This document shows positions 1 to 64,000 of a stretch of DNA of 64,000 bases, in pieces. Under the pieces are notes generated by a model, which was not told the origin of the DNA, searched no databases, and worked only from the letters and a program-made list of their open reading frames with translations. The position numbers and the translations under genes were made by a program. Where the stretch lies: contig JAKLIQ010000005.1 in NCBI GenBank assembly GCA_022709525.1, positions 7,626 through 71,625 of the forward strand, given 5' to 3'. Origin of the DNA: Candidatus Omnitrophota bacterium (GTDB lineage Bacteria > Omnitrophota > Omnitrophia > Omnitrophales > Aquincolibacteriaceae). How positions within the stretch are numbered: the stretch's first letter is position 1; every line of letters starts with the position of its first letter.

Positions 1-121
1 TTCCGGAGAACACGCTCAAAGAATTGATCCGGGAAAAAAAGACGCTGGATCGGCTGGTAAGCTTGAAAAAGCAGTTTCGAAAATGATCTAGTGCGGTGGG
101 AAGAGATTTGGAAATTGAAAT

Positions 122-1174
122 CTACTTGCTGGAAAAAACGCCCATTTTGCGGAATTTCTGGTAACGGTGTTCGGGTAATTCCTTCTTCGGTATTTTTTTA
201 AGTTCCTCTAACGCTTTGTCGACGGCCTTGCGGAGATTCTCCGCCGTCGCATTGAAATCCCGGTGAGCTCCGCCAAGCGGCTCGGGGATCACATCGTCGA
301 TCAGGCCGAGGCCAAGCAGGTCTTGTCCCGTTAACTTCAGCGCGGCTGCGGCATCGGGCGCGCGCGTCGGCTCTTTCCAGAGGATCGCGGCACAACCTTC
401 GGGCGAGATCACGGAATAATAAGCATTCTCCATCACAAAGATCCTATCCCCCACCCCGATCCCAAGCGCTCCGCCGCTGCCGCCCTCGCCGATCACGATA
501 CAGATGATCGGAACCTTGAGTTCGCCCATTTCTCTGAGGTTGTAGGCGATCGCTTCGGCCTGACCCCGCTCCTCCGCCCCGACGCCCGGATAAGCGCCCG
601 GCGTGTCGATAAAACAGAGGATGGGGAGATCGTGTTTTTCGGCAAGACGCATGACCCGCATGGCTTTGCGGTAACCCTCCGGATGAGCGCTTCCGAAACT
701 TCTCATAAGATTTTCTTTGGTATCGCGGCCTTTTTGGTGCCCGATGATGCAGACCGGCTCTTTCCCGTTCCACTTCGCGATCCCCGTCACGATAGCCCGG
801 TCATCGCTGAAACGGCGGTCGCCGTGGATCTCAACAAAATCCGTTGTCAGGTAATTGACATAATCCAGCGTGTAGGGGCGGAGCGGGTGGCGGGCGACCT
901 GGACGCGTTGCCAAGGGGTCAGATGGTCAAAAACATCCTGGATGGCCTTTTCGAGTTTTTTTTCGGCGCTTTTGATCTCGCCGGAAAGATCGATGCCGTC
1001 GTGGCTGATCTTGCGAAGTTCGTTGATCTTTTTTTCCATTTCGACGACCGGCCGCTCGAAAGGAAGGCAGGCGTCAAAAATATCACGGGTCCCGAGCTTG
1101 ATCTTTTCTTTGACCTCGGCCGTTTCGGGAACGGATTTACCGTTGCTTTTTTTCTTTTTATTTTTCTTCTGCAT
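122..1174 (-). CDS. accA: Acetyl-CoA carboxylase carboxyltransferase alpha subunit
   Basis: AccA-like carboxyltransferase sequence throughout (e.g. GGSGGALGIGVGDRIFVMENAYYSVISPEGCAAILW). Real ATG at 1172-1174 (MQKKNKKKK...). The track extension to 1261 overlaps the next gene's stop. Confidence 0.9.
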   Translation of the reverse strand: MQKKNKKKKSNGKSVPETAEVKEKIKLGTRDIFDACLPFERPVVEMEKKINELRKISHDGIDLSGEIKSAEKKLEKAIQDVFDHLTPWQRVQVARHPLRPYTLDYVNYLTTDFVEIHGDRRFSDDRAIVTGIAKWNGKEPVCIIGHQKGRDTKENLMRSFGSAHPEGYRKAMRVMRLAEKHDLPILCFIDTPGAYPGVGAEERGQAEAIAYNLREMGELKVPIICIVIGEGGSGGALGIGVGDRIFVMENAYYSVISPEGCAAILWKEPTRAPDAAAALKLTGQDLLGLGLIDDVIPEPLGGAHRDFNATAENLRKAVDKALEELKKIPKKELPEHRYQKFRKMGVFSSK

Positions 1175-1179
1175 AAAAA

Positions 1180-2148
1180 TTAATCCTGGACGGTGACTTT
1201 TGCGCCGGAGGGCACGATGCCGTAAAGCTCCTCGACATCCTCGTTCAGCATACGGATACAACCTTCGGACGCCTGGGTTCCGATGCTCTTTGGCTCGATC
1301 GTCCCGTGGATCCCGTAACCCGGCTTGTCAAAACCCATCCAACGGGTCCCCAGGGCGTTCTCGGGGCTACCCGGAGGAAGGATCGCCCCCGTTTTAAACC
1401 AGGTGGGGTTCAAGAGCTTGTCCGTGATCTTGAACTCCCCGACAGGTGTGCAGTTGTTTTTGCCGGTCGCGACGGTATATTTTTTAAGGGGCAGGTCTTT
1501 GGAGTAAAGCGTCAGCGTGTTTTTTGATTTATCGATCACGATCGAAAAGGGCGCCGTATAGATCTTAAGTTTCATCTTCGGGTAAATGCTGTCGCTTTGA
1601 AGGCCGTTGATCTTCTTGATGAGATCGACGGTGGTGTGGTTCTTACGCGCGATCACATACAAGCTATCTCCCGGTTTAACGGTATAGGAAATGCTCTCCG
1701 GCGTGATCTCTTTGGAGAATAAATTCTTCCAGCGCTCCTTCATCTCGGCTGTGTTGATCGCGGGTACCGGTTCGGCTTTGGGGCGGGCTGAAGAAACGGA
1801 CGGGGTTTTCTTTTCAGGAACCGAAGAGGATGCGGCGGCCTTGGAAAGCTCGGCCGTTGTCGGGGTAGTTTGAAATTCTCCCGGAGGTACTAAACCGTCC
1901 AGTTTTTTCGTATCCGCAATGGTCGCAACGGGCGCCGGCGCGGCTTCATCTAAAAGAATATCTTCTTTTTTTACCGTGTCTTCATTGGCCTTTGAAAATT
2001 CTTCGGCCGCGGGGCTTTTTTCCGGGTCCAATCTGCTCAAGGTCTTGTCGACTGCTTCTTCCCCTTTTGTTTCATCCAGGGCGGATCCAGTAGCCGGGAC
2101 AAGAAAAAAACCTACGATCAAAAAAACGAGAAGGATATTTTTTTTCAT
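1180..2148 (-). CDS. LysM domain plus L,D-transpeptidase (YkuD-like) secreted protein
   Basis: N-terminal signal peptide. LysM block (YTVKPGDSLYVIARKNHTTVDLIKKINGL). C-terminal LD-transpeptidase catalytic motif (HGT...SEGCIRM). Confidence 0.8.
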   Translation of the reverse strand: MKKNILLVFLIVGFFLVPATGSALDETKGEEAVDKTLSRLDPEKSPAAEEFSKANEDTVKKEDILLDEAAPAPVATIADTKKLDGLVPPGEFQTTPTTAELSKAAASSSVPEKKTPSVSSARPKAEPVPAINTAEMKERWKNLFSKEITPESISYTVKPGDSLYVIARKNHTTVDLIKKINGLQSDSIYPKMKLKIYTAPFSIVIDKSKNTLTLYSKDLPLKKYTVATGKNNCTPVGEFKITDKLLNPTWFKTGAILPPGSPENALGTRWMGFDKPGYGIHGTIEPKSIGTQASEGCIRMLNEDVEELYGIVPSGAKVTVQD

Positions 2149-2164
2149 GTTATCTGCGTTCCCC

Positions 2165-2617
2165 TTATCTGCAAAAAAGAAGCGCGATCACGATCCCCAA
2201 GGCCGCGCCGGCGATCACTTCGAAAGGTGTATGCCCGAGAAGCTCCTTGAGGCGTTTTTCGGGAACAGCTCCTTTGGCGTAAAATTCGTCGACCATCTCA
2301 TTGAGGATCTTTCCCTGCCATCCCAGATGGCGGCGAACACCCGCTGCGTCGAACATCGTGATAAGGCACAGGATCAATCCGATCAGAAACGGAATGCTGT
2401 TAAAACCATAATAAAGCCCCACCGCCGCAGCAAGACTCGCCACAGTCGCCGAGTGAGCGCTCGGCATCCCGCCCGTGTCAAAAAGCCAGCGGACATCAAA
2501 TTTTTTCTTGCTTGCCCCGCTTAAGATCACTTTGAGGATCTGGGCGACAAACCAGCTTAAAAAAACCGCAATAAACGCTTTTTCGCTCTGAAACGGGGGG
2601 TTTATGACTGCGATCAT
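2165..2617 (-). CDS. Divergent PAP2 family membrane protein
   Basis: 150-aa polytopic membrane protein with the DUF212/divergent PAP2 signature (GGMPSAHSATVASLAAAVGLYYG...FDAAGVRR). Confidence 0.65.
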   Translation of the reverse strand: MIAVINPPFQSEKAFIAVFLSWFVAQILKVILSGASKKKFDVRWLFDTGGMPSAHSATVASLAAAVGLYYGFNSIPFLIGLILCLITMFDAAGVRRHLGWQGKILNEMVDEFYAKGAVPEKRLKELLGHTPFEVIAGAALGIVIALLFCR

Positions 2618-2805
2618 GGATTTTAGGACCCTTCGGAAACCAGAAAAGGATTGACGTTGTTCCTATTTATGCTTTATAATCATAAATAATATGAATTTAA
2701 GAAAAGTCTCCCCATTGGTCTTCCGCAAAGGGAGGATTATTATAGGTTCGGTATGTTTAAAAAGCAAGTTTGTTTCTTGCTGCCAAATAGAGGGATAAAA
2801 CCGGC

Positions 2806-3879
2806 ATGATACGTCTTCGAAGCGCCTTTGCCCTGGGGATCCACGCCTTCCCCGTGGATATCGAGGTGGATATTAGTAACGGTCTTCCTCAACTCATTCT
2901 TGTGGGGCTCCCCGACGCCAGCATCAAGGAGGCGCGGGAACGGGTCCGGACGGCGCTCAAAAACAGCGGTTTTCACATACCGCCCGACAAGATCACGATC
3001 AATCTCGCTCCGGCCGATATCAAAAAGGAGGGGGCAGCTTTTGATTTTCCAATCGCGCTCGGGATCCTGGCTTGCCATGGCGTCATTCCCCCCGAAAGCC
3101 TCGCCGCTCATACTTTTCTCGGGGAACTTGCGCTTGATGGAACTCTTCGCCCCTTAAAAGGCGTTATTGCGATCACAACGGGCTTAAAGGAATCTTCCTT
3201 TATCCTCCCGTTTGAAAACGCCGAAGAAGCGGCATTAGCTAGAGACATCACGATTTATCCGGTTAAAAATTTGAGGGAAACGGTGGATTTTTTACTTGGA
3301 AATCAGGTTGTCGAACCTCTGCGGAACCTTCCCTACCGAAGCAAGGTTCCTTCCCAGAACTCCCTTGATTTTTCGGAGATCCGCGGACAACAGGCCGCTA
3401 AACGCGCTTTGGAGATCGCGGTCGCCGGAGATCACAAGATCCTTTTTATCGGACCGCCGGGCAGCGGGAAAACCATGCTCGCGAAGCGCATTCCGACCGT
3501 TTTTCCTCCTATGAGTCCTGAAGAAGCCCTAGAGGTCACCAAGATACACAGTGTGGCAGGGTTGATAACCCAGGCGGGCGGTCTGGCTCTCGAAAGGCCT
3601 TTTCGCGCACCTCATTATACGGCATCGGCGGTTGCCTTAACGGGAGGCGGCACTTCCCCTCGTCCCGGAGAAATGTCTCTTTCTCACGGCGGGGTCCTTT
3701 TCCTTGATGAACTTCCGGAGTTCCGACGTGATGTGCTGGAAACGCTTCGAAGCCCGCTCGAAGATGGTTGTATTACGGTTTCACGCGCCAAAAGCCAGGT
3801 CACATTCCCTGCCAATTTCTTGCTCGTTGCGGCCATGAACCCCTGTCCTTGCGAGAGTTATCGCCAACTACTGGTATGA
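2806..3879 (+). pseudogene. comM: comM/yifB (Mg-chelatase-like AAA+ competence protein), 5' fragment disrupted by insertion
   Basis: YifB/ComM N-terminal Lon-like domain and Walker A ([12 protein letters not shown]). Homology stops at AAMNPCPC, where intact ComM continues with a Gly-rich and Zn-finger region. Here the frame reads ESYRQLLV* from inserted DNA. Confidence 0.8.
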
Positions 3880-5467
3880 CAACAGTAGCTTCTAGTGGGT
3901 GCTCTAAATCTTTATAAGTTACTTTTCTAACGAATCTCTTCAACGCCCCCTTACGCTGTTCTTCATCTGACTTATTCCATAACTTTCTAAGCTCGCGAGC
4001 AAAAACATATACGCTTTCAGCGTCTATTAGCTGACTTTTAGCCCTCTCCCATTTATTTTGAAAATCTTTGAGTTTTTCCTCATTCTCCGTGAACTCACCA
4101 TTAATTTCCTGCATCCTTTGTTTAAAATCGCTTGCAGTTAAATTTTGCTCTTCAAATGCTTCAAATAAAAAGGTTTTCTTCTTTTTAATTTTTTCGTTTC
4201 TTTCGCTCATCTTTTGAATTTCTTCTCTTAATAATCCTTCCGAGCTTCGTATATATTGATTATGTCGTTTAACTACATCCTCAACGCCCATTAAATTTAG
4301 ATTGTTATAAAAATCAATTACGGCTTCGCTTACGCAAGTTTCTACTAAGTTTTTTCTTATTGGGGTTGAAGTGCACGCGAGTAAACCTTTTTGATCTCGG
4401 GTATAACAACGATAGTAGGAATGTATTGTCCCGTCGGGCTTTCTGCTGGATTTCCCCTGCAAACTTCCTCCGCAATTTCCGCATTTTAGTTGCCCGGCCA
4501 ATTTATAAACTGTGTCAAACCGTACCCGCACCTGTTTTTTTGATTGTAGAATCTCTTGTACTTTATTAAAAACCTCATTTGCCACGATACCCTGATGCTG
4601 ACCATCCTTGATCAGCCAGTCTTTTTTGGGCACAACAAGCATTTTCCGGCCTTTCACCGGAGTTGTCCTCTTACCATACCAAACTTTTCCGATATAGACC
4701 GGCGTTTGAAGAATTCTTGAAAGAGAGTTACTGGTCCATGGCTGTCCTTCGCGGGTCCAAAATCTTTTTTCGTGAAGCGCATCTCTTACTTTTCTTACAC
4801 TATGCGTCTGGAGATACGTATCAAACATAAACCTGACAGCGTTAGCTTCCGGCTCATAAACATAAAGCTTTTTTTCTTCCTTGCAAGTTTTCCTAGCTAC
4901 GGGCCTTGCATCATCTTCATGCATTCCTTGTTTCAGTAATTTTTTCACCTCTTCATGGAATGTTGTATATCCAAAAGGAACGACTCCGCCATTCCATTTG
5001 CCTTCTTTTGTTCTTTGATACATTGCGAAACTTACTCGATTTCGAATATTATCTCTTTCTGATTCGGATATAAAATTTCCTGTTTTCAAAATGGGATTCT
5101 TATAACCACCGTTTTCGTTCCGCTTAATTCTTAGCCCATAATTAATCGCATAAAATTCGATATCAAACTCTTCAAATATCCCTATCCAATGGCTATTATC
5201 CCCTGAATCCCTGCTCAACCTTGAAGGTTCAGTAACAAGTACGGTTCCAACTTTTCCGTTTCTGATATCATTTAACAGTCTCGTCATTTCAGGACGGTCC
5301 AGGTCTCCCCCAGAGAACCCATCATCAACATATTGTTCAAATGGATTAAAACCTTGCCGCTCGCAGAAATCGCCGAGCCTTTTCTTTTGGGTGTTAATCG
5401 TTTCCCTCTCTCGCTGAATTTCTGTCGATACCCGGCAATAAACAGCCACTATTCTTTTGTCGTTCAT
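3800..5467 (-). CDS. Large serine recombinase (resolvase/invertase catalytic domain, recombinase domain, zinc-ribbon region)
   Basis: N-terminal [12 protein letters not shown]...[11 protein letters not shown] serine-recombinase catalytic motif. ~555 aa with a C-terminal Cys cluster (CGNCGG) and coiled-coil. ATG at 5465-5467. Confidence 0.9.
3865..3895. repeat. Putative attL core: imperfect inverted repeat CTACTG-N9-CAGTAG at the comM/insert junction
   Basis: Sequence ccaaCTACTGgtatgacaaCAGTAGcttc lies at the point where comM homology ends and about 60 bp from the serine recombinase stop. Serine recombinase att cores are imperfect inverted repeats around a 2-bp crossover. Confidence 0.35.
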
Positions 5468-5814
5468 TTATCGCAACCTCCAATGCCCACTGATAGATAA
5501 AGTCGCGCAGCGAATCGAACCCTTCATGTGACTTTTCCTTAATATCATTAGATTCTTTTTCATTAGAGTGTTCCGGCTCGAAGCTGATTAAGACTTCGAC
5601 TTTTTGAAGTTTTACTCTTTTCCCTAATCTTGTTGTTTTGGTCTCTTGTCCCGTTCGAGAGATCTCGTGATCTCCCATTTTATCCACCCCCTTGGAAAGC
5701 GTTTAAGTGCGTCCCAAAGGGAAAATCTTCTGAAGCCGGGTTCTTCTCAGACCATTTTTATTTATCTTATGTGTCTATCAAATAGACACATATTATCAAA
5801 AAAATATATCCCCC

Positions 5815-6024
5815 TCAAGCTTTTTTCCTATACTTCAATGGGATCTTATCCGCGTTTCGTTTCTCGAGATACCGTTTTACTTCTTTTGTAGTAGTGAACC
5901 ATGTCAGGCCGATCTTGAAGCCTCTCAGACGTTTTCTATCGATGGCCTTCCGCAATCCGCCCCAAGTTAAACCATATTTTTGAGCTGCCTCATGCAACTC
6001 TATTGATCCAGGAGGAATCCGCAT
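5815..6024 (-). CDS. Excisionase/MerR-like helix-turn-helix DNA-binding protein (candidate RDF)
   Basis: 69-aa HTH protein (LHEAAQKYGLTWGGLRKAIDRKRLRGFKIG) immediately upstream of and co-directional with the recombinase. Confidence 0.55.
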   Translation of the reverse strand: MRIPPGSIELHEAAQKYGLTWGGLRKAIDRKRLRGFKIGLTWFTTTKEVKRYLEKRNADKIPLKYRKKA

Positions 6025-6165
6025 GCCCGTCTCTCTATTTTAAGTAAAAGCATTGGTTGCATTGTACTTAGAGACGGCACTGATTGTCATCTACTTTACA
6101 ACATAGGCAGCATCGCCGAACCCCTATGTGCATTCATTGGGGTTCGGACAACGCAAAGACTAGGC

Positions 6166-6765
6166 TTATTCCTTTGAAAGAGCGATCTGATCAATATAAA
6201 CCGCACCAGATTTCGGATTTGAATTCTGGTCATCAAAAACAATTACGAATTCATTGAGTGAAGACCAATCCTGAATGTGGCGGAACTTATCAAACGGGAT
6301 AGTGACTTTCTGCCACTTGTCGGTGATATTTCCCACAATATAGGCTGAAGGTTTATTACCTTTATCTTTTAGTTCGATCTTCAATCGCTTCGTGAATCCA
6401 AGCTTTGCATCCCCTTTAATGTAAAACGTCAGGGAATTATAAGGGCTCGCATCCACCCCATTCAATTTCATCCAAAAACCGTTGTACGCAGGATTGGGTG
6501 AATCCACATCATAGTCCAAGCGAATCGAATAGCCGGCCCTATCACCCAAAGCATCATCCGACTCAAATTTCATCTCAGCCTTTTGAGTACTGTCATCCGG
6601 ATCCTTGTTCCATACGCCGAAATCGCCCCCGATATTATTTGGTTTGTCACCAGCATTGAAATCAGCAATGATCAATTCTTCCGCTGCGGCCATCACTTGC
6701 GATTGAAACGCAAAGGCCGCAACCATCATGCCCGTCAAAATGCCAATCATGAATTTCTGTCTCAT
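6166..6765 (-). CDS. Secreted carbohydrate-binding-module-like protein (CIA30/CBM11-like fold)
   Basis: Signal peptide (MRQKFMIGILTGMMVAAFAFQSQVMAAAEE). Single beta-sandwich-like domain with a CBM-like aromatic pattern. Assignment by resemblance only. Confidence 0.4.
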   Translation of the reverse strand: MRQKFMIGILTGMMVAAFAFQSQVMAAAEELIIADFNAGDKPNNIGGDFGVWNKDPDDSTQKAEMKFESDDALGDRAGYSIRLDYDVDSPNPAYNGFWMKLNGVDASPYNSLTFYIKGDAKLGFTKRLKIELKDKGNKPSAYIVGNITDKWQKVTIPFDKFRHIQDWSSLNEFVIVFDDQNSNPKSGAVYIDQIALSKE

Positions 6766-6835
6766 TTTACTTACTCCTTTCTTTGAATTGCCTTTCCCAT
6801 GCTTTGAATTCGAAAAAGGCCTTGCGTTTGTTTTC

Positions 6836-7477
6836 CTAAAAAATACTGGTAATTACCCCGCCAATTGCTCCATATTTGAATTTGGCAATTATTTTTTTCA
6901 AATCCGAATCTTCGCTGTATTGCCTCAGCGCCGTCTTAGTAACCGATTCAACAATAACTTTCGTTGTTTCTTCGGTTATGGGAGTTATCGCCTGCTGTTT
7001 ATGTTGACCGCTTGCAGTTCTTTGATAAATTTTTTGCCCGACTTCATCCAAAACGGTCAACTCAAGGATCATTTCCGCTTCAATGAGATGCGCCAGAGCA
7101 TCTGCCGCGAATATTCTGAGAGATTTGATTTTTAAGATGATGACGCCCTTCATCTTTTTCTTAGTCGTGATCAATTTTATGGAATCGGTTTCATTGAGTT
7201 GGACACGCACCACATCGAGTCCGACCTTTTCATTAATGTAGCGAATCAAACGATCCCCTACTAAATCAGTAAGATCGCTTTTCTTAACAATGATCGCGGC
7301 CGAGTCAATCACTCCTATCTTTTCACTAGCCCTTTCATCTATGGTATTCACCACCCCAACCGATAGCTTTTGATTCGGAGGCAACGAAATATCGGCATCT
7401 GATTTTTTTGAGAGCTTAGTCGCCGCACATCCGGAAAACGCTATAAAGCATAAAATTAAAAAAATCATTTTCCTCAT
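6836..7477 (-). CDS. Hypothetical lipoprotein
   Basis: Lipobox (LCFIAFSGCAAT). No recognised domain. Confidence 0.45.
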   Translation of the reverse strand: MRKMIFLILCFIAFSGCAATKLSKKSDADISLPPNQKLSVGVVNTIDERASEKIGVIDSAAIIVKKSDLTDLVGDRLIRYINEKVGLDVVRVQLNETDSIKLITTKKKMKGVIILKIKSLRIFAADALAHLIEAEMILELTVLDEVGQKIYQRTASGQHKQQAITPITEETTKVIVESVTKTALRQYSEDSDLKKIIAKFKYGAIGGVITSIF

Positions 7478-8658
7478 CGCTCTTTCTCCTGCTTCTCTTG
7501 AGCTTGATGACCAAGACCGGCCTCACGGTTAACGTGATTTTGCAAGAATAGCTGCTTCCCGCGTTCGATCTCTCTCTCGAGCTCTTCCGGTTTAGGTAAT
7601 TGAAGCTGGTATTTGGAGACGAAGATTTTGTTATTGAGGCCGCCAGTCGCGTATCTGACGGTTGTATTGTTCTTGTCGGAACAGAGAATGATGCCTATCG
7701 GGTCATTTTCCGCTTTCGGCAGAACATTCTCTTTTACCCAATTGACATAAAAGTTGGTTTGACCGGCATGAGAATGCGTGAACTTGGTAAGTTTCAGCTC
7801 AAGAACTATATAGGCCTTCAACAGAATGTTGTAGAGCAACAAATCGATTCGGTATTCATCGCCATCCACAGCAAATCTTTTTTGACGAGCCATAAATGCA
7901 AATCCCCGGCCAAGTTCCAGGAGGAAATTCTCAAGATGGCGAATCAGCGCATCTTCAAGATCTGATTCTGCGTAATCTTTTTTTAGCCCGAGAAAATCTA
8001 AAACATAGGAGTCTTTTACCTCATCTTCAGGTTTTGCAACGATTGGATTCTCGTTAGCTCTGGCAAGCACGAGATCTTTACGCTTCGATAATGCTGTTCT
8101 TTCATAAAGCAGCGCATTGATTTCCCGGTCAAGCTGCCGAACCGACCAGTGATTCTGAACAGAAAGAGCGTTATAGAAGGCCCTTTTTTCGGGTTCTTCG
8201 ATTCGTATGAGAAGCCGGTAATGAGACCATGAGAGAGTAAAGTAGGCATTGATCTCTCGAAGGAGATACGGGAATTGGCCACACAGTGTGTGGCCTTTTT
8301 GGAGCGCCATCTGGATGGAAGGCTTAAACCCATCTTGGCGATAGGTGAGATAAAATTGCCGTACCGTTTTAAGCTGCGTGAAACCGAACCCATTACCATA
8401 TCTTTTCGTAAGTTCTTGGGCGAGATTCTGTAAGATCTCTTCCCCGTAAGCGGCCCTTTCCTTGCCTCCCTGCTCAAATTCAACGATTCTCATCCCGATC
8501 ATCCAATAAGTTGCGATCAGCGTCGTATTGATTTGTCGAACCGCGGCCTTTCTTCCTTCTTCAATCAGTGCCGAAATGCTAGCGAAAAGCTCTTGGTACT
8601 CTGCGGGCCGCTTCGTTAACTCCTTTCCTTTTTTTATAAGGACATTTTTTTCATGCAT
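7474..8658 (-). CDS. DUF1016/YhcG-family PDDEXK nuclease-like protein
   Basis: YhcG-like N-terminal helical region (IATYWMIGMRIVEFEQ...) and C-terminal PD-(D/E)xK-like core (DLLLYNILLKAYIVLELK). Start chosen at MHEKN, position 8658. The track ORF extends to 8763. Confidence 0.65.
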   Translation of the reverse strand: MHEKNVLIKKGKELTKRPAEYQELFASISALIEEGRKAAVRQINTTLIATYWMIGMRIVEFEQGGKERAAYGEEILQNLAQELTKRYGNGFGFTQLKTVRQFYLTYRQDGFKPSIQMALQKGHTLCGQFPYLLREINAYFTLSWSHYRLLIRIEEPEKRAFYNALSVQNHWSVRQLDREINALLYERTALSKRKDLVLARANENPIVAKPEDEVKDSYVLDFLGLKKDYAESDLEDALIRHLENFLLELGRGFAFMARQKRFAVDGDEYRIDLLLYNILLKAYIVLELKLTKFTHSHAGQTNFYVNWVKENVLPKAENDPIGIILCSDKNNTTVRYATGGLNNKIFVSKYQLQLPKPEELEREIERGKQLFLQNHVNREAGLGHQAQEKQEKER

Positions 8659-9445
8659 TTTTGCGATCCTCTCTTGAGATGCATTCGGGAGCCCGCTTAT
8701 CGAAATGTCTTCTTGCTCCTTCATAGGACTCGATCGAACCGATATCAAACCATGCCCCGTCAAAATCCACGCCGTGAAGAGTTTCTTTCGTATTGAGCCA
8801 TGCGAAGAAGTCTCCGATCTTGTCCGGATTCAAGTTCTCGATCTCGAGATATTCCAGAACTCGCAGCTGGAATTTATTTGGGATGTAATAAACACCGATA
8901 CTTACCCGGGTCGATTTTGGATTTTCAGGTTTTTCCTGAAAGTCCGTGATCCGCGAGGCGTGATCGACTTCTACGACGCCGTATTGCGACGCGATGGATT
9001 TGTCTTTGACGTCATAGAGTCCCACAAAAGCGTGGTCCTTATGTCCAACGCAGTAAAGATCGATAAAATGCGTAAGCGGGTAATCGAAGTAATTGTCTCC
9101 ACACAAAACAACATATCCATCTGGATAGTCCTGCCCGGCTTGAATGCCGAGCCGAAGATCCTGGACTGCCCCCAATCTTTTCTCAGGCTCGTACACGTCA
9201 TTTTCTATGATCTGAAGCGGCTTTCGCGCGCAAGAAACTCTTTTCTTTGCCCACTCCATAAAATCAAGAGCAAAACGGCTATTAGTCACTAAAACGATCT
9301 TTTTAATGACTGGCGAGGCCTCCAATTTTTCGATCAAATGATCGAGAAGAGTTTTATCTCCGATTTCAAGAAGCGCCTTCGGCTTGAATTTGGTCAACGG
9401 GTAAAGACGGGTCCCGAAACCGGCCGCCAGAATAATTGCGTTCAT
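8651..9445 (-). CDS. Sugar-phosphate nucleotidyltransferase (NTP_transferase family)
   Basis: N-terminal MNAIILAAGFGTRLYPLT(K) nucleotidyltransferase G-rich loop. Start at ATG 9443-9445. Confidence 0.75.
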   Translation of the reverse strand: MNAIILAAGFGTRLYPLTKFKPKALLEIGDKTLLDHLIEKLEASPVIKKIVLVTNSRFALDFMEWAKKRVSCARKPLQIIENDVYEPEKRLGAVQDLRLGIQAGQDYPDGYVVLCGDNYFDYPLTHFIDLYCVGHKDHAFVGLYDVKDKSIASQYGVVEVDHASRITDFQEKPENPKSTRVSIGVYYIPNKFQLRVLEYLEIENLNPDKIGDFFAWLNTKETLHGVDFDGAWFDIGSIESYEGARRHFDKRAPECISREDRKNA

Positions 9446-9500
9446 TTGAAATGAATTCTCCTTTGAAAATTGAGTTCTTGAATTTGATAACACGATCTTT

Positions 9501-10568
9501 TTATTTGCCCGGTTGGTCATTGGCTTTCTCCTTGTTTTGGCTTTTTGGATCGAGAGCCTTCGGATTGATGAATCTTGCGAGTTCTTCCCGTGAAGGCTTT
9601 TGGATTGCCGGGAGCTTAGGCTGTATCACCCTACGTTTTCCGCTGATCCTTATCCATGCGCGCATCCCGTACTTCACATTGGAAGGAAACTCATCAAGCT
9701 TGATTTCGCAAGGAATGACGTGCTTTACATTGAAAACTTTTTCCACCTCTTCAGTGGTCCGGGGACCAACACTCGTCACTTCTCCGGAATAGGTCTTCCA
9801 GGGGAACGCCCGAAATCGCGCTTTCACCGCGTTTCCCTGCGCGACTTTTTCCACTTCCTTTTCAGAGATCAGGATTTCAAGGAAAAAGCTCCGCGGGTCC
9901 GCGAATTCCAGAACAAAATCACCTTCCTTTAATAGATTTCCGATCGTAATCCCGGGATCGGTAAGCAGCATCCCATCGAAAGGCGCTCTCAGCTCAAGCG
10001 ATTCCACTCTCTCCTTCAAAAACTTCACTTCTCCTTCAACCGATTCGATCTCTTTCTGACGCATGGCAAGCTCTTCTGCGGCCTGCGTATAATCCAGCTC
10101 GGCCTTATCCGACTGAAGACGGCCGATAACGCCGTTCTCGAACAGAATATTCTTCCGGTCTTTGTCCTTTGCCAGGAACTCAACCTGCTTTTCGAGGCGT
10201 GTTTTATCGTGATTCAGGATTTCGAGGTTTAGTTTTCGTTCCTCGAACTTCCTTGAAAGTTCGGGGTTCTCAAAACGCACGAGCAACTCCCCTTTTTTTA
10301 CTATGTCTCCTTTTTTATGAAGAAGTTCTTTCAGGATCCCGGAACTCGTAAGTCCGATCCGAGCGAACCGATCCGCCTGAACAATGCCTTCCCCCTTGAT
10401 GTATCCCTTAGGCCAAAAAAGGAAAGCTATGCCTAAGACGAGAACGATCAGAAAAAGTCTCGTCTTCCATTTACTCGTCCCTTCCGTTTTCTCTTCAAAA
10501 AGGGCCGGCTCCTGCGTGTTTTGATTCTGTTCTTTCTCCGTTTTCTTGTTTGTCTCGTTGTCGCTCAT
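9501..10568 (-). CDS. HlyD-family membrane fusion protein (periplasmic adaptor)
   Basis: N-terminal TM helix, biotinyl/lipoyl-like hairpin (GEGIVQADRFARIGLTSSGILKELLHKKGDIVKKGELLVRFEN), long coiled coil, then a beta-barrel region. Confidence 0.8.
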   Translation of the reverse strand: MSDNETNKKTEKEQNQNTQEPALFEEKTEGTSKWKTRLFLIVLVLGIAFLFWPKGYIKGEGIVQADRFARIGLTSSGILKELLHKKGDIVKKGELLVRFENPELSRKFEERKLNLEILNHDKTRLEKQVEFLAKDKDRKNILFENGVIGRLQSDKAELDYTQAAEELAMRQKEIESVEGEVKFLKERVESLELRAPFDGMLLTDPGITIGNLLKEGDFVLEFADPRSFFLEILISEKEVEKVAQGNAVKARFRAFPWKTYSGEVTSVGPRTTEEVEKVFNVKHVIPCEIKLDEFPSNVKYGMRAWIRISGKRRVIQPKLPAIQKPSREELARFINPKALDPKSQNKEKANDQPGK

Positions 10569-10586
10569 TTCTTTTAGTTCCTCCTC

Positions 10587-12173
10587 TTAGATCCAGCTTC
10601 TTAATTTCGCGGGAATCGATTTAGCTGTGAAATAGACTGTTGGTATCGAAAAAATCAGACTGATGAGAATGGGCGTTGTCTGCCAGACGAAGTACGGCGT
10701 GAGTTTCGTGCAAAAATAAAGGCCAAGGAACCCGAATGCCGTCCCGATCCAAAGCGATCGCGTCGCGGTTGGGAAATCCACTGTGGCAAACGGGTTTTTC
10801 GCCATGGGCCGCCAATGAAGCTTCTTCAAAGGAATGCTGAGGATCGCAAGCGGGCTATAAATGAAGTTATTGAGTGTCACTAGCGTGGAAATAAGAAGTT
10901 CATAAAGGTAATGCCGGACGTCCTCCCAAGTCTTCAAAATGACGGCCTTATGCAGAAAAACAACCGCGAGACTGAAAAGCAGGATCCATTTCAGGATCTG
11001 GTTCGAGAAAAGATTCATCCAGATCGAATCGATCCGGAAATAGATAAGTTCTCCGGTCATAAGGGAATGCGACAAAAGACCAAGCAGCACCCAGAAAAAG
11101 AACACGATGTCCGCCAGATAAAGATAAATGCCGTACCCGGCGAGAAACTTGGAGGCAAGCGTCACATTGGATTCGAAAAGAAGAGGCACACCCTGAAGCG
11201 TTCCTTGCGCCCAGCGGCTCGCTCTTGCTTTGGCCTCGAGATAATTCGAAGGCGCTTCGTCATACGCTTCAACATCCGGACAAAATGCGACACGGTATCC
11301 CATCTGATCAAGCCGGACGGTGTCCCAGTTATCGTGCGAGAGCAGGCCCTTCGGAAGCCGAATCTTGGAGATCGCTTTCGTTCTGGCAAGATGATGATGC
11401 CCGAATGAGATGGTTCGTCCAAAAATCGCTTGAACCGCCACGAAATTCAGGCGCTGCGCAAACCGGGTTCCGATCCTCTCGAAACGCGAGTACCAGGTCG
11501 TCGCATGCGCGATCCTCACAAATGCCTGAAAGATCGCGATATCTTGGTTTTCGGGATGTTCCGCTTTTCTGAGCAGTTTAAGGAGCGTCCCTTTCGGAAC
11601 CATCCCGTCCGCGTCACATATATATAGGTAGTCGTATTCCGGATGGGAGTGCAAAAACTCCGCGATATTCCCCTGTTTTCTTTCAACGGGGTGCGGTCTT
11701 CTCCGGTAAAACACCCGGCCGGGATGCAGCGATTCGAGTTTCGCGACAAGGTTCGCCTCATAAGGAGCGTACTCTTCCGCGGAATCCGAAAGGATCCATA
11801 AATCCACGTTGTGGAATTTATTCCCGGAAAAGGAATAATTCATCCGCTGCGACATTCCGTAGGATTCGTTGCGGATCGGGTAAACGAGCGCCACTTTCGG
11901 GAACCGTTTTACGTAGTCTTCCTTCAAGATCGGAGTTTTGAGGAAGGGATGGACCGCGCTTGTCAAAAAAAGATACGCGACATTAAAGAACAGGAACCCG
12001 AACCCAAAGATCCACGCCAAGCTCAAAAGAACCGTATCCTCCGTCATGACAATCGCGGATGACACAAGCCAAACAGCGATAAGTGTTAACACAACCACGG
12101 TTCCGAGAAAAAGCACCGTTCTTTTCTCCGGGTCCTTCAACCATCCGTGGAAATGAGATCTGTCCGGTATCAT
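10587..12173 (-). CDS. Integral-membrane processive family-2 glycosyltransferase (cellulose-synthase/OpgH-like polysaccharide synthase)
   Basis: GT2 fold with D,D,D and a Q(R)xRW-type motif (RASRWAQGTLQG). Flanked by N- and C-terminal multi-TM regions. Confidence 0.7.
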   Translation of the reverse strand: MIPDRSHFHGWLKDPEKRTVLFLGTVVVLTLIAVWLVSSAIVMTEDTVLLSLAWIFGFGFLFFNVAYLFLTSAVHPFLKTPILKEDYVKRFPKVALVYPIRNESYGMSQRMNYSFSGNKFHNVDLWILSDSAEEYAPYEANLVAKLESLHPGRVFYRRRPHPVERKQGNIAEFLHSHPEYDYLYICDADGMVPKGTLLKLLRKAEHPENQDIAIFQAFVRIAHATTWYSRFERIGTRFAQRLNFVAVQAIFGRTISFGHHHLARTKAISKIRLPKGLLSHDNWDTVRLDQMGYRVAFCPDVEAYDEAPSNYLEAKARASRWAQGTLQGVPLLFESNVTLASKFLAGYGIYLYLADIVFFFWVLLGLLSHSLMTGELIYFRIDSIWMNLFSNQILKWILLFSLAVVFLHKAVILKTWEDVRHYLYELLISTLVTLNNFIYSPLAILSIPLKKLHWRPMAKNPFATVDFPTATRSLWIGTAFGFLGLYFCTKLTPYFVWQTTPILISLIFSIPTVYFTAKSIPAKLRSWI

Positions 12174-13519
12174 TCCTCCACCCCCTCGGAATCGGAAGGT
12201 GGAACCAGAGCTTCGCTTTCGGAGCTTTGCGGAGTTGTTTCAAAATCCGCTTTCTTTTCGAGTTTGACGAGAAGAACCCGGTATTCGGTCACCGATTGAA
12301 CGTTTTTTATCTTCGCTTCTTCAAGCGCGATAAAAGAATCGATCAATTCCCCAGTTCCTTTTTCGCCGGCGATGAGTCTTGTCTTTTCATTCTTATAGAT
12401 CTCCTCGCGTTCGCGGATAAGCGCTTCCGTCAGCCGGATCTTTTCCCGGACTGCCCGGGCCTCGTGGAACGCTTCCCGGATCCCTTGCTCGTGTTTTTTC
12501 ACCTGAAGCTCGCCTTCCCATTTCATCTCCTCAATCTCGTGGGATTTCGCCTTGATCTTTGAGCCGAGCCGTCCGAAATCCCAAATGTTCCATTTTCCGA
12601 CAAGGCCGACCATGACTCGGTTTGTATCCACGAAAACATCGCTCGCCTCGTTCCATTTCGCGGAAAGACTCAGGTGCGGGTAGCGGTCGGCAACGAGTTC
12701 TTTTTTCTCAAATTGTTTTTCGCGGATCTTGAGATCCTTGAGTTTGTAGACCGGATCGTGCTCGCGGGCTGTTGTAAGGTATGTATTTGCGCCATCACTA
12801 AGCTCAGAAAAATCCCCGAGCGGTTCAAGGTCCAGAGATTCCCCCTCCCCGATCCCGATGGTTTCTTTAAGGACACTAAGCAGGTAATCGCAAGTCTCCT
12901 TGTGCTTAACGAGCGCCTGTTTTGCTCCCTGAAAGAGCGTTTCGATCCTGAAAAACTCATAGCGCGGCAGAATCTCCCGATCAACGAGTTTCTTGATCCG
13001 CTCGTACTCGACGGTGAGTTCTTTGACCTCACCCTGAGCGATCCGGGTAAGTTCCTTTTCCGCGAGCACTTCGGCGTAAAGCACCCGAACACTGGCTTCG
13101 ACGGCAACCTTGGCCTGCTCCAGTCGCAACTCTTCGCTTTCAACGATTGCTTTCTGTTTTTGCTTCTGAGCAACCGCTTTCCCGCCCTGGAAGATCGGCT
13201 GCTCGATCCCCGTGTCCACGTAATTCACGAAACTCTTTCCTCCCGTCGCGAAAGCGGACGTGATTTCGCCGGATAGTTTGGGGAAAAACTCCGCGAGGGC
13301 CCCCTTATAAAGGGACTCCTCTTTATGGAGCCGGGCAAAAGCGCGTTTTACTTCCGCGTGGTTCTTTAGCGCCCTTGCCACGGCTTCATCGAGAGTTAAA
13401 AGGGACCCAAACTGCTCCGGCGAAAGGGCATCCGGCACCGCGGCTTTTAGGGAATGCGCGGAAAACACGGCGACAGCAAAAAACGTTACGACGATGCCCC
13501 AGAACTTACTCGTTTTCAT
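12170..13519 (-). CDS. TolC-family outer membrane factor
   Basis: Signal peptide (MKTSKFWGIVVTFFAVAVFSAHS). Two-repeat OEP architecture with long coiled coils. Stop overlaps the GT2 start. Confidence 0.8.
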   Translation of the reverse strand: MKTSKFWGIVVTFFAVAVFSAHSLKAAVPDALSPEQFGSLLTLDEAVARALKNHAEVKRAFARLHKEESLYKGALAEFFPKLSGEITSAFATGGKSFVNYVDTGIEQPIFQGGKAVAQKQKQKAIVESEELRLEQAKVAVEASVRVLYAEVLAEKELTRIAQGEVKELTVEYERIKKLVDREILPRYEFFRIETLFQGAKQALVKHKETCDYLLSVLKETIGIGEGESLDLEPLGDFSELSDGANTYLTTAREHDPVYKLKDLKIREKQFEKKELVADRYPHLSLSAKWNEASDVFVDTNRVMVGLVGKWNIWDFGRLGSKIKAKSHEIEEMKWEGELQVKKHEQGIREAFHEARAVREKIRLTEALIREREEIYKNEKTRLIAGEKGTGELIDSFIALEEAKIKNVQSVTEYRVLLVKLEKKADFETTPQSSESEALVPPSDSEGVEE

Positions 13520-13572
13520 CACTCGAAATACCTCCCTTTTAGATCTGAACATGATCTTTCACCGGTCCTTGT

Positions 13573-13821
13573 CTACTTTTCCGAAAGACTTTTGATCAGT
13601 TTTTCCACGTTCTCCTGAAACGTCTTTGGATTTTCAGGGATCAGGATCCCGCGTCTTCCCGGCATCATCTGTGCCCCTTCCCGCGCCGTGAAATACCGGA
13701 TATCGCCCCGGATCTTTCCGTCCACTTCCACCTTGGTGAAATGCAGTTCTTCACCGTCCCGTGTCTCGACCACCGCCACTTTCTTCACTTCTTTGAATCC
13801 GCCTTCGTATCTTTTCTTCAT
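13573..13821 (-). CDS. Hypothetical small protein
   Basis: 82-aa ORF between trbI-like and tolC-like genes. No motif recognised. Confidence 0.3.
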   Translation of the reverse strand: MKKRYEGGFKEVKKVAVVETRDGEELHFTKVEVDGKIRGDIRYFTAREGAQMMPGRRGILIPENPKTFQENVEKLIKSLSEK

Positions 13822-13846
13822 TGTTTTTTACTCCTCCTTGTTTTGA

Positions 13847-14821
13847 TTAAATTGCTTCAAGCAGCATTACTTCAATATTGATCCCGGACTCGACCGTAAT
13901 GCTCTTGTCCACTTTGACGCTTCTTAAGTCCTGCGACGCCTGGTTCGTAAGATTGTCCGCGAGATTGACACGCATCTGGTCTTCAAGGCTGTAAGCATCC
14001 TGACTTCTTCCGCCGACAAAAAGAGACGCTCCGGCAAGCAGCGTTTCCCCGATCGCTTTGAGAACCTTCGTGTCCGTGTGTTTGTCCACTTTCCCTTTAA
14101 TCCCGCCCGAACCATCCTCGGAAAGGGCGATCGCCCGGATGCGAAGCTCGCGTCCATCCGGAAAGATCAAAAGATCAAACCGCACATTCACCCGGTCCAC
14201 CGATTTCACGACGTTCACTTCCCCAAGAAACCGGGAGCCCTGGGGAATGACGACCTGATTTTTGACGCTGAAATCTTTTGAGACCAGCGCCGTGACCGGG
14301 GCCGCGACGTTAAACGAGAATATTCGCTCATTTAAAAGCGCCGGGATCTTGGTCCCTGAAGGAATCCCGAGTTTCGCATCCTCGGAACGGACTTTAGAAG
14401 ATGTTTGCGGTTTTGGATTCTCGGGTTTGTCGATGAAGACCGCGATTTCGCTCGTGTATTTTCGTTTCCCAGAAAGGTTTTGCCGGGTTTCGCTTTGTTT
14501 CGCGCGGAAAGTCTTCCCTTTCGCGGAAGAATCAATCGCGCGCTCCATGGATTGAGTCGTAATCATGATCCGGTTCTCCTCAGGACGAGGCATGGGATTC
14601 TGGGCGCGTTTATGAGCTGGTTTAGAGAAAAGAAGGATTGAAAGCATGAAAACTCCGGCGATCACAAGCGCGATTCGGAGCGACTTTTTCTCAAGCAGGT
14701 TCTGAACAAAACCCGCCGCTTTATTCGCGCGTTTCGGCTCATCGAAAAACTCGGGTTCCGGTGGAGTTGGTAATTCGCTTGTTTTCTTTTCCGGCTTTTT
14801 CTTGAATATTTCTGGTTTCAT
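13847..14821 (-). CDS. trbI: T4SS TrbI/VirB10-like protein
   Basis: N-terminal TM, Pro-rich region. C-terminal block (VIPQGSRFLGEV...VRFDLLIFPDGRELRIRAIALSEDGSGGIKGKVDKH...LLAGASLFVGG) matches the VirB10/TrbI C-terminal domain pattern. Confidence 0.7.
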   Translation of the reverse strand: MKPEIFKKKPEKKTSELPTPPEPEFFDEPKRANKAAGFVQNLLEKKSLRIALVIAGVFMLSILLFSKPAHKRAQNPMPRPEENRIMITTQSMERAIDSSAKGKTFRAKQSETRQNLSGKRKYTSEIAVFIDKPENPKPQTSSKVRSEDAKLGIPSGTKIPALLNERIFSFNVAAPVTALVSKDFSVKNQVVIPQGSRFLGEVNVVKSVDRVNVRFDLLIFPDGRELRIRAIALSEDGSGGIKGKVDKHTDTKVLKAIGETLLAGASLFVGGRSQDAYSLEDQMRVNLADNLTNQASQDLRSVKVDKSITVESGINIEVMLLEAI

Positions 14822-15843
14822 TTGAACCACTCGAATCCTTTGATTTCGAAGTTCCGGGGTTTTGAACTCGCGCTCGCGGGCGTATCTTCCAGGAGCCGAA
14901 GCACGGGTTTGTCGTCTTTTCCCATCGCGCGATAATCAAACACAAGAACCCCGTATTCATAACTGTCGGGGTTAATGACCCCGGCGAGCTTGAGTTCCGA
15001 GGGGATCTCGATAACACCGGATTCTTTCTTGCCGAGGAACCGTTTCTCGTAGGTCTGGATCCCCACAAAGGCTTTAAGGACCCGGTAAGGAATCTTTGAA
15101 TAATTGAGGACCGAGAATCGGAGATAAAGTTTGTTTCCGACCTGAGCGAGGAAAAGCAGATTAAGCTGCACCTCGGAATCCGCTTTCGACTTCTTGAGAT
15201 CGAGCGTACGAATGCCGGTTGTGACTTTCTCTTTGATTTTTTCTTCGGAAATTTCCTGGGCTTTTTGGTCGAGTTTCTCTTCCTTTTTCTGATACTGTGC
15301 TTTAAGCTCCTCGACTTTCTTTTCTACTTTTTCCTCGAACGCGTTATGAACGAGCGTTTCGTCGTCTTGCGGGAGCCGGAAATCGAGTACGAAATCGGCG
15401 GTGTCAGGAGCCCCGACCGAAACATCGAACGCAAGCCGCGAGGAAGCGGTCATGATCACGAGATTCGTTTTCGCGTCCGGTTCGTCCGTAATGGGTTTTA
15501 TAAGGACCTGTTTCTCGTAAACCTCGACTTTGTAAAGTTCCTGGTCCCCCACGAACACCTTGAGCGCTTTTTCGGGAAGATCGATCGTGGAGACATAACC
15601 GAGCGCGGTTTGGAGTTTAAAGGTCACCGTAGAACGCATGGTAACCTTGTAGATATTTTGCGTGCTGCGCTTGAGTTTGTTGAAATGCTGGCGATCCTTG
15701 AGCGGATCCGGTTTCTCGTCCTGAACCGCGGACTCATCGTTTGACTGGGAGCTTTTGCTTTCCGCGGCGGGAAGAGAAGAAGCATGAACAAGGACGAATA
15801 CGGCAAGCGCCGCGACACTAAAGATTTGATTTGGTTTTCTCAT
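14818..15843 (-). CDS. trbG: T4SS TrbG/VirB9-like secreted protein
   Basis: Signal peptide, N-terminal beta domain (TVTFKLQTALGYVSTIDLPE), central coiled-coil/Lys-Glu linker, C-terminal beta-sandwich. Position between VirB8-like and VirB10-like genes matches trb order. Confidence 0.5.
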   Translation of the reverse strand: MRKPNQIFSVAALAVFVLVHASSLPAAESKSSQSNDESAVQDEKPDPLKDRQHFNKLKRSTQNIYKVTMRSTVTFKLQTALGYVSTIDLPEKALKVFVGDQELYKVEVYEKQVLIKPITDEPDAKTNLVIMTASSRLAFDVSVGAPDTADFVLDFRLPQDDETLVHNAFEEKVEKKVEELKAQYQKKEEKLDQKAQEISEEKIKEKVTTGIRTLDLKKSKADSEVQLNLLFLAQVGNKLYLRFSVLNYSKIPYRVLKAFVGIQTYEKRFLGKKESGVIEIPSELKLAGVINPDSYEYGVLVFDYRAMGKDDKPVLRLLEDTPASASSKPRNFEIKGFEWFK

Positions 15844-15934
15844 TGATTCCCAGCTCCTTATTTAAAATGGAGGGGATGAGAAACCAGCTGCTCAGAAGGG
15901 CCCGAATGGCCCCGGGAGACCGGTAACATCTCCC

Positions 15935-15987
15935 CTCAAAGTATTGGGCCAAAACGGGGTGTTTTGGAATAGGTTCCCACAGGTTTT
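15935..15987 (-). promoter_or_regulatory. Conserved island promoter-like element, copy A (ECF-type GGAAC-N16-CGTT on gene strand)
   Basis: One of three ~53-bp near-identical copies. Lies about 92 bp upstream of the trbG-like ATG. Confidence 0.5.
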
Positions 15988-16008
15988 GAGAAAAAAAGTG
16001 GAAGATTT

Positions 16009-16656
16009 CTAGAGTTTATTGAGGAGAATTTCGCGGTAGTCTTCGACAAGGACGCCCCAGGGGATGTCCTTGCTTCTTGGAACCTTCTTTAAGAGCAGCT
16101 CGGCTTTAAAGAGGCTTGATTCCTTATAATCCCGATCGTTGTAATTGAGGATGGTCCGCACCCCGATCAGCGCGATTTTCACGTATTCCGGGGTATTCCG
16201 GTCGATCGATTCTTCTTTGAACTCGATATGCGTGTAAAGACCGGTATCGTGGAATTTCGCGAAGAACCCGGAGTCCACAAGGTCCCGCTCCGCGATTTTC
16301 TGATACCGAGCCGTCATTCGGTTCCACGCCTCAGCCGTATCGCTTGAAAGCGTGTAGGAATTCAATTCCCTAAAACGTTTCGTGAAAGTTTTCGCGAAAT
16401 CAAAAACCTCGAAATCGGTCGGGGCGTTATTAAGCTCAAGATCATGGATCGCTTCCGCTTTTCCCACCTCATTTACCCGGATCACGACCGGCGGCCGCTT
16501 GGCGAGCATGAACGCGCCAAAGATCGTGAAGAAAAGAAGCGCGAGCAAAAAAAGACTGATGAGTTTCAGGAACTCGACCTGCGCTTCCAGGTCTCCGAAC
16601 ACCTCGTAATACCGGCGTTTCATGTTCTCGAGTTTGATATGAAAACGGGTTTTCAT
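16009..16656 (-). CDS. trbF: T4SS TrbF/VirB8-like protein
   Basis: Short cytoplasmic N-terminus, one TM (LISLFLLALLFFTIFGAFML), then a ~150-aa NTF2-like periplasmic domain. Sits between trbL-like and trbG-like genes. Confidence 0.5.
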   Translation of the reverse strand: MKTRFHIKLENMKRRYYEVFGDLEAQVEFLKLISLFLLALLFFTIFGAFMLAKRPPVVIRVNEVGKAEAIHDLELNNAPTDFEVFDFAKTFTKRFRELNSYTLSSDTAEAWNRMTARYQKIAERDLVDSGFFAKFHDTGLYTHIEFKEESIDRNTPEYVKIALIGVRTILNYNDRDYKESSLFKAELLLKKVPRSKDIPWGVLVEDYREILLNKL

Positions 16657-17513
16657 TTGTAACCGGCTCCTCCTCCGGCTGGAGTTTGGGGTTTTGAAGA
16701 TGAAGGGGTTTTAGGAATAATGTAACGGGTCGCCACAGCTGTAAACGCGCCAAGCGCGATCGAACCAAGACCGCTTAAGTTGCCGCCCGAAACGAACTGG
16801 TTTGAAAGAAGAGGGACAAGCACAAAGAGCACGATAAAAAGGACGTTCGCGGCGAGGATCATCATGAAATTGGTTTCTTCCGTGAGATAAATCGCAGTCA
16901 GGTTCATAACGGAAACGACTTTCATGAGAATCGAAAGAATAATGTTCCACGCCGAAATGGAAACAAGACTCTTGAGCCATGTGTTAAGGCCCTGAGCGGT
17001 CCCTTTATAGATCCCGACTGAGATCACGATCGGACCGATCACGTACAAAAACGACAGAAGCAGGAACCGAAGCATCATGATCGCGCCAAGAAGCGCTCCG
17101 GCGACGGCGTAAGTGACGTAGTTCAAGACCGTGGCCGTGAGTCTCAGATCGAATTTCCAGGCGGTCTTCCAGGAGAGCGGCTGCTTCAGGAACGCTTTTA
17201 TGACTTCCTGGAATTCCTCGTGCGGCATGATGGCGTTTGATACGAGGTCCGCGCCGTAAACGATCCACGTGAAGAACCGCTCGTAGAGAATGAGAAGACC
17301 AACGACGAGGATTACCCTGATGAAAAGACCGGTATAATCGGACTGGTTCTTAAGCGCCTGAAAGTTTTCGTGAAGAATCGCGACAATGAAAAGGATCGAA
17401 AGCAGAATAAACCCGATCCTCGACATCGTCTGATACGGCTGAGCGAAGAGGTCCGGGATCTGAAGAACGTTAGTAAAAAGAAACCCTTCGTTTGCGTTAA
17501 AAAGACCGGCCAT
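16653..17513 (-). CDS. trbL: T4SS TrbL/VirB6-like polytopic membrane protein
   Basis: At least 5 TM helices, C-terminal Gly/Pro-rich tail. Position after the trbJ-like gene. Confidence 0.6.
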   Translation of the reverse strand: MAGLFNANEGFLFTNVLQIPDLFAQPYQTMSRIGFILLSILFIVAILHENFQALKNQSDYTGLFIRVILVVGLLILYERFFTWIVYGADLVSNAIMPHEEFQEVIKAFLKQPLSWKTAWKFDLRLTATVLNYVTYAVAGALLGAIMMLRFLLLSFLYVIGPIVISVGIYKGTAQGLNTWLKSLVSISAWNIILSILMKVVSVMNLTAIYLTEETNFMMILAANVLFIVLFVLVPLLSNQFVSGGNLSGLGSIALGAFTAVATRYIIPKTPSSSKPQTPAGGGAGYK

Positions 17514-17515
17514 AG

Positions 17516-18283
17516 TTACGCTCCTGTAAATGCCCGACTGATGTTCTCCGCGTAATCACCGGCATCCTCCATGAATTTGAGGCGTTCGGTTTCGACGCGT
17601 TTTTCTTCGCGCGAGACCTGCGCGATTTTCGTGGCTTCTAGCTCCAACAGTTTCGCCATCGCTTCCTGGTTCTGCTGATCCAGGACCATGAGCTGGGACA
17701 TCGCCTGCGCCTGAAGACGAACCGCTCCTTTCGGGCTTGCGGTCGCGGCCTGATCCGCGATCTCGGTCGCGGCGGTGCGCGTCGCGCTTCCGGCTTCCCG
17801 GATCTGCCGGGCGAGATCGAAGGCGTCCACCACCTGCATCTCGTCAAAGGCGAGGTAGGGTTTTGCGTCCGTCTCCGGGATTTTTCCGGTAAGATCCTCC
17901 AACGCGGAACGAATGTCTTCCGGGCCGTTTGCCCCTTGAACCATTTGGATCTGCGGGGAAGTGAATCCGATATCCCTGAAAGCGTTTTGTAAGCTTGTGG
18001 TCCCCTGCCCGAGAAGGTTCCGTATGGGATCACCGATGATGGAACGCAGGATCTCATCCAGCCCCGAATGAAACCGGAATAGCTCCACAGTCTGATTCGT
18101 AAGCTGGTTGAGATGCTCGATCGCGAGCGCGATCTGCTGCCCCCATTCCGTCTGAAGGATCGAGTTTTGAAGTTGGTTCACCGCCGTATTGATCGGGTCG
18201 TTTACGATGAGCGCGTACGATCTCGGGATCGCGACGCTGATTAAAAATACCGCTAAGAACAGAATCTTAGATGATTTTTTCAT
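17516..18283 (-). CDS. trbJ: T4SS TrbJ/VirB5-like protein
   Basis: Signal peptide from MKKSSKILFLAVFLISVAIPRSYA. Largely alpha-helical, coiled-coil rich, ~255 aa. ATG at 18281-18283. Confidence 0.55.
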   Translation of the reverse strand: MKKSSKILFLAVFLISVAIPRSYALIVNDPINTAVNQLQNSILQTEWGQQIALAIEHLNQLTNQTVELFRFHSGLDEILRSIIGDPIRNLLGQGTTSLQNAFRDIGFTSPQIQMVQGANGPEDIRSALEDLTGKIPETDAKPYLAFDEMQVVDAFDLARQIREAGSATRTAATEIADQAATASPKGAVRLQAQAMSQLMVLDQQNQEAMAKLLELEATKIAQVSREEKRVETERLKFMEDAGDYAENISRAFTGA

Positions 18284-18406
18284 AAATGCCTCCCGTGAAA
18301 TAAAAGTAAAAACCCGAGTCCGAGAATCAGGGTCCCGATAAGCAACCGGAGAATCTGCCGCCGGCATATCCTTCTTATCCATCTTGTTTTTCGCTCCTCC
18401 GCCGTG

Positions 18407-20920
18407 TCAGACATGGTCCGCCTCGCTCGATTTCTTGACGCCGTTTGGGAACTTCCGGGAAAGAGTCTCGAGAACCTTGATATGAGAATAATCCGGATGT
18501 TCTTTCCGGAGCCGCGTCTCCTCGGCAAGATCCAAAGCGTCCGTCGTCGCCGCCCAGTACTCGAGCGCGCTTGGCTCAAGACGGGCAATAACGCTTTTAT
18601 CGTCGAATTTGATGAACACTTCCGAGTACCGGCCCGGTCTTACCTCAAGTTCTCCGGCCGCTTTGATCTCGTTTTCGTTTAGCCCAAAAAGCGAGAGCTT
18701 CTCGTGGCCTTCTTTAAGACGCAGAATATATTTAACCGGAGAGTTATTGATCATGACGCTCGCGATGGATGCCTCAAGAAAGTCCGTGGGATTTTGAGAA
18801 ATCGAAAGAACTGCAGCGTTCATTTTCCGGGCGGTCCGGTAAAAGGTCTCGACAAGGTCCGTTCCTTGCGTCTCTTTAAGGAGCTGCCAACATTCATCGA
18901 GCACAAGCATCTTCTTTAGATTCAGGTTTTCGAATTTACGGCGGAGCGCGAACGGAATAATGAGAAGCAGGATTTCCTGAAGCTCGGGATACTGCGAGAT
19001 CTTCCGGAGATCAAAGACCGTAAAGCGCGCGTTAAAATCGAACACCCCACGCCGGTTCAGGATCTTCCCGTACTCGCCTTCCGTAAAAAGCGTGAGTTCT
19101 TTCGCGAACTGATAAGCCTTTTTCTGGTCGTCTTCATCCCCCAGCTTGAAATTGCGAAGGTATTTTTCGAGGTCCCCAAGAAGCGGGGCGTCTTGCTCCC
19201 CGAGATTCCGGTAAACCTCCAGAATCACGCGTTCCAGGATCATCTTTTCGCTGGAGGACCACTCCCGTTTCGGGGCGATCATCTGCTGAAGCAGCTCTTT
19301 CAGGAACTGAATGAAAGTCGCGTCCGCTCCTCCCTCCGGGAAAAGAACTGCTTTGGCAGGAAAAGGATTCAGAGCGAATTTTTCGGAACATTCCACTTCG
19401 AGATAAGACCCGCCCAAAACGCCGGCGAGTTTGCGGTAACTGCCGCCAAGATCGATCACGATCACTTCATGGTCCAAAGATTCGATCAAAAAATGAAGAA
19501 GTAAGTGATTCGTGAAAAAACTTTTTCCGCTCCCGGTTGTGCCGAGCATGACGCTATGTTTCGCCTGGAGTTTGGCGTCGAAAAGATCGAGACGTAACGG
19601 TTCACTGTGGTAGGTCTTTAGAAGAAGACCGATCCGCTCCGTCCCTCTCCAACTTGCCTGAAGCGGAAGAAGATGCGTCAGGACTTCGGATCGGACAATA
19701 AAGGCCAGAGGATTCTCATCGCCCTGAAGAGGAAGAAACGAAAGAAACAAACGGTCATGGTTCATGTGATCTTCGATCCCTTGCGCGTCCCCAAGATCCC
19801 GGAACGCGCGGAGCGCCTGCTTCGAAGACCGGACGCTTTCTTCCAAGGTCTCAGCGCGCACCATCACAGAGAACGAAACGTAAAAGAGTTTGTCCGAGCT
19901 TTGAGCGATCTCGGTCAAAAGTTCGTCCGTTTCCCCGGCCTGAGCGAGCGCGTCATGATCTTTCGAACGGGAGTAAAAAGTCTTTGCTCTCGCGAAGTTC
20001 CCGTACCGCCGAATCTCGGATTTTTCCTTGTCCTGGTCCGGGACCTCGAACGTGACCGTAAAAAAATAGTCCTTTCCAAGCGCATGTTCGAAATCTTTCA
20101 TGGATTTTAGGGTCGTGGATTCGGGAAGCCGGAGCAGGTTTAACGTACGGTAAAAATAATGATCGAGATAGAAGTGATCGTATTCAAGGCGCGGCGGATG
20201 AACCGTTAAACGGCTGCGAAGGCTTGACGGATCGGATTCGCTCGCTTCAAGGTTCGATTCCCCAAAAGGAACGAACTCTTCGGAATAAGATGGGTTCAGG
20301 AACTCATATAAATACTGGAGTAGTTCCGAATCGGAAAGCGCGCGAATCTCGAACCCGAGAGCGCGGAAACTTTCCTCGATCTCACTCGAGAGCGCGTGAA
20401 GCGTTTCTCTTGAAGCGCTATATTCAAGTTCGGATAAGCGGTGCGCTTTTTTCCCGAACGCAACGGACAGGTCCGGAAGAAAGGACGAGCGTGGTTTCTT
20501 GCCGTCCGGGTGAATCACCACAAACAAAAAAACTTCCCTTTTAAGAAGCGGGCGTTTCCGGTACGCGTCGAGTTTCGCGTCAAGAAACGTTTTCCCAAGC
20601 GGGATCTCGCTTTGGATCGAGGACGCGTATTCCTTAAGCGAACCCTCATCCCCGCTCTCGGAATGGACCACGAAATGAAGCGTCGCGCCTTCGGGGAGCG
20701 CGTTTAGGAACTTGCGCATCTTTCTCTCGAAATCCTCGATCTCGGCTTCGCTCCCCAGGAGTAGATCTTTCCCTCCGAACCGGAAACCACGGGCCATGGA
20801 TCCGCTCACCCCGAGCAGTATGCCGTCCTCGAGATCATAAAGATCGATCTCCCGTAAAAAGGAAGGGCGGGTTTCTCTTTGGATAAGATCGCGGGTCTTG
20901 AGAAGAAGGTTCGTTTTCAT
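18407..20920 (-). CDS. trbE: T4SS ATPase TrbE/VirB4
   Basis: VirB4-type Walker A (MLGTTGSGKSFF) and Walker B (KKMLVLDECWQLL). ~835 aa. ATG at 20918-20920. Confidence 0.9.
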   Translation of the reverse strand: MKTNLLLKTRDLIQRETRPSFLREIDLYDLEDGILLGVSGSMARGFRFGGKDLLLGSEAEIEDFERKMRKFLNALPEGATLHFVVHSESGDEGSLKEYASSIQSEIPLGKTFLDAKLDAYRKRPLLKREVFLFVVIHPDGKKPRSSFLPDLSVAFGKKAHRLSELEYSASRETLHALSSEIEESFRALGFEIRALSDSELLQYLYEFLNPSYSEEFVPFGESNLEASESDPSSLRSRLTVHPPRLEYDHFYLDHYFYRTLNLLRLPESTTLKSMKDFEHALGKDYFFTVTFEVPDQDKEKSEIRRYGNFARAKTFYSRSKDHDALAQAGETDELLTEIAQSSDKLFYVSFSVMVRAETLEESVRSSKQALRAFRDLGDAQGIEDHMNHDRLFLSFLPLQGDENPLAFIVRSEVLTHLLPLQASWRGTERIGLLLKTYHSEPLRLDLFDAKLQAKHSVMLGTTGSGKSFFTNHLLLHFLIESLDHEVIVIDLGGSYRKLAGVLGGSYLEVECSEKFALNPFPAKAVLFPEGGADATFIQFLKELLQQMIAPKREWSSSEKMILERVILEVYRNLGEQDAPLLGDLEKYLRNFKLGDEDDQKKAYQFAKELTLFTEGEYGKILNRRGVFDFNARFTVFDLRKISQYPELQEILLLIIPFALRRKFENLNLKKMLVLDECWQLLKETQGTDLVETFYRTARKMNAAVLSISQNPTDFLEASIASVMINNSPVKYILRLKEGHEKLSLFGLNENEIKAAGELEVRPGRYSEVFIKFDDKSVIARLEPSALEYWAATTDALDLAEETRLRKEHPDYSHIKVLETLSRKFPNGVKKSSEADHV

Positions 20921-21195
20921 TTGGGAAGCTCCTCTTTTCGTTCCCGTCTCGAGAAATATTTCCGGGGACGGAGTAGGAACCGCATCACCGATCCCGCCCA
21001 ATGCGGAGCCTTCCCCTTTTTATAGAACCGCAACACCAGATACGCGCCGGACACGAGCGCGAGATTAAGGAGCAGGTTCGTGGAAAAGACGAACACCACG
21101 AGATAAATCACGAGCAGGATCAAAAGATCCAGGAACTCGAGCCCGAAAATCTTGTTTTTGCTCTGGATCTTCGTGAAACCTTTCAGTGTTTTCAT
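20917..21195 (-). CDS. trbD: T4SS TrbD/VirB3-like small membrane protein
   Basis: 92 aa with one or two TM helices. Immediately upstream of and overlapping the VirB4 start. Confidence 0.55.
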   Translation of the reverse strand: MKTLKGFTKIQSKNKIFGLEFLDLLILLVIYLVVFVFSTNLLLNLALVSGAYLVLRFYKKGKAPHWAGSVMRFLLRPRKYFSRRERKEELPK

Positions 21196-21206
21196 TTACA
21201 GCCTCC

Positions 21207-21542
21207 TTAAAAATGCGCGATGTGCGTGATGAAATCGAGGATCGCGCGGGAAAGTAAAATGAGCGCTCCGCCGCCTGCGGCAAGCGCGCCGCGCTGCATA
21301 GCCCGCTCATCGCCAAGCGCCATCCCGACCCCAGCCACGCCGACCCCGATCACAAGCACCGCCGGTCCGACCGTCCGGATCAGGAAATCGCCGACACCCT
21401 CGAGAAACGCTCCTAAATCCGATTCCGAGGTCGCTTCGGCGTACGCGACCTGAGCTTGAATCAGCAGGAACAATCCGAACAGGGCCAGCTTTTGAATTTT
21501 TGGACCAATACTTTTTCCATTCACGTTCTTTACCCTCCTCAT
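21207..21542 (-). CDS. trbC: T4SS pilin TrbC/VirB2-like
   Basis: About 110 aa from MRRVKN. Signal/leader, then two hydrophobic helices (GVGVAGVGMALG...AAGGGALILL) typical of VirB2 pilins. Start coordinate approximate, within a few nt. Confidence 0.55.
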   Translation of the reverse strand: MRRVKNVNGKSIGPKIQKLALFGLFLLIQAQVAYAEATSESDLGAFLEGVGDFLIRTVGPAVLVIGVGVAGVGMALGDERAMQRGALAAGGGALILLSRAILDFITHIAHF

Positions 21543-21627
21543 AAAGTGAGGGGAGAGTTGCCTTAAACCCCTGGGGTAGCCGCGAATCGCGACGCTCACA
21601 AATAAATTTGAATGGGTGGCATCTCCC

Positions 21628-21680
21628 CTCAAAGTATTGGGCCAAAACGGCCCTGTCCGGAATAGGTTCCCACAGGTTTT
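21628..21680 (-). promoter_or_regulatory. Conserved island promoter-like element, copy B
   Basis: Same ~53-bp element. About 86 bp upstream of the trbC-like start, immediately downstream of the sigma-region-4 regulator gene. Confidence 0.5.
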
Positions 21681-22182
21681 ATGGATTTTCCCGAGAGAAA
21701 ATTTTTTTTCGGATCCGGTTAAGCATGTCTTCCACGCCCCGGAGAGTCAGTCCCAGCCGGTTCGCGATCTCCGGACAAGAGAGCCGCTCCTCAAACCGAA
21801 GCTGGACCATGAGTCTCTGTTTTTCCGTGAGATCACAGGTATTGAGAAATTGCTTGATCCGATCTCTCTCATAAGCGCGCTTGAAAGCTTTTAAAGCGCT
21901 GGTCCTAAGAGACGAGACGCGGCGAAGCGTAACACCAAGCCGGTCCGCGATCTCAATGTCCGGAAGTTCTTCAACGTACGCGAGATGGAACCAGGCTTTC
22001 TGTTTCTCGGTCAAAGCCTTCTCCACCAGATCCCTTAACGTATTTCGAACTTCCTCGGACCGGTTTTCTTCTTCCTCCTTTCTCGCGAGCTCCTCAAAAG
22101 GACTCGAAACACAGGCGATTTTTTCTCTCACTTTCAATTCAAAGTGCGTGAGCGCTTCTCCATTTGCGTCTTCCACGCGCAT
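21679..22182 (-). CDS. Small transcription regulator with two tandem sigma-70 region-4-like HTH domains
   Basis: Two repeats of the sigma-4/LuxR-like pattern (LTEKQKAWFHLAYVEELPDIEIADRLGVTLRRVSSLRTSALKAFKR and LTEKQRLMVQLRFEERLSCPEIANRLGLTLRGVEDMLNRIRKKI). No sigma region 2 seen. Start uncertain: ATG at 22182 or TTG at 22332. Confidence 0.55.
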   Translation of the reverse strand: MRVEDANGEALTHFELKVREKIACVSSPFEELARKEEEENRSEEVRNTLRDLVEKALTEKQKAWFHLAYVEELPDIEIADRLGVTLRRVSSLRTSALKAFKRAYERDRIKQFLNTCDLTEKQRLMVQLRFEERLSCPEIANRLGLTLRGVEDMLNRIRKKIFSRENP

Positions 22183-22923
22183 GAAATCGATCGCCCTTGT
22201 TCTTGATTTGATTCGTTCATGTTTTTCCTCCTCAGTTTCCTCGACATTGTTTTTGTTTTCATTTTCGTTTTCGTTTGGTATTGACACAGCGGTGTCCTTT
22301 CCGCCGTGCGAGGAACTAGAATGAGGACACAAAAAAAACGGGCAACCCGGTAAGAGGCTGCCCGTTTCAAGAAAAGAGGCCTTAAAAACAAAAAAAGATT
22401 TTTAAGACCGCGAAGTATGCGAAGACACCATGCCCTATGGAAGGAATCCCAGGATAGGGATCACCGATCGAAAAAGAGAGAATGGATCGTGGGAAGAACT
22501 AGGATCCGGAGTCTGACAGAGTCAGCAAAGTGGAGCGGAGCTGGAAATGAGGGGAAAAGGGATTGGAGGCACACTACAACCCGAACGCGAACAACCCTTC
22601 CGCGTTGCCGTGTCTAGACTCACACGGCCGTGAGTTATAGTCTGCATACGTCGAGACGCATTCGCGTCTCGCCTCCAACTATAGGTGGTTCTTTATGTCA
22701 TGCGTGGATGCCTCATATCACCCACCGCAAACGTTCTGAAAAAAGGGACGCTTTTTTCAGAGTGCCCGATTGGGCAAAGGAACTGTACCCGATGAAATTC
22801 TTTTTTGCAAGGGACGGCAGAAATTTTTCCGGAAATGATAAAACATGATCAAAATTGCGCGGAACCCCATAGAAAAGGGTAGAATTATTAGCCGATTTTA
22901 GACAAAAAAAAGAAGGATTTTCG

Positions 22924-22968
22924 GGGAGAGGAGCCAGTCGCTTCAGAAACACTCGCTGCCTCTCCCCG
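22924..22968 (-). terminator. Stem-loop (GGGGAGAGG...CCTCTCCCC) followed by a T-run on the minus strand
   Basis: 9-bp perfect inverted repeat just downstream of the 22977-23360 gene. TTTTTTTT begins about 12 nt after the stem on the minus strand. Confidence 0.3.
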
Positions 22969-22976
22969 ATTCTCCA

Positions 22977-23360
22977 TTACCTTCGGAACCACCGCTCGAT
23001 ATCGTTTTTAATCGAGCGAACCGTGTAATCCCACGATCTCACTTGGGACTGACCGGTTCGGATCTGACTTTGCAAAGTCTCGTTTCTTTCGCGGTAAAGA
23101 GGAACAGTTACTTGCGGATTAGACTCGTAAGCCGTTCCTGCTCCATACTGCGGCGGGATTGAAACGCGGGGTTCGGATGTCTTTTGACTTTCCCGATAAG
23201 TTTTTAAAAGACAGCCGCCTCCCAGCAAATACAAAGTCACGCAAAAGATGAACAAACGAAGAAACATCTGGAATATCCATTGCGCGAGAATCGAAACGAC
23301 CCGTTTATACCAGGCCCAGGCTTTTCCGAGCACGTCAAGAACGTAACCTCTCATTTTCAT
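22977..23360 (-). CDS. Hypothetical membrane protein
   Basis: One strong TM helix (VTLYLLGGGCLLKTY). No domain recognised. Confidence 0.35.
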   Translation of the reverse strand: MKMRGYVLDVLGKAWAWYKRVVSILAQWIFQMFLRLFIFCVTLYLLGGGCLLKTYRESQKTSEPRVSIPPQYGAGTAYESNPQVTVPLYRERNETLQSQIRTGQSQVRSWDYTVRSIKNDIERWFRR

Positions 23361-23766
23361 CACCCCTTCTTTTATGTTGATTTTTCAATGTTTGAATTTC
23401 TCGAATTTCCACCTGCCCTCTCTCAGCCATTTCCTGAATTCTTTTTGTTCGCGCCGGGTCTCGATCACCGCGCAAAGAATGATTCCGGGAATGACGATAA
23501 AAAGCAGGATGATCCAATCGGTTTCAGTCACGGCGGATCACCTCCCCCTTTTCCTTGATTTTTCTCACGAAGATTTGTTTGAGCCGGGGAAACGGGACAT
23601 GGACCCAGTAGATCCTGGGCTTCCCCGTGAACTCGGTAAGACGATCGGTGTAGTAACTGCGGTCATCGGTCTCTATAAGAACCTCGTGCATAACAAGCTC
23701 CTTTCGAATGGAAAAAGCGGGAGGTACCGCGAAGCGCCTCCCGCTCATTGAAGTGACAGGTTGATA

Positions 23767-24387
23767 TCAGCGGTCCAGTTCGAAACCGATCCCGAAGCCA
23801 AGCGTCTGCTCGCAAAGGATCCGGGCATCCGCCCAATGTTGGGTTTCGCCGTCCGAATGGACCGAGATTTTTTCTTTCAGATGATGTTTCGCAATGACGA
23901 GAAACGCGGTGACCGCGAGGTCGTAGGGTTTATACGCGGTCTTGCAGAAATTGAATTGCCAGCCCGCGCCGTTTTCCTCGGTGGGATGCGAATCGAACCT
24001 GGTGCGGCGGTCTTCCGGAAGAACTCGCGGGAACCAGCAGGTCTCGTGGCTGCAATCCCCGGAGCAGGTCCTCTTATCGATCGTCGCGCCGCCAAACCAG
24101 GAGCCGTTCTGGACATCTTCACGCCAGGGGTTCGCGATACCCGCGGCATTTTGAGAAGGCCACGCGATCCCAAGCTCATAAGAGGCCGGGTGCCCGCATT
24201 TCTCAAGACCGTTAAAAGAAATCTCGGTCTTGTCGATCACGGGCTCCCCTGAGCCGTTGTCGCCGGCAAGCGTAATGCCTAGCTTCTCAAAAACAGGCAG
24301 TAACTTCTTAAAATCCGAAGCGATGCGCTCGAATACTTTCTCTTCGATTGCTTTATCCTTCCGGTACCAATAATGTGTGTATCCCAT
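23767..24387 (-). CDS. Hypothetical protein
   Basis: 206-aa ORF, ATG with upstream purine-rich tract. Cys/His/Trp-rich. No domain recognised. Confidence 0.4.
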   Translation of the reverse strand: MGYTHYWYRKDKAIEEKVFERIASDFKKLLPVFEKLGITLAGDNGSGEPVIDKTEISFNGLEKCGHPASYELGIAWPSQNAAGIANPWREDVQNGSWFGGATIDKRTCSGDCSHETCWFPRVLPEDRRTRFDSHPTEENGAGWQFNFCKTAYKPYDLAVTAFLVIAKHHLKEKISVHSDGETQHWADARILCEQTLGFGIGFELDR

Positions 24388-24485
24388 TTTCTTTTTCCTC
24401 CTGAAAAAGAAAAAGCGGAACGCATACTTCTCGTTCCGCTTTTCCAGCGTTTTGAAATATTGAGATGTTTGAAATTACTAACGAT

Positions 24486-24947
24486 TTAACAGATCCTGAA
24501 TCCCCCGGACTCGATGGCGAAATCCGCGAAATCTTTTACGTTTTCTTCGTTGAACGGGTAATGCGCGGCCCAGGGGCGTTTCTTCCCTTTCCCTTCGCAG
24601 CCGTTGCAATCCCCTTTCACGAATTCATCATTGCGTTTGCCTGTGCCCGCGCAAAGATCGCAGCGCTCATCCGGCATGGCATCAAGATGCTTTTGATATC
24701 CTTCAGCGAATCTCTTCACCTCTTTTTGATCGAGCAGAAATCTGAGACGAAGCCCGATCTCGCGCGCTTTCCGTTCAGAGATCAGCACCCCGTTATTGAA
24801 TCCTCCGGCTTCGATTTCTTTATGGGTCAGGATGTCCTGGCACTGTTTGGCCACATACCCCCATAACGGGTGCCACCACCAGACGTTATTTCTAAAATAC
24901 TCGCCCTTCTCCGTTTTTGGATCGTTTCCCACAACGTCAAATCCCAT
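24486..24947 (-). CDS. Hypothetical Cys-rich protein
   Basis: 153 aa, with CDLCAGTGK...CNGCEGKGK paired CxxC motifs. AGGAGGA RBS upstream. Confidence 0.4.
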   Translation of the reverse strand: MGFDVVGNDPKTEKGEYFRNNVWWWHPLWGYVAKQCQDILTHKEIEAGGFNNGVLISERKAREIGLRLRFLLDQKEVKRFAEGYQKHLDAMPDERCDLCAGTGKRNDEFVKGDCNGCEGKGKKRPWAAHYPFNEENVKDFADFAIESGGFRIC

Positions 24948-25032
24948 CGGAATCCTCCTTTTAAAAATAAAAAAGAGAAGGACCGAAGCCCTTCTCTCGC
25001 TAAATGTTTTTGGTTTTAAAAGGACGCTGAAT

Positions 25033-25422
25033 TTATTGGAATTTCTTCCAGCGCCAGACGACGTTCGTTACATTCACCTCAATCTCTTTTTGCTCCAGAT
25101 ACCGGCACCGCCTCGCAAGCTCAAGAGCGGCCTCACGACCTTTCTCCGAAAAAGCGAACGAGATGTCGAAATGCTCCACGTGCTTGCCGCGCCAATGGAC
25201 GAATCCTTCGTGATTGATGGTCAAAAACTCGATGCCATGGAGATAAGGTTTTTGATACTTACCCGAAGACACTTCCGCAAAAAGCTCCCGGAACTTTTCC
25301 TGGCCTTTTTCGTTCAGGAATCCGTTGACCGCGTTTTCCACAAGCCACAAGTGCTCGGGAGAGAGGTCATCCCCATCCTTCGTTTTTCTTAAAATGTCAC
25401 AGGCCATATCGCATTCATTCAT
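25033..25422 (-). CDS. Hypothetical protein
   Basis: 129-aa ORF with a clean ATG. No domain recognised. Confidence 0.4.
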   Translation of the reverse strand: MNECDMACDILRKTKDGDDLSPEHLWLVENAVNGFLNEKGQEKFRELFAEVSSGKYQKPYLHGIEFLTINHEGFVHWRGKHVEHFDISFAFSEKGREAALELARRCRYLEQKEIEVNVTNVVWRWKKFQ

Positions 25423-25521
25423 AAGCAGCCCTCCTTCACGAGATTGGAATTTGAAATGAAAAAGGGACGCGCTGAAGCATCCCTTTCAAGAAGATGATTG
25501 AAACGACAGGACTTAAAACTC

Positions 25522-26163
25522 TTAGATTTCGACCGCGACCTTCACGGTCTTCGCAACCTTAATCTCCTGTTCCTTGATTTGGTGGGATTTGGCGAAATCC
25601 AAGAACGCTTTCACCGCGCGTTCGCAGGTCTCGTCAAAGTCTTTGATCAAAATTACGCGTTTCCTGAGATCCTCGTAATTCATGGATTCGAAATCCTGAT
25701 CGTCATCGGTCCCAAGGCCGGGCTGCATGTAAACCTGCCAAAGTGGTGCCGTGAGCCGTTTCAAAGTCCCGCCGCAGCCGCTCACATGACAGGGCTCCTC
25801 GGTCTCATACCAGGTTGGGATCAGACAGGTATCGCACCGCGTTTTGTAACCGGAATCTTTCTTCCCGCCTCGGTAAAGAACCAGATACCCGCCGCTTCTG
25901 CCGTTTTGACTGATCTGCCACTCGTAATCGTGGCGAACGCCAAACTCATGAAGCGCGGCCGAGAAATCATCGAAGGCCTCCGCAATCTCCAGCATTTCAA
26001 AACAGCGGGATTCGGTCTCCCGGTCAAGTCTAAGCCGGTGAATTTTGATATTCCGGGCATAACTTGTCGCCCGGTTCCACGAATTCATCGTGGGATACCT
26101 GAAATGATTTTTCAAAAACTCGATCATCTCGAGCTTTGATCTTGGAGATGGTGTTCTACTCAT
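25522..26163 (-). CDS. Hypothetical protein
   Basis: 213-aa ORF with a clean ATG. Contains CDTC...CHVSGCGG, a possible Zn-binding site. Confidence 0.4.
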   Translation of the reverse strand: MSRTPSPRSKLEMIEFLKNHFRYPTMNSWNRATSYARNIKIHRLRLDRETESRCFEMLEIAEAFDDFSAALHEFGVRHDYEWQISQNGRSGGYLVLYRGGKKDSGYKTRCDTCLIPTWYETEEPCHVSGCGGTLKRLTAPLWQVYMQPGLGTDDDQDFESMNYEDLRKRVILIKDFDETCERAVKAFLDFAKSHQIKEQEIKVAKTVKVAVEI

Positions 26164-26183
26164 GGGTTCCTCCTAAACTTGAT

Positions 26184-26396
26184 TTAAAGTTCCGTCACTT
26201 CATGCGTCGAGGACGGATAGAAAATGATTTTCTTGCCCTCGACTCCGATTGAGATTTTTGTCTCATCAAGGAGCGGGCTGAAACTGTTCCCCTCTTCATC
26301 CGAAGCAAGCCACACCTCGAATTCTTTTTTGATGGTCCCTTGCCCGCACAAGAAGCCAAGAACTTCCACTAATCCCTTCACGCTAAGCGGTTTCAT
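26184..26396 (-). CDS. Hypothetical small protein
   Basis: 70 aa from MKPLSVKGL, with GGAGG RBS 6-10 nt upstream. Overlaps the 3' end of the VWA gene reading frame region. Confidence 0.3.
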   Translation of the reverse strand: MKPLSVKGLVEVLGFLCGQGTIKKEFEVWLASDEEGNSFSPLLDETKISIGVEGKKIIFYPSSTHEVTEL

Positions 26397-26467
26397 AAAA
26401 TTGCCTCCATAAAAGCGAACGGGCGGGAGTTTCGTCCCGCCCGGTTCAGTTGATTTACCTTCACTCT

Positions 26468-27559
26468 TCATTTTTCCTGAGGAAGTTTCAGGACTTTCCC
26501 GAACTTCCCTGAAAAATTCCCGTCCGGGGTCAGGCACCAGAGCGTCGAATATTTCGAGCGTTCCGGATAATCCCCTTCTCCATCCGTGAGATAAAGAAGT
26601 GCGTCGGGCCGGAGTTTTTCGGCGAGATCAAAGACCGGCCTGAAACTCGTGCCGCCGCGACCCGATACCGCTTTGGGTCTGGTTTTGTAGCGGTAAACGT
26701 TCCCGATCTTTGAGTCGCATTCGGCGACCGTGATATCCATGCCGAGCGCTTTAATCTTCTCAATTTCCGCGAAGAAAAGAGCAAGCTCCCGGTCGCTTAC
26801 GCTGCCGCTCGTATCAAGCCCGATCAGGAGCTTGAGTTTCTGCTCCACTTTCTGGCCCGGAAATTCCTCGAATCGCCGGTTCGGGCGCTTCCTCGAAAGA
26901 ATCGAGCGGACAAGCGTGGCGTGAATCAGGAAACGCTCAAGGACGCTTTTCCAATTCACTTTGGAGCCTTTCAAGAATTCCTTCAGTTCCTCGCTCATAT
27001 TCCCGGGAAGAGAGCCGTAATCCTCGGTCTCATCAAGAGAGATCTTGATGGCGCGCCTTAAGAACTCCTGCTGATACTCAGGATCGGATTCCCCCTCCGA
27101 ATCTTCCCAAAGCTCGTGATCATCGAGCATGGACTCACCCGCTTTCGCGATCTTTGTGGCGAGTTTTTCCGAGTTCTCGCAGAGTTTCTTGTAATACCAT
27201 TCCGCGGTCTGTTCATCCTCAAACCCGAAAAGCTTAGGAAGCAGCGCGATCTTCGGAAGGTTCTCGATATAGGTGTTGATGGCAAGATCGCAGGCGATAT
27301 TAAAGATCCTGTGGTTTTTGCCATCGCCCCGGAAAAGATGAAGATGCAATAGATGCAGCACTTCATGCTCCAAGCACGCGACCCGTTCGTCGAACGCGAG
27401 CCCCTCGAGAAACCTCGGATTGAAATAGAGATTGATGCGCTCGCGAATGTTCACACCAAGCGTCGGGATCTTCTCGGTCTCGATCCGGTTCATCTGCTGG
27501 ATGAAATGCGCGTAAAACGGTTTTGTTTGTACCAGTGAAACGACCATTTCTTCAATCAT
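26468..27559 (-). CDS. VWA-domain protein with N-terminal HExxH metallopeptidase-like domain (DUF2201-like), MoxR partner
   Basis: HEVLHLLHLH motif near the N-terminus. C-terminal VWA/MIDAS-like block (LIGLDTSGSVSD...LYLTDGEGDY). ATG at 27557-27559. Confidence 0.7.
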   Translation of the reverse strand: MIEEMVVSLVQTKPFYAHFIQQMNRIETEKIPTLGVNIRERINLYFNPRFLEGLAFDERVACLEHEVLHLLHLHLFRGDGKNHRIFNIACDLAINTYIENLPKIALLPKLFGFEDEQTAEWYYKKLCENSEKLATKIAKAGESMLDDHELWEDSEGESDPEYQQEFLRRAIKISLDETEDYGSLPGNMSEELKEFLKGSKVNWKSVLERFLIHATLVRSILSRKRPNRRFEEFPGQKVEQKLKLLIGLDTSGSVSDRELALFFAEIEKIKALGMDITVAECDSKIGNVYRYKTRPKAVSGRGGTSFRPVFDLAEKLRPDALLYLTDGEGDYPERSKYSTLWCLTPDGNFSGKFGKVLKLPQEK

Positions 27560-27935
27560 GGTGTCTTCCTCCTTTTGCGTCAAAATAGACAGCTCTATCT
27601 TTTGCAACCCGTTCGAAACCAATAAACATAACTTTCCCTTCTCCGACCTCAAGAGCCCAGCTGTCATCGCGCTCTTCCCCGGAAGCATCGATCCAGCCAG
27701 ACGCGCACTTTGGAAAGGCGCGAACGATCGCCATCACGAACCGCTGAAATTCCTCGTGATAGTTTTTCCAGTTCGCGAAAATCTCAAGACGGTAGCCGTC
27801 CTTGTCTTGCTCGATCCGGATCTCCCCGGAAGAATCGGGGAAACGCCGGCGAACGATATTCCGAAGATGTTTTCCGTCCTTTTCCGATAATCCCGGAAGA
27901 TCGATGCTTCCATTAAAATCCGTGTAATAACCCAT
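27552..27935 (-). CDS. Hypothetical protein
   Basis: 127-aa ORF between the MoxR and VWA genes, translationally coupled. The two ATG calls overlap by 8 nt. Confidence 0.4.
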   Translation of the reverse strand: MGYYTDFNGSIDLPGLSEKDGKHLRNIVRRRFPDSSGEIRIEQDKDGYRLEIFANWKNYHEEFQRFVMAIVRAFPKCASGWIDASGEERDDSWALEVGEGKVMFIGFERVAKDRAVYFDAKGGRHHD

Positions 27936-28021
27936 TTCGATACACCTCCTTCAAGATGAATAAACACAAAAAAGGCGGAGAGAACCGAAGCTCATCCCCG
28001 CCTTTTATGTTTTTAATACGG

Positions 28022-29071
28022 TTATGCCGCCGCCTGCGCAGCCTGCGCGAGTTTCTCCGTGAATTTTTCCTGGGAATGGAGAAGGGCGTTCACTTCCGGA
28101 ATCTTGACGAGTTCCTTGACGAGCGCGAACGCAAGATCCACCGGAAGGTCATCGAGAAAATCCACGAGATTGGATTTCTCCTTGGCGCTTAAAGCTTTTG
28201 CTTTCCCTTCTTTCGCGAGGATCCTCAAAAACTCATCGCCCGTGATCCGCAGAAGATCAAGCCGCGCCTTTTTCCCGGATGAGTATTTTTTGACGCGCGT
28301 TTTGACTTTCGCGTAATCCGAAAGAATCTCCTCCGCTTTGATGGGAATTTCCTGGTCCTTTTTCAGACTTTCGATAAACGCAATGGCCGCTTCCTTGCCG
28401 ACAAGGCCCATGGCGCATTGCAGCCACAGCCGGTCCTCAAGGCCGTTCAACATCCGGGAAAGCATCTCCCAGGATCTTGGGGACGGGAGCACCTCGAGAG
28501 GAAGCTCGTTTGCGGGGCTTCCCAAAAGATGCGTGTACCGCGCGATCAAATCGAGGATCTCCCCCCGGATTTTGCCGGTGTCTTTCCCCCAGCCGATCCA
28601 TTCGTTCGGTTCCGGCCGGAACTGGATGTGGAGAAACCGGTCCAACAGCGCCGGATCGAGCTCGTTTACGAAATAATCGCTCCCAGAAGGATTCGAGGCG
28701 CACACGATCTTCCAGCCGTCCGGAAGACGGTGGGTGTGGAGCCTCCGCTCCAGCACAAGCTGAAAGATTGCTTGCAGCACATCAAGCCGTGCACGGTTCA
28801 GCTCATCGAGGAACAGGATCCCAACCGTCCCTTCTCTCGGAAACCAGGAGGGTTTAAGCCAAACCGTTCTTCCGTCTTCCTTCGATGGAAGACCGATCAG
28901 GTCCCCTACTTCCATCTGGCCAAGCCGAAGATCCACGCATTCGTATTCAAGTTCAGATGCGAGGGCCTGGACGATCTGGCTTTTGCCGATCCCGTGCTGG
29001 CCCCAGATAAGCGGCGTGACATTCGCATGGAAAGATTGTTTGAGGATTTTCACTAAATCGATTGTGTTCAT
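28022..29071 (-). CDS. MoxR-family AAA+ ATPase (CbbQ/NorQ/GvpN-like, AAA_5)
   Basis: Walker A (GQHGIGKSQ), Walker B (ILFLDELNRA), and the MoxR signature (KIVCASNP). Confidence 0.85.
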   Translation of the reverse strand: MNTIDLVKILKQSFHANVTPLIWGQHGIGKSQIVQALASELEYECVDLRLGQMEVGDLIGLPSKEDGRTVWLKPSWFPREGTVGILFLDELNRARLDVLQAIFQLVLERRLHTHRLPDGWKIVCASNPSGSDYFVNELDPALLDRFLHIQFRPEPNEWIGWGKDTGKIRGEILDLIARYTHLLGSPANELPLEVLPSPRSWEMLSRMLNGLEDRLWLQCAMGLVGKEAAIAFIESLKKDQEIPIKAEEILSDYAKVKTRVKKYSSGKKARLDLLRITGDEFLRILAKEGKAKALSAKEKSNLVDFLDDLPVDLAFALVKELVKIPEVNALLHSQEKFTEKLAQAAQAAA

Positions 29072-29130
29072 GGACAGTTTTCTCCCTTGGTTTTATGTTT
29101 TTGATTTGAAGTTAAAAGAAGGTGAAAAGG

Positions 29131-30189
29131 TTAACGCGTGAAGAAGAAATGGATCTCGTTGAAAGAAGTAAAGACCTCGGCGCGGAAGAAACGATTGTGG
29201 CCGTACACTTGATGCGTCGCTTCAATCCCTTCCGGCCTAAGCGAGATCCAGAGCCGGTGGAAGTGATAGCGATCCAGGTAATACCAGGCGAGCGCCGCGA
29301 TTCTTTCCCTGTTTGATTTCGGAATTGAAACAGGCGTTACGGAACCCTCAACAAGTTTCCTCGAAACTTTCAGATCGTTACAACCTTGAAAAGATTTTGC
29401 GATCTCATATTGCTTTTTGTCGAAAGGCTGCGCAACCCTCCATTCCGATTCCTGAATATACCCCTCGGGTTTATACATCAATCTCCCGCCCGAGTAAGCG
29501 AGCATCCCGAGATAGTCATGAACGCTCCCGAACCGCCTCATGATCTCGCCCAGACATTTCTTGATGGTCTCTTCCTCGGTGACCATGCAATGCTCGGCCA
29601 CTTTATGGCTATGCAGGTAACAAGTTCCCTGAAAGATACAGCGGGAACAATACTTCTCGAGCTTTCGTTCCTGATATTCCGGGAGGTGCCTCGCGATGAT
29701 CCGGATCTTTTGATTTTGTTTGATGAGTTTCGGATCAAAAGCAACGCCGCTCAGATACGGTTTCAAGAAAGGCGTGCGTTCATTGACATCAACCGGCCGG
29801 AGTTTCCGCCACCCGGAAAGATTGATCGCGAAAGGTTTCAAATCCTCCACCGGCTGAAACGAGCAGCCCGAAGGTTTAATGCTTTTATTCAAACAATTGC
29901 CGGTGATCCCGCTTAAACGGTCCTTGCAGAGATCGCAGAATTTCGCTTTCTTCTTCGCACCGTTTATGAGGATATAAGGATCGTTCTTATCGTCGTGATA
30001 GCCCCACACCGAAGAATAGCCGTGCCGGTCTCCGTTCTCGACTTCTTTGCCGGAAAGATCCTGTAACGGAATCACGCAGGGTTTCTCCCCGACGATCCTT
30101 ACCGCGCAGGAATCCGGTTTTAAAGAGCGAAGATCGCGGGAGCGCGGAAAAACGTAGGCCCCGTCAACTTGAGTATAGACTTTTTTCAT
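29131..30189 (-). CDS. Cys-rich hypothetical protein, paralog 2 of tandem pair
   Basis: Shares with the upstream gene the blocks KFCDLCKDRL(S/H)GITGNC, KP(S/G)GCSF, YCSRCIF, AE(H/R)CMVT(E/D)E.T.K.C...RFGSV and SLAWY. ATG at 30187-30189. Confidence 0.5.
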   Translation of the reverse strand: MKKVYTQVDGAYVFPRSRDLRSLKPDSCAVRIVGEKPCVIPLQDLSGKEVENGDRHGYSSVWGYHDDKNDPYILINGAKKKAKFCDLCKDRLSGITGNCLNKSIKPSGCSFQPVEDLKPFAINLSGWRKLRPVDVNERTPFLKPYLSGVAFDPKLIKQNQKIRIIARHLPEYQERKLEKYCSRCIFQGTCYLHSHKVAEHCMVTEEETIKKCLGEIMRRFGSVHDYLGMLAYSGGRLMYKPEGYIQESEWRVAQPFDKKQYEIAKSFQGCNDLKVSRKLVEGSVTPVSIPKSNRERIAALAWYYLDRYHFHRLWISLRPEGIEATHQVYGHNRFFRAEVFTSFNEIHFFFTR

Positions 30190-30211
30190 TGTGATCTCCT
30201 TGGTAGTGAAA

Positions 30212-31315
30212 TTAACGCTCGAAACTGACAACCTCATTGAACGAATAGAATTGTTTCTCCAGAATCTCGGGAGTGCCCCACCCGTAAGGGTAATAACTGA
30301 TCTTGATACCCTCGGGGATAGGCGTAAGGGAGAGAATCCGGATCGTGCGGCCCCGGTATCCGCGGTAAGCGTCCTGATCTTTCGCGTAATATCTCTCAAA
30401 AAAATACCAGGCAAGGCTCGCAATTTTCTCCCGCCCTTCCCACGGCAACGCTCCCGGGATCACATTCCCTTCGATCCTCGCCCTTGAAACAACGGCCCGC
30501 TTAAAAGGACGGGAACGTTTACGGATGAGGAACTTATTCCGACCTACGGGTTTTGTAATCACCCATTTCGTTTTCCGTTTCTCCCCATGCGGCCGGCAGG
30601 CGATCTCTTTTCCACAAAAAGCGAGACGGTTCAGAAATTCTTCAACGCTTCCGAACCTTCCTTGGATTTTTTTGATGCAGCGTTTTTGTGTTTTCTCGTC
30701 CGTCACCATGCAGCGTTCCGCGATCCGCATGCTGTTCATGCGACAGCGCCCAAAGATGCAGCGGGAGCAGTATTTTTTCTTCTTTTTCTCAAGCTGGTTC
30801 CAGAAATCATTGCGGGCGGCAATGGCGCGCTTATTCCGGCTGATCACCTTCGAATCGAGACGGATATATTCCGCGCTCCATGGTTTCTTAAAGGGCGAGT
30901 AATGATTGACCCGGGAGGGTTTTAAGTACCGCCACCCATCCAGGGAAATGTTGAATTTCCCTAGAGCATTCGCCGGACGAAACGAGCAGCCGCCCGGTTT
31001 CACGCCGTAACTGAAACAGTTGCCCGTGATCCCGTGCAGACGATCCTTGCAAAGATCACAGAATTTGACGGTCTTGCGTTCCCCGTTAATCACGAGGAAT
31101 CTTTCGGGTTTTGCGGCATAAAATCCGAAGACCGGATCGGAGTAGCCGGAACTGCGTTTATCCTCTACACACTTTGATTGCAGGCTTTCAAGCGCAGCAA
31201 CATAAACCTGGCGGCCTTTCCTTGCGACAACGCACGAATCAAGTTTCAGGTCCGTGAGGTCACCCGGATCGGTAAGCACATAAATATCTTTGAACTTCGT
31301 ATAAAGTCTTTTCAT
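30212..31315 (-). CDS. Cys-rich hypothetical protein, paralog 1 of tandem pair
   Basis: 367 aa with the same conserved Cys pattern as 29131-30189. Clean ATG. Confidence 0.5.
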   Translation of the reverse strand: MKRLYTKFKDIYVLTDPGDLTDLKLDSCVVARKGRQVYVAALESLQSKCVEDKRSSGYSDPVFGFYAAKPERFLVINGERKTVKFCDLCKDRLHGITGNCFSYGVKPGGCSFRPANALGKFNISLDGWRYLKPSRVNHYSPFKKPWSAEYIRLDSKVISRNKRAIAARNDFWNQLEKKKKKYCSRCIFGRCRMNSMRIAERCMVTDEKTQKRCIKKIQGRFGSVEEFLNRLAFCGKEIACRPHGEKRKTKWVITKPVGRNKFLIRKRSRPFKRAVVSRARIEGNVIPGALPWEGREKIASLAWYFFERYYAKDQDAYRGYRGRTIRILSLTPIPEGIKISYYPYGWGTPEILEKQFYSFNEVVSFER

Positions 31316-31348
31316 GGAAGTGTTCTCCTTTTTGAATAAGTGGTGGAA

Positions 31349-31852
31349 TCATCTTTGTTTCGCGTAGCGAAGTCCCTCGACGAAATACTGATTGAGGCGG
31401 TCCCTCATCTGATAAAAGAGATCCGCCATTTCCTTCTGAAGTTCCGCGCTTGAAGTCCACACAAAATTCCAGGCTTTCGCGTTATATTCAGAGATCACGG
31501 CATTCTGAAATGAGACAACGACATAGGTGACGTCCTCATACGAGGCTTCGATCGCGATGGAGATGGGAGGGTAGCTGATTTTCTTTTTCTCTAAATAATC
31601 CACCTGGACCTTGTCCCGGATCACGCTAAAAATCGCGTAAAACTTCGATTTCACGGCATAGAGAAGTTCCTCCCCGATAAATTCATCGGGGACACAGCCT
31701 TCCTGGGGATCAAGGTAAAGTTTCTGAATAAGAAGGTCCCCCTCATCTTCGTTTTTCTTGATTTCAAAAAGACCTGAGTGATATTCGAGAAGTGTCTTTT
31801 TCAGATCCTGATAAAGCTCCATCTGAAGCGTTTCGCGTTTCGGGTATTCCAT
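31349..31852 (-). CDS. Hypothetical protein
   Basis: 167-aa ORF with clean ATG. No domain recognised. Confidence 0.4.
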   Translation of the reverse strand: MEYPKRETLQMELYQDLKKTLLEYHSGLFEIKKNEDEGDLLIQKLYLDPQEGCVPDEFIGEELLYAVKSKFYAIFSVIRDKVQVDYLEKKKISYPPISIAIEASYEDVTYVVVSFQNAVISEYNAKAWNFVWTSSAELQKEMADLFYQMRDRLNQYFVEGLRYAKQR

Positions 31853-31924
31853 AACTCCCCCTCCTTAAAATGAAATGGGCAGGGACGCTCTCACGGCCCT
31901 GCCCTGGTGAATTCGTTAAACAAG

Positions 31925-32281
31925 CTACTTGCGAACGTCGGTTAGTCCTTTGATGGCTCGCTTCAGATTCCTCTTTTCTTTCTCGAGATCGCCCGCTTCC
32001 GGATCGGTGTCGTAAACGCTAACCGCTGCTTTGGGGATGTTTGCATAAACACCCTGAACGATTCCTTCCTCGATATGGATCACGAGCTTCAAGGTTTCTC
32101 TCTTGAAGCGGTTAAATCTTTCAACAAGCGTACTGCAATTCAAGCGCTCGCAGAGATCATCGATCTGTTTTGATGCAAGCGGACGGACATTTTTGAAATG
32201 CTCCATGCCGACAGCCGGCCGTTCTTGAAATGTCCGAAGCGCGGCAAGCACGGTGGCGAGTTCTTTTTTTGTCAGGTTCAT
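31925..32281 (-). CDS. Hypothetical protein
   Basis: 118 aa from MNLTKKELATV. ATG at 32279-32281. Confidence 0.3.
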   Translation of the reverse strand: MNLTKKELATVLAALRTFQERPAVGMEHFKNVRPLASKQIDDLCERLNCSTLVERFNRFKRETLKLVIHIEEGIVQGVYANIPKAAVSVYDTDPEAGDLEKEKRNLKRAIKGLTDVRK

Positions 32282-32328
32282 AATTATTCCTTTTGTTGGA
32301 TTGGATTTTTTGAGTTTCAAGAGAATAA

Positions 32329-32583
32329 CTATGGGCGAGATTTCCTGCTGTAACCGTAGATAACGGCGTCGCAAATACAGCCCGGTAAATCGCAATGCGC
32401 GGTTTCCGCTTTGTATTTTTTACCCGTCCGGGCATCCGTCACGATGAACCGGACAAGCTTCCCTCTCGGCGTCCAGGCTTCCTTGATCCATAGCTTGATT
32501 CGTCTTCCGGTTTCGTGGCACAGCGGTGTAAAAATATACGCAGTTGAACCTTCAACCTTTTTCGTGAGTCGTTTGATTCGCAT
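32329..32583 (-). CDS. Hypothetical small protein
   Basis: 84-aa ORF with ATG. Partial overlap with the neighbouring ORF. Weak. Confidence 0.25.
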   Translation of the reverse strand: MRIKRLTKKVEGSTAYIFTPLCHETGRRIKLWIKEAWTPRGKLVRFIVTDARTGKKYKAETAHCDLPGCICDAVIYGYSRKSRP

Positions 32584-32623
32584 AAAGCGCTCCTTTCCTC
32601 AGTTGATTTGTTTTCTCATGGCC

Positions 32624-33109
32624 TTAGCCGAGACCGCTTTGGCAGGGCGACACGAGGTCACAATTTCCCGTTTTCCACGATTCTTTTTTCCTAGAGCGAA
32701 TGCGCTTATACCCGCATATTGGGGATGGCTTGCAATTTCGCGTAAGTCTTCCGAGATAATTGATACAGCGGGTGCAGCGAGCCTCGGCTTGAGCCATCCG
32801 CTCCACGGCTTTCTCCTTCTCCCGACGTTTGTGGTGATCCAAGAGTTCGAATTCGCTGAATACGTCCTGCTGGTTTTTGCAGGCCGTGACATCCAAAAAC
32901 ATGGTATACCCGCCGTTGAAATTGATGCGGCCGACATTCCGTCCCTGGCAGAAATGCAGCTTGAGTTCCTGGCGGTCGGGATTGTCTCTGCTGATGTAAC
33001 CTCCGATAAACCATTGGTCCCTGTAACCGGAGATATACCCGACCTGACGGCCGGCGTTCCGGCTGTTTAATTCGTTTACCGTTTCGAGTAATTCTTCGCG
33101 TGTAAGCAT
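32624..33109 (-). CDS. Hypothetical protein
   Basis: 161-aa ORF with ATG. No domain recognised. Confidence 0.35.
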   Translation of the reverse strand: MLTREELLETVNELNSRNAGRQVGYISGYRDQWFIGGYISRDNPDRQELKLHFCQGRNVGRINFNGGYTMFLDVTACKNQQDVFSEFELLDHHKRREKEKAVERMAQAEARCTRCINYLGRLTRNCKPSPICGYKRIRSRKKESWKTGNCDLVSPCQSGLG

Positions 33110-33127
33110 TTTGGAAGACTCTCCGTG

Positions 33128-33790
33128 TCAAAGTTGGTTGTGTTCTGAAAAACTAAAGTACTGGTTCTCGCCGATGATGATGTGATCGAGGATACGAATC
33201 GAAACCGTCTGACAGGCGGCTTTTATCTTCTGCGTGATCTCGAAATCCTCGCGGCTCGGTTCAGTCTTTCCGGAAGGATGGTTATGGACGAGCACGAGGT
33301 TCGATGCGTTCTGCAGCAGAGATTCCCGAACAATCTCTCGGGGATGAACCGCCGCTTCATCCACGGTCCCGAAGAAAAGATCCTTATCGCCGAGAATCTT
33401 TAAGGCCTTATCGAGAAACAAAACCTTAAAAACCTCCCGTTTGAGGTCCCGAAGACTCACCGTAAGGTAGTCGGTGACTGCTTGGGGACTTCTAACGAAA
33501 TTCTGCCCGATCATCCCCTGCTTTAAGACGCGTTTTCCTATTTCCCGGACTGCCAAAAGCTGAAACCTCTCGGTTTCGTTTAGATCCTCCAGATCAAAAA
33601 TCTTGCGAAGACCTCCTGCTTTTTTCAAAAGTTCCAAAGCAACATCAACTTCCGTTCGCTCATAAGTAGATTTTTTTAGAATCAGGGATAAAAGTTCAGC
33701 ATCCGACAAAGCTTCGATCCCTTTTTCACGTACCCGAACCACAGGTTGTTCACTTTCAGGCCAGTCTTTTACTGATAATTTTCTTCCCAT
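33128..33790 (-). CDS. radC: RadC-family JAB/MPN domain protein
   Basis: N-terminal HhH (LSDAELLSLILK) and C-terminal JAMM motif (VLVHNHPSGKTEPSREDFEITQKI). Start at MGRKLSVKDWPE. Confidence 0.8.
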   Translation of the reverse strand: MGRKLSVKDWPESEQPVVRVREKGIEALSDAELLSLILKKSTYERTEVDVALELLKKAGGLRKIFDLEDLNETERFQLLAVREIGKRVLKQGMIGQNFVRSPQAVTDYLTVSLRDLKREVFKVLFLDKALKILGDKDLFFGTVDEAAVHPREIVRESLLQNASNLVLVHNHPSGKTEPSREDFEITQKIKAACQTVSIRILDHIIIGENQYFSFSEHNQL

Positions 33791-34037
33791 GATCTCAGTC
33801 TCCTTAGACACAAGATAGGCGGGAAGAGAACTTCTCCTTCCCGCCTATCTTTCGATGTTCATTTCACGATCACTTCCCAGCCAAACCGTTTGAAACGCTC
33901 GATCAGGCGGGCGTGTTTCGATTCGTCTTGTTTTCGAATGATGAGCCGCACAAAAATCACCTCCTCCTTTAAAAAGAAAAAGGGAGAAGCGGCTTTTTAA
34001 ACCACCTCTCCCCTTAAACTTTCCTTCGAAACGCGCG

Positions 34038-34553
34038 TTAAGCGGTTGCTTGCGCCACCGCTTTCGCGGGCTCTGCTTCAGGGCTCCGGAGAGCTTCCGC
34101 CACGGCTTCCACCGAAGACTCCAAAATGGACAATGCTTTCTTGCCATTCGGGATGAAGGTTCCCTCGTCCCCTTTGAAGGCATAGCAGACCCGAACGAAG
34201 CTGTTCTTCGGACCGCGAACCTTCGAAACCTGGTACTGCTCGGTTTCGGAAATGGAAACGGCGCTCACGAGAACCGTTTCGCAGTTCTTCCCTTCAGCGG
34301 GCAGGGAAAGTTCCGGCGCTTTCTTCGCCGCGAGAATGGCCTCGGCGAGTTCCTTGCGGAATTCCGCGCGGACGTTCATACCTTCCTTGGTCTTCTTGAA
34401 CTGCCCGTCCTTCTTGTAATACACGTGAAGATCGAGGAAGGACGCTCCGTCTTTACCGGTCCATGAACTGACACGGTAAATGTCGTTTTCAAAACGGGTC
34501 ACGTCCTTGATGATCTTGTCCTGGTTTTTGTTACTTTCTTTTTTCGTATTCAT
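34038..34553 (-). CDS. PC4/YdbC-like ssDNA-binding protein (possibly two tandem PC4-like halves)
   Basis: Two blocks resembling PC4/YdbC (IYRVSSWTGKDGASFLDLHVYYKKDGQFKKTKEGMNV and SKVRGPKNSFVRVCYAFKGDEGTFIPNGKKALSI). Resemblance only. Confidence 0.4.
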   Translation of the reverse strand: MNTKKESNKNQDKIIKDVTRFENDIYRVSSWTGKDGASFLDLHVYYKKDGQFKKTKEGMNVRAEFRKELAEAILAAKKAPELSLPAEGKNCETVLVSAVSISETEQYQVSKVRGPKNSFVRVCYAFKGDEGTFIPNGKKALSILESSVEAVAEALRSPEAEPAKAVAQATA

Positions 34554-34748
34554 TGTGTTTCTCCTTTTTGGTTTTTATTTTTTGAATAGGTTGAACAACA
34601 CTGCTCATCTGTTTTTTCTCTGGCAGTCACCTCCTTTTCGAAGCTTTTGAAAATTAAAAAGGGGAAAGCGCCGCGGACCGAGGCCCGGGAACTTTCCCCT
34701 TACGAGTTTGTTAAATGGTAATTTTTATGAAGCTTTAGAACGTTGCGG

Positions 34749-36560
34749 TTATTTTTCTTCTTCCAGTTTCTTAATGATCTCAAGCGGGTTATCGATCTCA
34801 TCAAGAGCTGTGTCTTTTTCTTCCGGAGCGCTTCTCTTCGTTTTTACGGGTTTTTTCACGCTCGTTTTCGGATCGAATTCGTCGGGATAACTCGAATACC
34901 CGAAGAAATCGAGTTTGATGTGATCGGTAAGAAGCGACGGGTTTTTCCAGATCAAAGCGGCTTCCCCGCGTTTAAGACCCCGGATCAGGTCCGGCTCGAT
35001 GCGGAAGGTCTGGCCTTCGCGGACGGAACCCGCGCCCGTCAGACCTTTCCCAAGGATCTGTTCCTGGGTTTGGTAAGTGGAGATCATCGTGCGGCGCGTC
35101 CCGGCGATTTTCACGAATTTCTCCACGGAAAAAGGATCATCCTGGCGAAGAATCACCTTGATGTTGGTGTTCTCCACAACCTGCTGCTGGAAATTGGACA
35201 TACCCCGGTAAACAAGGTCCCCCAGGGATTGATGAAGAATAGTGACGGCATACCCGCTTGCCCTGCATTTATTCAGAAAATCGATGAAGTTAAGCTCCAA
35301 AAAACTTGAAGCGTCATCGATAAACACCGGAAAGAAATGACGGTTATAAGGCGTGATGTGGGACACGATATGGCTTGAAACGGCGCGGATATCCTGAATG
35401 ATCATCCGGCCGAGACGCCGCGAAGTGTCCGCGTACTTCTGAAGATCGAGCGCGAAATAACAGATCTGGTTATTTTCATAGACCGAAAGCAGATCGATCT
35501 CGGGATCATTCGTATCGAGACGGTCCGAGAATTCGCTCCTTGAGGTGAGAAAAAGATCGGACATTAATCCGGCGAGGAACTTTTGGTTGTCCCTGAAACC
35601 CGCTACCATCTTCCCGATGTCTTCTTTCAGGACCGGATTGGTCATTTCATCCGAGAGTTTTTGGAGAGCGTTTAAGTCCGTCAAATATCCGTGAAGTTCC
35701 CGGAACCGGGCAGTTCTCCCCACCGAGGCGATGGCGTTAAGGAGCGTGAGCGCGGCCTGCTCCGCCATACGCCGGTAAAACTCCTCGCTCCATGCCATGC
35801 TGTTAACGAGCTTGTCTTTCAGTTCGGTCGGGTTCCCCCGAAAAAGCGGGTTATAGGTGTTCGAGTCCTTGGGATGGCTTAATGAGAAGAAGTAGAAATC
35901 GTCCTTGCGTTTTTGTTTATGGACGATGTAGCGGATCTTGTTCCGGAGTTCCAGATCCCCTTTCCCGTCGATAATGATCGCGCCTTTTCCGTGCGCGATA
36001 TCATGAGCGAGCATCGGAAGAAGGACGGATTCCGTTTTTCCGGTGCCGGTGCTTCCGACAACCTCGCAGTGCATCAGGCGCTGGTCATTGGTGAGATAAA
36101 GAGGTTTCTTCTGGTTTAGGCCGTATCCCAAATAAACCCTGTGGTAATCGGATTTCAGGCGAAAAGCGCGCATCCGTTCAGGGGAAGGATCCGGTTTAAC
36201 GCCATCCGGCTTAAAATATCTGGCTTCCTGGTTGAGATAAGCAAAACACAGGAAAACGGGCAGCGTAATGACGAGATAAAGCAGGAAAAAGAACCCGAAC
36301 TTTACGCCCGGGGCCCAGTTGGGATTCACCAGTTTGCTTTGAAAAACGAGATCGAGAAGATCGAAAAGAGCGCCGAGTCTTAAAACGCAGAACAGGGAAA
36401 ATAAACCCAAGACTGCCGGAATCGATTTCCGAAGCCAGGGGTTTTCGAGTTTTGTCAAAACACTCAGAAGACCTTTCGAGATCCCGAAAGGAATCCCCAC
36501 AAAAATCCCGCCGATCACTCGGACGAGAATCGGTTCTCTTTTGATCGGAGGTTTCTGCAT
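34749..36560 (-). CDS. Type IV coupling protein (VirD4/TraD/TraG family)
   Basis: N-terminal TM helices. Walker A (VVGSTGTGKTESV), Walker B region, and the TraD/TrwB-like C-terminal domain. Confidence 0.85.
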   Translation of the reverse strand: MQKPPIKREPILVRVIGGIFVGIPFGISKGLLSVLTKLENPWLRKSIPAVLGLFSLFCVLRLGALFDLLDLVFQSKLVNPNWAPGVKFGFFFLLYLVITLPVFLCFAYLNQEARYFKPDGVKPDPSPERMRAFRLKSDYHRVYLGYGLNQKKPLYLTNDQRLMHCEVVGSTGTGKTESVLLPMLAHDIAHGKGAIIIDGKGDLELRNKIRYIVHKQKRKDDFYFFSLSHPKDSNTYNPLFRGNPTELKDKLVNSMAWSEEFYRRMAEQAALTLLNAIASVGRTARFRELHGYLTDLNALQKLSDEMTNPVLKEDIGKMVAGFRDNQKFLAGLMSDLFLTSRSEFSDRLDTNDPEIDLLSVYENNQICYFALDLQKYADTSRRLGRMIIQDIRAVSSHIVSHITPYNRHFFPVFIDDASSFLELNFIDFLNKCRASGYAVTILHQSLGDLVYRGMSNFQQQVVENTNIKVILRQDDPFSVEKFVKIAGTRRTMISTYQTQEQILGKGLTGAGSVREGQTFRIEPDLIRGLKRGEAALIWKNPSLLTDHIKLDFFGYSSYPDEFDPKTSVKKPVKTKRSAPEEKDTALDEIDNPLEIIKKLEEEK

Positions 36561-36571
36561 CGCTCACCTCC

Positions 36572-37336
36572 TCAGAAAAGACGGCTCAGTTTGAAACTGG
36601 CCCGTTTATTTTCAAAGAGCGTTTCCCCTTGTTCGCTCATCAGCTCGCGATACGTGGTAATCCAGATCTTCTGGGCGTTATAACGCATCCCGTGAACGAG
36701 CCAATCCTTGGTGTCCCCATCAATGATCATGAGAAGCAGGAGATAAAGTTTGTGATCGCTGTAATAATCAAAGACCTCCTGATAACGTTTCATGCTTTTT
36801 GTCAGATGATTCTCGAACTCGATCGCGATCCGTTTCCCGCGAAGGGTCAAAATACCGTCCGGAACGCGGAACAAATGATCGCGTTCCCGAAGCACCCTTT
36901 CGGGGATCCAGCCGTCCAACCCGAACTGACGGAAGAAAATCCTCACGCTTGCGACTTTTAAATCATGGTCGATGGAACGATCGAAATACGGGGTGGGCTC
37001 ATAAAGTCGGATGCCGGAATCGAGGTTCCGGTTTTTCAGAATCCCTAACGATTTCTCGGTTACGAAATAGATGTTCAGGTTCTTTCGGCCGGAATATCCT
37101 TTCGAAAGGAAGCCCGAGTTAATGAGCCGCTCGATCCGCCGGTAACAGGCCTTAGCCGGCTCCGAACGCTCCTTCCAGAACGCTTCTCGGATCTGGCCGT
37201 AAGCCAAATACCGGTGTTCATGGATTAACCTAAAAACTGCGATGTCTCGATCCGTCAACTCAATCGGTTGAATGACCTGCATCAATTCGTCGGAATCATC
37301 ACTTGCGGATTCATTATCGAGCGGTTGATCTATCAT
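36572..37336 (-). CDS. Replication-relaxation family protein
   Basis: Winged-helix N-terminus (FRLIHEHRYLAYGQIREAFW) and overall replic_relax-like pattern. Directly upstream of the T4CP gene. Confidence 0.5.
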   Translation of the reverse strand: MIDQPLDNESASDDSDELMQVIQPIELTDRDIAVFRLIHEHRYLAYGQIREAFWKERSEPAKACYRRIERLINSGFLSKGYSGRKNLNIYFVTEKSLGILKNRNLDSGIRLYEPTPYFDRSIDHDLKVASVRIFFRQFGLDGWIPERVLRERDHLFRVPDGILTLRGKRIAIEFENHLTKSMKRYQEVFDYYSDHKLYLLLLMIIDGDTKDWLVHGMRYNAQKIWITTYRELMSEQGETLFENKRASFKLSRLF

Positions 37337-37442
37337 TAAAGGCTCCTCCTTAAAAGCGCTGACGGGCCTTGCCGGGAGAAGCGTTTATCAACCGCGAAGG
37401 GGGAAGATTTTCAGGTCTTCCCCCTTTTCACCCTTTAACGGA

Positions 37443-37871
37443 TTACCGCGTAAAACTGCGGGCCGTAGAAATCGTCTGGTTTAAACGGCTCCAAAGATCG
37501 CTTAGGAGGAGTCTCCGTTCCTGAGCGATCCGGTAATCCTCCGCGGGTCTCGAAACCGCAGCCACAAACGATGGCTGCCGAATCGTTACCTTCGGATAAA
37601 AGGGCTGGGCTTTCCGGGTGCTCGGCAGCACGGGAATCGTGATCTCCCGGGACTGCTTCGGCGTCTCGTCCTTCCACATCTCCTGCCAGGAAGCCCATGC
37701 AAAATTGGAACCCCGGTTCATCAAAGCGGCAGAGGTCATGGCCACAAAAAGCACAAAACCCAAGCTGACGCCCGCACCGAACAATCTTCCCAATCTTGCC
37801 AAAAAACTTCCGTTTCGTCTCACGTTCACAGAAATTTCACGTACTTGTCTCTTGTCCAGTTCTCGTTTCAT
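37443..37871 (-). CDS. Hypothetical small membrane protein (first gene after promoter-like element copy C)
   Basis: 142 aa from MKRELDKRQV. Single TM (GAGVSLGFVLFVAMTSAALM). Confidence 0.4.
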   Translation of the reverse strand: MKRELDKRQVREISVNVRRNGSFLARLGRLFGAGVSLGFVLFVAMTSAALMNRGSNFAWASWQEMWKDETPKQSREITIPVLPSTRKAQPFYPKVTIRQPSFVAAVSRPAEDYRIAQERRLLLSDLWSRLNQTISTARSFTR

Positions 37872-37958
37872 GGTCGTTCTCCTTGTCGTTGTCGAAGGCT
37901 TTAAGGCCCTAATAAGTAGCACCAGGTTTAGGACTGGTCGTTTTGATTTATATGTTCT

Positions 37959-38011
37959 CTCAAAGTATTGGGCCAAAACGGGGTGTTTCGGAATAGGTTC
38001 CCACAGGTTTT
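37959..38011 (-). promoter_or_regulatory. Conserved island promoter-like element, copy C
   Basis: Nearly identical to copy A. About 88 bp upstream of the ATG at 37871. Confidence 0.5.
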
Positions 38012-38077
38012 TTAGAAATATTTTTCAGTTTTTTTTAAATAAAAGGTTAGAGAGGGGGTATTTTCTTGAATTCGCAC

Positions 38078-38210
38078 CGGGGCATGCCGAGCTAGAAGCG
38101 TTCGACTACGGTCCCGAGACAAAATAAATATGACGAGGGGGCGTAGTCGAACGCTTCGTACACCTGAAAAAGCGTGTAGAGGCGGATTAAAGGCGGCATG
38201 CCCGGGTGCG
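38078..38210. repeat. Nested palindromic structure (16-bp perfect inverted repeat inside an 11-12-bp inverted repeat)
   Basis: GAAGCGTTCGACTACG (38096-38111) pairs with CGTAGTCGAACGCTTC (38142-38157). Outer CGGGGCATGCCG (38078-38089) pairs with CGGCATGCCCG (38196-38206). Lies in an AT-rich spacer at the boundary of the lower-GC R-M module. Confidence 0.5.
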
Positions 38211-38359
38211 GAAAGGTCGTTGTTTAAAAGAAAATAAAGGAATTGTAAATAAGAATTCCAAAATAGGAAAAAATCTGAGAAAAAGATTATTTAGCGGCCA
38301 CTATATGAATTGCAACATACGATCAGCACAAAATCGTTATGCTGTATGGTACAATTTTA

Positions 38360-38896
38360 TTAAGAAGTTTTGATAAAATGACGCATAAGGCAGCCAGACG
38401 CTTTTTCTGCATCTGTACAAAAACGTTTGAAGTTCGCTAAATCAAAGATCGATCTTCCCTGATACATACAAGCAGAACCAGACTCCATCTCAGAAAGGCT
38501 TCGGGAGGTGCTTTTTTGCAGTCCTTCGATAAGTGCCAGGAACTTTTCCGCAAAAGCAGGCAAGCGAACGATTTTGCACAACAATGCTCGTTTTCCAGAA
38601 AAAGGAAGCTCCCCGAGAACGGCACTTTCAAAAAGCTGGCATTTCTTTACTTTCCGGGGACTTTGCCTTGCATCGATAAAATAATTTTTGATTATCCCCT
38701 CCATGAAGAGCTCTACCGAGGAAAATGCTCTGTTAACACCCAATCTTACAAGGTCGTTCCTGTCTGCAGATAAAAGCGCGCTGCGCTCCCATTGCGCAGC
38801 GGACTTCATCCCAGGCAGTCTATTCCTCTGGGTAATCAGACTTTCAATTTGTCGAATATCCTCAAGCAGTTTTTTTTCGATTCCAGATGAAACCAT
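38360..38896 (-). CDS. Hypothetical protein (last gene of the R-M/Vsr module)
   Basis: 178-aa AT-rich ORF co-directional with vsr. No domain recognised. Confidence 0.35.
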   Translation of the reverse strand: MVSSGIEKKLLEDIRQIESLITQRNRLPGMKSAAQWERSALLSADRNDLVRLGVNRAFSSVELFMEGIIKNYFIDARQSPRKVKKCQLFESAVLGELPFSGKRALLCKIVRLPAFAEKFLALIEGLQKSTSRSLSEMESGSACMYQGRSIFDLANFKRFCTDAEKASGCLMRHFIKTS

Positions 38897-38938
38897 TTCA
38901 GTTGATCCTTATTACGGAGCCCATAGCAGGAGCATCTC

Positions 38939-39373
38939 TTAACAACAGGGGCTGCCATATTTACCAGAGCCTTTATTTAAAAGATTTAAAATCCGAGAAA
39001 CGCTGCTGCTTAAACGACTTTTTAAGTTATGTTCCCAAATCCGAACAACTTTCCATCCCGCTTTTCCAAGCTTCCTATTAACAAACTTATCCCGTTTCTT
39101 ATTACGAAGAATTTTTTGATTCCAATAAGAACAGTTGGTTTTTGGCATTATGCAACGTTTAGGGTGGCCATGCCAAAAATCTGAATCAATAAAAACTGCT
39201 ATTTTTTTCCTCCTAAAAACAAAGTCCGGCTTCCCGATTATTGACTTAACATTTTGCGCAAAGTAAATCTTTCGTTTTCGAAATTCTTTCGCGATTATTT
39301 CTTCCGGAACGGTTTTGACCGAACGGATATTCTGCATATTTTTCCGGCGTTGTTCACACGTTAAATTATCCAC
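38939..39373 (-). CDS. vsr: Very-short-patch repair endonuclease
   Basis: Vsr motifs (RRKNMQNIRSVKT...PDFVF...KIAVFIDSDFWHGH...GW.V.RIWEH). GTG start at 39373. Confidence 0.8.
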   Translation of the reverse strand: MDNLTCEQRRKNMQNIRSVKTVPEEIIAKEFRKRKIYFAQNVKSIIGKPDFVFRRKKIAVFIDSDFWHGHPKRCIMPKTNCSYWNQKILRNKKRDKFVNRKLGKAGWKVVRIWEHNLKSRLSSSVSRILNLLNKGSGKYGSPCC

Positions 39374-39384
39374 GGCTCAAAACC

Positions 39385-41271
39385 TTACTCAGCTTTATAA
39401 AAATTTTTTCCCTCTGGTAATTTAACATTTGGAATCCATAAAGGCGACCCATCCCAACCTTTTTCCCGTTCGCCGATAACCCGATACAAAGTAAGCACTG
39501 GATAATTTTTCACAGTATCACCCAATGTCCTATCAACAGGTGATAACAATGTCCCTGTCCCTTTTGATATACTACGGTCTCTTCTAATGATCAACATTGC
39601 TTTGTTCTCAGCATGGCTGGCTTTTAAGGCCTTAATACAGTTAATAAATACTACATTTGACCAGTCAGACTTGGACTCGCTCTCAAAATTCTCCAAGAGA
39701 GTAATTACACCGTTTAAAGTAGTCTCGCATATGCCCTGGCCACTATATGGCGCCAACATATCGTCCACTTCTTTAATATGCTTTCGTTGAGGGAAACTTG
39801 GAAAGTAATTTACTCCGCCGACAACAACCTCCAAAATTCCGTTATCAACCACGCTCGCTCTAGTCGGTCTGATACCCGGAGGATAAAGAAGACTGATGCC
39901 TTCAGTGTTAGTACCGGCAATCTGTCCAATAAGCGCGCGGTTACTGCTATTCAATTCAATGAAAAGCTTTAACAATGACGGCGGGAGAAAAACTCTCATT
40001 AAATCAGGGTCTCTATCATACCCGAACATCCTGCAATGCTGCCAAAAAGTATCTGCTTGCGGGACCTTCGCTGTTCGACAGTAATAAACCGTCTGTAATG
40101 CAGGAAATGTTACTCCCCGGCCTAGGCTGTTGCCTCCTACAATAATGTTCATGCCTTTTGAGCAATCCACAATATTGCTTCCAATCGAATTCATCACATA
40201 AAACTTTATCTTTTCTTCATTAAGACTTTGCTTGAGAAAATCCTGCATCTTTTCAAAATCAATAAGACCGGATTTCGATTTTTGAAGATCTTCCCAAGAC
40301 CCTCTAAGCATCTCTTCCATTTTATCTTCGGAAACCGCGATAAGCATCTCATTAAGATATTCACCTAGTTTGCGCGCGATCCGATCGTGATCGGCAATCC
40401 TGACGCTGGGATGAACTAGAAAATTGCATGCCTCTGCACTCTTTGACAATAAAGTATGTGCACCTGAAACTAAAAAAGACAAAAGCGACAAACGGAGGCC
40501 TTCTGAAATAATCATCTCTTCGTTTCTTAAGTCATCAAGTTCGTTCTCAGGAGTCAAGCGAATACACGCCGAAGGCGGGTCACAATAAAAAAAATCTCCG
40601 CCCAAATACCCCTCTCCAGGAGGGAAATAATGAACAAACGACGGCCTCCAGCCAGTGGTGCTCGCCTGTAAGAACAATGGCTGAGGAGTAGCTGTTACCT
40701 GAAGATACATGCTGCTGTTAGCAAGTTTCTTTATGTCATTAAGGTGGCGATTAATGGCACTCTGCTGTTTCTGATTGATCTTCGTATTGAGGCTGGCCGC
40801 ATCACCCTCGTCATCGATGATAAATAGCGGCCGCCCATCGCAGAATTTGGAAGCCGCCAGATTGTCCTTCCATCGTTTAAGAACCCGGTTATTTTTCTTA
40901 ATTACAATCATGACCGGCTGACGAACTCTAGATTCCATAAATTTAACATCTTCATCTTCACCGCAGACGATAAATGTATCTAAATAACGCACTGCCCGCT
41001 GAAACGTCTGTTCATGTAAATACACATTATCTGTTGTAAGAAAAACAAAGATTGAAAACCCTTCATCAGCCGCCGCAGAGACAAGGCCGAACGCCTGCCG
41101 AGTCTTTCCGCTTTGAACATTACCCAAAAGCAGACCTGTTAGGTGCTCACGAAAGGAAAAAGTCTTAATGTGTTTTGGGATTAAAGCGTCAATTGTATTC
41201 CTGATTGGAGGTGTGAGGCCTGGTGAGATTGCTTCTAATTTATCAAGGTAACTTTGAAAATGGCTCCCCAT
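39385..41271 (-). CDS. Z1-domain P-loop NTPase associated with m5C R-M/Vsr modules
   Basis: Walker A (GNVQSGKT) and Walker B-like (LFIIDDEGD). 628 aa, gene context with dcm and vsr. Confidence 0.7.
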   Translation of the reverse strand: MGSHFQSYLDKLEAISPGLTPPIRNTIDALIPKHIKTFSFREHLTGLLLGNVQSGKTRQAFGLVSAAADEGFSIFVFLTTDNVYLHEQTFQRAVRYLDTFIVCGEDEDVKFMESRVRQPVMIVIKKNNRVLKRWKDNLAASKFCDGRPLFIIDDEGDAASLNTKINQKQQSAINRHLNDIKKLANSSMYLQVTATPQPLFLQASTTGWRPSFVHYFPPGEGYLGGDFFYCDPPSACIRLTPENELDDLRNEEMIISEGLRLSLLSFLVSGAHTLLSKSAEACNFLVHPSVRIADHDRIARKLGEYLNEMLIAVSEDKMEEMLRGSWEDLQKSKSGLIDFEKMQDFLKQSLNEEKIKFYVMNSIGSNIVDCSKGMNIIVGGNSLGRGVTFPALQTVYYCRTAKVPQADTFWQHCRMFGYDRDPDLMRVFLPPSLLKLFIELNSSNRALIGQIAGTNTEGISLLYPPGIRPTRASVVDNGILEVVVGGVNYFPSFPQRKHIKEVDDMLAPYSGQGICETTLNGVITLLENFESESKSDWSNVVFINCIKALKASHAENKAMLIIRRDRSISKGTGTLLSPVDRTLGDTVKNYPVLTLYRVIGEREKGWDGSPLWIPNVKLPEGKNFYKAE

Positions 41272-42327
41272 TTACACCCCGAAATCTAATATCCATACTG
41301 CGGGATTTGAGGTAGCAATCAATTCAAAATCATCCCTTCCGTAACGCCTCAATGTCTCAGAAGTCACAGGCTCGCCGACCTTGAGAGCACCGTTATTTTC
41401 AAGACGTCCTTTAATCCAGCGACCCAAAATTTTAAGATCGGGTGTGGAGCGAAAATTCTTGCTGTAGTCTCCGCTGATTTTACAGTCAAATTTCCACCTG
41501 TCATCAGTATATACGGTAATAATGCTTTTCTTATTTCGTCCCGCTTTTGGATAACCGGGCTTATCAGTAATTTCTTTGGGAACCATAAGCTCAACTTCAT
41601 ACCAATGCCTCGGTTTTACAAAACCCTTTTTATTCTTCCGACCTTTTCCAAAAAAAACATTCAAGCTGCTCTTCGAAGCTATCTCTGAACCTTTAATCGG
41701 AATCTTAAAAGATTTTTTCGTTTTATCCAAAAGAACCTTTTTCAACTCATCGTTAGTGGGCCTAACAACCCCCTCCTGATTATCTAGAAGCGTATTTTCA
41801 CCTTCAATGATTTTTGGTTCATACCCGTAAAGAGGAACGCAAGCATCTTTCGATAATTTCGTAATAAAACCGTCAATCTCACTGACCATATTTTTTTCAT
41901 CGAAGTATAAATCCGTTTCATAATGGTTTTGATCATCGAGAATACTGCTTAAGTTTGACGATCCTATAATGCTGGCAAACGGGGTCTGTTGGCTGTTTAA
42001 AAAGCTATAAACTTTCCCATGGAATTTAAATGCCTTAACAACCCTAACCTGACCGATTTTTTTGTCTCTTAAATAGTCGTCAAGATATCTAGCCGCGTCT
42101 ATCTGCGATTGAGTAAATCCTTCGAAACCGTGCATGCCGATAAGGAGTTCTAAAAATGATTTTTTATTCCCTTCTACAATTTTTTTAAGCTCAGCCAAAG
42201 CTTCCGTCGAGATATATCCGGAAGCGATTCTGACGCTGTCAGCATGCTGAAATAGATCATCAAAACAAGATTTTGTTTTTTGATGTGAGCAGCGAACAGG
42301 CGGAATATTCGACAAAAGAAGCTCCAT
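41272..42327 (-). CDS. Phospholipase-D-family restriction endonuclease (NgoFVII/BfiI-like) with C-terminal DNA-binding domain
   Basis: HxK...GSxN HKD motif (FHGKVYSF...IIGSSNLS). Directly downstream of and overlapping the m5C methyltransferase stop/start. Confidence 0.6.
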   Translation of the reverse strand: MELLLSNIPPVRCSHQKTKSCFDDLFQHADSVRIASGYISTEALAELKKIVEGNKKSFLELLIGMHGFEGFTQSQIDAARYLDDYLRDKKIGQVRVVKAFKFHGKVYSFLNSQQTPFASIIGSSNLSSILDDQNHYETDLYFDEKNMVSEIDGFITKLSKDACVPLYGYEPKIIEGENTLLDNQEGVVRPTNDELKKVLLDKTKKSFKIPIKGSEIASKSSLNVFFGKGRKNKKGFVKPRHWYEVELMVPKEITDKPGYPKAGRNKKSIITVYTDDRWKFDCKISGDYSKNFRSTPDLKILGRWIKGRLENNGALKVGEPVTSETLRRYGRDDFELIATSNPAVWILDFGV

Positions 42328-43460
42328 TAGAATACTCCTGTTAAGTTTTTTTCTTTAACAATGCATTCCATTCGTTTCTTAACAGAAATTTCTTTAAATT
42401 TTTGGTAAACAAGTCTCAAGTTAACAGGTTCATATCCCCCGCGAAAAAGAGGCATTAAAGTTTTGGCTAATGCGGTGACCCCCAAAGGGGGGACAGCATT
42501 ACCGATTTGTCTTCGAACCTCTGCAACAGAACCTATAAATTCAAAATCATCTGGAAAGGACTGCAATCTAGCACGCTCGCGATTGGTCAACGGTCTTAGT
42601 TCGGGATAATGGTAGCCCCAAGTTCCGCCACCACCTGCAGCAATAATAGTTTTTGATGGTTCACCTCTGTGAATCCTTCGATAGACATGACTAATCATGC
42701 CTTTGACATAATAGGGGCTGTCGGCAGGAATATCGGTAAAGTTACCGCCTTCTGAAATCAATTTCAGCATTTTGACGGTTTTAGGAGCAATTTTCATTTT
42801 TTCGTTATTAAATTTAATCTTTTCGACTCCTTCCAAAGCTGCTCCGGAAGAAACATAAGGTTTTGAACCTTTAGGCCCGTGCGTGGGCTGGGGATGATAA
42901 AAATCAAACCCCGTATCAATACGAACGCCAACTATTAGAACCCTCTCTCTGAACTGCGGAACACCATAATCAGCAAAATTATAAAGTTTTGGTTTTACAA
43001 TATACCCTGGAGAAATGCTTTCAAAATCGGTGACAATCTGCTCGATTGCCTTACCATTATTTGCTGTCAAAAGACCTTTGACGTTCTCCGCTACAAAAGC
43101 TTTTGGCTTTTTGGCAGCTACAAATCTCAAAAAACTTTTATACAAATTCCCCCGTTCACCGTTAAGTCCCGGCCTTTTCCAGATCATAGAAAAATCCTGG
43201 CAGGGGAATCCTCCCAAGATAAGATCGCAGGCAGGTATAGACTTCATTTTACCGGTGACAACTTTCTCAATGTCTCCGCAGTGCATCACATTCCCCAGAT
43301 TATGGCGATAAGTCTTAGCGGCCCATTCATTAAAATCATTTGCCCAGACAACATCATATCCTTGCTGATGAAATCCAAGATCAAGTCCGCCACAACCGGC
43401 AAACAACGAAATGATTTTGGGTCTTTTTTGTGTTTTTAAACTTATTATATTTTTTTTCAT
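42327..43460 (-). CDS. dcm: DNA (cytosine-5)-methyltransferase
   Basis: Motif I (ISLFAGCGGLDLG), motif IV (GGFPCQDFS), motif VI (ENV), and the C-terminal target-recognition and motif IX-X region. Confidence 0.9.
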   Translation of the reverse strand: MKKNIISLKTQKRPKIISLFAGCGGLDLGFHQQGYDVVWANDFNEWAAKTYRHNLGNVMHCGDIEKVVTGKMKSIPACDLILGGFPCQDFSMIWKRPGLNGERGNLYKSFLRFVAAKKPKAFVAENVKGLLTANNGKAIEQIVTDFESISPGYIVKPKLYNFADYGVPQFRERVLIVGVRIDTGFDFYHPQPTHGPKGSKPYVSSGAALEGVEKIKFNNEKMKIAPKTVKMLKLISEGGNFTDIPADSPYYVKGMISHVYRRIHRGEPSKTIIAAGGGGTWGYHYPELRPLTNRERARLQSFPDDFEFIGSVAEVRRQIGNAVPPLGVTALAKTLMPLFRGGYEPVNLRLVYQKFKEISVKKRMECIVKEKNLTGVF

Positions 43461-43473
43461 TAATTATCTTTTT

Positions 43474-43659
43474 TTAAGATTGCGGGAACTCGGGAAATTC
43501 GGGAAAACATCTTCTTTTGCCTATTGCTGCCCTTGAGCATTGTTGCGAACAAAATTTTGCAGCATGCGCTTGGTATCCGCTTTTGGATGAGCGGAACCTC
43601 TTTCCGCATTGCTGACATTTTTTCACGGGAGAATCTCTGCGAGTCGATTTTGTAACCAT
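43474..43659 (-). CDS. Possible small zinc-ribbon protein
   Basis: 61 aa from MVTKST, with CQQCGKRF...CSQQCS. Weak, AT-rich, no RBS checked. Confidence 0.2.
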   Translation of the reverse strand: MVTKSTRRDSPVKKCQQCGKRFRSSKSGYQAHAAKFCSQQCSRAAIGKRRCFPEFPEFPQS

Positions 43660-44090
43660 TTTACCCTCTTCCAATTTGCACTTGCGAATTATAGCAGAAG
43701 ACGCACATCCATAAAAAGAGCATTTCATTCTCACGACATTCACGAAAGATCACGCGTTAAAAAATCATCCGCTGTCCTTTCGGAGTCCGGCTGTCGCAAG
43801 CAAGTTACTGCCATATGCGCATAATTCCCAGTCGAAATATTGCTTCGTTTTCTCGGCTGTTGCTGGCAATCTGCGCCTAAAGACAAAAAACCTTCGCCAG
43901 TCACGCTTGACCAACGAAGGTTTTGCTTTTTTAAAGTCCAGGATTTATTCCTTCAAACTCGAGACTTATCACCAGATTTTGGAGATGATAATATCATGAA
44001 ATACAACGCAATCAACAGATCTTTTGTCGGCGGTTCGCTTTTACCTATCTCTGCCATCATCAACAGAGCCTTTAATATTTAGCAGAAGAA

Positions 44091-44486
44091 TCAAACGACG
44101 TGGACACAGAAAATAGACGACGGATCGTGAGGAGGAAGCGGGGCCCTCAGATGAAAACTACGGCTTTTATACCACTCGATTTTGCAGACCGAGCAGTACC
44201 TCTTTACAAGCGGAATCCGGAGATGGTATTCGCTTTTGCAGAAATCGCACCAATACACATAAATGATCTCGCCCATGTTGCTTGAGGCGAATGCCGTGCC
44301 CTGGAAGATGACTTCCCTTTCGCATTCACCGCACACCAACTTGCGGGGAGCGTGTTTCCAGTAAGCCTGGGATTTCTCATAAAGAACCTGAGAACAGTTC
44401 GGGTTTGCACAGCGCTCCAAACCGAAGCCGCCTCTCAGCTCTTGCTTTCTTTTTTGTAGATCGTTCGTTTTTTGCTCCGTGGTCAT
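44091..44486 (-). CDS. Hypothetical Cys-rich protein
   Basis: 131 aa with clean ATG and several CxxC pairs. Confidence 0.4.
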   Translation of the reverse strand: MTTEQKTNDLQKRKQELRGGFGLERCANPNCSQVLYEKSQAYWKHAPRKLVCGECEREVIFQGTAFASSNMGEIIYVYWCDFCKSEYHLRIPLVKRYCSVCKIEWYKSRSFHLRAPLPPHDPSSIFCVHVV

Positions 44487-44620
44487 TCACGGACGCCTCC
44501 TCGGAATCTCCGGGTAGTTTCATGCCGCTCTTCCGACGCGATAACTCCCTCCGGCTTGATGCCAACAACTCCTGCTAAAGTTTGATCCTATAAAACAAAT
44601 TCCTTTTAAAAATAGTGCAA

Positions 44621-45682
44621 CTAGGCGGTCTGTCGCGCCACGATCTCCGGAACATAACGGCGCTGAACGGCTTCTTCATCGCCAAACTCGATCTTGTCGA
44701 TCACAAGACCCACCGCGTCCTGGCCGATCTGGTAAAGAGGCTGCTTGACGGTCGTAAGACTTGGGGAGATCACCTTCCCTTTTTCGATATCGTCGAAACC
44801 CATAAGCGCGATCTTCTCGGGGCACCACAGCTTCGCCTCTTTCAAGGCCTTAAGCGCACCGATCGCGATATCATCGTTCCCGCAACAGATTGCCCTCGGT
44901 AAATTTCCTTCCTCGATCCATTCCTTCATCTTGTTGTAAGCGTCCGCTTCGCGGTAAGTAACACATTCCCTGATCCATTGCGGTTTCAAAAGCAGTTTGT
45001 TCTCTTTGATCCCCTCTTGGAATCCTTTTAATTTCTCTTCCGCGTCCACGCAATTTTGATGGAGTTCTTTTCCGTCTGTTTCAAAAACCGCAGCCTTGGG
45101 CCGGGCAAGATAACCGATCCGTTTGTACCCTCTCCCCGCAAGATACGAAACCGCTATTTTCATACCTTCCCGGACATCGGTGTAAAGGATGTTGGTCTTG
45201 AGATTGCTCTCGAAATCGTTCATCACCACGAGCGGAAGATCCGCCGGACAATTCTCGATCAAATGAATTAAGTGCGGATTGAAACGCCACGTGATAACGA
45301 TTAAACCGTCCACCCCGTATTCGCCGAAAAGATCCTCGGCACGGGCAAGCTGCTTTTCTTTCATCCGGAAAAGCTTAAGGTCATGACCGGTCCTGAAAAT
45401 TTGGTCCACGATACCAGCCATAATCCCCATGTGATAGCCGGAATGAATGATGTCTTTGGAAAGCGAAGTCAGGACCCCGATATTGTATTTACGTAAAGCG
45501 CGCCTTAGCCGCGCAAATGCCATGGGTTTATAGCCAAGCTTTTGGATCGCAAGCTCGATACGGGCGCGAAGATCCGCTCGTACCGTATGACGCGTCCTCG
45601 GAGACAAATAACGGGTGATCGTCGCCTGTGAGGTCTCGGCTTCCCGTGCCACATCCTGAATCGATGGTCTTTCTTTGCTCAT
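44621..45682 (-). CDS. LacI-family transcriptional regulator
   Basis: N-terminal HTH (IQDVAREAETSQATITRYL) and periplasmic-binding-fold sugar-binding domain. Confidence 0.85.
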   Translation of the reverse strand: MSKERPSIQDVAREAETSQATITRYLSPRTRHTVRADLRARIELAIQKLGYKPMAFARLRRALRKYNIGVLTSLSKDIIHSGYHMGIMAGIVDQIFRTGHDLKLFRMKEKQLARAEDLFGEYGVDGLIVITWRFNPHLIHLIENCPADLPLVVMNDFESNLKTNILYTDVREGMKIAVSYLAGRGYKRIGYLARPKAAVFETDGKELHQNCVDAEEKLKGFQEGIKENKLLLKPQWIRECVTYREADAYNKMKEWIEEGNLPRAICCGNDDIAIGALKALKEAKLWCPEKIALMGFDDIEKGKVISPSLTTVKQPLYQIGQDAVGLVIDKIEFGDEEAVQRRYVPEIVARQTA

Positions 45683-45796
45683 TTAATTTCCTTTCTTCGA
45701 ATAACGAATGACGAAAGAAAATATAACTGTAAAAGATTGGTATTACAACCCGCTATAGCGGGTAAATAAGAGTATTTCCCAGTCGAAATTAACCGC

Positions 45797-46072
45797 ATGA
45801 AAGTCACCATGAACGAGAATCCGGCAGAAAAAGCAATCGCAAAACAGTTTGGAAAGCTCGTAGGAGTTCTTCGAGTGAAAAAACGATTCACCCAGGATGC
45901 GTTTGCTTATCACGCCGGAATAAGCAGAAGCTATTATGGAGAGATTGAGCGCGGCGAAGTGAGCGTGTCGGTCTATAAGGCCGATCTCATCGCAAAAGGG
46001 CTCGGCCTAGAACTAGGCGAGCTCATGCTTTTACTGGACAAGGACCGGAAAAAAGGGACCGGAAAAGACTAA
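45797..46072 (+). CDS. XRE-family helix-turn-helix regulator
   Basis: HTH_XRE pattern (FTQDAFAYHAGISRSYYGEIERGEVSVSVYKADLIAKGLG). Alternative ATG at 45809. Confidence 0.65.
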   Translation: MKVTMNENPAEKAIAKQFGKLVGVLRVKKRFTQDAFAYHAGISRSYYGEIERGEVSVSVYKADLIAKGLGLELGELMLLLDKDRKKGTGKD

Positions 46073-46110
46073 CTGCCGTCAAAATAAACCTTTTGCTGAA
46101 CGGCCTGGGC

Positions 46111-46389
46111 TTATCCACCGCTTGCTTTAACTCGACATTCCTCAATGATCGTTTTCGGAGTCAATTTCAAGGCAATCACAATCAAAAGCGGCACAATAAC
46201 CACATCATCAAGGTGACCTAGGATGGGAATAAAATCGGGGATAAAGTCGATGGGAGATACAGCATAGGCAACCGCCATCCCAAGAAAGAATTTGGCAAGC
46301 CGGGGTGTACGGGAATCCTTTAGTACCAGTTGATAGGTTTTAAGTTCTAACTTGAATTTTTCCAAGGTCGATTTGAGTTTTTCAAACAT
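46111..46389 (-). CDS. DUF1232 (YkvA-like) small membrane protein
   Basis: Motif (SPIDFIPDFIPILGHLDDVVIVPLLI). Confidence 0.6.
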   Translation of the reverse strand: MFEKLKSTLEKFKLELKTYQLVLKDSRTPRLAKFFLGMAVAYAVSPIDFIPDFIPILGHLDDVVIVPLLIVIALKLTPKTIIEECRVKASGG

Positions 46390-46432
46390 AACGGCCCCCT
46401 TCTTTCAAACTCAAATCATTTAATCAGAAATT

Positions 46433-48262
46433 CTACTTCAATGCCAGAGCTTGTATATAAATCTCCCCGCTTGAATCTTTCCCTACTGCCGAATTTTCAA
46501 AAACAAAGGAGATTTCATCCATTTTCCTCGGATATGCGGGGCAAGGAAGGCTTACGGCGGTCCAGTCTTTCATTACCGGGAAATGGCCGAACTGAATGAG
46601 TTCGCCTTTCCATTTGAGATCCACTTTAATGGTTCTTGGAATTCCGAGCTGTTCGTTGCCTTTTATCGTGAAAAGCAGATTCTCGAAAGGTTCAATACAG
46701 ATCTCCGTCATGCGGATTGAGATCCCCGCGAATGAATAGCGTTCGCTCACGTCATAGAGCACGCAAAGCGTTTTATTGTTCTCGTTACCGACGATTTCAA
46801 ACTCGGCTTTGGCTTTTCCCTCGCCCTTAAACGATACTATCTCCCGTTCGAGGCCCAAGATATAGATTACAAAAGACGCTTGGATCCGCTTCGTGCGTTT
46901 TGTCGTTACTGATAACGCCTGAAACGAAGGATGACGCTCTTCATCCCTCAGAAGCTTTTCCGCTTTCTCGCGCCAAAGACAATTCTTCAGATAATTCTGA
47001 AAATAATCGGACGTCTTTTTCTTTCCATCAAGAGCGTTCAAGAAATTCCCAAGAGCCAAACATTCCATTCCTTTATCGAGACTCAAAATGTTTCGGTTAA
47101 CTACGCCTGTCTTGGGATCAATGGAATCGACAAACCCGAAATTCCGGTTAAAACTCTCGGGGTTAAGCTCTTCCATCTTCCTTAAATTCTCTATCGTGGC
47201 ACAGGGATCGTATTTAAGCGCGAGAAAAGTCGAGTAGGGCGTCACAAACTCGCCGGGAAACTGGCTGTATGCAATATCCCTTACGCCGGCCATCTCGTAA
47301 CGATCTTCTCCCGGCACTTCGCCGTTTGAAATACCCCAAATACCGGCTTCCGATATTCGTTTTCCGTAATCCCGATGAATCTTGATTAAATTAAGCGCGT
47401 TCGTGAGAAACGCTTTCGGCGCGATCCTATCTCCCCCGATCAGTTCATCCGCGAAAAGTCCCTCAAAGAGACTGCCGCCCCAAGGAGCCACGACGGGGAT
47501 AATTTCTCCTTCCGTTGTTTTGTAAGTACGCACAAGCCTCGATTGTTTCTTCCACGCGGACTCGGGAACATGATCCTTCAAGATCGAAAGCTGAACCATC
47601 ATTCGCGCTTCGGTATTGAAGACCGAGTAATCGGATTTGGCAAACTCTTCCTTCTCGGCGTCAAACCCGACGTTTATCATTTGATTCCCCGGACTATTCG
47701 GGTTTTTATCAAAAAAGAAACGGTAGTCCCTGTTTACAAGCAGTTTATGGATTTTCTTCGCGAGAGTCGTGTTCTTGAAATATTCCGCGACGATCATGAG
47801 CGCAATATCGAGGTTTCCGTTGTCCACCGACGAGACAAAACGGTTATACGTCACAACAGGGACCGTCTCGCTTTTCCCGTTCAGGTAATACCAGTTGTAA
47901 TGAAATCCTTCGAATGTTTCCAAAAGCCTAAGCATTCCGAACATCCGAAGCGCATGTTCGTATGCTTTCACCCAACTGACATACCCTCTTTCATTAGCGA
48001 GCAATACATACAAGAAGCCAAGCGCGATATTGGTGGGAGAGGTTTTGCTGCGGTACGGGTTCTTATAATCCCATTCGAGATCCCCGTCTGTAACGGACGC
48101 GATATCCACAGGAAATTCACAGACCGGATCGATAAGTTTCGCAAACCCCGCGAAAGTCGCTTTCTCGATCTTTCGCAGATAATCGAGATATTCGCAATGG
48201 AGATCGCCCGAAGAAATTTCGAATCCCGATTTGTCCGCTTCCAATTCCAATGTCCGGCCCAT
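46433..48262 (-). CDS. Glycoside-hydrolase-like (alpha/alpha)6-barrel protein with C-terminal beta-sandwich (DUF3131/GH144-like or glucoamylase-like)
   Basis: 609 aa. Central region pattern typical of alpha-toroid glycosidases. C-terminal ~180 aa beta-rich, possible CBM. Family assignment by resemblance only. Immediately downstream of the giant gene stop. Confidence 0.4.
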   Translation of the reverse strand: MGRTLELEADKSGFEISSGDLHCEYLDYLRKIEKATFAGFAKLIDPVCEFPVDIASVTDGDLEWDYKNPYRSKTSPTNIALGFLYVLLANERGYVSWVKAYEHALRMFGMLRLLETFEGFHYNWYYLNGKSETVPVVTYNRFVSSVDNGNLDIALMIVAEYFKNTTLAKKIHKLLVNRDYRFFFDKNPNSPGNQMINVGFDAEKEEFAKSDYSVFNTEARMMVQLSILKDHVPESAWKKQSRLVRTYKTTEGEIIPVVAPWGGSLFEGLFADELIGGDRIAPKAFLTNALNLIKIHRDYGKRISEAGIWGISNGEVPGEDRYEMAGVRDIAYSQFPGEFVTPYSTFLALKYDPCATIENLRKMEELNPESFNRNFGFVDSIDPKTGVVNRNILSLDKGMECLALGNFLNALDGKKKTSDYFQNYLKNCLWREKAEKLLRDEERHPSFQALSVTTKRTKRIQASFVIYILGLEREIVSFKGEGKAKAEFEIVGNENNKTLCVLYDVSERYSFAGISIRMTEICIEPFENLLFTIKGNEQLGIPRTIKVDLKWKGELIQFGHFPVMKDWTAVSLPCPAYPRKMDEISFVFENSAVGKDSSGEIYIQALALK

Positions 48263-48273
48263 CCTTTTCTCCT

Positions 48274-51200
48274 TTACGCCATGCTCGCGAGAAGCTTGTT
48301 CGCCCGATCCATCTGGGAGATGAATTCCATCCCAAGCGCGGCTTTGTTCTCCGCCGTGAAATATGACGGCTTCCCGTCTGAAGAGCCTCCAAGCTCCCGA
48401 AGCAGTTTCTCGGCCGCGATTTGGAGACTCCCAGACAGTTTCCGTCCCAAGGCTCGGTGCAGAAGCGCCATGAGGAACAACTTCCTGCCGTCGATAAGCT
48501 CATCTTTGCCGGGCGCTTTAACCAGGATATCCGCATGTTCTTTCCATAGCGCCAGATTATGTTCAGATGCGATCTTGAGAGCGTCTTTTCCTATAAAAGG
48601 TTCTATACCCATAAAAGACATGTGCCGGACCGGAACATTCGTGATTTCCACGAGCGATCTTAGCTCCGGTGTAATCCCGAATGCTTGTTCGATCTCATGC
48701 GTCCGGATGGCGGGATTGAGGTTCACAAGCCGGATTTTGATCCGCTCCAAAAATTCATTCGGAAGCTTCTCTTCGAGCGTTTTCAAAATTTCCATGAAAC
48801 CCCAGCCTAAAAGCCGGACTCGGCCCTCATTTTTCTCCATTAAAGATTCCACATCGAGGTCTACCTTTAAAGTTGTCTGCCTTAAAAGGGTTTCAACCAA
48901 GGAAAGGGCCATCTTTGAATCAAAGGTTTCGATAACCCTTCCCACTGAAGGAATCTCAAACGAACGAGACTTATCTCCCCGAGCTGCGTGAAGTTCTTGA
49001 TTCTTTTCTCCCGTCACTGTCTCCGACTCGGAAGTTCCCGGACGCGCCTCGATCGTCTGGACCGCAAGTCTGGCCGCTTCCTTTAATTCCACGGCCTGGG
49101 CAAGCTGATTCAAGGAGCCGATGGCTCTTTGGTCTCCGATCGCGGCCAATGCCTGAATGGCCCCCAACCGGGTTGTAAGACTGGAACTTGCTAAGGCATT
49201 GATAAGCGGAAGAACAGCGGGCTTGCCTATCTTAATAAGTTCATAAATCGCCTCTTCCCTTTTCTTGAGCGCATCCTGCGCTTGATCAGGCGCTGTTATC
49301 TCACCCGATCCCAGAAGATTTTTTGCGATGGCTTCCTTAACGTCAAAAGCCTGGACATGTTCCCGCAATTCAGACCGGGCTTCGGATCTTGAGGAATCCT
49401 TCCGCTCTCTCGAGCGATTTCCGCTATCCGGAACGTCGTAACTCGTCTTTTCGCTTATTGCCTTCGAAGAATATCCCGAACCATCCAAGCCGCTTCCATT
49501 GAAGATCTTTCCCACGGCATCTCCAAGTTTTTCCCGTAATCTCGAAACTCCCGACTGCTTCAGAACCGGGGCATCGGGCGGCTCGGCAACCTTCGGCGCT
49601 TCGCCAGCGGAGGAGATGTCAGACGCTGGAGAAGGCTTAGGCGGTTCGGAAGGTTTTACTCGCTCCAAATCAATGCGCTTAAGCGAATCAAGTCCCACTT
49701 CCTCGATGGGCTTTTTATAAACGATAATATCGATTAAAAGCTTGGCGAGCACTTTGGGAAGTTCTCTCACCTCCGGCACAAGGATGTAAGGCCGGTACTG
49801 AGTCTTCACGTAATGCATCGCATCCCCGATTCCAATCCCAACCACTTTAATTCCTTTTCGCTTGGCTTCCTCTAAAGCGCTTGAAAGAGGAGTTTCGCCG
49901 TTCCCTTCGCCATCCGTAATCACGATCGCGATCCTGGATTCCCCGTCTTCGTATGTAAGCTGCCGCACCGCTTCCGATACGGCGGCTCCGTCATTGGTTC
50001 CGCCGCCCCGGTTAAAACTTGCAAGGATCTCGCTTAAAAGATATTCCTTTCGCAGATGCTTAAATTTCGAGCTGAAGTTTTTGTGCGTTGTCGGGGAATT
50101 CGAAAATCCAACGATCGAAAAATCAATATCAAGGCGAGAGAGCACCTCTTGAATGAGCACAAGGCTGTGGATCGCGTTGATCCTTTTGACGCTTTCATCC
50201 ATGGATCCGGATTCGTCCACCACCAGCGAAAATTTGAAGCTTCGTTTGACGGGTTTGATCCTACGCTTCCAGATTTTGGTGTCTCCCGTCACCGGCATGG
50301 TCATCGCTTTTCTTAAGTTAAGTTTCGTTCCGGTTTCGAAATCGCCTTTATAGGTCGGCTTGATGTCTTTATGAAGCTGATTCTCGAGAAGACCGAAAAG
50401 CTGCTGAACAAGAGGCGCCACCGGCGCAAAGTACTCGCTGTAATCTGTCGCTTCGAGAGGAACTATCTTTCTCGCTTCGATACTTTTGCTGAGGTACTGT
50501 TCCACTTGACGCGCATCTTGACCGAATTGCTTCCGGAATTCATCGTTTGGAACCGACTCAAGCGGCTGACCTTCTTGTGAAGCTCCTCTTTGGGTTTCTT
50601 GCGAAGCTGGCTCTCCCTGCGTTCCCATGTCCCGGGATTTATCAGAAGGACTCCCGCCTTTCGCCGCCGGTTTTGCGGAACGCGTCTGAGAGGATTGTTC
50701 CCCCGCTTGAGAAGATTGAGACCTGCCTTGCTTCTCAGGCCCTGCTGGAGACTTCTGGGCGGCCCCCTGAGCTTTTTGCTGGCCTTCCCGCGCACCATCC
50801 GATTTACCTTGCTCTTGCGACGAACCTTCTTGTTCGTTCACGGTACCATTGGGCATCCTTTCAAGAGGGCGATTTGCCATTGCGGAATTTCCCGTCTCTT
50901 TACCGCGTTTATCAATGGCGACATTTTCATTTTTAAGATCCCTCGGGAATTTCGGTTCAAGTTTCTCCGAATAGGATTTGGTTTTCTGCTCGAGCTCCCC
51001 CTCCGCCTGGCCTTGAGCGGATCCTTGAGCGCCCGAACGTCCTTGGCCCGTACGAGCCATTCCTTTCATCTGGTTTTGACGCGCTTCTTGGACAAGCTCG
51101 TCATAAACCGGACGAATTTTTTCTTCGAGGATCCGATTCATGCGATATTGCGCCTGCATGACGTCCACGTCGTTAGGATTCATGTCTACTAGAAATTGAA

Positions 51201-54200
51201 AAGACTCGCCGCGTCTGAAATCCAGAAGTTCTTGACCGAGCGCCGTGGTAAGGATGAATTCGTGCTCGCTTGGACGGGAGACCGCCTGAATGAAGCGATC
51301 CTTTATCAAAAGCTGCTTCCCCACCTTAGGCATGACGAGAAGCTGTCTTGCAAAACCTCTTAAGACGGGCCGCTCAAAAACGAGCTTGTCATCTTCACGC
51401 GAGACCCTCACGCTTCCCGGGATCTGGCTGTGCGCTTCCACCAAGTCTTTACGAGTTCGTTTGAGCGCTTGAATGACTTTCGGGTTCGTAATCGAAGGAT
51501 GCGGTGTTCCATAATACCACTCATGAATAAGGCCGAGTCCGTACTGGACATGAAGCGGAGTTTTGTAATCATCAAATTTTTCTTTTGGGTCTTCCGGAAA
51601 CGCCTTGCTGTAGAGCACCTTCAAATACCGGGCAGCATTGGGAGCCCGGTAAAGCGCCCAACGGTTGACACGCACATCCTCGACGGCATTGTGAAGGAAA
51701 TGGCGGTAGACGTTATCCGCCCATTCCCGCGTAAACCAGGTAATTCTCCTGTGGGATCCCTCGTGAATGGCTGCGCCTACGCTGTAACGCCAGCCCTTTG
51801 AAAGAAGCTCTTCTTCGGGATACATAATGGTCATTGGTTTTGTTTTCATGTTGATTTGCCATTGATCGCCCGGCTCCATCCGCACATTAAAGTCCGCTCC
51901 GAAGAATTGGCTCACAATCCTCGCGCGCTCGACCACTCGATTCATCAAATAGTTTCGGTAGTCCGTTTTCATGGTTTGCAGGAAAGAGCGCGGTTTTTCA
52001 CCCTCTTGCCGCGCCTCACTGCGCTGCATGCTTGCAACCCCATTTTGGTTAAAATAATGGGTCACGATTTCTTCTTTTTCGGCTTGCGTTTTATCATCCC
52101 CGACCCAAACGAGATGGAATTTATTGAGCATCGCCTGACTCATCATCTTCCGGCCTTCCATATGGTCCGGATTCATGGCGGCGAAGAGCCTGAAATTGGG
52201 ATGGACCTTTATCGTCCGGTTATTGTGCTCAGAAAGCGTAAGGGTCCGGTCATCGTCCAAAAGCGAATTGATACGCTCGATCACCTCGGGTTCCGCCAAA
52301 TTGATTTCGTCCAGGAGAATCCACCAGCCGCGTTCCATCGCCTGGATCAGAAACCCGTCCTGCCACTCGTAACGGAGCGTCTTTTTATCTTCGCTCGGAA
52401 GCATCCGCCCGATGATTTGTCCGGTATCGGACTGCCCGTCCAGATCAAGCGGAATAAAAGGAATATGAAGAAGGTCGGCCACTTCCTTGACAATAGCCGT
52501 CTTTCCGGTTCCCGTCGGGCCTTTGAATAAAATCGGCTCATTCTGGCGGGCCGCTCGAACGATCTTTCGCATCAGTTTTTTCGTGGATTGGGTGCGTTTG
52601 AGCGGAAGCGCCGGCACAAAGGTTTCCGACACGCCGTTTCGCTTGAAAAAGACGTCACCAAACCACACGCCGTCTTTTTCTTCACGAATTTGAACGTCTT
52701 CATCATCCTTGATCTTTTCCTGGAAAGCTTTCTCGAGATGTTCACGGATCCAATCCCGAAGGCGCGCTTCAAAGGCGACCCCATCGCTTAATCCGTCCGC
52801 GTAAATTTCAAATCCTTCGCGGACGGCGGCTTGATTCAAAGACTCTTTATGCGCCGGGTTCTGACGAATTTCCTTTACCCGGTCAAGCCAGCGGATCAAA
52901 TGTCTTACCGTATAAAGCACGATGGCGTCCGATTGGGATGAAGCCTCCGAATCTTTTCCAAAACCATTTCGGGCGAGCTTCCCGGCTTCCATGTGGAAAC
53001 GAAGCGCTTGTTCGATAAAATTCTGCGGAAGGCTTGCTCCATATTTTCCAAGCGCAATCGCGCGGAGTTCGGCTTCATCAAAGACGTCAATCCATTTTTG
53101 CCGGAAACGGTTCATAAGCGCGGGCGAGAAAAGCTGACGGCCCGCGTAGTTTTCCGCGGGGTTCATCGTTGCAAAAAGCCGGAAATCCGAATGGATCCTG
53201 AAAATCCGTTCCGAGTCAAGATGCTCCTTCATGAGCAGCTTGAGCGTTTCTCGATTGTTTTTGTTTCCTTTCCCAAGCTCCGTTTCCACTTCTTTTTCCA
53301 AAAGCGCGTCATAACGATCCGGCTTCATCCATTTCTCATCCTCATGCTCGGTGACGATCACAAACCCGTCATCATCAAGAAGCGAATTGAGGCGCTCGAC
53401 CACTTGCGCGGGCGCAAGATTGATTTCATCCAAAACAAGCCATTGGCCTTCTCTCATCGCCTGAATCAGCATCCCGTCCGACCAGGTGAATTCCCCCGCT
53501 TCATCGGGATGGTGTTTCCCGAGAAACTCCGTTTTCTCGGTCTGACCGCTCAAATTAAGTCTTAAGAAAGGACTGCGTGTGAGATAGGCGAGATAGCGAA
53601 TAAGCGATGTTTTTCCAGCCCCGGTTTCCCCCACTAAGAGCAAGGGATCGTCCAAAACAATCGACCGGGCCACTTTCTCAAGCTCACGGACGGTTTTAGG
53701 GGTGAGCACAAGGTTCGAGGACGCCTCAGTCGGCACAAGCGGTCTTGCCGAATCCGCGTGTTGATTAAGCTCAACACCGTCAATTTTGACGCGGCCGGCG
53801 CCTGCTTCGATCCGAACCTCATCCTCTTTTTTAGCTTCACCAAAAGTGCGCTCAAGAATCTGGTCGAAAAGCTTCCGGTCGTTTTCATGTTTCAGCTGAT
53901 CGCCATAAAAATAGCGGGCTCCATGAAGAGCCGCCTGATCCGTTCCCTCCTGATTTGAAAATTTCCCGATGAATCGCGCCCAACTTTTGAGCTCGCGCAT
54001 GCTGAAGCGGTAAGAGCTAAACGCTTTTTGCTCCAATTCATTTTTCGGCTGAGCCAGTTGGTTATGAAAATCCGTCATTTTGCGCGCAAGCGTGCTGCGA
54101 TCCGCAGCTGAAAGCGAGGTGTAACGAGCGAGATAACGGTTTAAGATTTCATGCACTTCCCCGTCCGGAAGACGCTCCGGAACCCAAAGCTCCTGGAACT

Positions 54201-57200
54201 TATTGCGCATGGCAAGACTCAGACGGTTACGGCCCGAATAGTGCTCGGGATTCATGGCGGCAAAGAGCCGGAAGCCGGGATGGATCGGAAAGATCCGGTT
54301 CGCTTCAAGTTCGGCTTTCGCCTCAATTTCCGCTTGAGCCGAAGGAACGCCTTTTTCGACAAGCTTGTCTTTTTTGGTTTTTACCTTATCCTCATAATCC
54401 CGGAGCGGAACATACTTTTCATTCTCGTTTTCCGTGATCACGATGGACCCGTCATCATCCAAGAGTGAGTTGATGCGCTCGAGAATGTCGGGTTCGGCTA
54501 AATTCACTTCGTCAAAAAGCACCCACCACCCGTTCTTGAGGGCTTTGGCGAGTTCGCCCGGATGCCAGGCAAACGTTGCTTTATCCGGCGTCGTTTTTCC
54601 ATGCTTCTCTCCGCCATCAACCGGCACAAATTTCCCGATAATTTCGCTCGTATCGGTTTGCGCATCAAGACTCATACGGATGAAGCTGTTGCCCGTGCGG
54701 TGAGCAAGATCCCTGATCAAGCTCGTTTTGGCGACTCCGGTTTCCCCTATCAGAAGAACGGGCTCCCGCATCGCGACTGACTTTGCGATCTTTTTAAGAA
54801 GTTTGCGGGTTGTTTTTGTTTGAAAAAGCTCGGCTTCGTTTCCCGGCACATGCGGAGTCACCGCGCGGTTGATATCCAGAGAAATATCGCCGAAAAAGAC
54901 TTTGTCATTCGCGGTTTTAATTTCATCATTGGCATCATCCAGCGCAAGCGGCTTGGACGCCGATTTTGCGGCAACGGGTTTTTCATCGTCCTTTGCGTCT
55001 TCGCGAAATACATTTTCAATGATGGCAAAACGGACGTCTCTTCGCTCGGAATCCTGACGGATCCGGTCCGTATAAACTTCGGTGAACTCTTGGGCAACCA
55101 GTTCCGTCGCGCCAAAAGGCCCCGCCTGAGCGATTCTCTTTTGAGCGCGCCGCATCACGCGGAGGAGATCCCGTAACGTAAAATAATAGGGATCGCTTTC
55201 CAGATTACCGACCCTTCGGTGGAACGCCGCGTCAGAAAGCAAAACGTGGCCTTGAATCAAAGATTTAAGCAGCGAAATTCCGAAAATGAAATTTCCAAGC
55301 TCATCCGGGAAGCGCTCATTTAAGATCGCTTTTTCTTCAAGATCCGTAAAATTATTCACCCATTTCACACGGAAACGGTTTAATAACGCCGGAGAGAGGA
55401 GTTTTCTGCCGGCGTAGTCCGAAGGATTCATGGCGGCAAAAAGCCGGAAATCGGGATGAATTCTTCTGAAGCCGTCTTCGTAAAGACGCTTTTTCGCGAG
55501 GGGCGAATCTTTCCAGACCGCTTCATATTCGGCGAGCTTCCTGTCGTAGCGATCCGCCGGAATCCAAATCACATTGCCTTGTTCGGTAAGCCTGAGTTCG
55601 CGGTCATCATCCAAAAGCGAATTGATCCGTTCGATCACCTGCGAATCCGCGAGATTGATTTCATCAAGGACAAGCCAATGACCCGCTTCCATCGCCTTCA
55701 CCAAGATACCGTCCACCCAGCGAAACCGGCCGTCAGGCCCGGGTTTAAAACCGCCCACAAATTCGGTTTTGTCGGTCTGTCCGTTTAGATTAAAACGCTT
55801 AAAATTATGACGCGTCTGAGCGGCTAAGTAACGGACCAAACTCGTTTTCCCGACCCCGGATTCTCCGATCAAAAGAACCGGATCGTTTAACTGGATCGCG
55901 AGCGCAAGTTTTTTCACATTCCGCACGGTGGAGAGCACCGGAATCAGGTTTGTCGATTCATCGTCTACCGGAACATCGTTTGAAACCGCTCCTTTTTTGC
56001 CATAAGGAATCAGGATGGTATTAATAAGAAGTCCTTGATCCGTTTTACGAATAACATTGCCTTTAAGCACGGCTTTAAAGTCTTCCTCGTTCAGATCGTC
56101 CTCTGTCTTTTCGAGTCTTTTGCCGATCTGATGGCGCAGTCCCCTTAAAAGATCCTGCGTTTCTTTGGAATATGGAATTTCCGGCTTAAAAAATGCGTCG
56201 GTTTTCGACGTTATCCGTTCGATCACGAATGAGCGAAGCGGAGCATAAATCATTTCCTTTAACATCAGAATCCCAACGGGAAGCAAAGAAGCGACAAAAT
56301 AGCTTGTGAAACCAAGCGCCGTCATCGTAATGGCCCAAAGAACGGGCGGCCATGCAAGCCAGATGGGAATGACCGGCAACGCATCCGCGCCGCTATGGGA
56401 AAGAAAGAACCAGCCCCAGACCGCGCCTAAAGCAACCGCGGAAAGCGAATAGAGTCTTGCGGCGGGATGCTTGAGAAGTTCCGAAACCGTCTGAGCTGAA
56501 ATGCCGGATCTTAAGAAATCACCGGTTCCTTTGCGTTCAAGAAGCGCGTAAAAATCATCCGGCGTAAGCGGAAGCGAGCGGTAACGTTTATTCAACAGAA
56601 GATACTGAGGGAGGTAAATCACGGCATATACCAATTTGAAAAGAAGCGCTAAACCAAGGCCGATCCCGGCTGAAACAGCCAGAAAACTCAAAGGATAGGA
56701 AATGAGCGCCAAAAGACCCGAGTAACCTTTCGCTCCCAAAAGATAAGGCGTCATAAAAACGGAAACGGCGCCAGCGACACATGCAATCGAGGCCAGCGTT
56801 CGCTTTTCTTTCAGGAACGCGAAAAGACCGAGGTAATCTCCGGCTTCTTTCGACTTAATGAGGCGCGAGATCGTTTCGCGGAAAGAAAGATTTCCAGGAC
56901 GCTTTTTGATCCGGTCATTGGCTTCTTTCTTCCAGTCTTGCCAACCAAGACGCTCGACCAAAACAAGGGCCGCGGTGAGGCGCGTCCCCTGGTCCGGATC
57001 CTCAAGGAACGGAACAATTTCTCCGATCATGGAAATAATCCTCCGGTGCCCCGCCACTTCAATCGCCGCTTTTCGGATATCGGGACGGGAATTAAAGAGA
57101 GCGGTTCGCGTGAGCGTTTCGACAACGGAAAGGTAATTTTCGTCTTGCGATTTTTTCTCGGGGATCGGAAGCATGGCAAATCCTCTCACGCCGTCCGCCG

Positions 57201-60200
57201 CCGTTTCAAAACGTTCCAGATTCTTCATGATTTGATTGAGGGCGTCGCGCGCCTTTTGAGGAAAATTACTCGTGAATTCCCAAAATCTCTTGCGAAGAAC
57301 AAGAAGCTCTATCCCCGCTTCGGTCTCGGCGAGCTCCGGATGCTCGCTCACGATCCTTTCCGCAATGCTTGCAAGGCCGCGTAATGATTCCTCCAAAATA
57401 TCCAGGCCCTGAATGTCCACTTCCTCGCCGCCAAGCACTCTCTGAGCTTCGCTCGTCATCACTTCCTTGAGCACCAGATCACGGAAGATTTCGCGGTCGG
57501 ATTCGCTTTGAAGACGGTCGCGGTAGATATAAAGGGCTCCCTCGATGATCGTCCGCGAAAGGCCCCACTCGCGCCGTCCCTCATCGGTTGCGTTCATCCT
57601 CTTCAGATAATCCAGGGTTTTCGTGTGCTGGAGAAGATCAGCCTCCTGTTCGGCCTTTTCAATGGAGTCAGGCGTGCTTCTAGGGATTTTCTCGCTGATT
57701 CTTCGGATATCTTCTTCAAGCTCAATCATCTGCCCCGCAAGCGTTTCTTTGCCGATCACGAGCGCTTCCGTGCGGATAAAGTCCGCCCAGTCCTTGATCT
57801 CACGGAGGCTGAAGGAGTAATCCTCGCCTTCGCCTCGAGCGAGTTCAAGCGCGCCGATCCGGTGTTCCCGGATGAGGCGAAGAACACCTTCATGAATTTG
57901 ACGCATCAAAGGGGCTGCTTTCCCTGCAAGATCATCAGGAAGACGCATGCCCGAAAAAAGAGCCGGTTCCGTCAAATAAAAACGAGCGACTTCATCGGTT
58001 TCTTCAGGTTTAAGTTCTCCTGAAACCCAAATTTCGGTAAATTTATTGCGGATCGCAAGACTCAAGCGCCTTCTCCCCGCATAGCCTTTCTCGGGGTTCA
58101 TGGCGGCAAAAAGCCGGAAATCGGGATGAATCCGGTGGTAGCCCCCGGTCACCATGCGGGCCTTAGCTTCTTGTTCCGCCGCATCTTTCGTTCTTCCCAG
58201 TTTTTGAAGCTCAAGTGAGTATCTTTCGAGGATCGAATCGAATTCAGACGAAGGGATATATTTTTCGCCCTTGTGCTCGGTAACCGTAAGGGAACCTTCA
58301 TCGTCGAAAAGCGAGTTGAGCCGCTCAAGAATTTCGGGCTCTGCCAGATTAAACTCATCGAGCAGCACCCAGTCACCCGCCTCCATCGCCCGCAGAAGAA
58401 TTCCGGGGGACCATTCGAAGGTTTTCGTGCCTTCCGCGGGTGAGTCTTTTCCGATCAGTTCCGAAGTATCCGTGAAGGCATCAAGATTCACCCGTTTAAA
58501 CTCTCTTCCGGTCCGGTTGGCCAAATAACGGACAAGTGAAGTCTTTGAAGCGCCCGTAGGACCGACCAAAAGCGGCCGCTCACCGGCGGATACGGCTCTC
58601 GCGATTTTATCGAGAGAACTCCGGGTCGCCGGAACAAGCGCGAGTTTTTCTTCGCGAAGGAGTGTACGTTTGGCAAGATCCACCGGCAGTATTGTTTCGC
58701 CGACCTGAAACATATGCCCGCCATTCAGGTCGCCCGCATCAATGACACGTCCATCGAACGGAAGCGGGAGAATTTTCCCGATCTTTTGGTTGAAAATCTC
58801 CCGGCTTCGTTCGCTCTGGATGCCGTCCCTGAAAATATAGGCCGCTTCAAGCCCGAGTTCTTTTTTAAATTCGCTCTCAGAACTCGACTTGGCGCGCCTT
58901 GCTTCCCATTCATGAAGCCGCTCGGCAAGTCTCAAGAAATGTCTCACCGTAAAACAATAGATCTCGCCGGTTTCCTTGGCGATCCGGCCGTCCGATCCGC
59001 TCAAAGTACGAAGCTCTTTATAAAGCGCCTCTCCAAGATCAAGCTGTTTTTCGTTCCACCCGTAACGGCCTTCGAGAATCATCCGGATGTCCGTAGCGGA
59101 AAGTTCGGGAATCCATTTCACCATAAATTTATTCATCATGGCTTCGGAGAGCCGCTTCCTTCCTTCGTACTCTTCTGAAGGCGGATTCATGGTGGCAAAG
59201 AGCCTGAAATTGGGATGGATTTTGAAAATCTTCCGGTTTTGAAGCTCACGCGATATTTCTTCAACGGAACGGCCGGGATTTTTTTTGAGTTCTTCGCGGA
59301 TGAGCCGGTCATAAGCGTGCGTTGAAATCCATTTCTCGCCTTCATGCTCGCTTAAAACAAGATAGCCTTCCGATTCAAGAAGGTAACGGACCCGCTCGAT
59401 CACCGCGGGATCGGCCAGATTGATCTCATCCAAAACGAGCCAATCCCCTGAGCGCATAGCTTCAATTAAAATCCCGTCATGCCACTCAAAACCCGCACTG
59501 CCGTCCGATCGCCGGACGGGCTTGTGACTGCCCAGAAATTCATCTTTGTCCGTCTGGCCGTTTAAGTTGAGTCTTAAGAAACCGTTGTTCGTAAGAGAAG
59601 CAAGGTGACGAATAAGCGAGGTTTTGCCCGCTCCGGTTTCACCGACAAGAAGAAGCGGATGATTGAGCGCTACGGCTTCGGCGATGGTCTCAAGGTCTCT
59701 GACCGTGCGCGGGATATGGATCATGCCGGACGTTTTCTTGAAAGGTACGCGGGAAGGCACCAGCGGATCGTAATTGACGGGAAGTTTTACGCGGCCAATC
59801 CGGACCGTTTGACCATCGGATGCGATTTTTCCAACCCCGTTCAATGCTTCATCTAAAACTCCCTCAGCGCTCATCCGAACCTTGTGCGTGGCCTCATCAA
59901 GCAGCGCGATCGTATCGAGATCCACTTCCTTCAGAGCGGCCAGAATTTCGGGTTGATCGCCATCCGAAAAGCCGCGGCTTCCATAGATATAAAAAGCGCC
60001 GTAAACGACCGCACGCGTTCTTCCCCAAACGGGAGCAAAGCGCTTATAAAAATCAACAAAACGCCTGAGATCTCTGATCGTAAGCGGTACGCTTTCACCG
60101 TGACCGTTGCCGTTAAGACGCGCATGGCGGATTTTTTCGTGAAGGATCACAATCGCCTTGGCTGCCACCGGGTCAAGTCCGTCCTGACGCATAAAACCCT

Positions 60201-63200
60201 GAACGGCGCGTTTTTCTCTAAGACGCGAGAAAAAGTTAAGGCCTTGTTTCAGGAGAATTTCCCGCCCACGCTGGTCAAAAAGCGCCGGAAGAATTTCCCT
60301 GGCAAAGTTATGGTTTAGTTTCTTCCCATTTTTGGAATCGGACGGAAGCGAACGGGCAAGATATTCAAGGAGCGCTGAAGCTGCCTCATCAAATCCTTTT
60401 TTCCGGGCAAGCTCAAGAATCTCATGAAACCCGCTCTGGTCCAGTCCCTTATCCGATTCAAGAACCCGGAGAACCTCGTCTTGCTCCATGGGTGAAAACG
60501 TGAGGAAACGCCTTACTTCCTGAAGAGAAACGGAAAATTCCTCGTAAAAATCCGTATGAGACGGGGGCGCTCTGGCGGGCAGGGCGTCCTCCATCAAGTG
60601 CCCAAGCTCGTGCTCAAGCTCCATCAAAAGAAGTTTAGAGGAACGAAAAAGATCGACGTCAAGCGTAATGACGGACGTCAGAGGCATTGCATGAGCCATA
60701 CGGTCGTGGTTTTGGACGATTTCGATTTCGCGGATCCCGCGAAGTGCCGGGTCATAGCCAAGACGGCGAACCTCCTCGATAACCTCAAGCAGACGCTCGG
60801 CATTACGCCGGCCAAATTTGCCGTTAGAAGTTTCTACGTCCTGATAACGGATACTTCCTTCAGCCGTAAGCCGAAAACGGGCAAGCTGCTCTGAGGAAAT
60901 GTGGTCCTCACGGACCGTTTTCAAAATGGGCGAGGTTTTACGGCGCTTTTTTAAATCCATCCTGAATTTAACGCTTCCCATCCCAAGACCCAAAAGCGCG
61001 ATGGAAAGCAGGTAATAAGGAAGGTAATCTTTACCGACATTAATGAGATCCGGCAAAGTTTTCTCGCGGAACCTCAGATTCTGAAAAACTTTCTGGGATT
61101 CCTGATAATCAACTTTCCAGAGAATGGAAAGCGCAACCCCCGCAAGTTCCGGATCGTCAGCCTGCCAGATCACTTTATAAAGAATATTAACCGTGTCATC
61201 TTTCTCAAAAGAACCTAATGATTCGATCAGAAGCGAGCGCATGGCGGGATCAGCCGTATTGCCAAGCTCGCGAACAAGCGCTTCTGCTCCGGCTTCTTTC
61301 ATCTCACGAAGCGCGGGCGTTGCCGCCTCGCGCCAATCCCGGTAACCGGATTGGACCGCGAAAAGAAGCGTCTTTGCTCCCATTTCTCCAAGCGACGTCA
61401 GATGCGTTTTCGCAAGGTCACGTTCACTAGAATTCTCTGAAAGAAGAAGGGTGGCTAAATAGGCGAGTGTTTTGGCGTCCTTGGAAGCGGTTACTTCCTC
61501 CCGCCCCTGCTTACGGAGATCATCGCTTGAGGAAAGGAGCTTTGTCCGAGTCCCCTCATTCGCCTGAAGAACACCCAGACGCTCCAGTGAAAAAGCGGCC
61601 GCAAGCCGGACATCGAAAGATGGATCGTTTAAATATTCCTCTTGAAGACGAATGATCCGAGGTTCCTTTTCAAACCGGCCAAGCGCGGAGGCGATCGCGC
61701 GTCTTACAAGCGGATCGGAGTCGTTTTTATGCTTTAAAAGATCTGCTATTGTTTTGGGAACGCTTAGTTTTCCAAGCGTAAGAGCGGCCTCGCGCCTCAC
61801 TTTAGAATCGGGGTCATCCAAAAGCTGTGACAGTTCTCCAACCGCCGGTTTTGCATCCAGAAGTCCTAATCCCGTCACCGCGGTCCGCCGTGTAAAAGCA
61901 TCCGGATCTTTCAGAAGAAGGACGAGCGACGCACCGCCGCGCGCGTCCCCGGAAAGGGCAAGGGCAATCGCGGCGTTTTTCCTGACACGCGGGCTTGAAT
62001 CTTCGAGGGCACGGATCAAAGAACCAATTGCGCTCGGATGAGGGAGTGAGGCCAAAGCAATCGCTGAGCGCCAACGAACGTCCTCGGTTTCATGAGTCAG
62101 TCCGCGGATGAGATAGACGGCGCTTGCTTCAGGTTTCCCGATTTGAATCAGCGCGCCTTGGGCCGCTTCACGCACTAAATAAGAACCGCTTCCAAAGGCT
62201 TCAACCAGCGCGGGGATGGCGGGCTCTCCGATTCCCGCGAGGACGTCAATTGCCGCTTTGCGCGTTGCGGGGTGCCAATGCTCGAGTTTCTGGATAACAA
62301 ATGGAACGGCAGGCCTACCGATCCTTATCAGAACCGAACGCGCATATTCACCCAGGGTTTTGTGAGACAAATCATCGATGACCACCGAAATGGAAGGCTC
62401 GCCGATGCTGCTGAGAGAATCCACAAGCGCTTCTTTACTCACCTTTGATTTTTCATCCGAAACGGTTTTTTTAAGCGCACCATAAAGGGCCTTGGCCGCG
62501 TCACGCTCATGAAAGCTTCCAAGCGAGCGAATGGCGACATGAACCACCTCATTATTTGAATCGTCGAGAAGACGGATCAAAGGCGCGAGCGCGGCTGAGT
62601 TTCCGCTTATTCCGGTGACGCGGGCGGAAATCTCGCGCACATTATCATTTTTGGACTCCATGCCCTCAAGAAATGGAGCGATATCTTTTTTGGATAAAAT
62701 AATCAAAGCATCGGTAAGCTCCTCTTTTGCCCGAGGCTGGCTATACGACGAAAAGTAATAATCGGCTGTCCCTTCGAGCAAGGGGCGGCTTGCGCTTGGG
62801 TCGCCGATCGCGGCAAGAAGTTTGGCGCCTGCAATAAGATCCAGCTTCTTTTCTTTAATCTGGGAAAGAAGCGGACCGACGGATTCAACTCCGAGCGCTT
62901 CCGGGTAACGGGCAAGCTCTCCGGTCGCAAACTGGGCAATGTTCTTCTCCGAATCCGAAAGCGCAAGTTTCAAGCTTGCGATCAGGTAATCGCTTCTCGT
63001 TTGAACTCGTTTTGAATCGCACGCCAGAATGCCAAGCAGGATCTCGACTTCTCTTATCGCGCGTCCTCCGGGGATTTTTTCAAGCGCCTGCGCAGATAGT
63101 TTTCGGCTCGTCCAATCGCTTGAAAAAAGAAGCTCTTTCAGCGGAGGGATGAACGACGTACTCCTCATATCCCCAAGAATCTGAATAGCTGCATAGCGGG

Positions 63201-64000
63201 TGGACGGATCGGTGGAACTTAAATTCGAAATCAGAATTTGCCGAGCCGAGGAATCGCCGGATTCATTTAAAAGTTTCGCGGCGTTCGCATGAGAAAGACC
63301 TGTTTCATCGGGTTTATTTCTTAAAACTTTTTCAAGTCTCTCAAGGACGGATCTTGAAGCTGCTCTCTTTGCCTCCGGCTTCAGCTCAAAAAGGCGGGCG
63401 ATCAACACGGGATCGCTGAGCTTCTCGAGTCCGGGTCCGAAATATCCCTTTTCGTAAAGCAAAATAAGAGCCCTGTCCCCCGCGTTGGTTTTGTCGCGAT
63501 TTGCCAAGTCAAAAAGCGCCGTTCTGGTTCTTTCCCCGTCATCCAATCTTCCAAGCGCTTCCGCCGAGGCAAAACGCACGTCGGAATCCTTATCTCCGGT
63601 TCTTTCAATCAGCTTTGGAATCGCGCTCCTCTCCCCAAACGCTCCCAGCACCTCAACCGCCGCCTTGCGAAGTTTCCATTCATCATGATTCAAAAACGGA
63701 TTAAGCTGATCGGCCTTGGATCGTACCAGCCTTACCGCGGCCTCGCGGGCTTTTGAATGAACGGAAGAAAGAGCGCTTGAGGAATCCGAAAGAACCGTCA
63801 TCAAAAAGGAAAGGTCGGTGGATGCGCCGATCGCGCCCAGTTCGTCCAGCGCCTTGAGAGCGCTTGGTGAGCTATAGTTCCAACGGTTTGATTGATAGAT
63901 TTCCTTGAGGATCGCAATGGCGCGAGGCTCCTTAAGCAAAACAAGGGCATCCTTCGCAAGTTGCGCCTCATCCGCCGGCGCTTCTTTTAAAATAAAAAGA
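48274..64000 (-). CDS. Giant (>5221 aa, 5' end off-window) midasin-like membrane protein: HEAT repeats, HExxH, 6x MoxR-type AAA+ modules, MIDAS/VWA, HEAT repeats
   Basis: Six Walker A motifs decoded at about 59620-59660, 58520-58570, 55830-55880, 54720-54765, 53590-53645 and 52500-52530 (GETGAGKT, GPTGASKT, GESGVGKT, GETGVAKT, GETGAGKT, GPTGTGKT). Each is followed by the LVLDE(I/F)NLA Walker B and the R(I/L)HP(N/D)FRLFA(A/T)MNP sensor block. DESGSM MIDAS motif at about 50200-50240. HELGH at about 60600-60640. TM cluster at about 56250-56850 plus a single TM at about 60965-61010. PBS-lyase HEAT repeats at both ends. The frame is open to position 64000, so the true start is upstream. Confidence 0.85.
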   Translation of the reverse strand, partial: LFILKEAPADEAQLAKDALVLLKEPRAIAILKEIYQSNRWNYSSPSALKALDELGAIGASTDLSFLMTVLSDSSSALSSVHSKAREAAVRLVRSKADQLNPFLNHDEWKLRKAAVEVLGAFGERSAIPKLIERTGDKDSDVRFASAEALGRLDDGERTRTALFDLANRDKTNAGDRALILLYEKGYFGPGLEKLSDPVLIARLFELKPEAKRAASRSVLERLEKVLRNKPDETGLSHANAAKLLNESGDSSARQILISNLSSTDPSTRYAAIQILGDMRSTSFIPPLKELLFSSDWTSRKLSAQALEKIPGGRAIREVEILLGILACDSKRVQTRSDYLIASLKLALSDSEKNIAQFATGELARYPEALGVESVGPLLSQIKEKKLDLIAGAKLLAAIGDPSASRPLLEGTADYYFSSYSQPRAKEELTDALIILSKKDIAPFLEGMESKNDNVREISARVTGISGNSAALAPLIRLLDDSNNEVVHVAIRSLGSFHERDAAKALYGALKKTVSDEKSKVSKEALVDSLSSIGEPSISVVIDDLSHKTLGEYARSVLIRIGRPAVPFVIQKLEHWHPATRKAAIDVLAGIGEPAIPALVEAFGSGSYLVREAAQGALIQIGKPEASAVYLIRGLTHETEDVRWRSAIALASLPHPSAIGSLIRALEDSSPRVRKNAAIALALSGDARGGASLVLLLKDPDAFTRRTAVTGLGLLDAKPAVGELSQLLDDPDSKVRREAALTLGKLSVPKTIADLLKHKNDSDPLVRRAIASALGRFEKEPRIIRLQEEYLNDPSFDVRLAAAFSLERLGVLQANEGTRTKLLSSSDDLRKQGREEVTASKDAKTLAYLATLLLSENSSERDLAKTHLTSLGEMGAKTLLFAVQSGYRDWREAATPALREMKEAGAEALVRELGNTADPAMRSLLIESLGSFEKDDTVNILYKVIWQADDPELAGVALSILWKVDYQESQKVFQNLRFREKTLPDLINVGKDYLPYYLLSIALLGLGMGSVKFRMDLKKRRKTSPILKTVREDHISSEQLARFRLTAEGSIRYQDVETSNGKFGRRNAERLLEVIEEVRRLGYDPALRGIREIEIVQNHDRMAHAMPLTSVITLDVDLFRSSKLLLMELEHELGHLMEDALPARAPPSHTDFYEEFSVSLQEVRRFLTFSPMEQDEVLRVLESDKGLDQSGFHEILELARKKGFDEAASALLEYLARSLPSDSKNGKKLNHNFAREILPALFDQRGREILLKQGLNFFSRLREKRAVQGFMRQDGLDPVAAKAIVILHEKIRHARLNGNGHGESVPLTIRDLRRFVDFYKRFAPVWGRTRAVVYGAFYIYGSRGFSDGDQPEILAALKEVDLDTIALLDEATHKVRMSAEGVLDEALNGVGKIASDGQTVRIGRVKLPVNYDPLVPSRVPFKKTSGMIHIPRTVRDLETIAEAVALNHPLLLVGETGAGKTSLIRHLASLTNNGFLRLNLNGQTDKDEFLGSHKPVRRSDGSAGFEWHDGILIEAMRSGDWLVLDEINLADPAVIERVRYLLESEGYLVLSEHEGEKWISTHAYDRLIREELKKNPGRSVEEISRELQNRKIFKIHPNFRLFATMNPPSEEYEGRKRLSEAMMNKFMVKWIPELSATDIRMILEGRYGWNEKQLDLGEALYKELRTLSGSDGRIAKETGEIYCFTVRHFLRLAERLHEWEARRAKSSSESEFKKELGLEAAYIFRDGIQSERSREIFNQKIGKILPLPFDGRVIDAGDLNGGHMFQVGETILPVDLAKRTLLREEKLALVPATRSSLDKIARAVSAGERPLLVGPTGASKTSLVRYLANRTGREFKRVNLDAFTDTSELIGKDSPAEGTKTFEWSPGILLRAMEAGDWVLLDEFNLAEPEILERLNSLFDDEGSLTVTEHKGEKYIPSSEFDSILERYSLELQKLGRTKDAAEQEAKARMVTGGYHRIHPDFRLFAAMNPEKGYAGRRRLSLAIRNKFTEIWVSGELKPEETDEVARFYLTEPALFSGMRLPDDLAGKAAPLMRQIHEGVLRLIREHRIGALELARGEGEDYSFSLREIKDWADFIRTEALVIGKETLAGQMIELEEDIRRISEKIPRSTPDSIEKAEQEADLLQHTKTLDYLKRMNATDEGRREWGLSRTIIEGALYIYRDRLQSESDREIFRDLVLKEVMTSEAQRVLGGEEVDIQGLDILEESLRGLASIAERIVSEHPELAETEAGIELLVLRKRFWEFTSNFPQKARDALNQIMKNLERFETAADGVRGFAMLPIPEKKSQDENYLSVVETLTRTALFNSRPDIRKAAIEVAGHRRIISMIGEIVPFLEDPDQGTRLTAALVLVERLGWQDWKKEANDRIKKRPGNLSFRETISRLIKSKEAGDYLGLFAFLKEKRTLASIACVAGAVSVFMTPYLLGAKGYSGLLALISYPLSFLAVSAGIGLGLALLFKLVYAVIYLPQYLLLNKRYRSLPLTPDDFYALLERKGTGDFLRSGISAQTVSELLKHPAARLYSLSAVALGAVWGWFFLSHSGADALPVIPIWLAWPPVLWAITMTALGFTSYFVASLLPVGILMLKEMIYAPLRSFVIERITSKTDAFFKPEIPYSKETQDLLRGLRHQIGKRLEKTEDDLNEEDFKAVLKGNVIRKTDQGLLINTILIPYGKKGAVSNDVPVDDESTNLIPVLSTVRNVKKLALAIQLNDPVLLIGESGVGKTSLVRYLAAQTRHNFKRFNLNGQTDKTEFVGGFKPGPDGRFRWVDGILVKAMEAGHWLVLDEINLADSQVIERINSLLDDDRELRLTEQGNVIWIPADRYDRKLAEYEAVWKDSPLAKKRLYEDGFRRIHPDFRLFAAMNPSDYAGRKLLSPALLNRFRVKWVNNFTDLEEKAILNERFPDELGNFIFGISLLKSLIQGHVLLSDAAFHRRVGNLESDPYYFTLRDLLRVMRRAQKRIAQAGPFGATELVAQEFTEVYTDRIRQDSERRDVRFAIIENVFREDAKDDEKPVAAKSASKPLALDDANDEIKTANDKVFFGDISLDINRAVTPHVPGNEAELFQTKTTRKLLKKIAKSVAMREPVLLIGETGVAKTSLIRDLAHRTGNSFIRMSLDAQTDTSEIIGKFVPVDGGEKHGKTTPDKATFAWHPGELAKALKNGWWVLFDEVNLAEPDILERINSLLDDDGSIVITENENEKYVPLRDYEDKVKTKKDKLVEKGVPSAQAEIEAKAELEANRIFPIHPGFRLFAAMNPEHYSGRNRLSLAMRNKFQELWVPERLPDGEVHEILNRYLARYTSLSAADRSTLARKMTDFHNQLAQPKNELEQKAFSSYRFSMRELKSWARFIGKFSNQEGTDQAALHGARYFYGDQLKHENDRKLFDQILERTFGEAKKEDEVRIEAGAGRVKIDGVELNQHADSARPLVPTEASSNLVLTPKTVRELEKVARSIVLDDPLLLVGETGAGKTSLIRYLAYLTRSPFLRLNLSGQTEKTEFLGKHHPDEAGEFTWSDGMLIQAMREGQWLVLDEINLAPAQVVERLNSLLDDDGFVIVTEHEDEKWMKPDRYDALLEKEVETELGKGNKNNRETLKLLMKEHLDSERIFRIHSDFRLFATMNPAENYAGRQLFSPALMNRFRQKWIDVFDEAELRAIALGKYGASLPQNFIEQALRFHMEAGKLARNGFGKDSEASSQSDAIVLYTVRHLIRWLDRVKEIRQNPAHKESLNQAAVREGFEIYADGLSDGVAFEARLRDWIREHLEKAFQEKIKDDEDVQIREEKDGVWFGDVFFKRNGVSETFVPALPLKRTQSTKKLMRKIVRAARQNEPILFKGPTGTGKTAIVKEVADLLHIPFIPLDLDGQSDTGQIIGRMLPSEDKKTLRYEWQDGFLIQAMERGWWILLDEINLAEPEVIERINSLLDDDRTLTLSEHNNRTIKVHPNFRLFAAMNPDHMEGRKMMSQAMLNKFHLVWVGDDKTQAEKEEIVTHYFNQNGVASMQRSEARQEGEKPRSFLQTMKTDYRNYLMNRVVERARIVSQFFGADFNVRMEPGDQWQINMKTKPMTIMYPEEELLSKGWRYSVGAAIHEGSHRRITWFTREWADNVYRHFLHNAVEDVRVNRWALYRAPNAARYLKVLYSKAFPEDPKEKFDDYKTPLHVQYGLGLIHEWYYGTPHPSITNPKVIQALKRTRKDLVEAHSQIPGSVRVSREDDKLVFERPVLRGFARQLLVMPKVGKQLLIKDRFIQAVSRPSEHEFILTTALGQELLDFRRGESFQFLVDMNPNDVDVMQAQYRMNRILEEKIRPVYDELVQEARQNQMKGMARTGQGRSGAQGSAQGQAEGELEQKTKSYSEKLEPKFPRDLKNENVAIDKRGKETGNSAMANRPLERMPNGTVNEQEGSSQEQGKSDGAREGQQKAQGAAQKSPAGPEKQGRSQSSQAGEQSSQTRSAKPAAKGGSPSDKSRDMGTQGEPASQETQRGASQEGQPLESVPNDEFRKQFGQDARQVEQYLSKSIEARKIVPLEATDYSEYFAPVAPLVQQLFGLLENQLHKDIKPTYKGDFETGTKLNLRKAMTMPVTGDTKIWKRRIKPVKRSFKFSLVVDESGSMDESVKRINAIHSLVLIQEVLSRLDIDFSIVGFSNSPTTHKNFSSKFKHLRKEYLLSEILASFNRGGGTNDGAAVSEAVRQLTYEDGESRIAIVITDGEGNGETPLSSALEEAKRKGIKVVGIGIGDAMHYVKTQYRPYILVPEVRELPKVLAKLLIDIIVYKKPIEEVGLDSLKRIDLERVKPSEPPKPSPASDISSAGEAPKVAEPPDAPVLKQSGVSRLREKLGDAVGKIFNGSGLDGSGYSSKAISEKTSYDVPDSGNRSRERKDSSRSEARSELREHVQAFDVKEAIAKNLLGSGEITAPDQAQDALKKREEAIYELIKIGKPAVLPLINALASSSLTTRLGAIQALAAIGDQRAIGSLNQLAQAVELKEAARLAVQTIEARPGTSESETVTGEKNQELHAARGDKSRSFEIPSVGRVIETFDSKMALSLVETLLRQTTLKVDLDVESLMEKNEGRVRLLGWGFMEILKTLEEKLPNEFLERIKIRLVNLNPAIRTHEIEQAFGITPELRSLVEITNVPVRHMSFMGIEPFIGKDALKIASEHNLALWKEHADILVKAPGKDELIDGRKLFLMALLHRALGRKLSGSLQIAAEKLLRELGGSSDGKPSYFTAENKAALGMEFISQMDRANKLLASMA

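Follow-up and report, generated by a model that had tools for sequence, protein, structure and literature searches.

comM and its empty site

The window, which denotes the whole 64-kb stretch of DNA analysed, contains a 5' fragment of comM (yifB; 2806..3879, forward strand) and, on the reverse strand, the gene of a large serine recombinase (LSR; 3800..5467). The comM fragment carries the Pfam domains ChlI and Mg_chelatase and is native up to 3853 (349 aa, ending in AAMNPCPC); positions 3854-3879 append an element-encoded tail, ESYRQLLV and a stop, to the ComM fragment. An earlier reading of the letters alone (the sequence-only reading) had described this same YifB/ComM match and the tail that follows it, and comparison with an intact ComM of 505 aa (P0002) gives 91% identity across residues 1-349.

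The window ceases to match relatives and the empty site at 3851-3853. The empty site was found in three contigs from three sequencing runs (L096, L097 and L098), which are 99.6-99.9% identical to window positions 730-3853. In L097 an intact comM encoding 505 aa is present, the flanking DNA is 99.9% identical, and the match stops at window position 3853. In all three contigs comM is followed by two Hsp20 genes, a response regulator and more host genes. The contigs that bear the right attachment site attR (L102, L103 and L104) contain Hsp20, an intact 3' half of comM and foreign DNA beyond it, with 100% identity between this 3' half and L097 across 4,644 bp. The extra DNA relative to the empty site is everything from comM codon 347 to the comM 3' half, and ComM loses its last 156 aa through the insertion.

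An empty attB in a 99.9%-identical strain confirms the insertion, and excludes the two cases that the sequence-only reading had itself set against its claim: a sequencing frameshift and a short native ComM ending in ESYRQLLV. The break in comM is genuine and, as had been proposed, what splits the gene is an LSR-bearing mobile element. The comparison with an uninterrupted comM, which had been suggested as a check, defined attB from L097. No C-terminal half of ComM was found in the 64-kb window by tblastn, in agreement with the earlier statement; the missing half, whose recovery had also been suggested, lies with attR off the window and is placed on the same contig. The host genes that stand 3' of comM in relatives (Usp, response regulators, Omp85) were likewise not found in the window. 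Their absence raised the possibility of a rearrangement, which the accession order and the look-up of Hsp20 resolved. Scans of the window for tRNA genes and Rfam families found nothing. The exact-sequence look-up of the truncated ComM returned no record, and a genome contig scan with P0002 gave, among the matches listed, only ComM proteins of at most 55% identity from other phyla.

Attachment sites and the divided recombinase gene

Serine integrases recombine attP with attB unaided, and attL with attR only with a directionality factor. Their attP, about 50 bp long, has an imperfect dyad centred on a dinucleotide; the shorter attB has weaker symmetry, and the two sites are identical over no more than a short stretch. 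A three-way comparison of the window (attL), L097 (attB) and L102 (attR) gave a 10-bp core, TGTCCTTGCG, at 3844..3853, which is identical in attB, attL, attR and the rebuilt attP. The attP reconstructed from both ends of the element contains GTTGTCGATAACTCCCACAGGCATGTCCTTGCGAGAGTTATCGCCAAC and is strongly symmetric over about 56 bp; no circular form of the junction was among the DNA retrieved. Its P' arm, GAGAGTTATCGCCAAC, lies at 3854..3869 (full P' half-site at about 3846-3872); the partner of this arm, the P arm GTTGTCGATAACTCCC, is at the far end of the element, off the window, in L102. The repeat arms match at 14 of 16 positions and the half-sites at 20 of 27 around TG, compared with a maximum of 19 and a mean of 6.7 for half-site symmetry across 63,940 window positions. 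The symmetry of attP predicts that the crossover dinucleotide is the TG at 3844-3845, within the core. The symmetry of attB is weaker; its best centre, CC at 3847-3848 (14/27), is 3 bp from the TG of attP, so that the two sites disagree on the exact crossover. A symmetric attP, a less symmetric attB and a common core of 10 bp are the features of serine-integrase attachment sites. When the window was searched for a further att half-site or for a copy resembling the P arm, only the site itself came up, so attR is not in the window; the real symmetry became visible only when attP was rebuilt from both ends.

The sequence-only reading had placed an inverted repeat, CTACTG-N9-CAGTAG, exactly at the breakpoint (3869-3890) and regarded it as att-like. 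Its arms are in fact at 3868-3873 and 3883-3888, that is, 15-35 bp inside the element and away from the breakpoint at 3853. Perfect 6-bp inverted repeats of such a type occur about 10 times per kb and in 24% of 40-bp windows, as a chance feature would. In the closest related element, on contig L091 (LSR 83% identical, same comM site and junction), a 3-bp deletion removes the second arm. Given its position within the element and its lack of conservation in L091, the repeat is not an att feature, and was rejected as the core.

In its integrated form the LSR is 555 aa long, and was identified by Pfam, by CcrB/XisF-like matches in NCBIfam and by alignment. It contains a resolvase domain (PF00239, E=1.2e-25, residues 7-158), a Recombinase domain (PF07508, E=1.2e-19) and a zinc ribbon (PF13408, E=1.9e-10). 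The catalytic motif YCRVSTEIQ with its nucleophilic serine (Y-x-R-V-S-T type) is invariant in the alignment, as are Cys329, Cys332, Cys354 and Cys365 of the 4-Cys zinc ribbon. A minus-strand LSR beside the break had been noticed before, and this part stands; its end had been put 60 bp away, which is incorrect. The open reading frame has no stop before the junction, continues across it and shares 80 nt with the comM fragment; the last 17 LSR codons are therefore comM antisense. A metagenome scan with the LSR gave only two short relatives, L091 among them.

Two small genes on the reverse strand stand next to the LSR, and both are kept in L091. The first encodes 97 aa (5394..5687; 108 aa in L091), lies upstream of the LSR start and overlaps it, and has no family matches. 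The second, at 5815..6024, encodes a 69-aa HTH protein, which also adjoins the LSR in L091 and is a candidate recombination directionality factor of the excisionase-like kind. It had been called an Xis-like HTH gene; the HTH reading frame is there, and its Xis identity is weak, with two sub-threshold matches (Pfam HTH_17, E=0.0019; a PHROG excisionase, E=0.00097). A PDB search with this protein gave no match.

The attP lies within the linker-coding part of the recombinase gene, so that on integration not only comM but also this gene is split. In the rebuilt circular form, the LSR reads in frame into a 168-aa tandem-HTH open reading frame to give 709 aa, arranged as LSR core, 25-aa linker and two XRE-type HTH domains. 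In the integrated state, the 555-aa LSR with its 17-aa comM-antisense tail is left at the left end and the 168-aa HTH-HTH frame at the right end. On the basis of these reading frames, it is tentatively suggested that the element's own integration acts as a genetic switch on the recombinase, in which the full 709-aa LSR-HTH protein would exist only in the excised circle. The 168-aa frame matches, at 55% identity (E=5e-54), the C-terminal part of a single-chain LSR of 669 aa (P0395), whose architecture, Resolvase-Recombinase-Zn_ribbon-HTH_3, is common to P0399, P0417 and P0423. These single-chain homologues could be independent fusions. In PLSDB, tblastn with the 709-aa fusion gave only LSRs of at most 26% identity, none with an HTH tail.

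It is rather unlikely, and still to be weighed here, that the in-frame LSR-HTH arrangement is coincidental, a core of about 530 aa being functional in both states and the 168-aa HTH-HTH protein being an independent regulator beside attR. Conservation of the LSR core extends as far as ..ATVVI, short of the att site and about 25 bp from the junction, and an L005-type comM LSR stops at that point; an ATG closely preceded by an AAGGA motif opens the 168-aa frame itself; and the chance of in-frame, stop-free continuity across attP is estimated at about 1/7 (about 0.15). Coincidence does not easily account, however, for the same C-terminal tandem HTH in four divergent single-chain LSRs, for the lack of a stop before the junction in both the window LSR and that of L091, or for the ATG of the 168-aa frame straddling the predicted crossover.

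If the switch operates, the two forms of the recombinase would differ in activity, directionality or self-regulation, and the HTH-HTH frame would be placed downstream of the host hsp20 and of the comM antisense strand. Such a device would be a serine-recombinase counterpart of the Mx8 IntP/IntX system and of integration-dependent immunity, and other LSR-HTH proteins of about 700 aa, as a wider class, may share it. A functional difference between the forms would provide a new way to control the directionality of serine integrases. A defined attP/attB pair is now given for a previously uncharacterised LSR class.

Gene content and extent of the element

The type IV secretion block (13847..21632, reverse strand) was identified with Pfam and NCBIfam and comprises TrbI/VirB10, CagX/VirB9, two membrane proteins (one of them TraJ/VirB6-like), a VirB4/TraC ATPase (18407-21001), a small VirB3-like frame and a TrbC/VirB2 pilin; the matches are significant, yet all are below the curated equivalog or family cut-offs. 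A DNA-processing module follows on the same strand, with a type IV coupling protein (T4CP; TraD/VirD4-like, 34749-36560) and a MobC/Replic_Relax protein (36572-37336), which is named replication-relaxation family protein at NCBI (HOW87067.1) and scores 24.2 bits against a Pfam cut-off of 25.3, with E=1.3e-14 in NCBIfam. Among the genes scanned no canonical MOB-family relaxase was identified, with some 12 kb of the element unseen. The element thus contains mating-pair formation genes together with a coupling protein.

Further to the right is a restriction-modification island of low GC (40-43%; 38213..44107) with Vsr, a Z1-domain protein, an NgoFVII-type endonuclease and a Dcm methylase by Pfam. 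It is nested in the element and missing, as an indel, from a related ICE in L095. A LacI-family regulator and an XRE HTH gene (44621..46086) belong to the conserved backbone, and are linked to the relaxase and the coupling protein in three lineages. The right part of the window is filled by a giant midasin-like frame on the reverse strand (48274..63999) of more than 5,241 aa, whose 5' end is off the window. Its domains are HEAT repeats, six AAA_5 modules with midasin lids, and a VWA domain. The accession order and the empty site place this gene between attL and attR as cargo. Giant genes of the same ICE family encode 5,005 aa with HEAT repeats in L095 and 4,436 aa with NosD/RHS domains in L099. 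Since the restriction-modification island and the giant-gene region vary among related ICEs, the insert is a mosaic. An end of the element at about 44 kb, where GC rises, was considered and rejected: the LacI, XRE and giant genes stay linked to the relaxase in relatives, and precede attR.

The order of accessions runs from the T4CP (HOW87066) and Replic_Relax (87067) through Z1 (87071), Dcm (87073), LacI (87074), DUF1232 (87076) and glucoamylase (87077), then Hsp20 (87095) through L19 (87103); the comM 5' fragment is 87304 and the LSR 87305. Nearly all of the listed proteins that were looked up are also recorded on one contig of 146,543 bp (JGI 3300009838, Ga0116153_10000303). From 3844..64000 the window thus holds the left 60.2 kb of the element, which continues off the window to attR at a window-equivalent position of about 85.3 kb. 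The sequence-only reading had given its length as more than 60 kb, which accords with an estimate of about 81.5 kb, drawn from one contig start (a partial T4CP of 467 aa) and the accession order, with about 12 kb (window-equivalent 64-76 kb) unseen. The ends are defined by attL in the window and attR in L102, attB is empty in L096-L098, and flank identity is 99.6-100%. It is highly probable, in view of these data, that the window contains attL and the left 60 kb of an ICE of that size in comM of a Candidatus Omnitrophota MAG.

Occupied comM sites (samples JGI 3300009838 and 3300025706; SRR4244739) and empty ones occur in different samples, which indicates mobility and bears on a second reading of the insert as a domesticated gene-intervening element or regulatory switch, excising on cue like SPbeta in spsM, skin in sigK and phi10403S in comK. 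This is improbable, even if both comM halves are undecayed (the 3' half being 100% identical to the empty allele), excision by the LSR would restore comM exactly, and integration also rewires the recombinase gene. The element has a complete set of genes for conjugation, the same strain with and without it across samples points to gain and loss in the population rather than to a fixed developmental element, and other comM inserts in the phylum are unrelated to it. A prophage or phage-like satellite is very improbable: many comM-targeting LSRs are phage-borne (PMC10083194) and Prim-Pol or phage-like genes occur in neighbouring comM inserts of Omnitrophota, but Pfam scans of 9-48 kb found no capsid, portal, terminase or tail genes, VirB4, VirB2, VirB9, VirB10 and the coupling protein are present, and scans of IMG/VR with the LSR, P0395 and P0423 gave no close relatives, a result that speaks against a phage. 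That the junction arose by misassembly or misbinning in a chimeric contig is hardly credible: the NCBI version of the MAG has the region in two contigs (42.7 and 69.1 kb), but that split falls inside the T4CP gene, away from comM, there are records on four contigs (NCBI, JGI, ENA) for the truncated ComM and likewise for the LSR, a junction of this kind recurs in the independent metagenome contig L091, and the common core of attL and attR rebuilds a highly symmetric attP.

For the conjugative element, the following course is proposed. LSR dimers on attP and on attB (the comM codons for MNPCPCGYLGD) would synapse; the LSR would cut at the central dinucleotide in the core, most likely TG, rotate and religate, and integration would inactivate ComM. 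Excision would need a directionality factor, for which the 69-aa excisionase-like HTH protein and the released HTH-HTH protein are candidates, and would precisely re-create both comM and the full-length recombinase gene. The excised circle could then transfer by conjugation. The split of the recombinase gene probably allows different recombinase forms in the two states.

Omnitrophota is an uncultured phylum of tiny, possibly predatory bacteria, in which mobile elements have mostly been inferred only from read coverage; here a conjugative element is delimited by attL, attR, attB and a rebuilt attP. Conjugation would be a direct route for the spread of Omnitrophota giant genes. These genes have been suggested to travel as mobile cargo (bioRxiv 10.64898/2026.06.07.730766), and a giant midasin-like gene in this ICE, with others in related ICEs, gives concrete support to that suggestion.

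Recurrent insertion in comM and known systems

The NPCPC(G) motif is also the point at which nine further listed ComM proteins of Omnitrophota end, with different tails. A convergent LSR lies directly downstream of the ended ComM in all three contexts examined, and P0408, from another lineage, is an LSR that reads through into ComM at CPCG. The description of comM as a hotspot for integrative elements in the sequence-only reading is borne out by this recurrent insertion of unrelated elements at a conserved motif. In the survey of Durrant et al. 2022 (PMC10083194), Mg-chelatase/ComM homologues are the target of 12.4% of predicted site-specific LSRs; the basic finding is ordinary, as comM is known to be hit by LSRs more often than any other target. 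The survey was restricted to LSRs of 400-650 aa (PMC10083194), a filter by which HTH-tailed LSRs of about 700 aa would have been excluded. The rank of comM as the commonest documented LSR target, the ICE with its type IV secretion system and the recombinase frame crossing the junction were absent from the sequence-only reading. LSR elements probably favour comM because loss of ComM protects the element from removal by transformation.

Conjugative elements moved by a large serine recombinase are known in Tn5397, with TndX, and in the triple-serine-recombinase ICEs of Firmicutes. As in these, the LSR is predicted from the genes to integrate and excise a conjugative element; the present one differs in its phylum, in a VirB-type rather than Tn916-type transfer module, in a single site-specific target and in its giant-gene cargo. 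In mycobacteriophages of clusters G, N and P, reportedly described by Broussard et al. in 2013, integration-dependent immunity is said to arise from an attP inside the repressor gene, so that the integrated and excised states encode different proteins and form a built-in state sensor. There a repressor is split and the integrase is a tyrosine recombinase; in the window element a repressor-like HTH is fused to a serine recombinase. In myxophage Mx8 (IntP/IntX), attP lies in the integrase coding sequence (Tojo 1996 and Magrini 1999, as cited in PMC6070905), and integration gives the integrase gene a new 3' end and an altered protein. Mx8 Int is a tyrosine recombinase, whereas the window enzyme is a serine recombinase, and the piece detached here is a complete tandem-HTH module that is still an open reading frame at the other end.

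In Acinetobacter baumannii, the AbaR/AbGRI islands likewise interrupt the Mg-chelatase domain of comM with a large island, and reduced transformation is the proposed benefit to the element (PMC11472951). They are Tn7-like transposons (TniA/B/C) with no att recombination and no precise restoration (PMC11472951), unlike the serine-recombinase element of the window. The closest parallels are the LSR elements in Mg-chelatase/ComM genes (PMC10083194), which share an LSR located at the edge of the element, a target within the coding sequence of comM, a short common core and loss of the competence gene; the window element differs from them in its Omnitrophota host, its 81-kb ICE cargo and an attP inside the recombinase frame. 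The targeting of comM by LSRs is already known; less ordinary are the position of attP inside the LSR frame and the detachment of the tandem HTH on integration.

Interrupted comM and its empty site

The plus-strand reading frame at 2806-3879 encodes 357 aa, of which residues 1-349 contain the ChlI and Mg_chelatase domains of YifB/ComM (Pfam) and are 91% identical to an intact 505-aa ComM (P0002). The match stops at ..AAMNPCPC, and ESYRQLLV followed by a stop closes the fragment, as the sequence-only reading had described. As it had also stated, the C-terminal half of ComM is absent from the whole 64-kb window (tblastn with full ComM). The truncated protein is present at NCBI in a Candidatus Omnitrophota MAG (HOW87304.1), and a full-length 505-aa ComM (P0301) belongs to the same 90%-identity cluster. 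Three Logan contigs (L096-L098) encode P0301 and match window 730-3853 at 99.6-99.9% identity. In them comM is uninterrupted, and directly downstream come two Hsp20 genes and the genes for a response regulator, a GGDEF-EAL protein, a PAS kinase, YraN, RNase HII and L19. These contigs are the empty site, and this comparison with an uninterrupted comM defines attB. A sequencing frameshift as the cause of the short ComM is thereby excluded, as is a native short C-terminus ending in ESYRQLLV.

In relatives, comM is followed by host genes of which none occurs in the window. Look-up of the Hsp20 protein led to three further contigs (L102-L104) carrying Hsp20, the intact 3’ half of comM and then foreign DNA; their comM 3’ side matches L097 at 100% identity over 4,644 bp. 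The other half of comM was found together with attR. The sites read ..GCCATGAACCCC-TGTCCTTGCG-GTTATCTCGGCGATACGC.. (attB), ..GCCATGAACCCC-TGTCCTTGCG-AGAGTTATCGCCAACTAC.. (attL) and ..GATAACTCCCACAGGCA-TGTCCTTGCG-GTTATCTCGG.. (attR), with the common core TGTCCTTGCG at window 3844-3853. The rebuilt attP is ..AAAAGTTGTCGATAACTCCCACAGGCA-TG-TCCTTGCGAGAGTTATCGCCAACTACT.., whose 27-nt half-sites match at 20/27 positions around TG, against a background over 63,940 window positions with a mean of 6.7 and a maximum of 19. Symmetry is much lower in attB, where the best centre is CC (14/27), 3 bp from TG and still in the core. An attB less symmetric than attP is usual for serine integrases. Because both centres fall within the core, the crossover is placed there, most likely at TG (3844-3845), and the exact dinucleotide is not fixed.

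The two arms of the att inverted repeat proper lie at opposite ends of the element, and only the P’ arm (3854-3869) falls in the window. A different repeat, CTACTG-N9-CAGTAG, had been proposed as an att-like feature exactly at the breakpoint. Its arms (3868-3873 and 3883-3888) lie 15-35 bp inside the element, 6-bp repeats of this kind occur about 10 times per kb in the window, and a 3-bp deletion in the closest related element takes out the second arm; it is therefore a chance feature. Nor does the large serine recombinase (LSR; 3800-5467, minus strand) end 60 bp from comM, as had been thought: its reading frame continues past the junction and shares 80 nt with the comM fragment. The disruption itself is real, and its earlier interpretation mostly correct apart from the inverted repeat.

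Extent and gene content of the element

NCBI accession numbers, obtained by exact-sequence look-ups, served as a proxy for gene order. One run extends from DUF212 (HOW87303) through the comM 5’ fragment (87304) and LSR (87305) to MoxR (87334), and HOW87307, the first gene inside the element, is recorded on contigs up to 42.7 kb. A second run comprises a partial type IV coupling protein (T4CP; 87066), Replic_Relax (87067), Z1 (87071), Dcm (87073), LacI (87074), DUF1232 (87076) and glucoamylase (87077). A third, on a 69.1-kb contig, comprises two Hsp20 proteins (87095, 87096), the response regulator (87098), PAS kinase (87100), YraN (87101), RNase HII (87102) and L19 (87103). Almost all looked-up proteins of these runs are also recorded on a 146,543-bp contig. 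The NCBI version of the MAG breaks inside the T4CP gene (~35160; partial HOW87066.1), and the 146.5-kb contig in other sources joins both parts.

By accession order, the host flank returns about 17 genes past the glucoamylase gene, with the gene order of the empty site. Since Hsp20 (87095) follows glucoamylase (87077), a giant gene beyond the latter lies within the insert. The 69-kb contig begins inside the T4CP gene near window 35,160 and has attR at record position ~50,162, from which we infer an element length of ~81.5 kb, with ~12 kb of the element unseen. Both this length and the contiguity of the contigs are deduced from the order of accessions and a single contig end. The estimated size agrees with the earlier expectation of more than 60 kb.

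The gene map was drawn from Pfam and NCBIfam scans. A low-GC module at 3.8-8.8 kb holds the LSR, a 97-aa ORF, a 69-aa HTH protein, a secreted carbohydrate-binding protein, a lipoprotein and a YhcG nuclease; two sub-threshold hits make the HTH protein a candidate directionality factor. Between this module and the secretion genes lies a cluster (8651-13552; 8.7-13.6 kb) of a nucleotidyl transferase (8651-9520), an HlyD-family adaptor, a 528-aa multi-pass membrane family-2 glycosyltransferase, kept in the related element L095, and a TolC-like outer-membrane protein, possibly exopolysaccharide or export cargo. A VirB-type secretion block (13.8-21.6 kb) encodes TrbI/VirB10, CagX/VirB9, a TraJ-like protein, VirB4/TraC and TrbC/VirB2. 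It is followed by a DUF2201 metallopeptidase/VWA protein paired with a MoxR AAA+ ATPase (26468-29071; 26.5-29.1 kb), RadC (33.1-33.8 kb), a TraD-like coupling protein (34.7-36.6 kb) and a MobC/Replic_Relax protein (36.6-37.3 kb). The MoxR 90%-identity cluster lists members of many Omnitrophota MAGs and of one Harrisonbacteria MAG, a range that suggests a widespread ICE backbone. An island of ~40% GC (38.2-44.1 kb; 38213-44107) encodes Vsr, a Z1-domain protein, an NgoFVII-type endonuclease and a Dcm methylase. LacI, XRE, DUF1232 and the glucoamylase-family protein occupy 44.6-48.3 kb. The giant minus-strand ORF (48274-63999), exceeding 5,241 aa, is open at the window edge with its 5’ end beyond. 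Its architecture is midasin-like: HEAT repeats, six AAA_5 modules bearing midasin AAA lids, a low-complexity stretch rich in Q/E/G, and a VWA domain. Off the window, signalling genes crowd the last 9 kb of the right end (L102 11268-20684), where four response-regulator proteins, one of them bearing a PP-binding domain, are encoded along with a HisKA_7TM histidine kinase and a methyltransferase.

Pfam scans of 9-48 kb revealed no phage structural genes, scans of the window gave neither tRNA genes nor Rfam hits, and the LSR has no relatives in IMG/VR. Together with the secretion and coupling genes, the lack of phage genes and of IMG/VR relatives marks the insert as a putative integrative conjugative element (ICE). 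No canonical relaxase was found among the genes scanned with Pfam and NCBIfam.

Recurrent use of comM and giant-gene cargo

The search listed nine further Omnitrophota ComM proteins that break off at this NPCPC(G) motif, and their tails all differ. In all three contexts examined, a convergent LSR lies immediately downstream, but the cargo differs: Prim-Pol elements or a phage-like element. For one Prim-Pol element, attR was seen as well. Unrelated small elements (L002-L004, L008-L009, L005-L007) split these other comM genes at the shared motif, each with a convergent LSR at the comM 5’ side; one type has Prim-Pol/AAA_25, its own NmeDI-Dcm-Vsr module and ThiF, and another looks phage-like. In P0408, a 669-aa protein absent from the window and from an unrelated, high-GC lineage, the LSR frame reads into the ComM C-terminal half at ..CPCGWVGD, using the same motif in the opposite orientation. 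That comM is a known hotspot is borne out by these ends and by the literature: 12.4% of predicted site-specific LSRs target Mg-chelatase/ComM homologues, and LSR targets are enriched in competence genes (PMC10083194), while Tn7-like AbaR islands are among the other elements that interrupt comM (PMC11472951). The basic finding thus belongs to a well-known kind and is ordinary.

In L095 (GCA_964420575.1) the backbone genes and their order are the same (giant HEAT gene, glucoamylase, LacI, relaxase module, T4CP), and the 5.9-kb restriction-modification island is missing. As an indel against an otherwise collinear relative, the island (38213-44107) is a nested acquisition inside the ICE. Contigs L099-L101 share the LacI-XRE pair (88.5% DNA identity) as well as the genes for the relaxase, T4CP and RadC. 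Beside these stands another giant gene, whose 4,436-aa product has NosD and RHS domains. It takes the position of the window’s giant ORF in the ICE, as does a 5,005-aa HEAT giant in L095. A 2026 preprint proposes that integrative elements can carry Omnitrophota giant genes as passengers (bioRxiv 10.64898/2026.06.07.730766); the comM-inserted ICE is a delimited example. Two features are notable: this giant gene on a conjugative element, and a recombinase gene apparently split by its own attP.

A recombinase gene probably divided by integration

In alignment, the conserved LSR core ends at ..LEATVVI, near residue 530, and the frame goes on through P’ and the core. When the circle is rebuilt by joining attR to attL, the LSR gene becomes a 709-aa ORF that runs in frame into a 168-aa ORF of the right end (L102 11268-11774), whose ATG straddles the predicted crossover. 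Two XRE-type HTH domains make up the 168-aa product, which resembles phage repressors. Fused homologues were sought among 1.84 billion representative proteins, and single-chain LSRs of the same architecture were found: P0395 (669 aa), whose C-terminal 143 aa are 55% identical to the 168-aa ORF (E=5e-54), P0399 (702 aa), P0417 (705 aa) and P0423 (699 aa). Their existence argues that the LSR-HTH continuity is more than a reading-frame accident, and production of the 709-aa protein seems fairly probable.

The rebuilt attP falls within the variable, linker-coding stretch of an LSR-HTH-HTH gene, so that integration would separate the two parts, leaving a 555-aa LSR (its last 17 aa from comM antisense) and an HTH-HTH ORF 81 kb away. 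In the closest related element (L091), inserted at the same comM site with an LSR 83% identical, the LSR frame likewise reads over its junction. Integrated and excised states would then encode different recombinase forms. Parallels to such state-dependent forms are offered by IntP/IntX of Mx8 (PMC6070905) and by integration-dependent immunity.

What the first reader, a model, noticed from the sequence alone, without database searches (positions are those of the whole stretch)
9501..13552. Tripartite TolC-like / processive GT2 synthase / HlyD-like module with no ABC transporter: candidate synthase-coupled exopolysaccharide export system as ICE cargo
Three co-directional overlapping genes encode an OMF (TolC family), a membrane GT2 with a Q(R)xRW-type motif flanked by TM bundles, and an MFP. 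An NTP-transferase gene (NDP-sugar supply) follows. From established knowledge, synthase plus HlyD-like plus TolC tripartite systems have been described for cyanobacterial cellulose secretion. Here it rides on a conjugative element together with a secreted CBM-like protein and a glycoside-hydrolase-like protein (46433-48262). This suggests a transferable matrix or surface glycan.
Basis: partly seen in the sequence, partly recalled or inferred. Interest (0 to 1): 0.6.

Follow-up and report, generated by a model that had tools for sequence, protein, structure and literature searches.

The report
Glucan synthase–export trio inside conjugation operon
A mobile element of an uncultured Omnitrophota bacterium carries, at the end of its DNA-transfer (type IV secretion) operon, three genes predicted to make a sugar polymer (probably a beta-1,2-glucan) and pipe it out through both membranes without any ATP-driven pump, and this trio has stayed with the transfer genes across a whole family of such elements.

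Summary
On the minus strand lie a TolC-family outer-membrane factor (13552..12170), a 528-aa membrane GT2 (12173..10587), a HlyD-type adaptor (10568..9501) and a sugar-1-phosphate nucleotidyltransferase (9520..8651). No ABC, RND or MFS partner is in the window.

The GT2 has the fold and invariant motifs of processive synthases. It is not a cellulose synthase. [quoted passage not shown]

In other genomes, relatives of the trio are fused or operonic with beta-1,2-glucanase-clan enzymes. One such enzyme lies at 46433-48262. The product is therefore probably a beta-1,2-glucan.

"Cargo" needs refining. The trio follows VirB10 in 46 of 52 related type IV secretion operons, co-diverges with VirB4 (rho 0.82), was apparently captured once, and was lost in a few lineages.

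The synthase–adaptor–TolC design is known from cyanobacterial cellulose and rhizobial mixed-linkage glucan. This is a new variant of it: an OpgH-like synthase, all genes in one operon, no PilZ domain, embedded in a conjugation operon. A role in mating is inferred, not shown.

The parts
12170..13552 (-). TolC-family outer-membrane factor (OMF), 460 aa as listed; probable start at 13519 with a signal peptide
   Evidence: Pfam OEP E 1.1e-39 with two repeats; TIGR01844 TolC E 7e-21, below cutoff. RBS and start read. Same family as the OMF half of the L006 OMF::SGL fusion, E 1.5e-25.
10587..12173 (-). Membrane-embedded processive GT2 synthase, OpgH/Cgs-like, 528 aa. Two N-terminal TM helices, a cytosolic GT-A domain, and a C-terminal bundle of about 6 TM helices. 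No PilZ domain.
   Evidence: Pfam PF13632. NCBIfam best hits are 9 MdoH models, best E 2.6e-46 at 158 bits against a 419-bit cutoff. PDB profile hits only Cgs/NdvB. AF2 pLDDT 90.2. Foldseek: BcsA E 2e-18; Cgs has the highest TMq, 0.71-0.74. Invariant DxD, SHD and RxxRW motifs.
9501..10568 (-). HlyD-type membrane fusion protein / periplasmic adaptor, 355 aa. Cytoplasmic tail, one TM helix, lipoyl/barrel and coiled-coil hairpin regions.
   Evidence: Pfam HlyD_D23 5e-14, HlyD_3 4e-11. TIGR01730 2e-21 and TIGR01843 5e-18, both below cutoffs. Best PDB relatives are EmrA 4tko (E 4.5e-14) and MacA.
8651..9520 (-). Sugar-1-phosphate nucleotidyltransferase (NDP-glucose supply); probable true start about 9445
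   Evidence: Pfam NTP_transferase 1.8e-38. Best PDB hit is UTP-glucose-1-P uridylyltransferase 8x7s, E 2.3e-16, followed by Man-1-P and Glc-1-P transferases. Detected after the MFP in most, not all, related loci.
13573..13821 (-). Conserved 82-aa protein between VirB10 and the OMF; function unknown
   Evidence: Orthologs at the same position in most related loci. Only a weak PC4-like hit, in the L005 ortholog.
13847..21632 (-). T4SS genes immediately upstream in the same direction: VirB10/TrbI 14830..13847, VirB9/CagX 15843..14818, 215-aa 16656..16009, VirB6-like 17513..16653, 288-aa 18382..17516, VirB4 21001..18407, VirB3-like 21195..20917, VirB2/TrbC-like 21632..21207
   Evidence: Pfam TrbI 1.5e-18, CagX 6e-10, TrbL weak, TraG P-loop/TraC 6e-36. 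Small ORFs read; TrbC Pfam hit in orthologs. No convincing minus-strand terminator between 22332 and 8651; the only strong hairpin is at 22368-22335.
21679..22332 (-). Sigma-70 region-4-like regulator at the head of the T4SS-trio gene string
   Evidence: Pfam Sigma70_r4 1.9e-15. Conserved at this position in related loci.
34749..37336 (-). Coupling protein (36560..34749) and Replic_Relax relaxase (37336..36572) of the same element
   Evidence: Pfam TrwB_AAD_bind / TraG-D_C / T4SS-DNA_transf, and Replic_Relax.
3800..5467 (-). Large serine recombinase at the element end, next to a truncated ComM-like gene (2806-3879, +)
   Evidence: Pfam Resolvase, Recombinase and Zn_ribbon_recom. The Mg_chelatase match stops at profile position 165 of 207.
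46433..48262 (-). Beta-1,2-glucanase-clan (SGL clan, PF10091) enzyme with a C-terminal CBM-like domain, no signal peptide. Functionally linked family; location on the ICE is unproven.
   Evidence: Pfam Glycoamylase 1e-13. PDB: Cgs cyclase region E 6e-19, TiCGS-Tg GH189 8wy1 1.2e-18, EeSGL1 GH192 8xuj 1.3e-8. A 50%-identical homolog closes an OMF-GT2-MFP-SGL operon in L155.
6166..7477 (-). Secreted CBM11-like protein (6765..6166) and a lipoprotein (7477..6836) between the trio and the recombinase
   Evidence: Signal peptide and lipobox read from the translations. PF03425 CBM_11 is recorded on many homologs, with more than 1243 homolog clusters. Both are conserved in part of the related elements.

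Best explanation
The three genes encode a tripartite, synthase-dependent polysaccharide secretion machine with no ATPase or proton-driven pump.

Proposed mechanism:
- The GT2 polymerises glucose from an NDP-glucose, which the co-encoded nucleotidyltransferase helps supply.
- The GT2 threads the growing chain through its own transmembrane channel across the inner membrane.
- The HlyD-type adaptor, anchored by one N-terminal helix, forms the periplasmic duct.
- The TolC-like protein forms the outer-membrane exit.
- Polymerisation itself drives extrusion.

The polymer is most likely a beta-1,2-linked glucan.

The module existed as a chromosomal OMF-GT2-MFP(-glucanase) operon. It was captured once at the distal end of the T4SS operon of an Omnitrophota ICE family. 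It has since been inherited with the mating genes and is read through with them.

Its biological role is most plausibly a donor-made surface or extracellular glucan that promotes cell contact or aggregation during transfer, or otherwise conditions the envelope of cells carrying the element.

Shown here: gene content, family and fold assignments, motif conservation, synteny and co-divergence. Inferred: complex formation, product identity, co-transcription and the link to mating.
For: Family and fold:
- OEP 1e-39, HlyD domains and GT2.
- GT2 AF2 model, pLDDT 90.2.
- Foldseek top hits are BcsA, Cgs, HAS and CesA.
- Invariant DxD, SHD, RxxRW and KxGN-type motifs.

The GT2 sits in the operon position of the inner-membrane transporter. 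It has a 4-nt ATGA overlap with the OMF gene; start-stop overlaps of 4 or 8 nt recur in diverged loci. No ABC, RND or MFS gene is in the window.

GT2-MFP adjacency also holds in the non-T4SS clade: L007, L044, L048, L049, L050, L051, L155.

Product:
- The only functional sequence relatives are MdoH/OpgH (E 2.6e-46) and Cgs.
- SGL-clan enzymes, all of whose characterised members act on beta-1,2-glucan (PMC12102758), are linked to relatives of the trio. One closes the operon in L155. One is fused to the cognate OMF in L006. Others lie nearby in L048, L058 and L060.
- The nucleotidyltransferase's best solved relative is a UDP-glucose pyrophosphorylase.

T4SS link:
- 46 of 52 VirB10 loci carry the GT2 downstream.
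- 44 of 56 GT2 loci have VirB10 upstream, and every exception has a GT2 of 40% identity or less.
- Spearman correlation of GT2 identity against VirB4 identity is 0.82.
- The VirB4 and GT2 trees are congruent, with a single T4SS-linked GT2 clade.
- No strong terminator lies inside the gene string.

Precedent for synthase-MFP-TolC secretion: BgsA-BgsB-TolC and the cyanobacterial cellulose system (PMC13438883).
Against: - No experiment exists; the organisms are uncultured.
- Complex formation between a GT2 and an MFP has never been seen structurally and could not be modelled here.
- The GT2 scores far below every MdoH equivalog cutoff, and Cgs itself does not translocate its product, so both linkage type and translocation are inferred.
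- The Rudaea relative sits among amino-sugar and radical-SAM genes, so family members may polymerise other sugars.
- The SGL-clan enzyme in this window is 33 kb away, lacks a signal peptide, and may not be on the element.
- Four to six related T4SS operons lack the trio and carry unrelated cargo in that slot, so the trio is dispensable for the T4SS. This fits 'long-lived cargo' as well as 'mating accessory'.
- The trees are neighbour-joining without bootstrap support.
Confidence: 0.68

Rival explanations
1. The molecular machine is the same, but it is ordinary ICE cargo. It gives the host cell a matrix, capsule or protective glycan and plays no part in transfer. Its position after VirB10 is simply the element's cargo slot.
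For: Sister elements carry unrelated genes in exactly this slot: MarR, an MGDG-synthase-like GT, a lipid phosphatase, an MFS-acyltransferase-ligase fusion, HipA and SRAP. The T4SS persists without the trio. Presence of the NTP-transferase varies.
Against: Cargo normally turns over fast; within this window, the restriction-modification island is missing from a 92%-identical relative. The trio, by contrast, is retained down to about 33-36% VirB4 identity and co-diverges with VirB4. It has no intergenic space for its own promoter.
Confidence: 0.3
2. The GT2 is an OpgH-type enzyme that makes periplasmic osmoregulated glucans. The MFP and OMF work with a transporter encoded elsewhere in the genome, forming a conventional efflux or type I system.
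For: The best family hits are MdoH models. The MFP's closest solved relatives, EmrA and MacA, partner with MFS and ABC pumps. Only 64 kb of the genome was visible.
Against: The OMF-GT2-MFP order, with overlapping or tightly spaced genes, is conserved in more than 40 loci. It also holds in chromosomal relatives with no pump gene nearby. A mobile element could not rely on a host pump in every recipient. The GT2 misses all MdoH cutoffs and lacks the OpgH N-terminal domain.
Confidence: 0.08
3. The GT2 is a non-processive glycolipid synthase, and the MFP and OMF export a glycolipid, as DevBCA-HgdD does for heterocyst glycolipids. Alternatively, the trio secretes or glycosylates a protein such as the giant RHS-type proteins encoded next to distant relatives.
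For: Weak Pfam hit to Glyco_transf_21, the ceramide glucosyltransferase family, at 5.8e-9. Distant relatives L006 and L007 have GT2-MFP followed by RHS/YD giants. Triad-less sister elements carry lipid-modifying genes in the slot.
Against: The full-length fold match is to channel-forming processive synthases, with TMq up to 0.74. The RxxRW and SHD motifs are invariant. Linkage with polysaccharide-specific glucanases recurs. There is no RHS gene in this window.
Confidence: 0.06

Closest known systems
BgsA-BgsB-TolC mixed-linkage beta-glucan system of Sinorhizobium meliloti (PMC13438883)
   Same: A membrane GT2 synthase, a HlyD-type MFP and a TolC-family channel, with no ABC/RND/MFS pump. Proposed to couple synthesis and export of a beta-glucan.
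   Different: BgsA is cellulose/curdlan-synthase-like and is activated by c-di-GMP through a C-terminal domain, and its tolC is unlinked on the chromosome. Here the synthase is OpgH/Cgs-like with no c-di-GMP domain. All three genes plus an NDP-sugar enzyme are contiguous, and the module sits in a T4SS operon on an ICE.
Cyanobacterial extracellular cellulose tripartite system (Thermosynechococcus cellulose synthase, HlyD-like protein and TolC; Maeda et al. 2018, as cited in PMC13438883)
   Same: Same three-part architecture, and the same proposed mechanism of synthase-driven extrusion through an MFP-TolC duct.
   Different: That system uses a cellulose synthase with PilZ/c-di-GMP control, dispersed genes and a beta-1,4 product. 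This comparison rests on the citing paper and on my own knowledge; the sequences were not compared here.
OpgH/MdoH, the osmoregulated periplasmic glucan glucosyltransferase
   Same: Closest sequence family: 9 NCBIfam MdoH models, best E 2.6e-46, aligned across GT and TM regions. Shares the DxD, SHD and RW-QG motifs. OpgH is a beta-1,2-glucan-forming, membrane-embedded GT2.
   Different: Scores are far below every equivalog cutoff (158 against 419 bits). The protein is 528 aa against about 600-850 aa and lacks the N-terminal extension. It is partnered with an MFP and OMF rather than OpgG, so its product is predicted to leave the cell instead of staying periplasmic.
[quoted passage not shown]
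   Same: The only PDB relative found by sequence profile (8rf9/8rf0, E 2.6e-5) and the best structural match by TM-score. The clan of its GH189 cyclase domain is linked with this GT2 family. From established knowledge of Agrobacterium chvA/chvB, cyclic glucan is needed for attachment and T4SS-dependent host interaction.
   Different: Cgs is a giant multidomain enzyme of about 2800 aa (GT84, GH189 and GH94 domains). It releases cyclic glucan in the cytoplasm for export by an ABC transporter. Here there is a stand-alone GT, no phosphorylase or cyclase domain in the operon, and no ABC exporter.
Classical synthase-dependent exopolysaccharide systems (Bcs, Pga, Alg, Pel)
   Same: A processive inner-membrane synthase is coupled to a dedicated outer-membrane exit. 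There is an associated glycoside hydrolase: the SGL-clan enzyme in ancestral versions of the operon plays the part of BcsZ, PgaB or AlgL.
   Different: The outer-membrane and periplasmic parts are TolC plus HlyD rather than a TPR-porin (BcsC, PgaA, AlgK/E). There is no c-di-GMP receptor.
Tripartite efflux pumps and type I secretion (MacAB-TolC, EmrAB-TolC, HlyBD-TolC)
   Same: The MFP and OMF components are homologous (EmrA, MacA, TolC families), and the operon logic is the same.
   Different: The energised inner-membrane transporter is replaced by a glycosyltransferase.

Membership tests
Tripartite synthase-MFP-OMF polysaccharide secretion (BgsAB-TolC / cyanobacterial cellulose type) | Inner-membrane processive GT2 with its own transmembrane channel | tested here: met
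   AF2 pLDDT 90.2. Foldseek hits BcsA, Cgs, HAS and CesA, E down to 2e-18, TMq up to 0.74. Invariant DxD, SHD and RxxRW.
Tripartite synthase-MFP-OMF polysaccharide secretion (BgsAB-TolC / cyanobacterial cellulose type) | HlyD-family membrane fusion protein genetically coupled to the synthase | tested here: met
   Pfam HlyD_D23 and HlyD_3. Encoded 18 nt downstream of the GT2. This adjacency is conserved in the T4SS-linked and non-T4SS clades.
Tripartite synthase-MFP-OMF polysaccharide secretion (BgsAB-TolC / cyanobacterial cellulose type) | TolC-family outer-membrane channel required for production | tested here: inconclusive
   The TolC-family protein is present and its gene overlaps the GT2 gene in a way consistent with translational coupling. 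The requirement for production can only be shown genetically.
Tripartite synthase-MFP-OMF polysaccharide secretion (BgsAB-TolC / cyanobacterial cellulose type) | No ABC/RND/MFS transporter acting as the inner-membrane partner | tested here: met
   None found in 64 kb, and none in the gene tables of related loci. The rest of the genome was not visible.
Tripartite synthase-MFP-OMF polysaccharide secretion (BgsAB-TolC / cyanobacterial cellulose type) | Physical complex and secreted polymer | not testable with these tools
   Needs expression, pull-down or cryo-EM, and glycan analysis.
OpgH/MdoH (NCBIfam PRK05454 equivalogs) | Score above the curated equivalog cutoff | tested here: not met
   Best 158.1 bits against a 419-bit cutoff. 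All 9 MdoH models score below cutoff. True MdoH proteins are only 23-29% identical.
OpgH/MdoH (NCBIfam PRK05454 equivalogs) | Long form (about 600-850 aa) with an N-terminal cytoplasmic extension and an OpgG partner | tested here: not met
   The protein is 528 aa and begins about 15 residues before TM1. No OpgG-like gene turned up in the Pfam scans of the window's large ORFs.
Bacterial cellulose synthase BcsA | C-terminal PilZ domain, BcsB partner, BcsA family-model match | tested here: not met
   No PilZ or BcsB in Pfam. No BcsA model among NCBIfam hits at E up to 0.01. Similarity to BcsA is at fold level only, 13-16% identity.
[quoted passage not shown] | Multidomain GT84 + GH189 cyclase + GH94 phosphorylase polypeptide | tested here: not met
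   Only the GT/TM region aligns (query 267-513 to Cgs 715-964). The window protein has no further domains.
Integrative and conjugative element with a VirB-type T4SS | VirB4 ATPase, VirB2/3/6/9/10 homologs, coupling protein, relaxase, recombinase | tested here: met
   Recombinases or integrases lie at the same end in relatives. No VirB11, VirB1 or VirB7 was recognised.
SGL clan of beta-1,2-glucan-active enzymes (GH144/162/189/192-194), for the 609-aa protein | Significant sequence match to characterised members | tested here: met
   Cgs cyclase region 6e-19, TiCGS-Tg 8wy1 1.2e-18, EeSGL1 8xuj 1.3e-8. PF10091 1e-13. The clan-defining catalytic residues named in PMC12102758 were not checked.

The most novel reading that the evidence does not exclude
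The glucan-export trio is a working accessory of the conjugation machine itself. It would be a T4SS-coupled polysaccharide secretion module that builds a donor-specific beta-1,2-glucan coat or glue for mating-pair formation or stabilisation. In these possibly host-attached nanobacteria, the glucan might instead serve contact with a partner cell. That would make it the first polysaccharide secretion system to be an ancestral, co-evolving part of a T4SS operon, and the first case of beta-1,2-glucan extruded through a TolC duct.
Probability: 0.25. Interest if true: 0.8.

Novelty: new variant of a known kind. Interest (0 to 1): 0.6.

Why it matters
Pump-less synthase-adaptor-TolC secretion has only two genetically supported examples. 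In both, the genes are scattered and the synthase is cellulose-synthase-like. This family offers several things.

- **A compact portable operon.** All parts are in one 4-5 kb operon, including the NDP-sugar enzyme.
- **A different synthase lineage.** It is OpgH/Cgs-like, which suggests the design arose or spread beyond cellulose-type enzymes.
- **A possible new export route for beta-1,2-glucan.** These polymers are known so far as periplasmic OPGs or as cyclic glucans exported by ABC transporters.
- **A natural experiment for asking what the glycan does.** There are more than 40 diverged copies tied to a T4SS, and a few lineages have lost it.
- **An unusual ICE backbone.** An envelope-glycan module that co-diverges with the mating genes is uncommon for ICEs. 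It may bear on how mobile elements spread in a phylum of very small, possibly host-dependent bacteria.
- **A practical test bed.** The operon is a ready construct for testing GT2-MFP docking and for producing beta-1,2-glucan.

Tried and rejected
- **Single-sequence PDB searches.** The GT2 and the OMF found nothing. Only a family profile reached Cgs.
- **Element boundaries.** I looked for att-type direct repeats between the recombinase end and the rest of the window, and for the missing ComM C-terminus. Neither was found. The far boundary of the ICE is unknown, as is whether 44-64 kb belongs to it.
- **CBM-like protein p199 as a trio-specific partner.** Similar sequences lie beside distant GT2 genes. 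I rejected the idea because the family has more than 1243 clusters across Omnitrophota.
- **Giant ORF (48274-63939) as a surface adhesin.** Rejected: it is a midasin-like HEAT, 6xAAA and VWA protein.
- **The 609-aa glucanase-clan gene as ICE cargo.** Not supported and not excluded. In the 92%-identical relative it sits 3 kb from the relaxase. In another genome the LacI-GH pair is among housekeeping genes, about 19 kb beyond the recombinase-side end of the ICE.
- **Literature.** Searches for OpgH with HlyD, for Omnitrophota T4SS, and for glycan modules in conjugation operons found no prior description.
- **First Pfam call on the giant ORF.** It failed on reading frame and was repeated correctly.
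- **Not attempted.** MFP or OMF structure prediction, and multimer modelling, which is not available here.

Full report
**1. What is in the sequence**

Four co-directional minus-strand genes occupy 13552..8651.

- **OMF (460 aa).** Pfam OEP, E 1.1e-39. A ribosome-binding site points to a start at 13519, which gives a typical signal peptide.
- **GT2 (528 aa).** Pfam Glyco_trans_2_3.
- **HlyD-type adaptor (355 aa).** It has a cytoplasmic tail and one TM helix.
- **Sugar-1-phosphate nucleotidyltransferase (289 aa).** Pfam NTP_transferase, E 1.8e-38.

The OMF stop and GT2 start share ATGA. The GT2 and MFP genes are 18 nt apart, with a GAGGAGG between them. The listed 20-nt MFP/NTPase overlap probably disappears if the NTPase starts at its conserved MNAIILAAG motif.

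No PilZ domain is present. No ABC, RND or MFS transporter was found among the ORFs of at least 150 aa. No ABC signature motif occurs in a real gene in any frame.

**2. The organism and the element**

The GT2 is identical to a protein from a Candidatus Omnitrophota MAG. About 105 clusters form a tight family of 510-550 aa proteins, at 31-100% identity, almost all from Omnitrophota. After that there is a gap to true MdoH proteins at E 1e-18.

The window holds a conjugative element.

- Directly upstream of the trio lie a conserved 82-aa gene, VirB10/TrbI, VirB9/CagX, a 215-aa gene, a VirB6-like gene, a 288-aa gene, VirB4, VirB3-like and VirB2/TrbC-like genes, and a sigma-70-region-4 regulator.
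- Further along are a coupling protein and a Replic_Relax relaxase.
- At the other end, a large serine recombinase abuts a ComM-like gene that stops short of its C-terminal domain.
- The only strong terminator-like hairpin on the coding strand lies just upstream of the regulator (22368-22335). None lies between there and the end of the NTPase gene.

Read-through from the T4SS genes into the trio is therefore likely, but it is inferred.

**3. What kind of GT2**

- **Family models.** NCBIfam gives nine MdoH/OpgH models as the only meaningful hits. The best is E 2.6e-46 and covers residues 9-519, but all fall far below the equivalog cutoffs. No BcsA, PgaC or other synthase model appears among the hits.
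[quoted passage not shown] The alignment runs from the SHD motif through the RW motif into the C-terminal TM region.
- **Model.** The AlphaFold model is confident (pLDDT 90.2, pTM 0.89). It shows two N-terminal TM helices, a GT-A domain and a C-terminal helical bundle.
- **Fold search.** Foldseek ranks E. coli and Rhodobacter BcsA, Cgs (highest TM-score, 0.71-0.74), hyaluronan synthases, plant CesA, chitin synthase and Fks1. All are processive, channel-forming synthases.
- **Motifs.** D187xD189, H280-D281 (the TED-equivalent position), R317, R320-W321 and K166 (in the RKQGN motif, whose G and N are conserved but not invariant) are invariant down to 31% identity.

**4. What polymer**

Both functional relatives of the GT2 make beta-1,2-glucan. 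Independent genomic context points the same way.

The 609-aa protein at 46433-48262 carries PF10091. It matches the Cgs cyclase region (6e-19), TiCGS-Tg (GH189, 1.2e-18) and EeSGL1 (GH192, 1.3e-8). According to PMC12102758, every characterised member of this 'SGL clan' acts on beta-1,2-glucan.

Members of that clan are tied to this GT2 family in four ways.

- In L155, a chromosomal locus, the genes run OMF-GT2-MFP-SGL with a 4-nt overlap and then 25- and 21-nt gaps. The SGL there is 50% identical to the window protein and has an export signal.
- In L006, an OMF of the same family as the window OMF (E 1.5e-25) is fused to an SGL domain and lies divergently next to GT2-MFP.
- In L048, an SGL protein lies within a few kb of GT2-MFP and an OMF.
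- In L058 and L060 (Rudaea), an SGL protein lies within a few kb of the GT2.

A periplasmic hydrolase is also a standard part of synthase-dependent systems (BcsZ, PgaB, AlgL; established knowledge).

The nucleotidyltransferase's best solved relative is a UDP-glucose pyrophosphorylase, though Man-1-P and dTDP-Glc enzymes score close behind.

I rate beta-1,2-glucan at about 0.6-0.7. The Rudaea cluster, with kinase/isomerase, radical-SAM and aminotransferase genes, warns that some family members may use modified sugars.

**5. Cargo or backbone?**

Synteny was measured from both directions.

- **Anchored on the GT2** (74 genome loci; table). Of 56 non-redundant loci with at least 3.5 kb upstream, 44 have VirB10 just upstream. 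All 12 exceptions have GT2s at 40% identity or less.
- **Anchored on VirB10** (70 metagenome loci). Of 52 loci with at least 3.5 kb downstream, 46 have the GT2 within 6 kb.

The order VirB4 ... VirB9-VirB10-(82 aa)-OMF-GT2-MFP holds even where VirB4 is only 33-36% identical (L043, L053, L062, L136). GT2 identity tracks VirB4 identity (Spearman 0.82, n=37) and VirB9 identity (0.77, n=52).

In a VirB4 neighbour-joining tree, four of the triad-less operons (L135, L141, L140, L143) nest among triad-bearing ones, and a deeper branch (L053) has the trio. L140 and L130 keep a lone HlyD-like gene right after VirB10. This suggests loss rather than primary absence.

In a GT2 tree rooted on MdoH, the T4SS-linked GT2s included form one clade (L053 was not in this tree). 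That clade is nested in a grade of chromosomal GT2s, several of which have an adjacent MFP. This suggests a single capture of a pre-existing module.

Against a strict 'backbone' reading, the triad-less elements carry unrelated cargo in the same slot. That cargo is often envelope-lipid related. The T4SS clearly survives without the trio.

My reading is that the trio is an ancestral, strongly retained accessory module at the distal end of the T4SS operon. It is neither free-floating cargo nor an essential T4SS part.

**6. Mechanism**

Homology and fold support the following, but no step has been demonstrated.

- An NDP-glucose is supplied by the co-encoded nucleotidyltransferase.
- The GT2 polymerises it processively and translocates the chain across the inner membrane.
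- A HlyD-type adaptor related to EmrA and MacA forms the periplasmic duct.
- A TolC-type channel forms the exit.
- Chain elongation is the only driving force, as proposed for BgsA-BgsB-TolC and the cyanobacterial cellulose system (PMC13438883).

The link to mating (adhesion, aggregation or envelope conditioning of donors) rests only on operon position and co-inheritance. I give it about 0.25-0.3. Another 0.3 goes to 'host-benefit glycan with no role in transfer'.

**7. Comparison with known systems and novelty**

The architecture belongs to the synthase-MFP-TolC class. It fails membership tests for OpgH (cutoffs, length, partner), BcsA (PilZ, BcsB), Cgs (multidomain architecture) and type I secretion (no ABC transporter).

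New here are the following.

- An OpgH/Cgs-lineage synthase in this role.
- A complete single-operon form with an NDP-sugar enzyme and, ancestrally, an SGL-clan hydrolase.
- A predicted extracellular route for beta-1,2-glucan.
- Long-term residence in a conjugative T4SS operon across an Omnitrophota ICE family.

I found no prior description.

Verdict: a real feature, a new variant of a known kind, interest 0.6.

**8. Limits**

- All evidence is computational.
- The trees are neighbour-joining without support values.
- Redundancy filtering of loci was approximate.
- MAG binning may mix strains.
- The far boundary of the ICE was not found.
- It remains open whether the glucanase-clan gene at 46433-48262 travels with the element.

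Noticed in passing
window 2806-5467: A ComM-like Mg-chelatase ORF (2806-3879, +) ends at profile position 165 of 207 and lacks its C-terminal domain. It converges on the 3' end of a large serine recombinase gene (5467..3800). This looks like ICE insertion into comM, a known island hotspot. No att repeat and no comM remainder was found in the window.
   Followed up: partly
window 39385-43460: A low-GC (about 0.41) island encodes a Z1-domain protein, an NgoFVII-like restriction endonuclease and a Dcm methylase. It is absent from the 92%-identical relative L153, where LacI, two small genes and the relaxase are contiguous. This looks like recently acquired defence cargo.
   Followed up: partly
window 48274-63939: A giant ORF of more than 5221 aa, possibly running off the window, has many HEAT repeats, six AAA_5 modules with midasin-type lids, and a VWA domain. 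It is a midasin-like cytoplasmic ATPase rather than a surface protein. A homolog of more than 5005 aa sits in the same position in L153.
   Followed up: partly
window 46433-48262; L155 10001-11914: The window's SGL-clan enzyme has no signal peptide and starts 12 nt after the giant ORF's stop. Its 50%-identical homolog in L155 has an N-terminal export signal and closes an OMF-GT2-MFP-SGL operon. It is unclear whether the window copy is cytoplasmic or has been re-purposed.
   Followed up: partly
window 6166-6765: A secreted 199-aa CBM11-like protein belongs to a family with more than 1243 homolog clusters; the 120 best listed are about 62-86% identical and the named ones are Omnitrophota. This is an unusually abundant and well-conserved small secreted protein family. 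Its C-terminal fold resembles the C-terminus of the 609-aa SGL-clan protein (tblastn E 8e-6).
   Followed up: partly
L006 11659-19603; L007 3864-13862: In distant, non-T4SS relatives, the GT2-MFP pair is followed directly by giant RHS/YD-repeat toxin genes of 2022 aa and more than 2987 aa. In L006 a BamD/YfiO-like TPR protein lies between them. A possible link between this glycan system and giant toxin display or secretion is unexplained.
   Followed up: no
L058 9120-19251 (Rudaea sp. 3F27F6): A cultured gammaproteobacterium has a GT2 of this family in a cluster with an NTP-transferase, a GHMP-kinase/SIS fusion, a radical SAM/SPASM enzyme, a DegT aminotransferase, a methyltransferase and a strong PF10091 protein (E 9e-73). 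This could be a modified-sugar polymer. It is a possible experimentally tractable relative.
   Followed up: partly
window 13573-13821: An 82-aa protein is conserved between VirB10 and the OMF in most related elements. The only hint to function is a weak PC4-like (ssDNA-binding) hit in one ortholog. A second PC4-like protein lies at 34038-34553.
   Followed up: no
L014/L018/L022; L021/L026/L029/L036: Single MAGs hold 2-4 diverged copies (62-69% GT2 identity to the window) of the T4SS-plus-trio element on separate contigs. Either several related ICEs sit in one genome or the bins mix strains.
   Followed up: no
L140 10913-15571; L143 10784-14834: Sister ICEs that lack the trio carry envelope-lipid genes in the same slot after VirB10. 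L140 has a lone HlyD-like protein, MarR, an MGDG-synthase-like GT and a lipin-like phosphatase. L143 has MarR and an MFS-acyltransferase-AMP-ligase fusion (Aas/LplT-like).
   Followed up: partly
window 26468-29071: A MoxR-type AAA ATPase (28022-29071) and a DUF2201 metallopeptidase/VWA-like protein (26468-27688) form a pair inside the element. A RadC/JAB protein lies at 33128-33811. Their roles in the ICE are unknown.
   Followed up: no

Follow-up and report, generated by a model that had tools for sequence, protein, structure and literature searches.

The MarA, SoxS and Rob proteins are monomeric activators with two helix-turn-helix (HTH) motifs, and their asymmetric site of ~20 bp abuts or overlaps the -35 region. 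The Xpf 'positive control sigma-like factor' and the RinA/ArpU-type late activators are small regulators of mobile elements with sigma-4-like HTH domains that turn on late or transfer genes, and Orf7 of Tn916 is a sigma-like transposon regulator of the same region-4-type group. In IncC plasmids (AcaCD) and the SXT/R391 integrative and conjugative elements (ICEs; SetCD), an element-encoded regulator is accompanied by a conserved box before several transfer operons; promoters of this type have no -35 box, and the activator site lies in the -35 position, a class II arrangement (PMC5058578). The mobilizable islands SGI1 and MGIs, which have no conjugation apparatus, bear the same boxes (PMC4605294). 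In the window analyzed here (the whole stretch of 64,000 nucleotides), three co-oriented, near-identical copies of a 53-bp element each precede one DNA-transfer operon of an integrated conjugative element.

Three copies and their relatives

All three copies are on the minus strand. Copy A (15935..15987) is located 91 nt before the ATG (15843) of a cagX-like gene, copy B (21628..21680) 97 nt before the GTG (21530) of trbC, and copy C (37959..38011) 87 nt before the ATG (37871) of a gene for a 142-aa membrane protein. The sequence-only reading had given exactly these coordinates, and its estimate of 86-92 bp to the operon starts was roughly right when set against these measured distances to the start codons. 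The operon 3' of copy A (10587..15843, minus strand) contains cagX/virB9-like and trbI/virB10-like genes, an 82-aa gene, an OEP (TolC-like) gene and a glycosyltransferase gene. That of copy B (16009..21530, minus strand) contains the genes for the trbC pilin, a 92-aa protein, a virB4/traC-like protein (864-aa ORF), a 288-aa protein, a trbL-like protein and a 215-aa protein, and that of copy C (34749..37871, minus strand) the genes for the 142-aa membrane protein, a Replic_Relax/MobC-like relaxase and a type IV coupling protein (T4CP). Pfam backs the gene identities proposed earlier (TrbC, VirB4/TraC-like, TrbL-like, CagX, TrbI, Replic_Relax and T4CP), and the gene order 3' of copies A and B is kept in related loci.

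The 22-nt and 23-nt invariant blocks occur three times each within the window with up to 3 mismatches allowed, compared with 0 occurrences expected by chance (100 shuffles). Differences between copies are confined to element positions 23-30, within the spacer as had been claimed, and number one between A and C and six between B and C. The last two bases of the TAA stop codon of a regulator gene are the first two bases of copy B. The 20 nt 5' of the element are A+T-rich (72%) compared with the window (51%), and beyond this richness the upstream flanks of the three copies have nothing in common. Copy C has no co-oriented gene close by, and no other feature of the conjugative element lies between it and one of the ends; in the related locus L004, host cob and lacI-type genes precede it. 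At this edge, copy C therefore cannot rely on read-through transcription.

In total, 46 occurrences of the 53-bp element were found (three in the window and 43 in public genomes and metagenomes), all of them intergenic. The 43 outside occurrences are placed in related conjugative elements as they are in the window, and a non-promoter context was seen for none. Apart from a few short or truncated contigs that gave no downstream context, all are co-oriented with and ~78-110 nt (161 in one case) 5' of a trbC, cagX or relaxase operon, or lie directly 5' of a relaxase gene. Orthologues of copy A precede cagX in L001, L002, L131, L138, L142, L152 and L156; those of copy B directly follow the regulator gene in L001, L002, L004, L133, L134, L149 and L153-L159; and those of copy C are found in L130, L004 (3551-3603), L128, L141, L150, L151 and L132. 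The earlier proposal that the repeat controls a T4SS/relaxase regulon in the manner of a promoter, and is not a MITE, is supported by the comparable occurrences, all co-oriented with and 5' of the same three operon types; conservation in related ICEs had been put forward as a check. The hosts are uncultivated, and one MAG carrying the element is labelled Omnitrophica.

A lineage-specific address and a common core

Sequence comparison divides the element into two conserved parts. The address, positions 2-22 (AAACCTGTGGGAACCTATTCC in copy A), is lineage-specific and includes GGAAC; on the minus strand it is located at 15966..15986 in copy A, 21659..21679 in copy B and 37990..38010 in copy C. The core, positions 34-53 (TTTTGGCCCAATACTTTGAG in copy A), is located on the same strand at 15935..15954, 21628..21647 and 37959..37978, with a -10-like TACTTT at 15938-15943, 21631-21636 and 37962-37967, respectively. 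Its consensus, TTTkGCCCAATACTnTGAG, is near-invariant even where the regulator is only ~45% identical: in each of the 31 unique occurrences, 17-20 of the 20 bases match, and the core is kept in loci found by protein alone (L004, L156, L157 and L158). The block TTGGCCCAATACTTTGAG, which had been taken as merely downstream of the promoter, is actually the most conserved part. Bases A46 and T50, the would-be -11 and -7 of TACTnT, do not vary in five of the six lineages that were identified without use of the DNA pattern. N49 alone varies freely in the core, and it corresponds to hexamer position 5; L159 has a 1-nt deletion within TACTnT. A simple scan for sigma-70 consensus promoters gave no hit at the elements, and a -35 hexamer is not recognizable within the element.

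The address is the same in all three window copies and has 8-18 of its 21 bases in common with other lineages; the window form, as read from the sequence, contains a direct repeat (ACCTGT and ACCTAT, 10 bp apart). It changes by lineage but is uniform across unlinked copies, with GGGAA in copies A, B and C of the window, CTACG in copies A, B and C of L001, and L004's own form in its copies B and C. The spacer (positions 23-32) retains copy-specific forms, and B-type spacers are alike across conjugative elements. Since the address is uniform within a conjugative element while the spacers remain copy-specific, this pattern suggests a trans-acting factor that the conjugative element encodes, rather than simple gene conversion. 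Small mobilizable islands without the regulator (L143, L146 and L147) carry these promoters in arrays, in which the addresses are of several kinds and match those of several conjugative-element lineages.

All three window copies fit GGAAC-N16-CGTT on the minus strand, as the sequence-only reading had stated; the four other matches in the window are all within ORFs. The ECF architecture drawn from this fit does not extend to the relatives. GGAAC is unique to the conjugative element of the window, the same site being GAAGAC (the common form), GAAAAC, GAATGC, GCAGCC or CCTTCC elsewhere, and the CGTT that had been called invariant is TGTT, CGGT, CGAT, CCTT, TGAT or GAAT in relatives. The proposed CCAAAAC/GTTTTGG hairpin is present in the sequence, but across 32 related elements it is paired in 82.6%, as against 82.6% after shuffling.

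The regulator gene and the operon leaders

The regulator gene (21679..22287, minus strand) has a GTG start and encodes 202 aa. The product, examined by Pfam, alignment, AlphaFold, Foldseek and NCBIfam, combines an acidic, disordered N-terminus with the conserved motif RTRxIDFMRVED..THFELKVxEKIA, a long helix and a pair of sigma-70 region-4 HTH domains. Two Pfam Sigma70_r4 stretches (residues 106-149 and 168-211 of the 217-aa ORF) agree with the earlier description of a small protein with two such domains adjoining copy B. The mean pLDDT of the AlphaFold model is 75. Foldseek matched the domains to sigma-4 domains, and domain 1 also faintly to KorA (5clv), for which a faint match of 18.2 bits (cutoff 26.7) was obtained as well. 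NCBIfam matched only the C-terminal part of sigma models, with a weak hit to NF005385 'positive control sigma-like factor', and PHROG transcription regulators were also matched weakly. The family comprises ~60 full-length clusters at 50% identity, and across lineages with identities as low as ~35-45%, copy B is invariably preceded directly by the tandem sigma-4 gene. Sigma region 2 was not found in the regulator by Pfam, the AlphaFold model, Foldseek or NCBIfam, nor was a region-2 partner found among the other ORFs of the conjugative element; no anti-sigma gene was recognized near the regulator gene. Lacking region 2, the regulator cannot serve alone as a sigma factor, and the view of it as an ECF-type factor is not upheld.

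Regulator groups with a similar second HTH have the distal half CTGTG in common, whereas those whose first HTH is VTxRRV or LG[VI]RNVAK have the proximal half ACCTATTCC or GCATGACCC, respectively, a regulator-address match that physical linkage and shared ancestry confound and that comes from few independent events. A conserved leader of ~500 nt, ending with two terminator-like hairpins, precedes the regulator gene, and this long leader suits a tightly held master switch.

The trbC operon leader (21531..21627, minus strand) has a closing stem, UGAGGGGAG/CUCCCCUCA, from element position 50, the 3' arm of which can pair instead with the Shine-Dalgarno region UGAGGAGGG. This arrangement recurs in L004, L156, L158, L159 and L157, in the last with a compensatory change. 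The cagX operon leader (15844..15934, minus strand) begins with GAGGGGAGA of the trbC leader and has CAUCCCCUC further downstream, and the relaxase operon leader (37872..37958, minus strand) has a different conserved sequence, GAGAGAACATATAAA, with hairpins CCAG..CUGG and GGC..GCC. Leader RNA stems start inside the core, at T50 in the B-type closing stem. In C-type leaders, N49 and a base located ~20 nt 5' of the ribosome-binding site change together (CUCUG/CAGAG, CUAUG/CAUAG and CUUUG/CAACG). If these pairs form in the RNA, transcription starts at or before position 47 and TACTnT is not the -10 element.

Promoter models and comparison with known systems

We favor, with a probability of roughly 55%, the reading that the 53-bp repeat is a single regulated promoter used three times, with a common core and an address read by the element-encoded regulator as activator. 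Two T4SS operons and the relaxase/coupling-protein operon would thereby be switched on together. The address would be read by the element's own 202-aa protein, its two region-4 HTH domains most likely contacting adjacent major grooves (~positions 3-12 and 13-22), and the core by a factor common to all lineages, most likely the host RNA polymerase holoenzyme. TACTnT (positions 45-50) is the best -10 candidate, with a predicted start at ~56-58, where the copy-specific leaders begin. Because on this geometry the address would lie at ~-55 to -35 and a -35 hexamer is absent, the regulator is probably an activator that replaces -35 recognition in a class-II-like manner, and not a sigma factor; we infer activation over repression only from the missing -35 and the control of the regulator gene. 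What had been proposed as an island-encoded regulator driving a T4SS regulon from a shared promoter stands in its genomic context and in the regulator adjoining copy B, and not in its ECF/sigma mode. The invariant TTTkGCC (which would lie at -22 to -16), which a standard sigma-70 promoter leaves unaccounted for, the leader stems starting in the core and the L159 deletion in TACTnT count against the two-part activated promoter.

It seems rather unlikely that the core is a constitutive host promoter and that the tandem sigma-4 protein, bound to the address, silences the three operons. Such a regulon would have the layout of KorA/KorB/TrbA on IncP, the faint matches of domain 1 to KorA would fit, and a protein bound at a -35-overlapping site could exclude RNA polymerase. 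However, there is no recognizable -35 hexamer or consensus promoter to repress, the address is asymmetric with no palindromic operator, the long two-terminator leader would be odd for an always-needed repressor, and the regulator-less islands would have no benefit from a repressor site in the absence of a helper element. An ECF-type or sigma-like promoter (-35 at positions 10-15, -10 at 33-36 (CGTT), start at ~A43-A46), with either the tandem sigma-4 protein or an ECF sigma of the host as the specificity subunit of RNA polymerase, is improbable. The AAC motif that characterizes group IV -35 elements (PMC1540707) is missing from most relatives (GAC, TGC, AGC and TTC), and CGT is lost in L004 (CCTT), class 3 (TGAT), L158 (GAAT) and L156B (CGCT), although GGAAC-N16-CGTT fits the window copies exactly and the proposed -35 falls within the regulator-tracking address. 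With a start at 43-46, which agrees with the start 7-10 nt after CGTT suggested earlier, every transcript would begin with AAUACUnUGAG, and the leader stems from C47 or T50 and the N49 co-variation would be accounted for. The regulator has no region 2 to read or melt the -10, no region-2 partner was found in the conjugative element, and a host ECF sigma would need a -35 and -10 conserved across elements, which is not seen.

We consider it very improbable that the repeat is an RNA module, a shared 5' leader for processing, stability or translational control with promoters further upstream. Copies A and B are directly 3' of co-oriented genes and would be included in read-through transcripts, and the 3' end of the core participates in leader stems. 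However, this does not hold for copy C, without a nearby co-oriented gene and at the element's edge in L004; the copies' upstream sequences are unrelated except for A+T richness, hairpin co-variation within the 53-bp element is not above shuffled controls, Rfam gave no match, and an address that varies by lineage yet is uniform within a conjugative element behaves as a protein-binding site. A short dispersed repeat within a mobile element might also be mobile or recombinational itself (MITE, att or oriT-type), with no role in transcription, but this is scarcely credible: terminal inverted repeats and target duplications are absent, the copies are constant in orientation and in their placement relative to the start codon wherever readable, no copy is in a gene or 3' region, and the 53-bp element was not found in plasmid and viral collections.

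With ECF (group IV) promoters, GGAAC-N16/17-CGT, the window copies share a literal match and, as predicted here, recognition by sigma-4-type domains; they differ in that orthologous elements do not consistently keep AAC and CGT, region 2 is missing from the protein and no anti-sigma gene is recognized nearby. As in the KorA/KorB/TrbA system of IncP, a few proteins would govern numerous transfer and maintenance promoters by way of repeated operators, but the IncP operators are palindromic and on strong promoters, and the KorA match here is below threshold. The Xpf and RinA/ArpU types carry a single sigma-4-like domain or combine regions 2 and 4, whereas the present family has a tandem sigma-4 duplication and its own N-terminal motif. 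Like MarA, SoxS and Rob, the regulator is one polypeptide with two HTH units that would read an asymmetric ~20 bp site, although their fold is AraC-type and not sigma-4-type, the N-terminal motif is extra here, and there is no sequence relationship. With AcaCD and SetCD the present system would share the element-encoded regulator, the box before several transfer operons and a missing -35 box with the activator site in its place. In those systems the regulator is an FlhDC-type heteromer; the predicted regulator here is one polypeptide bearing two sigma region-4 domains, and the putative promoter includes an invariant core of 19-20 bp. As with SGI1 and MGIs, mobilizable islands bear the 53-bp element, here in tandem arrays with different addresses.

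A conserved element before transfer operons

All three copies of the 53-bp repeat were located again in the window on the minus strand, at 15935–15987 (copy A), 21628–21680 (copy B) and 37959–38011 (copy C), where the sequence-only reading had placed them. With up to three mismatches allowed, the 64-kb window contains three copies of each of the two invariant blocks and no more, 100 shuffles contain neither, and a repeat finder recovered the three copies as one family of 66 nt. On the functional (minus) strand the consensus, numbered 1–53, is AAAACCTGTGGGAACCTATTCCGAAACACCCCGTTTTGGCCCAATACTTTGAG. Here we call positions 2–22 the address, 23–33 the spacer and 34–53 the core; differences among the three copies are confined to positions 23–30. 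The window address comprises two halves, ACCTGT and ACCTAT, exactly 10 bp apart, and the 20 nt 5′ of the element are A+T-rich (72%) compared with the whole window (51%). Copy A lies 91 nt before the start codon of a CagX-like gene that is followed by TrbI, OEP and glycosyltransferase genes, copy B 97 nt before a TrbC pilin gene followed by genes for a VirB4/TraC-like ATPase and a TrbL-like protein, and copy C 87 nt before the gene of a 142-aa membrane protein, followed by those of a Replic_Relax/MobC-like relaxase and the coupling protein. No co-variation was found for the hairpin that had been proposed inside the element, and the whole window is without a match to the curated covariance models of Rfam at gathering thresholds.

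A degenerate pattern with 20.5 specified bases, scanned over species-representative genomes and JGI metagenomes, retrieved five and 21 further stretches, respectively. The fetched loci (numbered with L below) contain 43 occurrences, which together with the three of the window make 31 unique sequences. Wherever the downstream DNA can be compared, the element is co-oriented and lies about 78–110 nt (161 in one case) 5′ of trbC, cagX, a membrane-gene/relaxase pair or a relaxase gene. A MITE-like repeat, which the sequence-only reading had named as an outcome that would overturn it, is excluded because the comparable copies share operon type, orientation and distance; every readable context is 5′ of the same operon types in the same orientation. 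Two metagenome-assembled genomes are labeled Candidatus Omnitrophica and Harrisonbacteria, respectively, bin labels being uncertain. The repeat is a real, conserved control element of the transfer regulon in a family of conjugative elements, and it is tied to the tandem sigma-4 protein encoded next to copy B.

Several other features of the window were recorded. Nested inverted repeats with 17-nt outer and 21-nt inner arms are situated just upstream of copy C and the relaxase operon (38073–38210); the same architecture exists in L004 (3349–3485), in which the sequence changes keep the arms complementary, and the structure is a candidate oriT or element end. Just beyond copy C, a restriction-modification/repair cargo (38939–43460, minus) includes genes for a Vsr-like mismatch endonuclease, a Z1-domain protein, an NgoFVII-family restriction enzyme and a C-5 cytosine methyltransferase. 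A PC4-like gene (34038–34553; weak, below the Pfam cutoff) and a RadC-like gene (33128–33811), both on the minus strand 3′ of the coupling-protein gene, are kept in the related elements L002 and L004. A single minus-strand ORF of 5221 aa (48274–63939) contains internal repeats of about 1.1 kb (families D1–D4), in keeping with reports of very long proteins from Omnitrophota.

The tandem sigma-4 regulator and its probable address

The regulator gene (22287 to 21679, minus) has a GTG start, encodes 202 aa and ends in a TAA stop that overlaps copy B by 2 nt. Among regulator homologues the order is fixed: a conserved non-coding stretch, the regulator, the element, then trbC-virB4...cagX-trbI-OEP. 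The window has the element-encoded regulator and the same box before three transfer operons, and this layout is kept in L001, L002, L004 and L156. Pfam assigned Sigma70_r4 and r4_2 twice and nothing else above threshold, sigma region 4 being present at residues about 94–150 and 155–196. NCBIfam sigma models align in the C-terminal third only (TIGR02937 at profile positions 96–163 of 165), and the top PDB sequence matches are FliA region 4. In the AlphaFold model (mean pLDDT 75) the N-terminus is disordered, and the rest consists of a short strand-and-helix segment, a single long helix and two sigma-4 units of four helices each; Foldseek matched isolated sigma-4 domains alone, at ~1 Å rmsd. Sigma region 2 was found in the protein by none of Pfam, NCBIfam and AlphaFold/Foldseek, and Pfam detected no region-2 partner, as in two-subunit sigma factors, among the other ORFs of the element. 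Having region 4 twice and no region 2, the protein is unable to read or melt a −10 as a sigma factor does.

The most conserved stretch of the regulator family is an N-terminal motif, RTRx[IV]DFMRVE...PFEL[KE]VK, rather than the HTH domains. A word-indexed search yielded 10 regulator clusters, and a full profile search of 1.84 billion representatives about 60 full-length clusters at 50% identity. No curated family matches the regulator at full length, and the plasmid and viral collections searched contained relatives of neither the regulator nor the element.

Compared with the window, the core is identical at 17–20 of 20 positions in every occurrence, whereas the address falls to 8–13 of 21 in distant lineages and the spacer is free. 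Because part of the core was fixed by the search pattern itself, the loci found through the protein alone weigh most. Their elements are TTTTTGCCCAATACTATGAG in L004 (whose regulator is about 45% identical), TTTTGCCTCTTACTCTGAG in L156, TTTTGCCCAAGACTATGAG in L157, AATTGCCCAATACTATGAG in L158 and TTTACCGCCAATAGATGAG in L159. Judged from these alignments, the robust core invariants are TTTkGCC and ACTnTGAG. The addresses differ by lineage, for example CTGTGGGAACCTATTCC in the window, CTGTGAATGCGTGACCC in L154, CGAGGGGCAGCCTAAGAC in L004 and GTCCACCTTCCTAGAAC in L156.

These comparisons bear directly on the earlier proposal that the repeat is an ECF-sigma promoter of the form GGAAC-N16-CGTT, with a start 7–10 nt after CGTT. 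This pattern occurs seven times in the window against 0.6 expected, four of the occurrences lying outside the repeat and all of these within ORFs. Among 30 unique 53-mers, GGAAC is confined to the three copies of the window; at its position GAAGAC is the common sequence, and GAAAAC, GAATGC, GCAGCC, CCTTCC and TTTTCC are found elsewhere. The AAC motif is a hallmark of group IV −35 elements (PMC1540707), and positions 13–15 read GAC, AAC, TAC, TGC, AGC or TTC across the copies; positions 32–35 read CGTT, TGTT, CGGT, CGAT, CCTT, TGAT or CCAT, and also CGCT, TTGT or GAAT in L156–L159. Tested by comparison on its own terms, the ECF reading fails because the AAC varies among relatives; neither AAC in the −35 nor CGT in the −10 is conserved in orthologous elements, at the 16–17 bp spacing tested. 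The repeat is better described as a promoter in two parts, an address specific to the lineage and a core common to all.

An alignment of copies revealed that lineage-specific address changes recur in all unlinked copies of one element: GGGAA in A, B and C of the window, CTACG in A, B and C of L001, and L004's own form in its B and C. The spacer has copy-specific forms common to orthologous copies of different elements (B-type G-rich, A- and C-type C-rich). Gene conversion of the whole element is disfavored, because the spacer would also have become uniform. The element-encoded regulator would then read the lineage-specific address. When each regulator is paired with the address that follows it, the start of the second recognition helix varies with the address, with [LFI]RAV for CTGT[GA], PDAV for CTGGG, VWAV for CTACG and EKTV (L004) for CGAGG. 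Likewise, the first recognition helix VTxRRV accompanies ACCTAT[TA]CC, LG[VI]RNVAK accompanies [TC]GC[AG]TGACCC or CCCATGACCC, VSASRV (L004) accompanies GCCTAAGAC and LSEVRI (L156) accompanies ACCTTCCTAG. The pairing is suggestive of domain 2 reading positions about 6–12 and domain 1 about 13–22; it is not proof, since independent events are few and physical linkage joins the regulator to copy B.

Candidate positions of the transcription start

A simple sigma-70 consensus scan gave no match at the copies. Within the core, the hexamer TACTnT (45–50) keeps its A at position 2 and T at position 6 in the window, L004, L156, L157 and L158, that is, in five of the six unbiased lineages, and L159 has a 1-nt deletion within it; the only freely variable base of the core is hexamer position 5, which tolerates variation. 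Were TACTnT the −10, transcription would start near position 57, where the copy-specific leaders begin, and the address would span about −55 to −35, ending (position 22) at about −35. Positions 21–27 are CCGAAAC, ACAAGAC or GCAGGAC, a poor −35. This geometry is that of promoters which depend on an activator instead of a −35, among them the AcaCD-dependent promoters for which it was measured (PMC5058578), the regulator here being the presumed occupant.

Possible base pairing in the leaders may point to an earlier start. In B-type leaders a closing stem, UGAGGGGAG/CUCCCCUCA, starts at T50; every lineage retains it, and L157 has a compensatory change. In C-type leaders a pairing is possible between CUnUG (47–51) and CAnAG, which lies about 20 nt 5′ of the ribosome-binding site. 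The variable base shows co-variation: position 49 gives C-G in four sequences (three close kin and, by our reading, L132), clearly A-U in L130 and U-A in the window, two or three events altogether. Should such pairings occur in the RNA, the start is at or before position 47, which would fit the start at 43–46 implied by the sequence-only reading but not TACTnT. Alternatively, the Shine-Dalgarno region UGAGGAGG is a possible partner of the 3′ arm CCCCUCA, whose conservation is therefore no proof that T50–G53 is transcribed. The invariance of TTTkGCC is unexplained in both the TACTnT model and the earlier geometry. The leaders of the two T4SS operons (21531–21627 and 15844–15934, minus) start with UGAGGGGAGA, a mimic of the Shine-Dalgarno region UGAGGAGGG. 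Each of these two sequences is complementary to a CUCCCCUCA segment about 10 nt 5′ of the ribosome-binding site, and the two pairings are mutually exclusive, which suggests a translational switch.

Other promoter classes were compared with the element and rejected. For sigma-54 (TGGCCC-N5-TnTGA), the GC does not fall at −12 and TTTTTGCCC variants have lost the GG; for sigma-28, GCCCAATA resembles GCCGATAA, yet the CGA core and TAAA at N15 are absent. The Bacteroidetes-type TAnnTTTG is matched partially at most, AATACT (43–48) as a −10 is replaced by CTTACT in L156, and for a promoter of a T7-like single-subunit polymerase (AATAC...GGGAGA) no such polymerase gene exists in the conjugative element.

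Proposed regulatory circuit and comparison with known systems

A non-coding stretch of ~500 nt 5′ of the regulator gene (window 22335–22830, minus) has a strongly conserved nucleotide sequence across elements, with equivalents in L001 (about 9330–10000), L002 (about 9300–10000) and L004 (about 9300–10000). It begins at a sigma-70-like TTGCAA-N17-TACAGT, contains the conserved hairpins GGCCGTGTG..CACGGC and AACGCGGAAGGGTTGTTCGCGTT, and ends, 48 nt before the start codon, in two terminator-like hairpins (22409–22378 and 22368–22335). This stretch has no match in Rfam and could be a structured leader, an attenuator or a non-coding RNA. At its predicted 5′ end, TTTGCCCAATcgggcACTCTGA (22766–22790, minus) was considered as a fourth copy of the element and rejected; it is core-like with a 5-nt insertion, is present in L001 and is altered in L002 and L004, and is probably a local GCCC/GGGC hairpin.

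A leader ending in terminators is suited to keeping a master switch off, and on this ground an activator (probability roughly 0.55) is favored, roughly 3:1, over a repressor acting at the same boxes, which we regard as improbable. Equally doubtful at present is a bolder reading, in which the regulator would belong to an undescribed class of transcription factors standing in for sigma region 4. Its invariant N-terminal motif would provide the contact with RNA polymerase or with the invariant TTTkGCC...ACTnTGAG core, both sigma-4 domains would read the address in place of a −35, each lineage would have a private promoter code on a common core, and islands would stack addresses to eavesdrop on several helpers.

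Arrays were encountered in six loci (L137, L139, L140, L143, L146 and L147), which have two to four tandem copies of the element, 80–180 nt apart, before a Replic_Relax gene; the arrays are at 1000–1450 in L143, 8990–9260 in L146 and 1880–2150 in L147, all minus. In these last three, where the DNA is long enough, the arrays belong to small islands, in which a gene for a small Xis-like HTH protein and one for a serine or tyrosine recombinase come after Replic_Relax. Neither T4SS genes nor a tandem sigma-4 gene was found in the DNA fetched for the six loci. The copies of an array carry different addresses: one is the address next to regulators of the P0007/P0008 type (L153 and L154), one is window-type, one resembles the L156/L131 type and one matches no regulator seen here. 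This arrangement suggests that the islands may respond to several helper lineages, which would add a new case of parasitic elements that read the signals of their helpers.

What is known of conjugative elements in uncultivated phyla is almost confined to gene lists and does not extend to the control of transfer. The present family offers a testable circuit, with a candidate regulator from a small protein family, a probable binding site, three target promoters and natural specificity variants. If the regulator truly substitutes for sigma region 4, this would be a new way of redirecting RNA polymerase; if it is an ordinary activator or repressor, the system is a new member of the known circuits made of a master regulator plus a repeated box.

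The AcaCD/SetCD master-regulator regulons share with this family the element-encoded regulator and the same box before several transfer operons, and the islands carrying the element parallel SGI1 and the MGIs, which carry the AcaCD or SetCD boxes of their helper (PMC4605294, PMC5058578). However, AcaCD and SetCD are FlhDC-family activators, whereas a tandem sigma-4 protein takes that place here and no ORF of the conjugative element has an FlhC/FlhD domain. The IncP KorA system, in contrast, uses a KorA-family protein and a palindromic operator; here the KorA profile PF16509 gives 18.2 bits on the regulator against a cutoff of 26.7, and the address is without conserved dyad symmetry. Circuits of this kind are well known; what is new are the variants seen here in the regulator family, in the invariant core and in the multi-address arrays.
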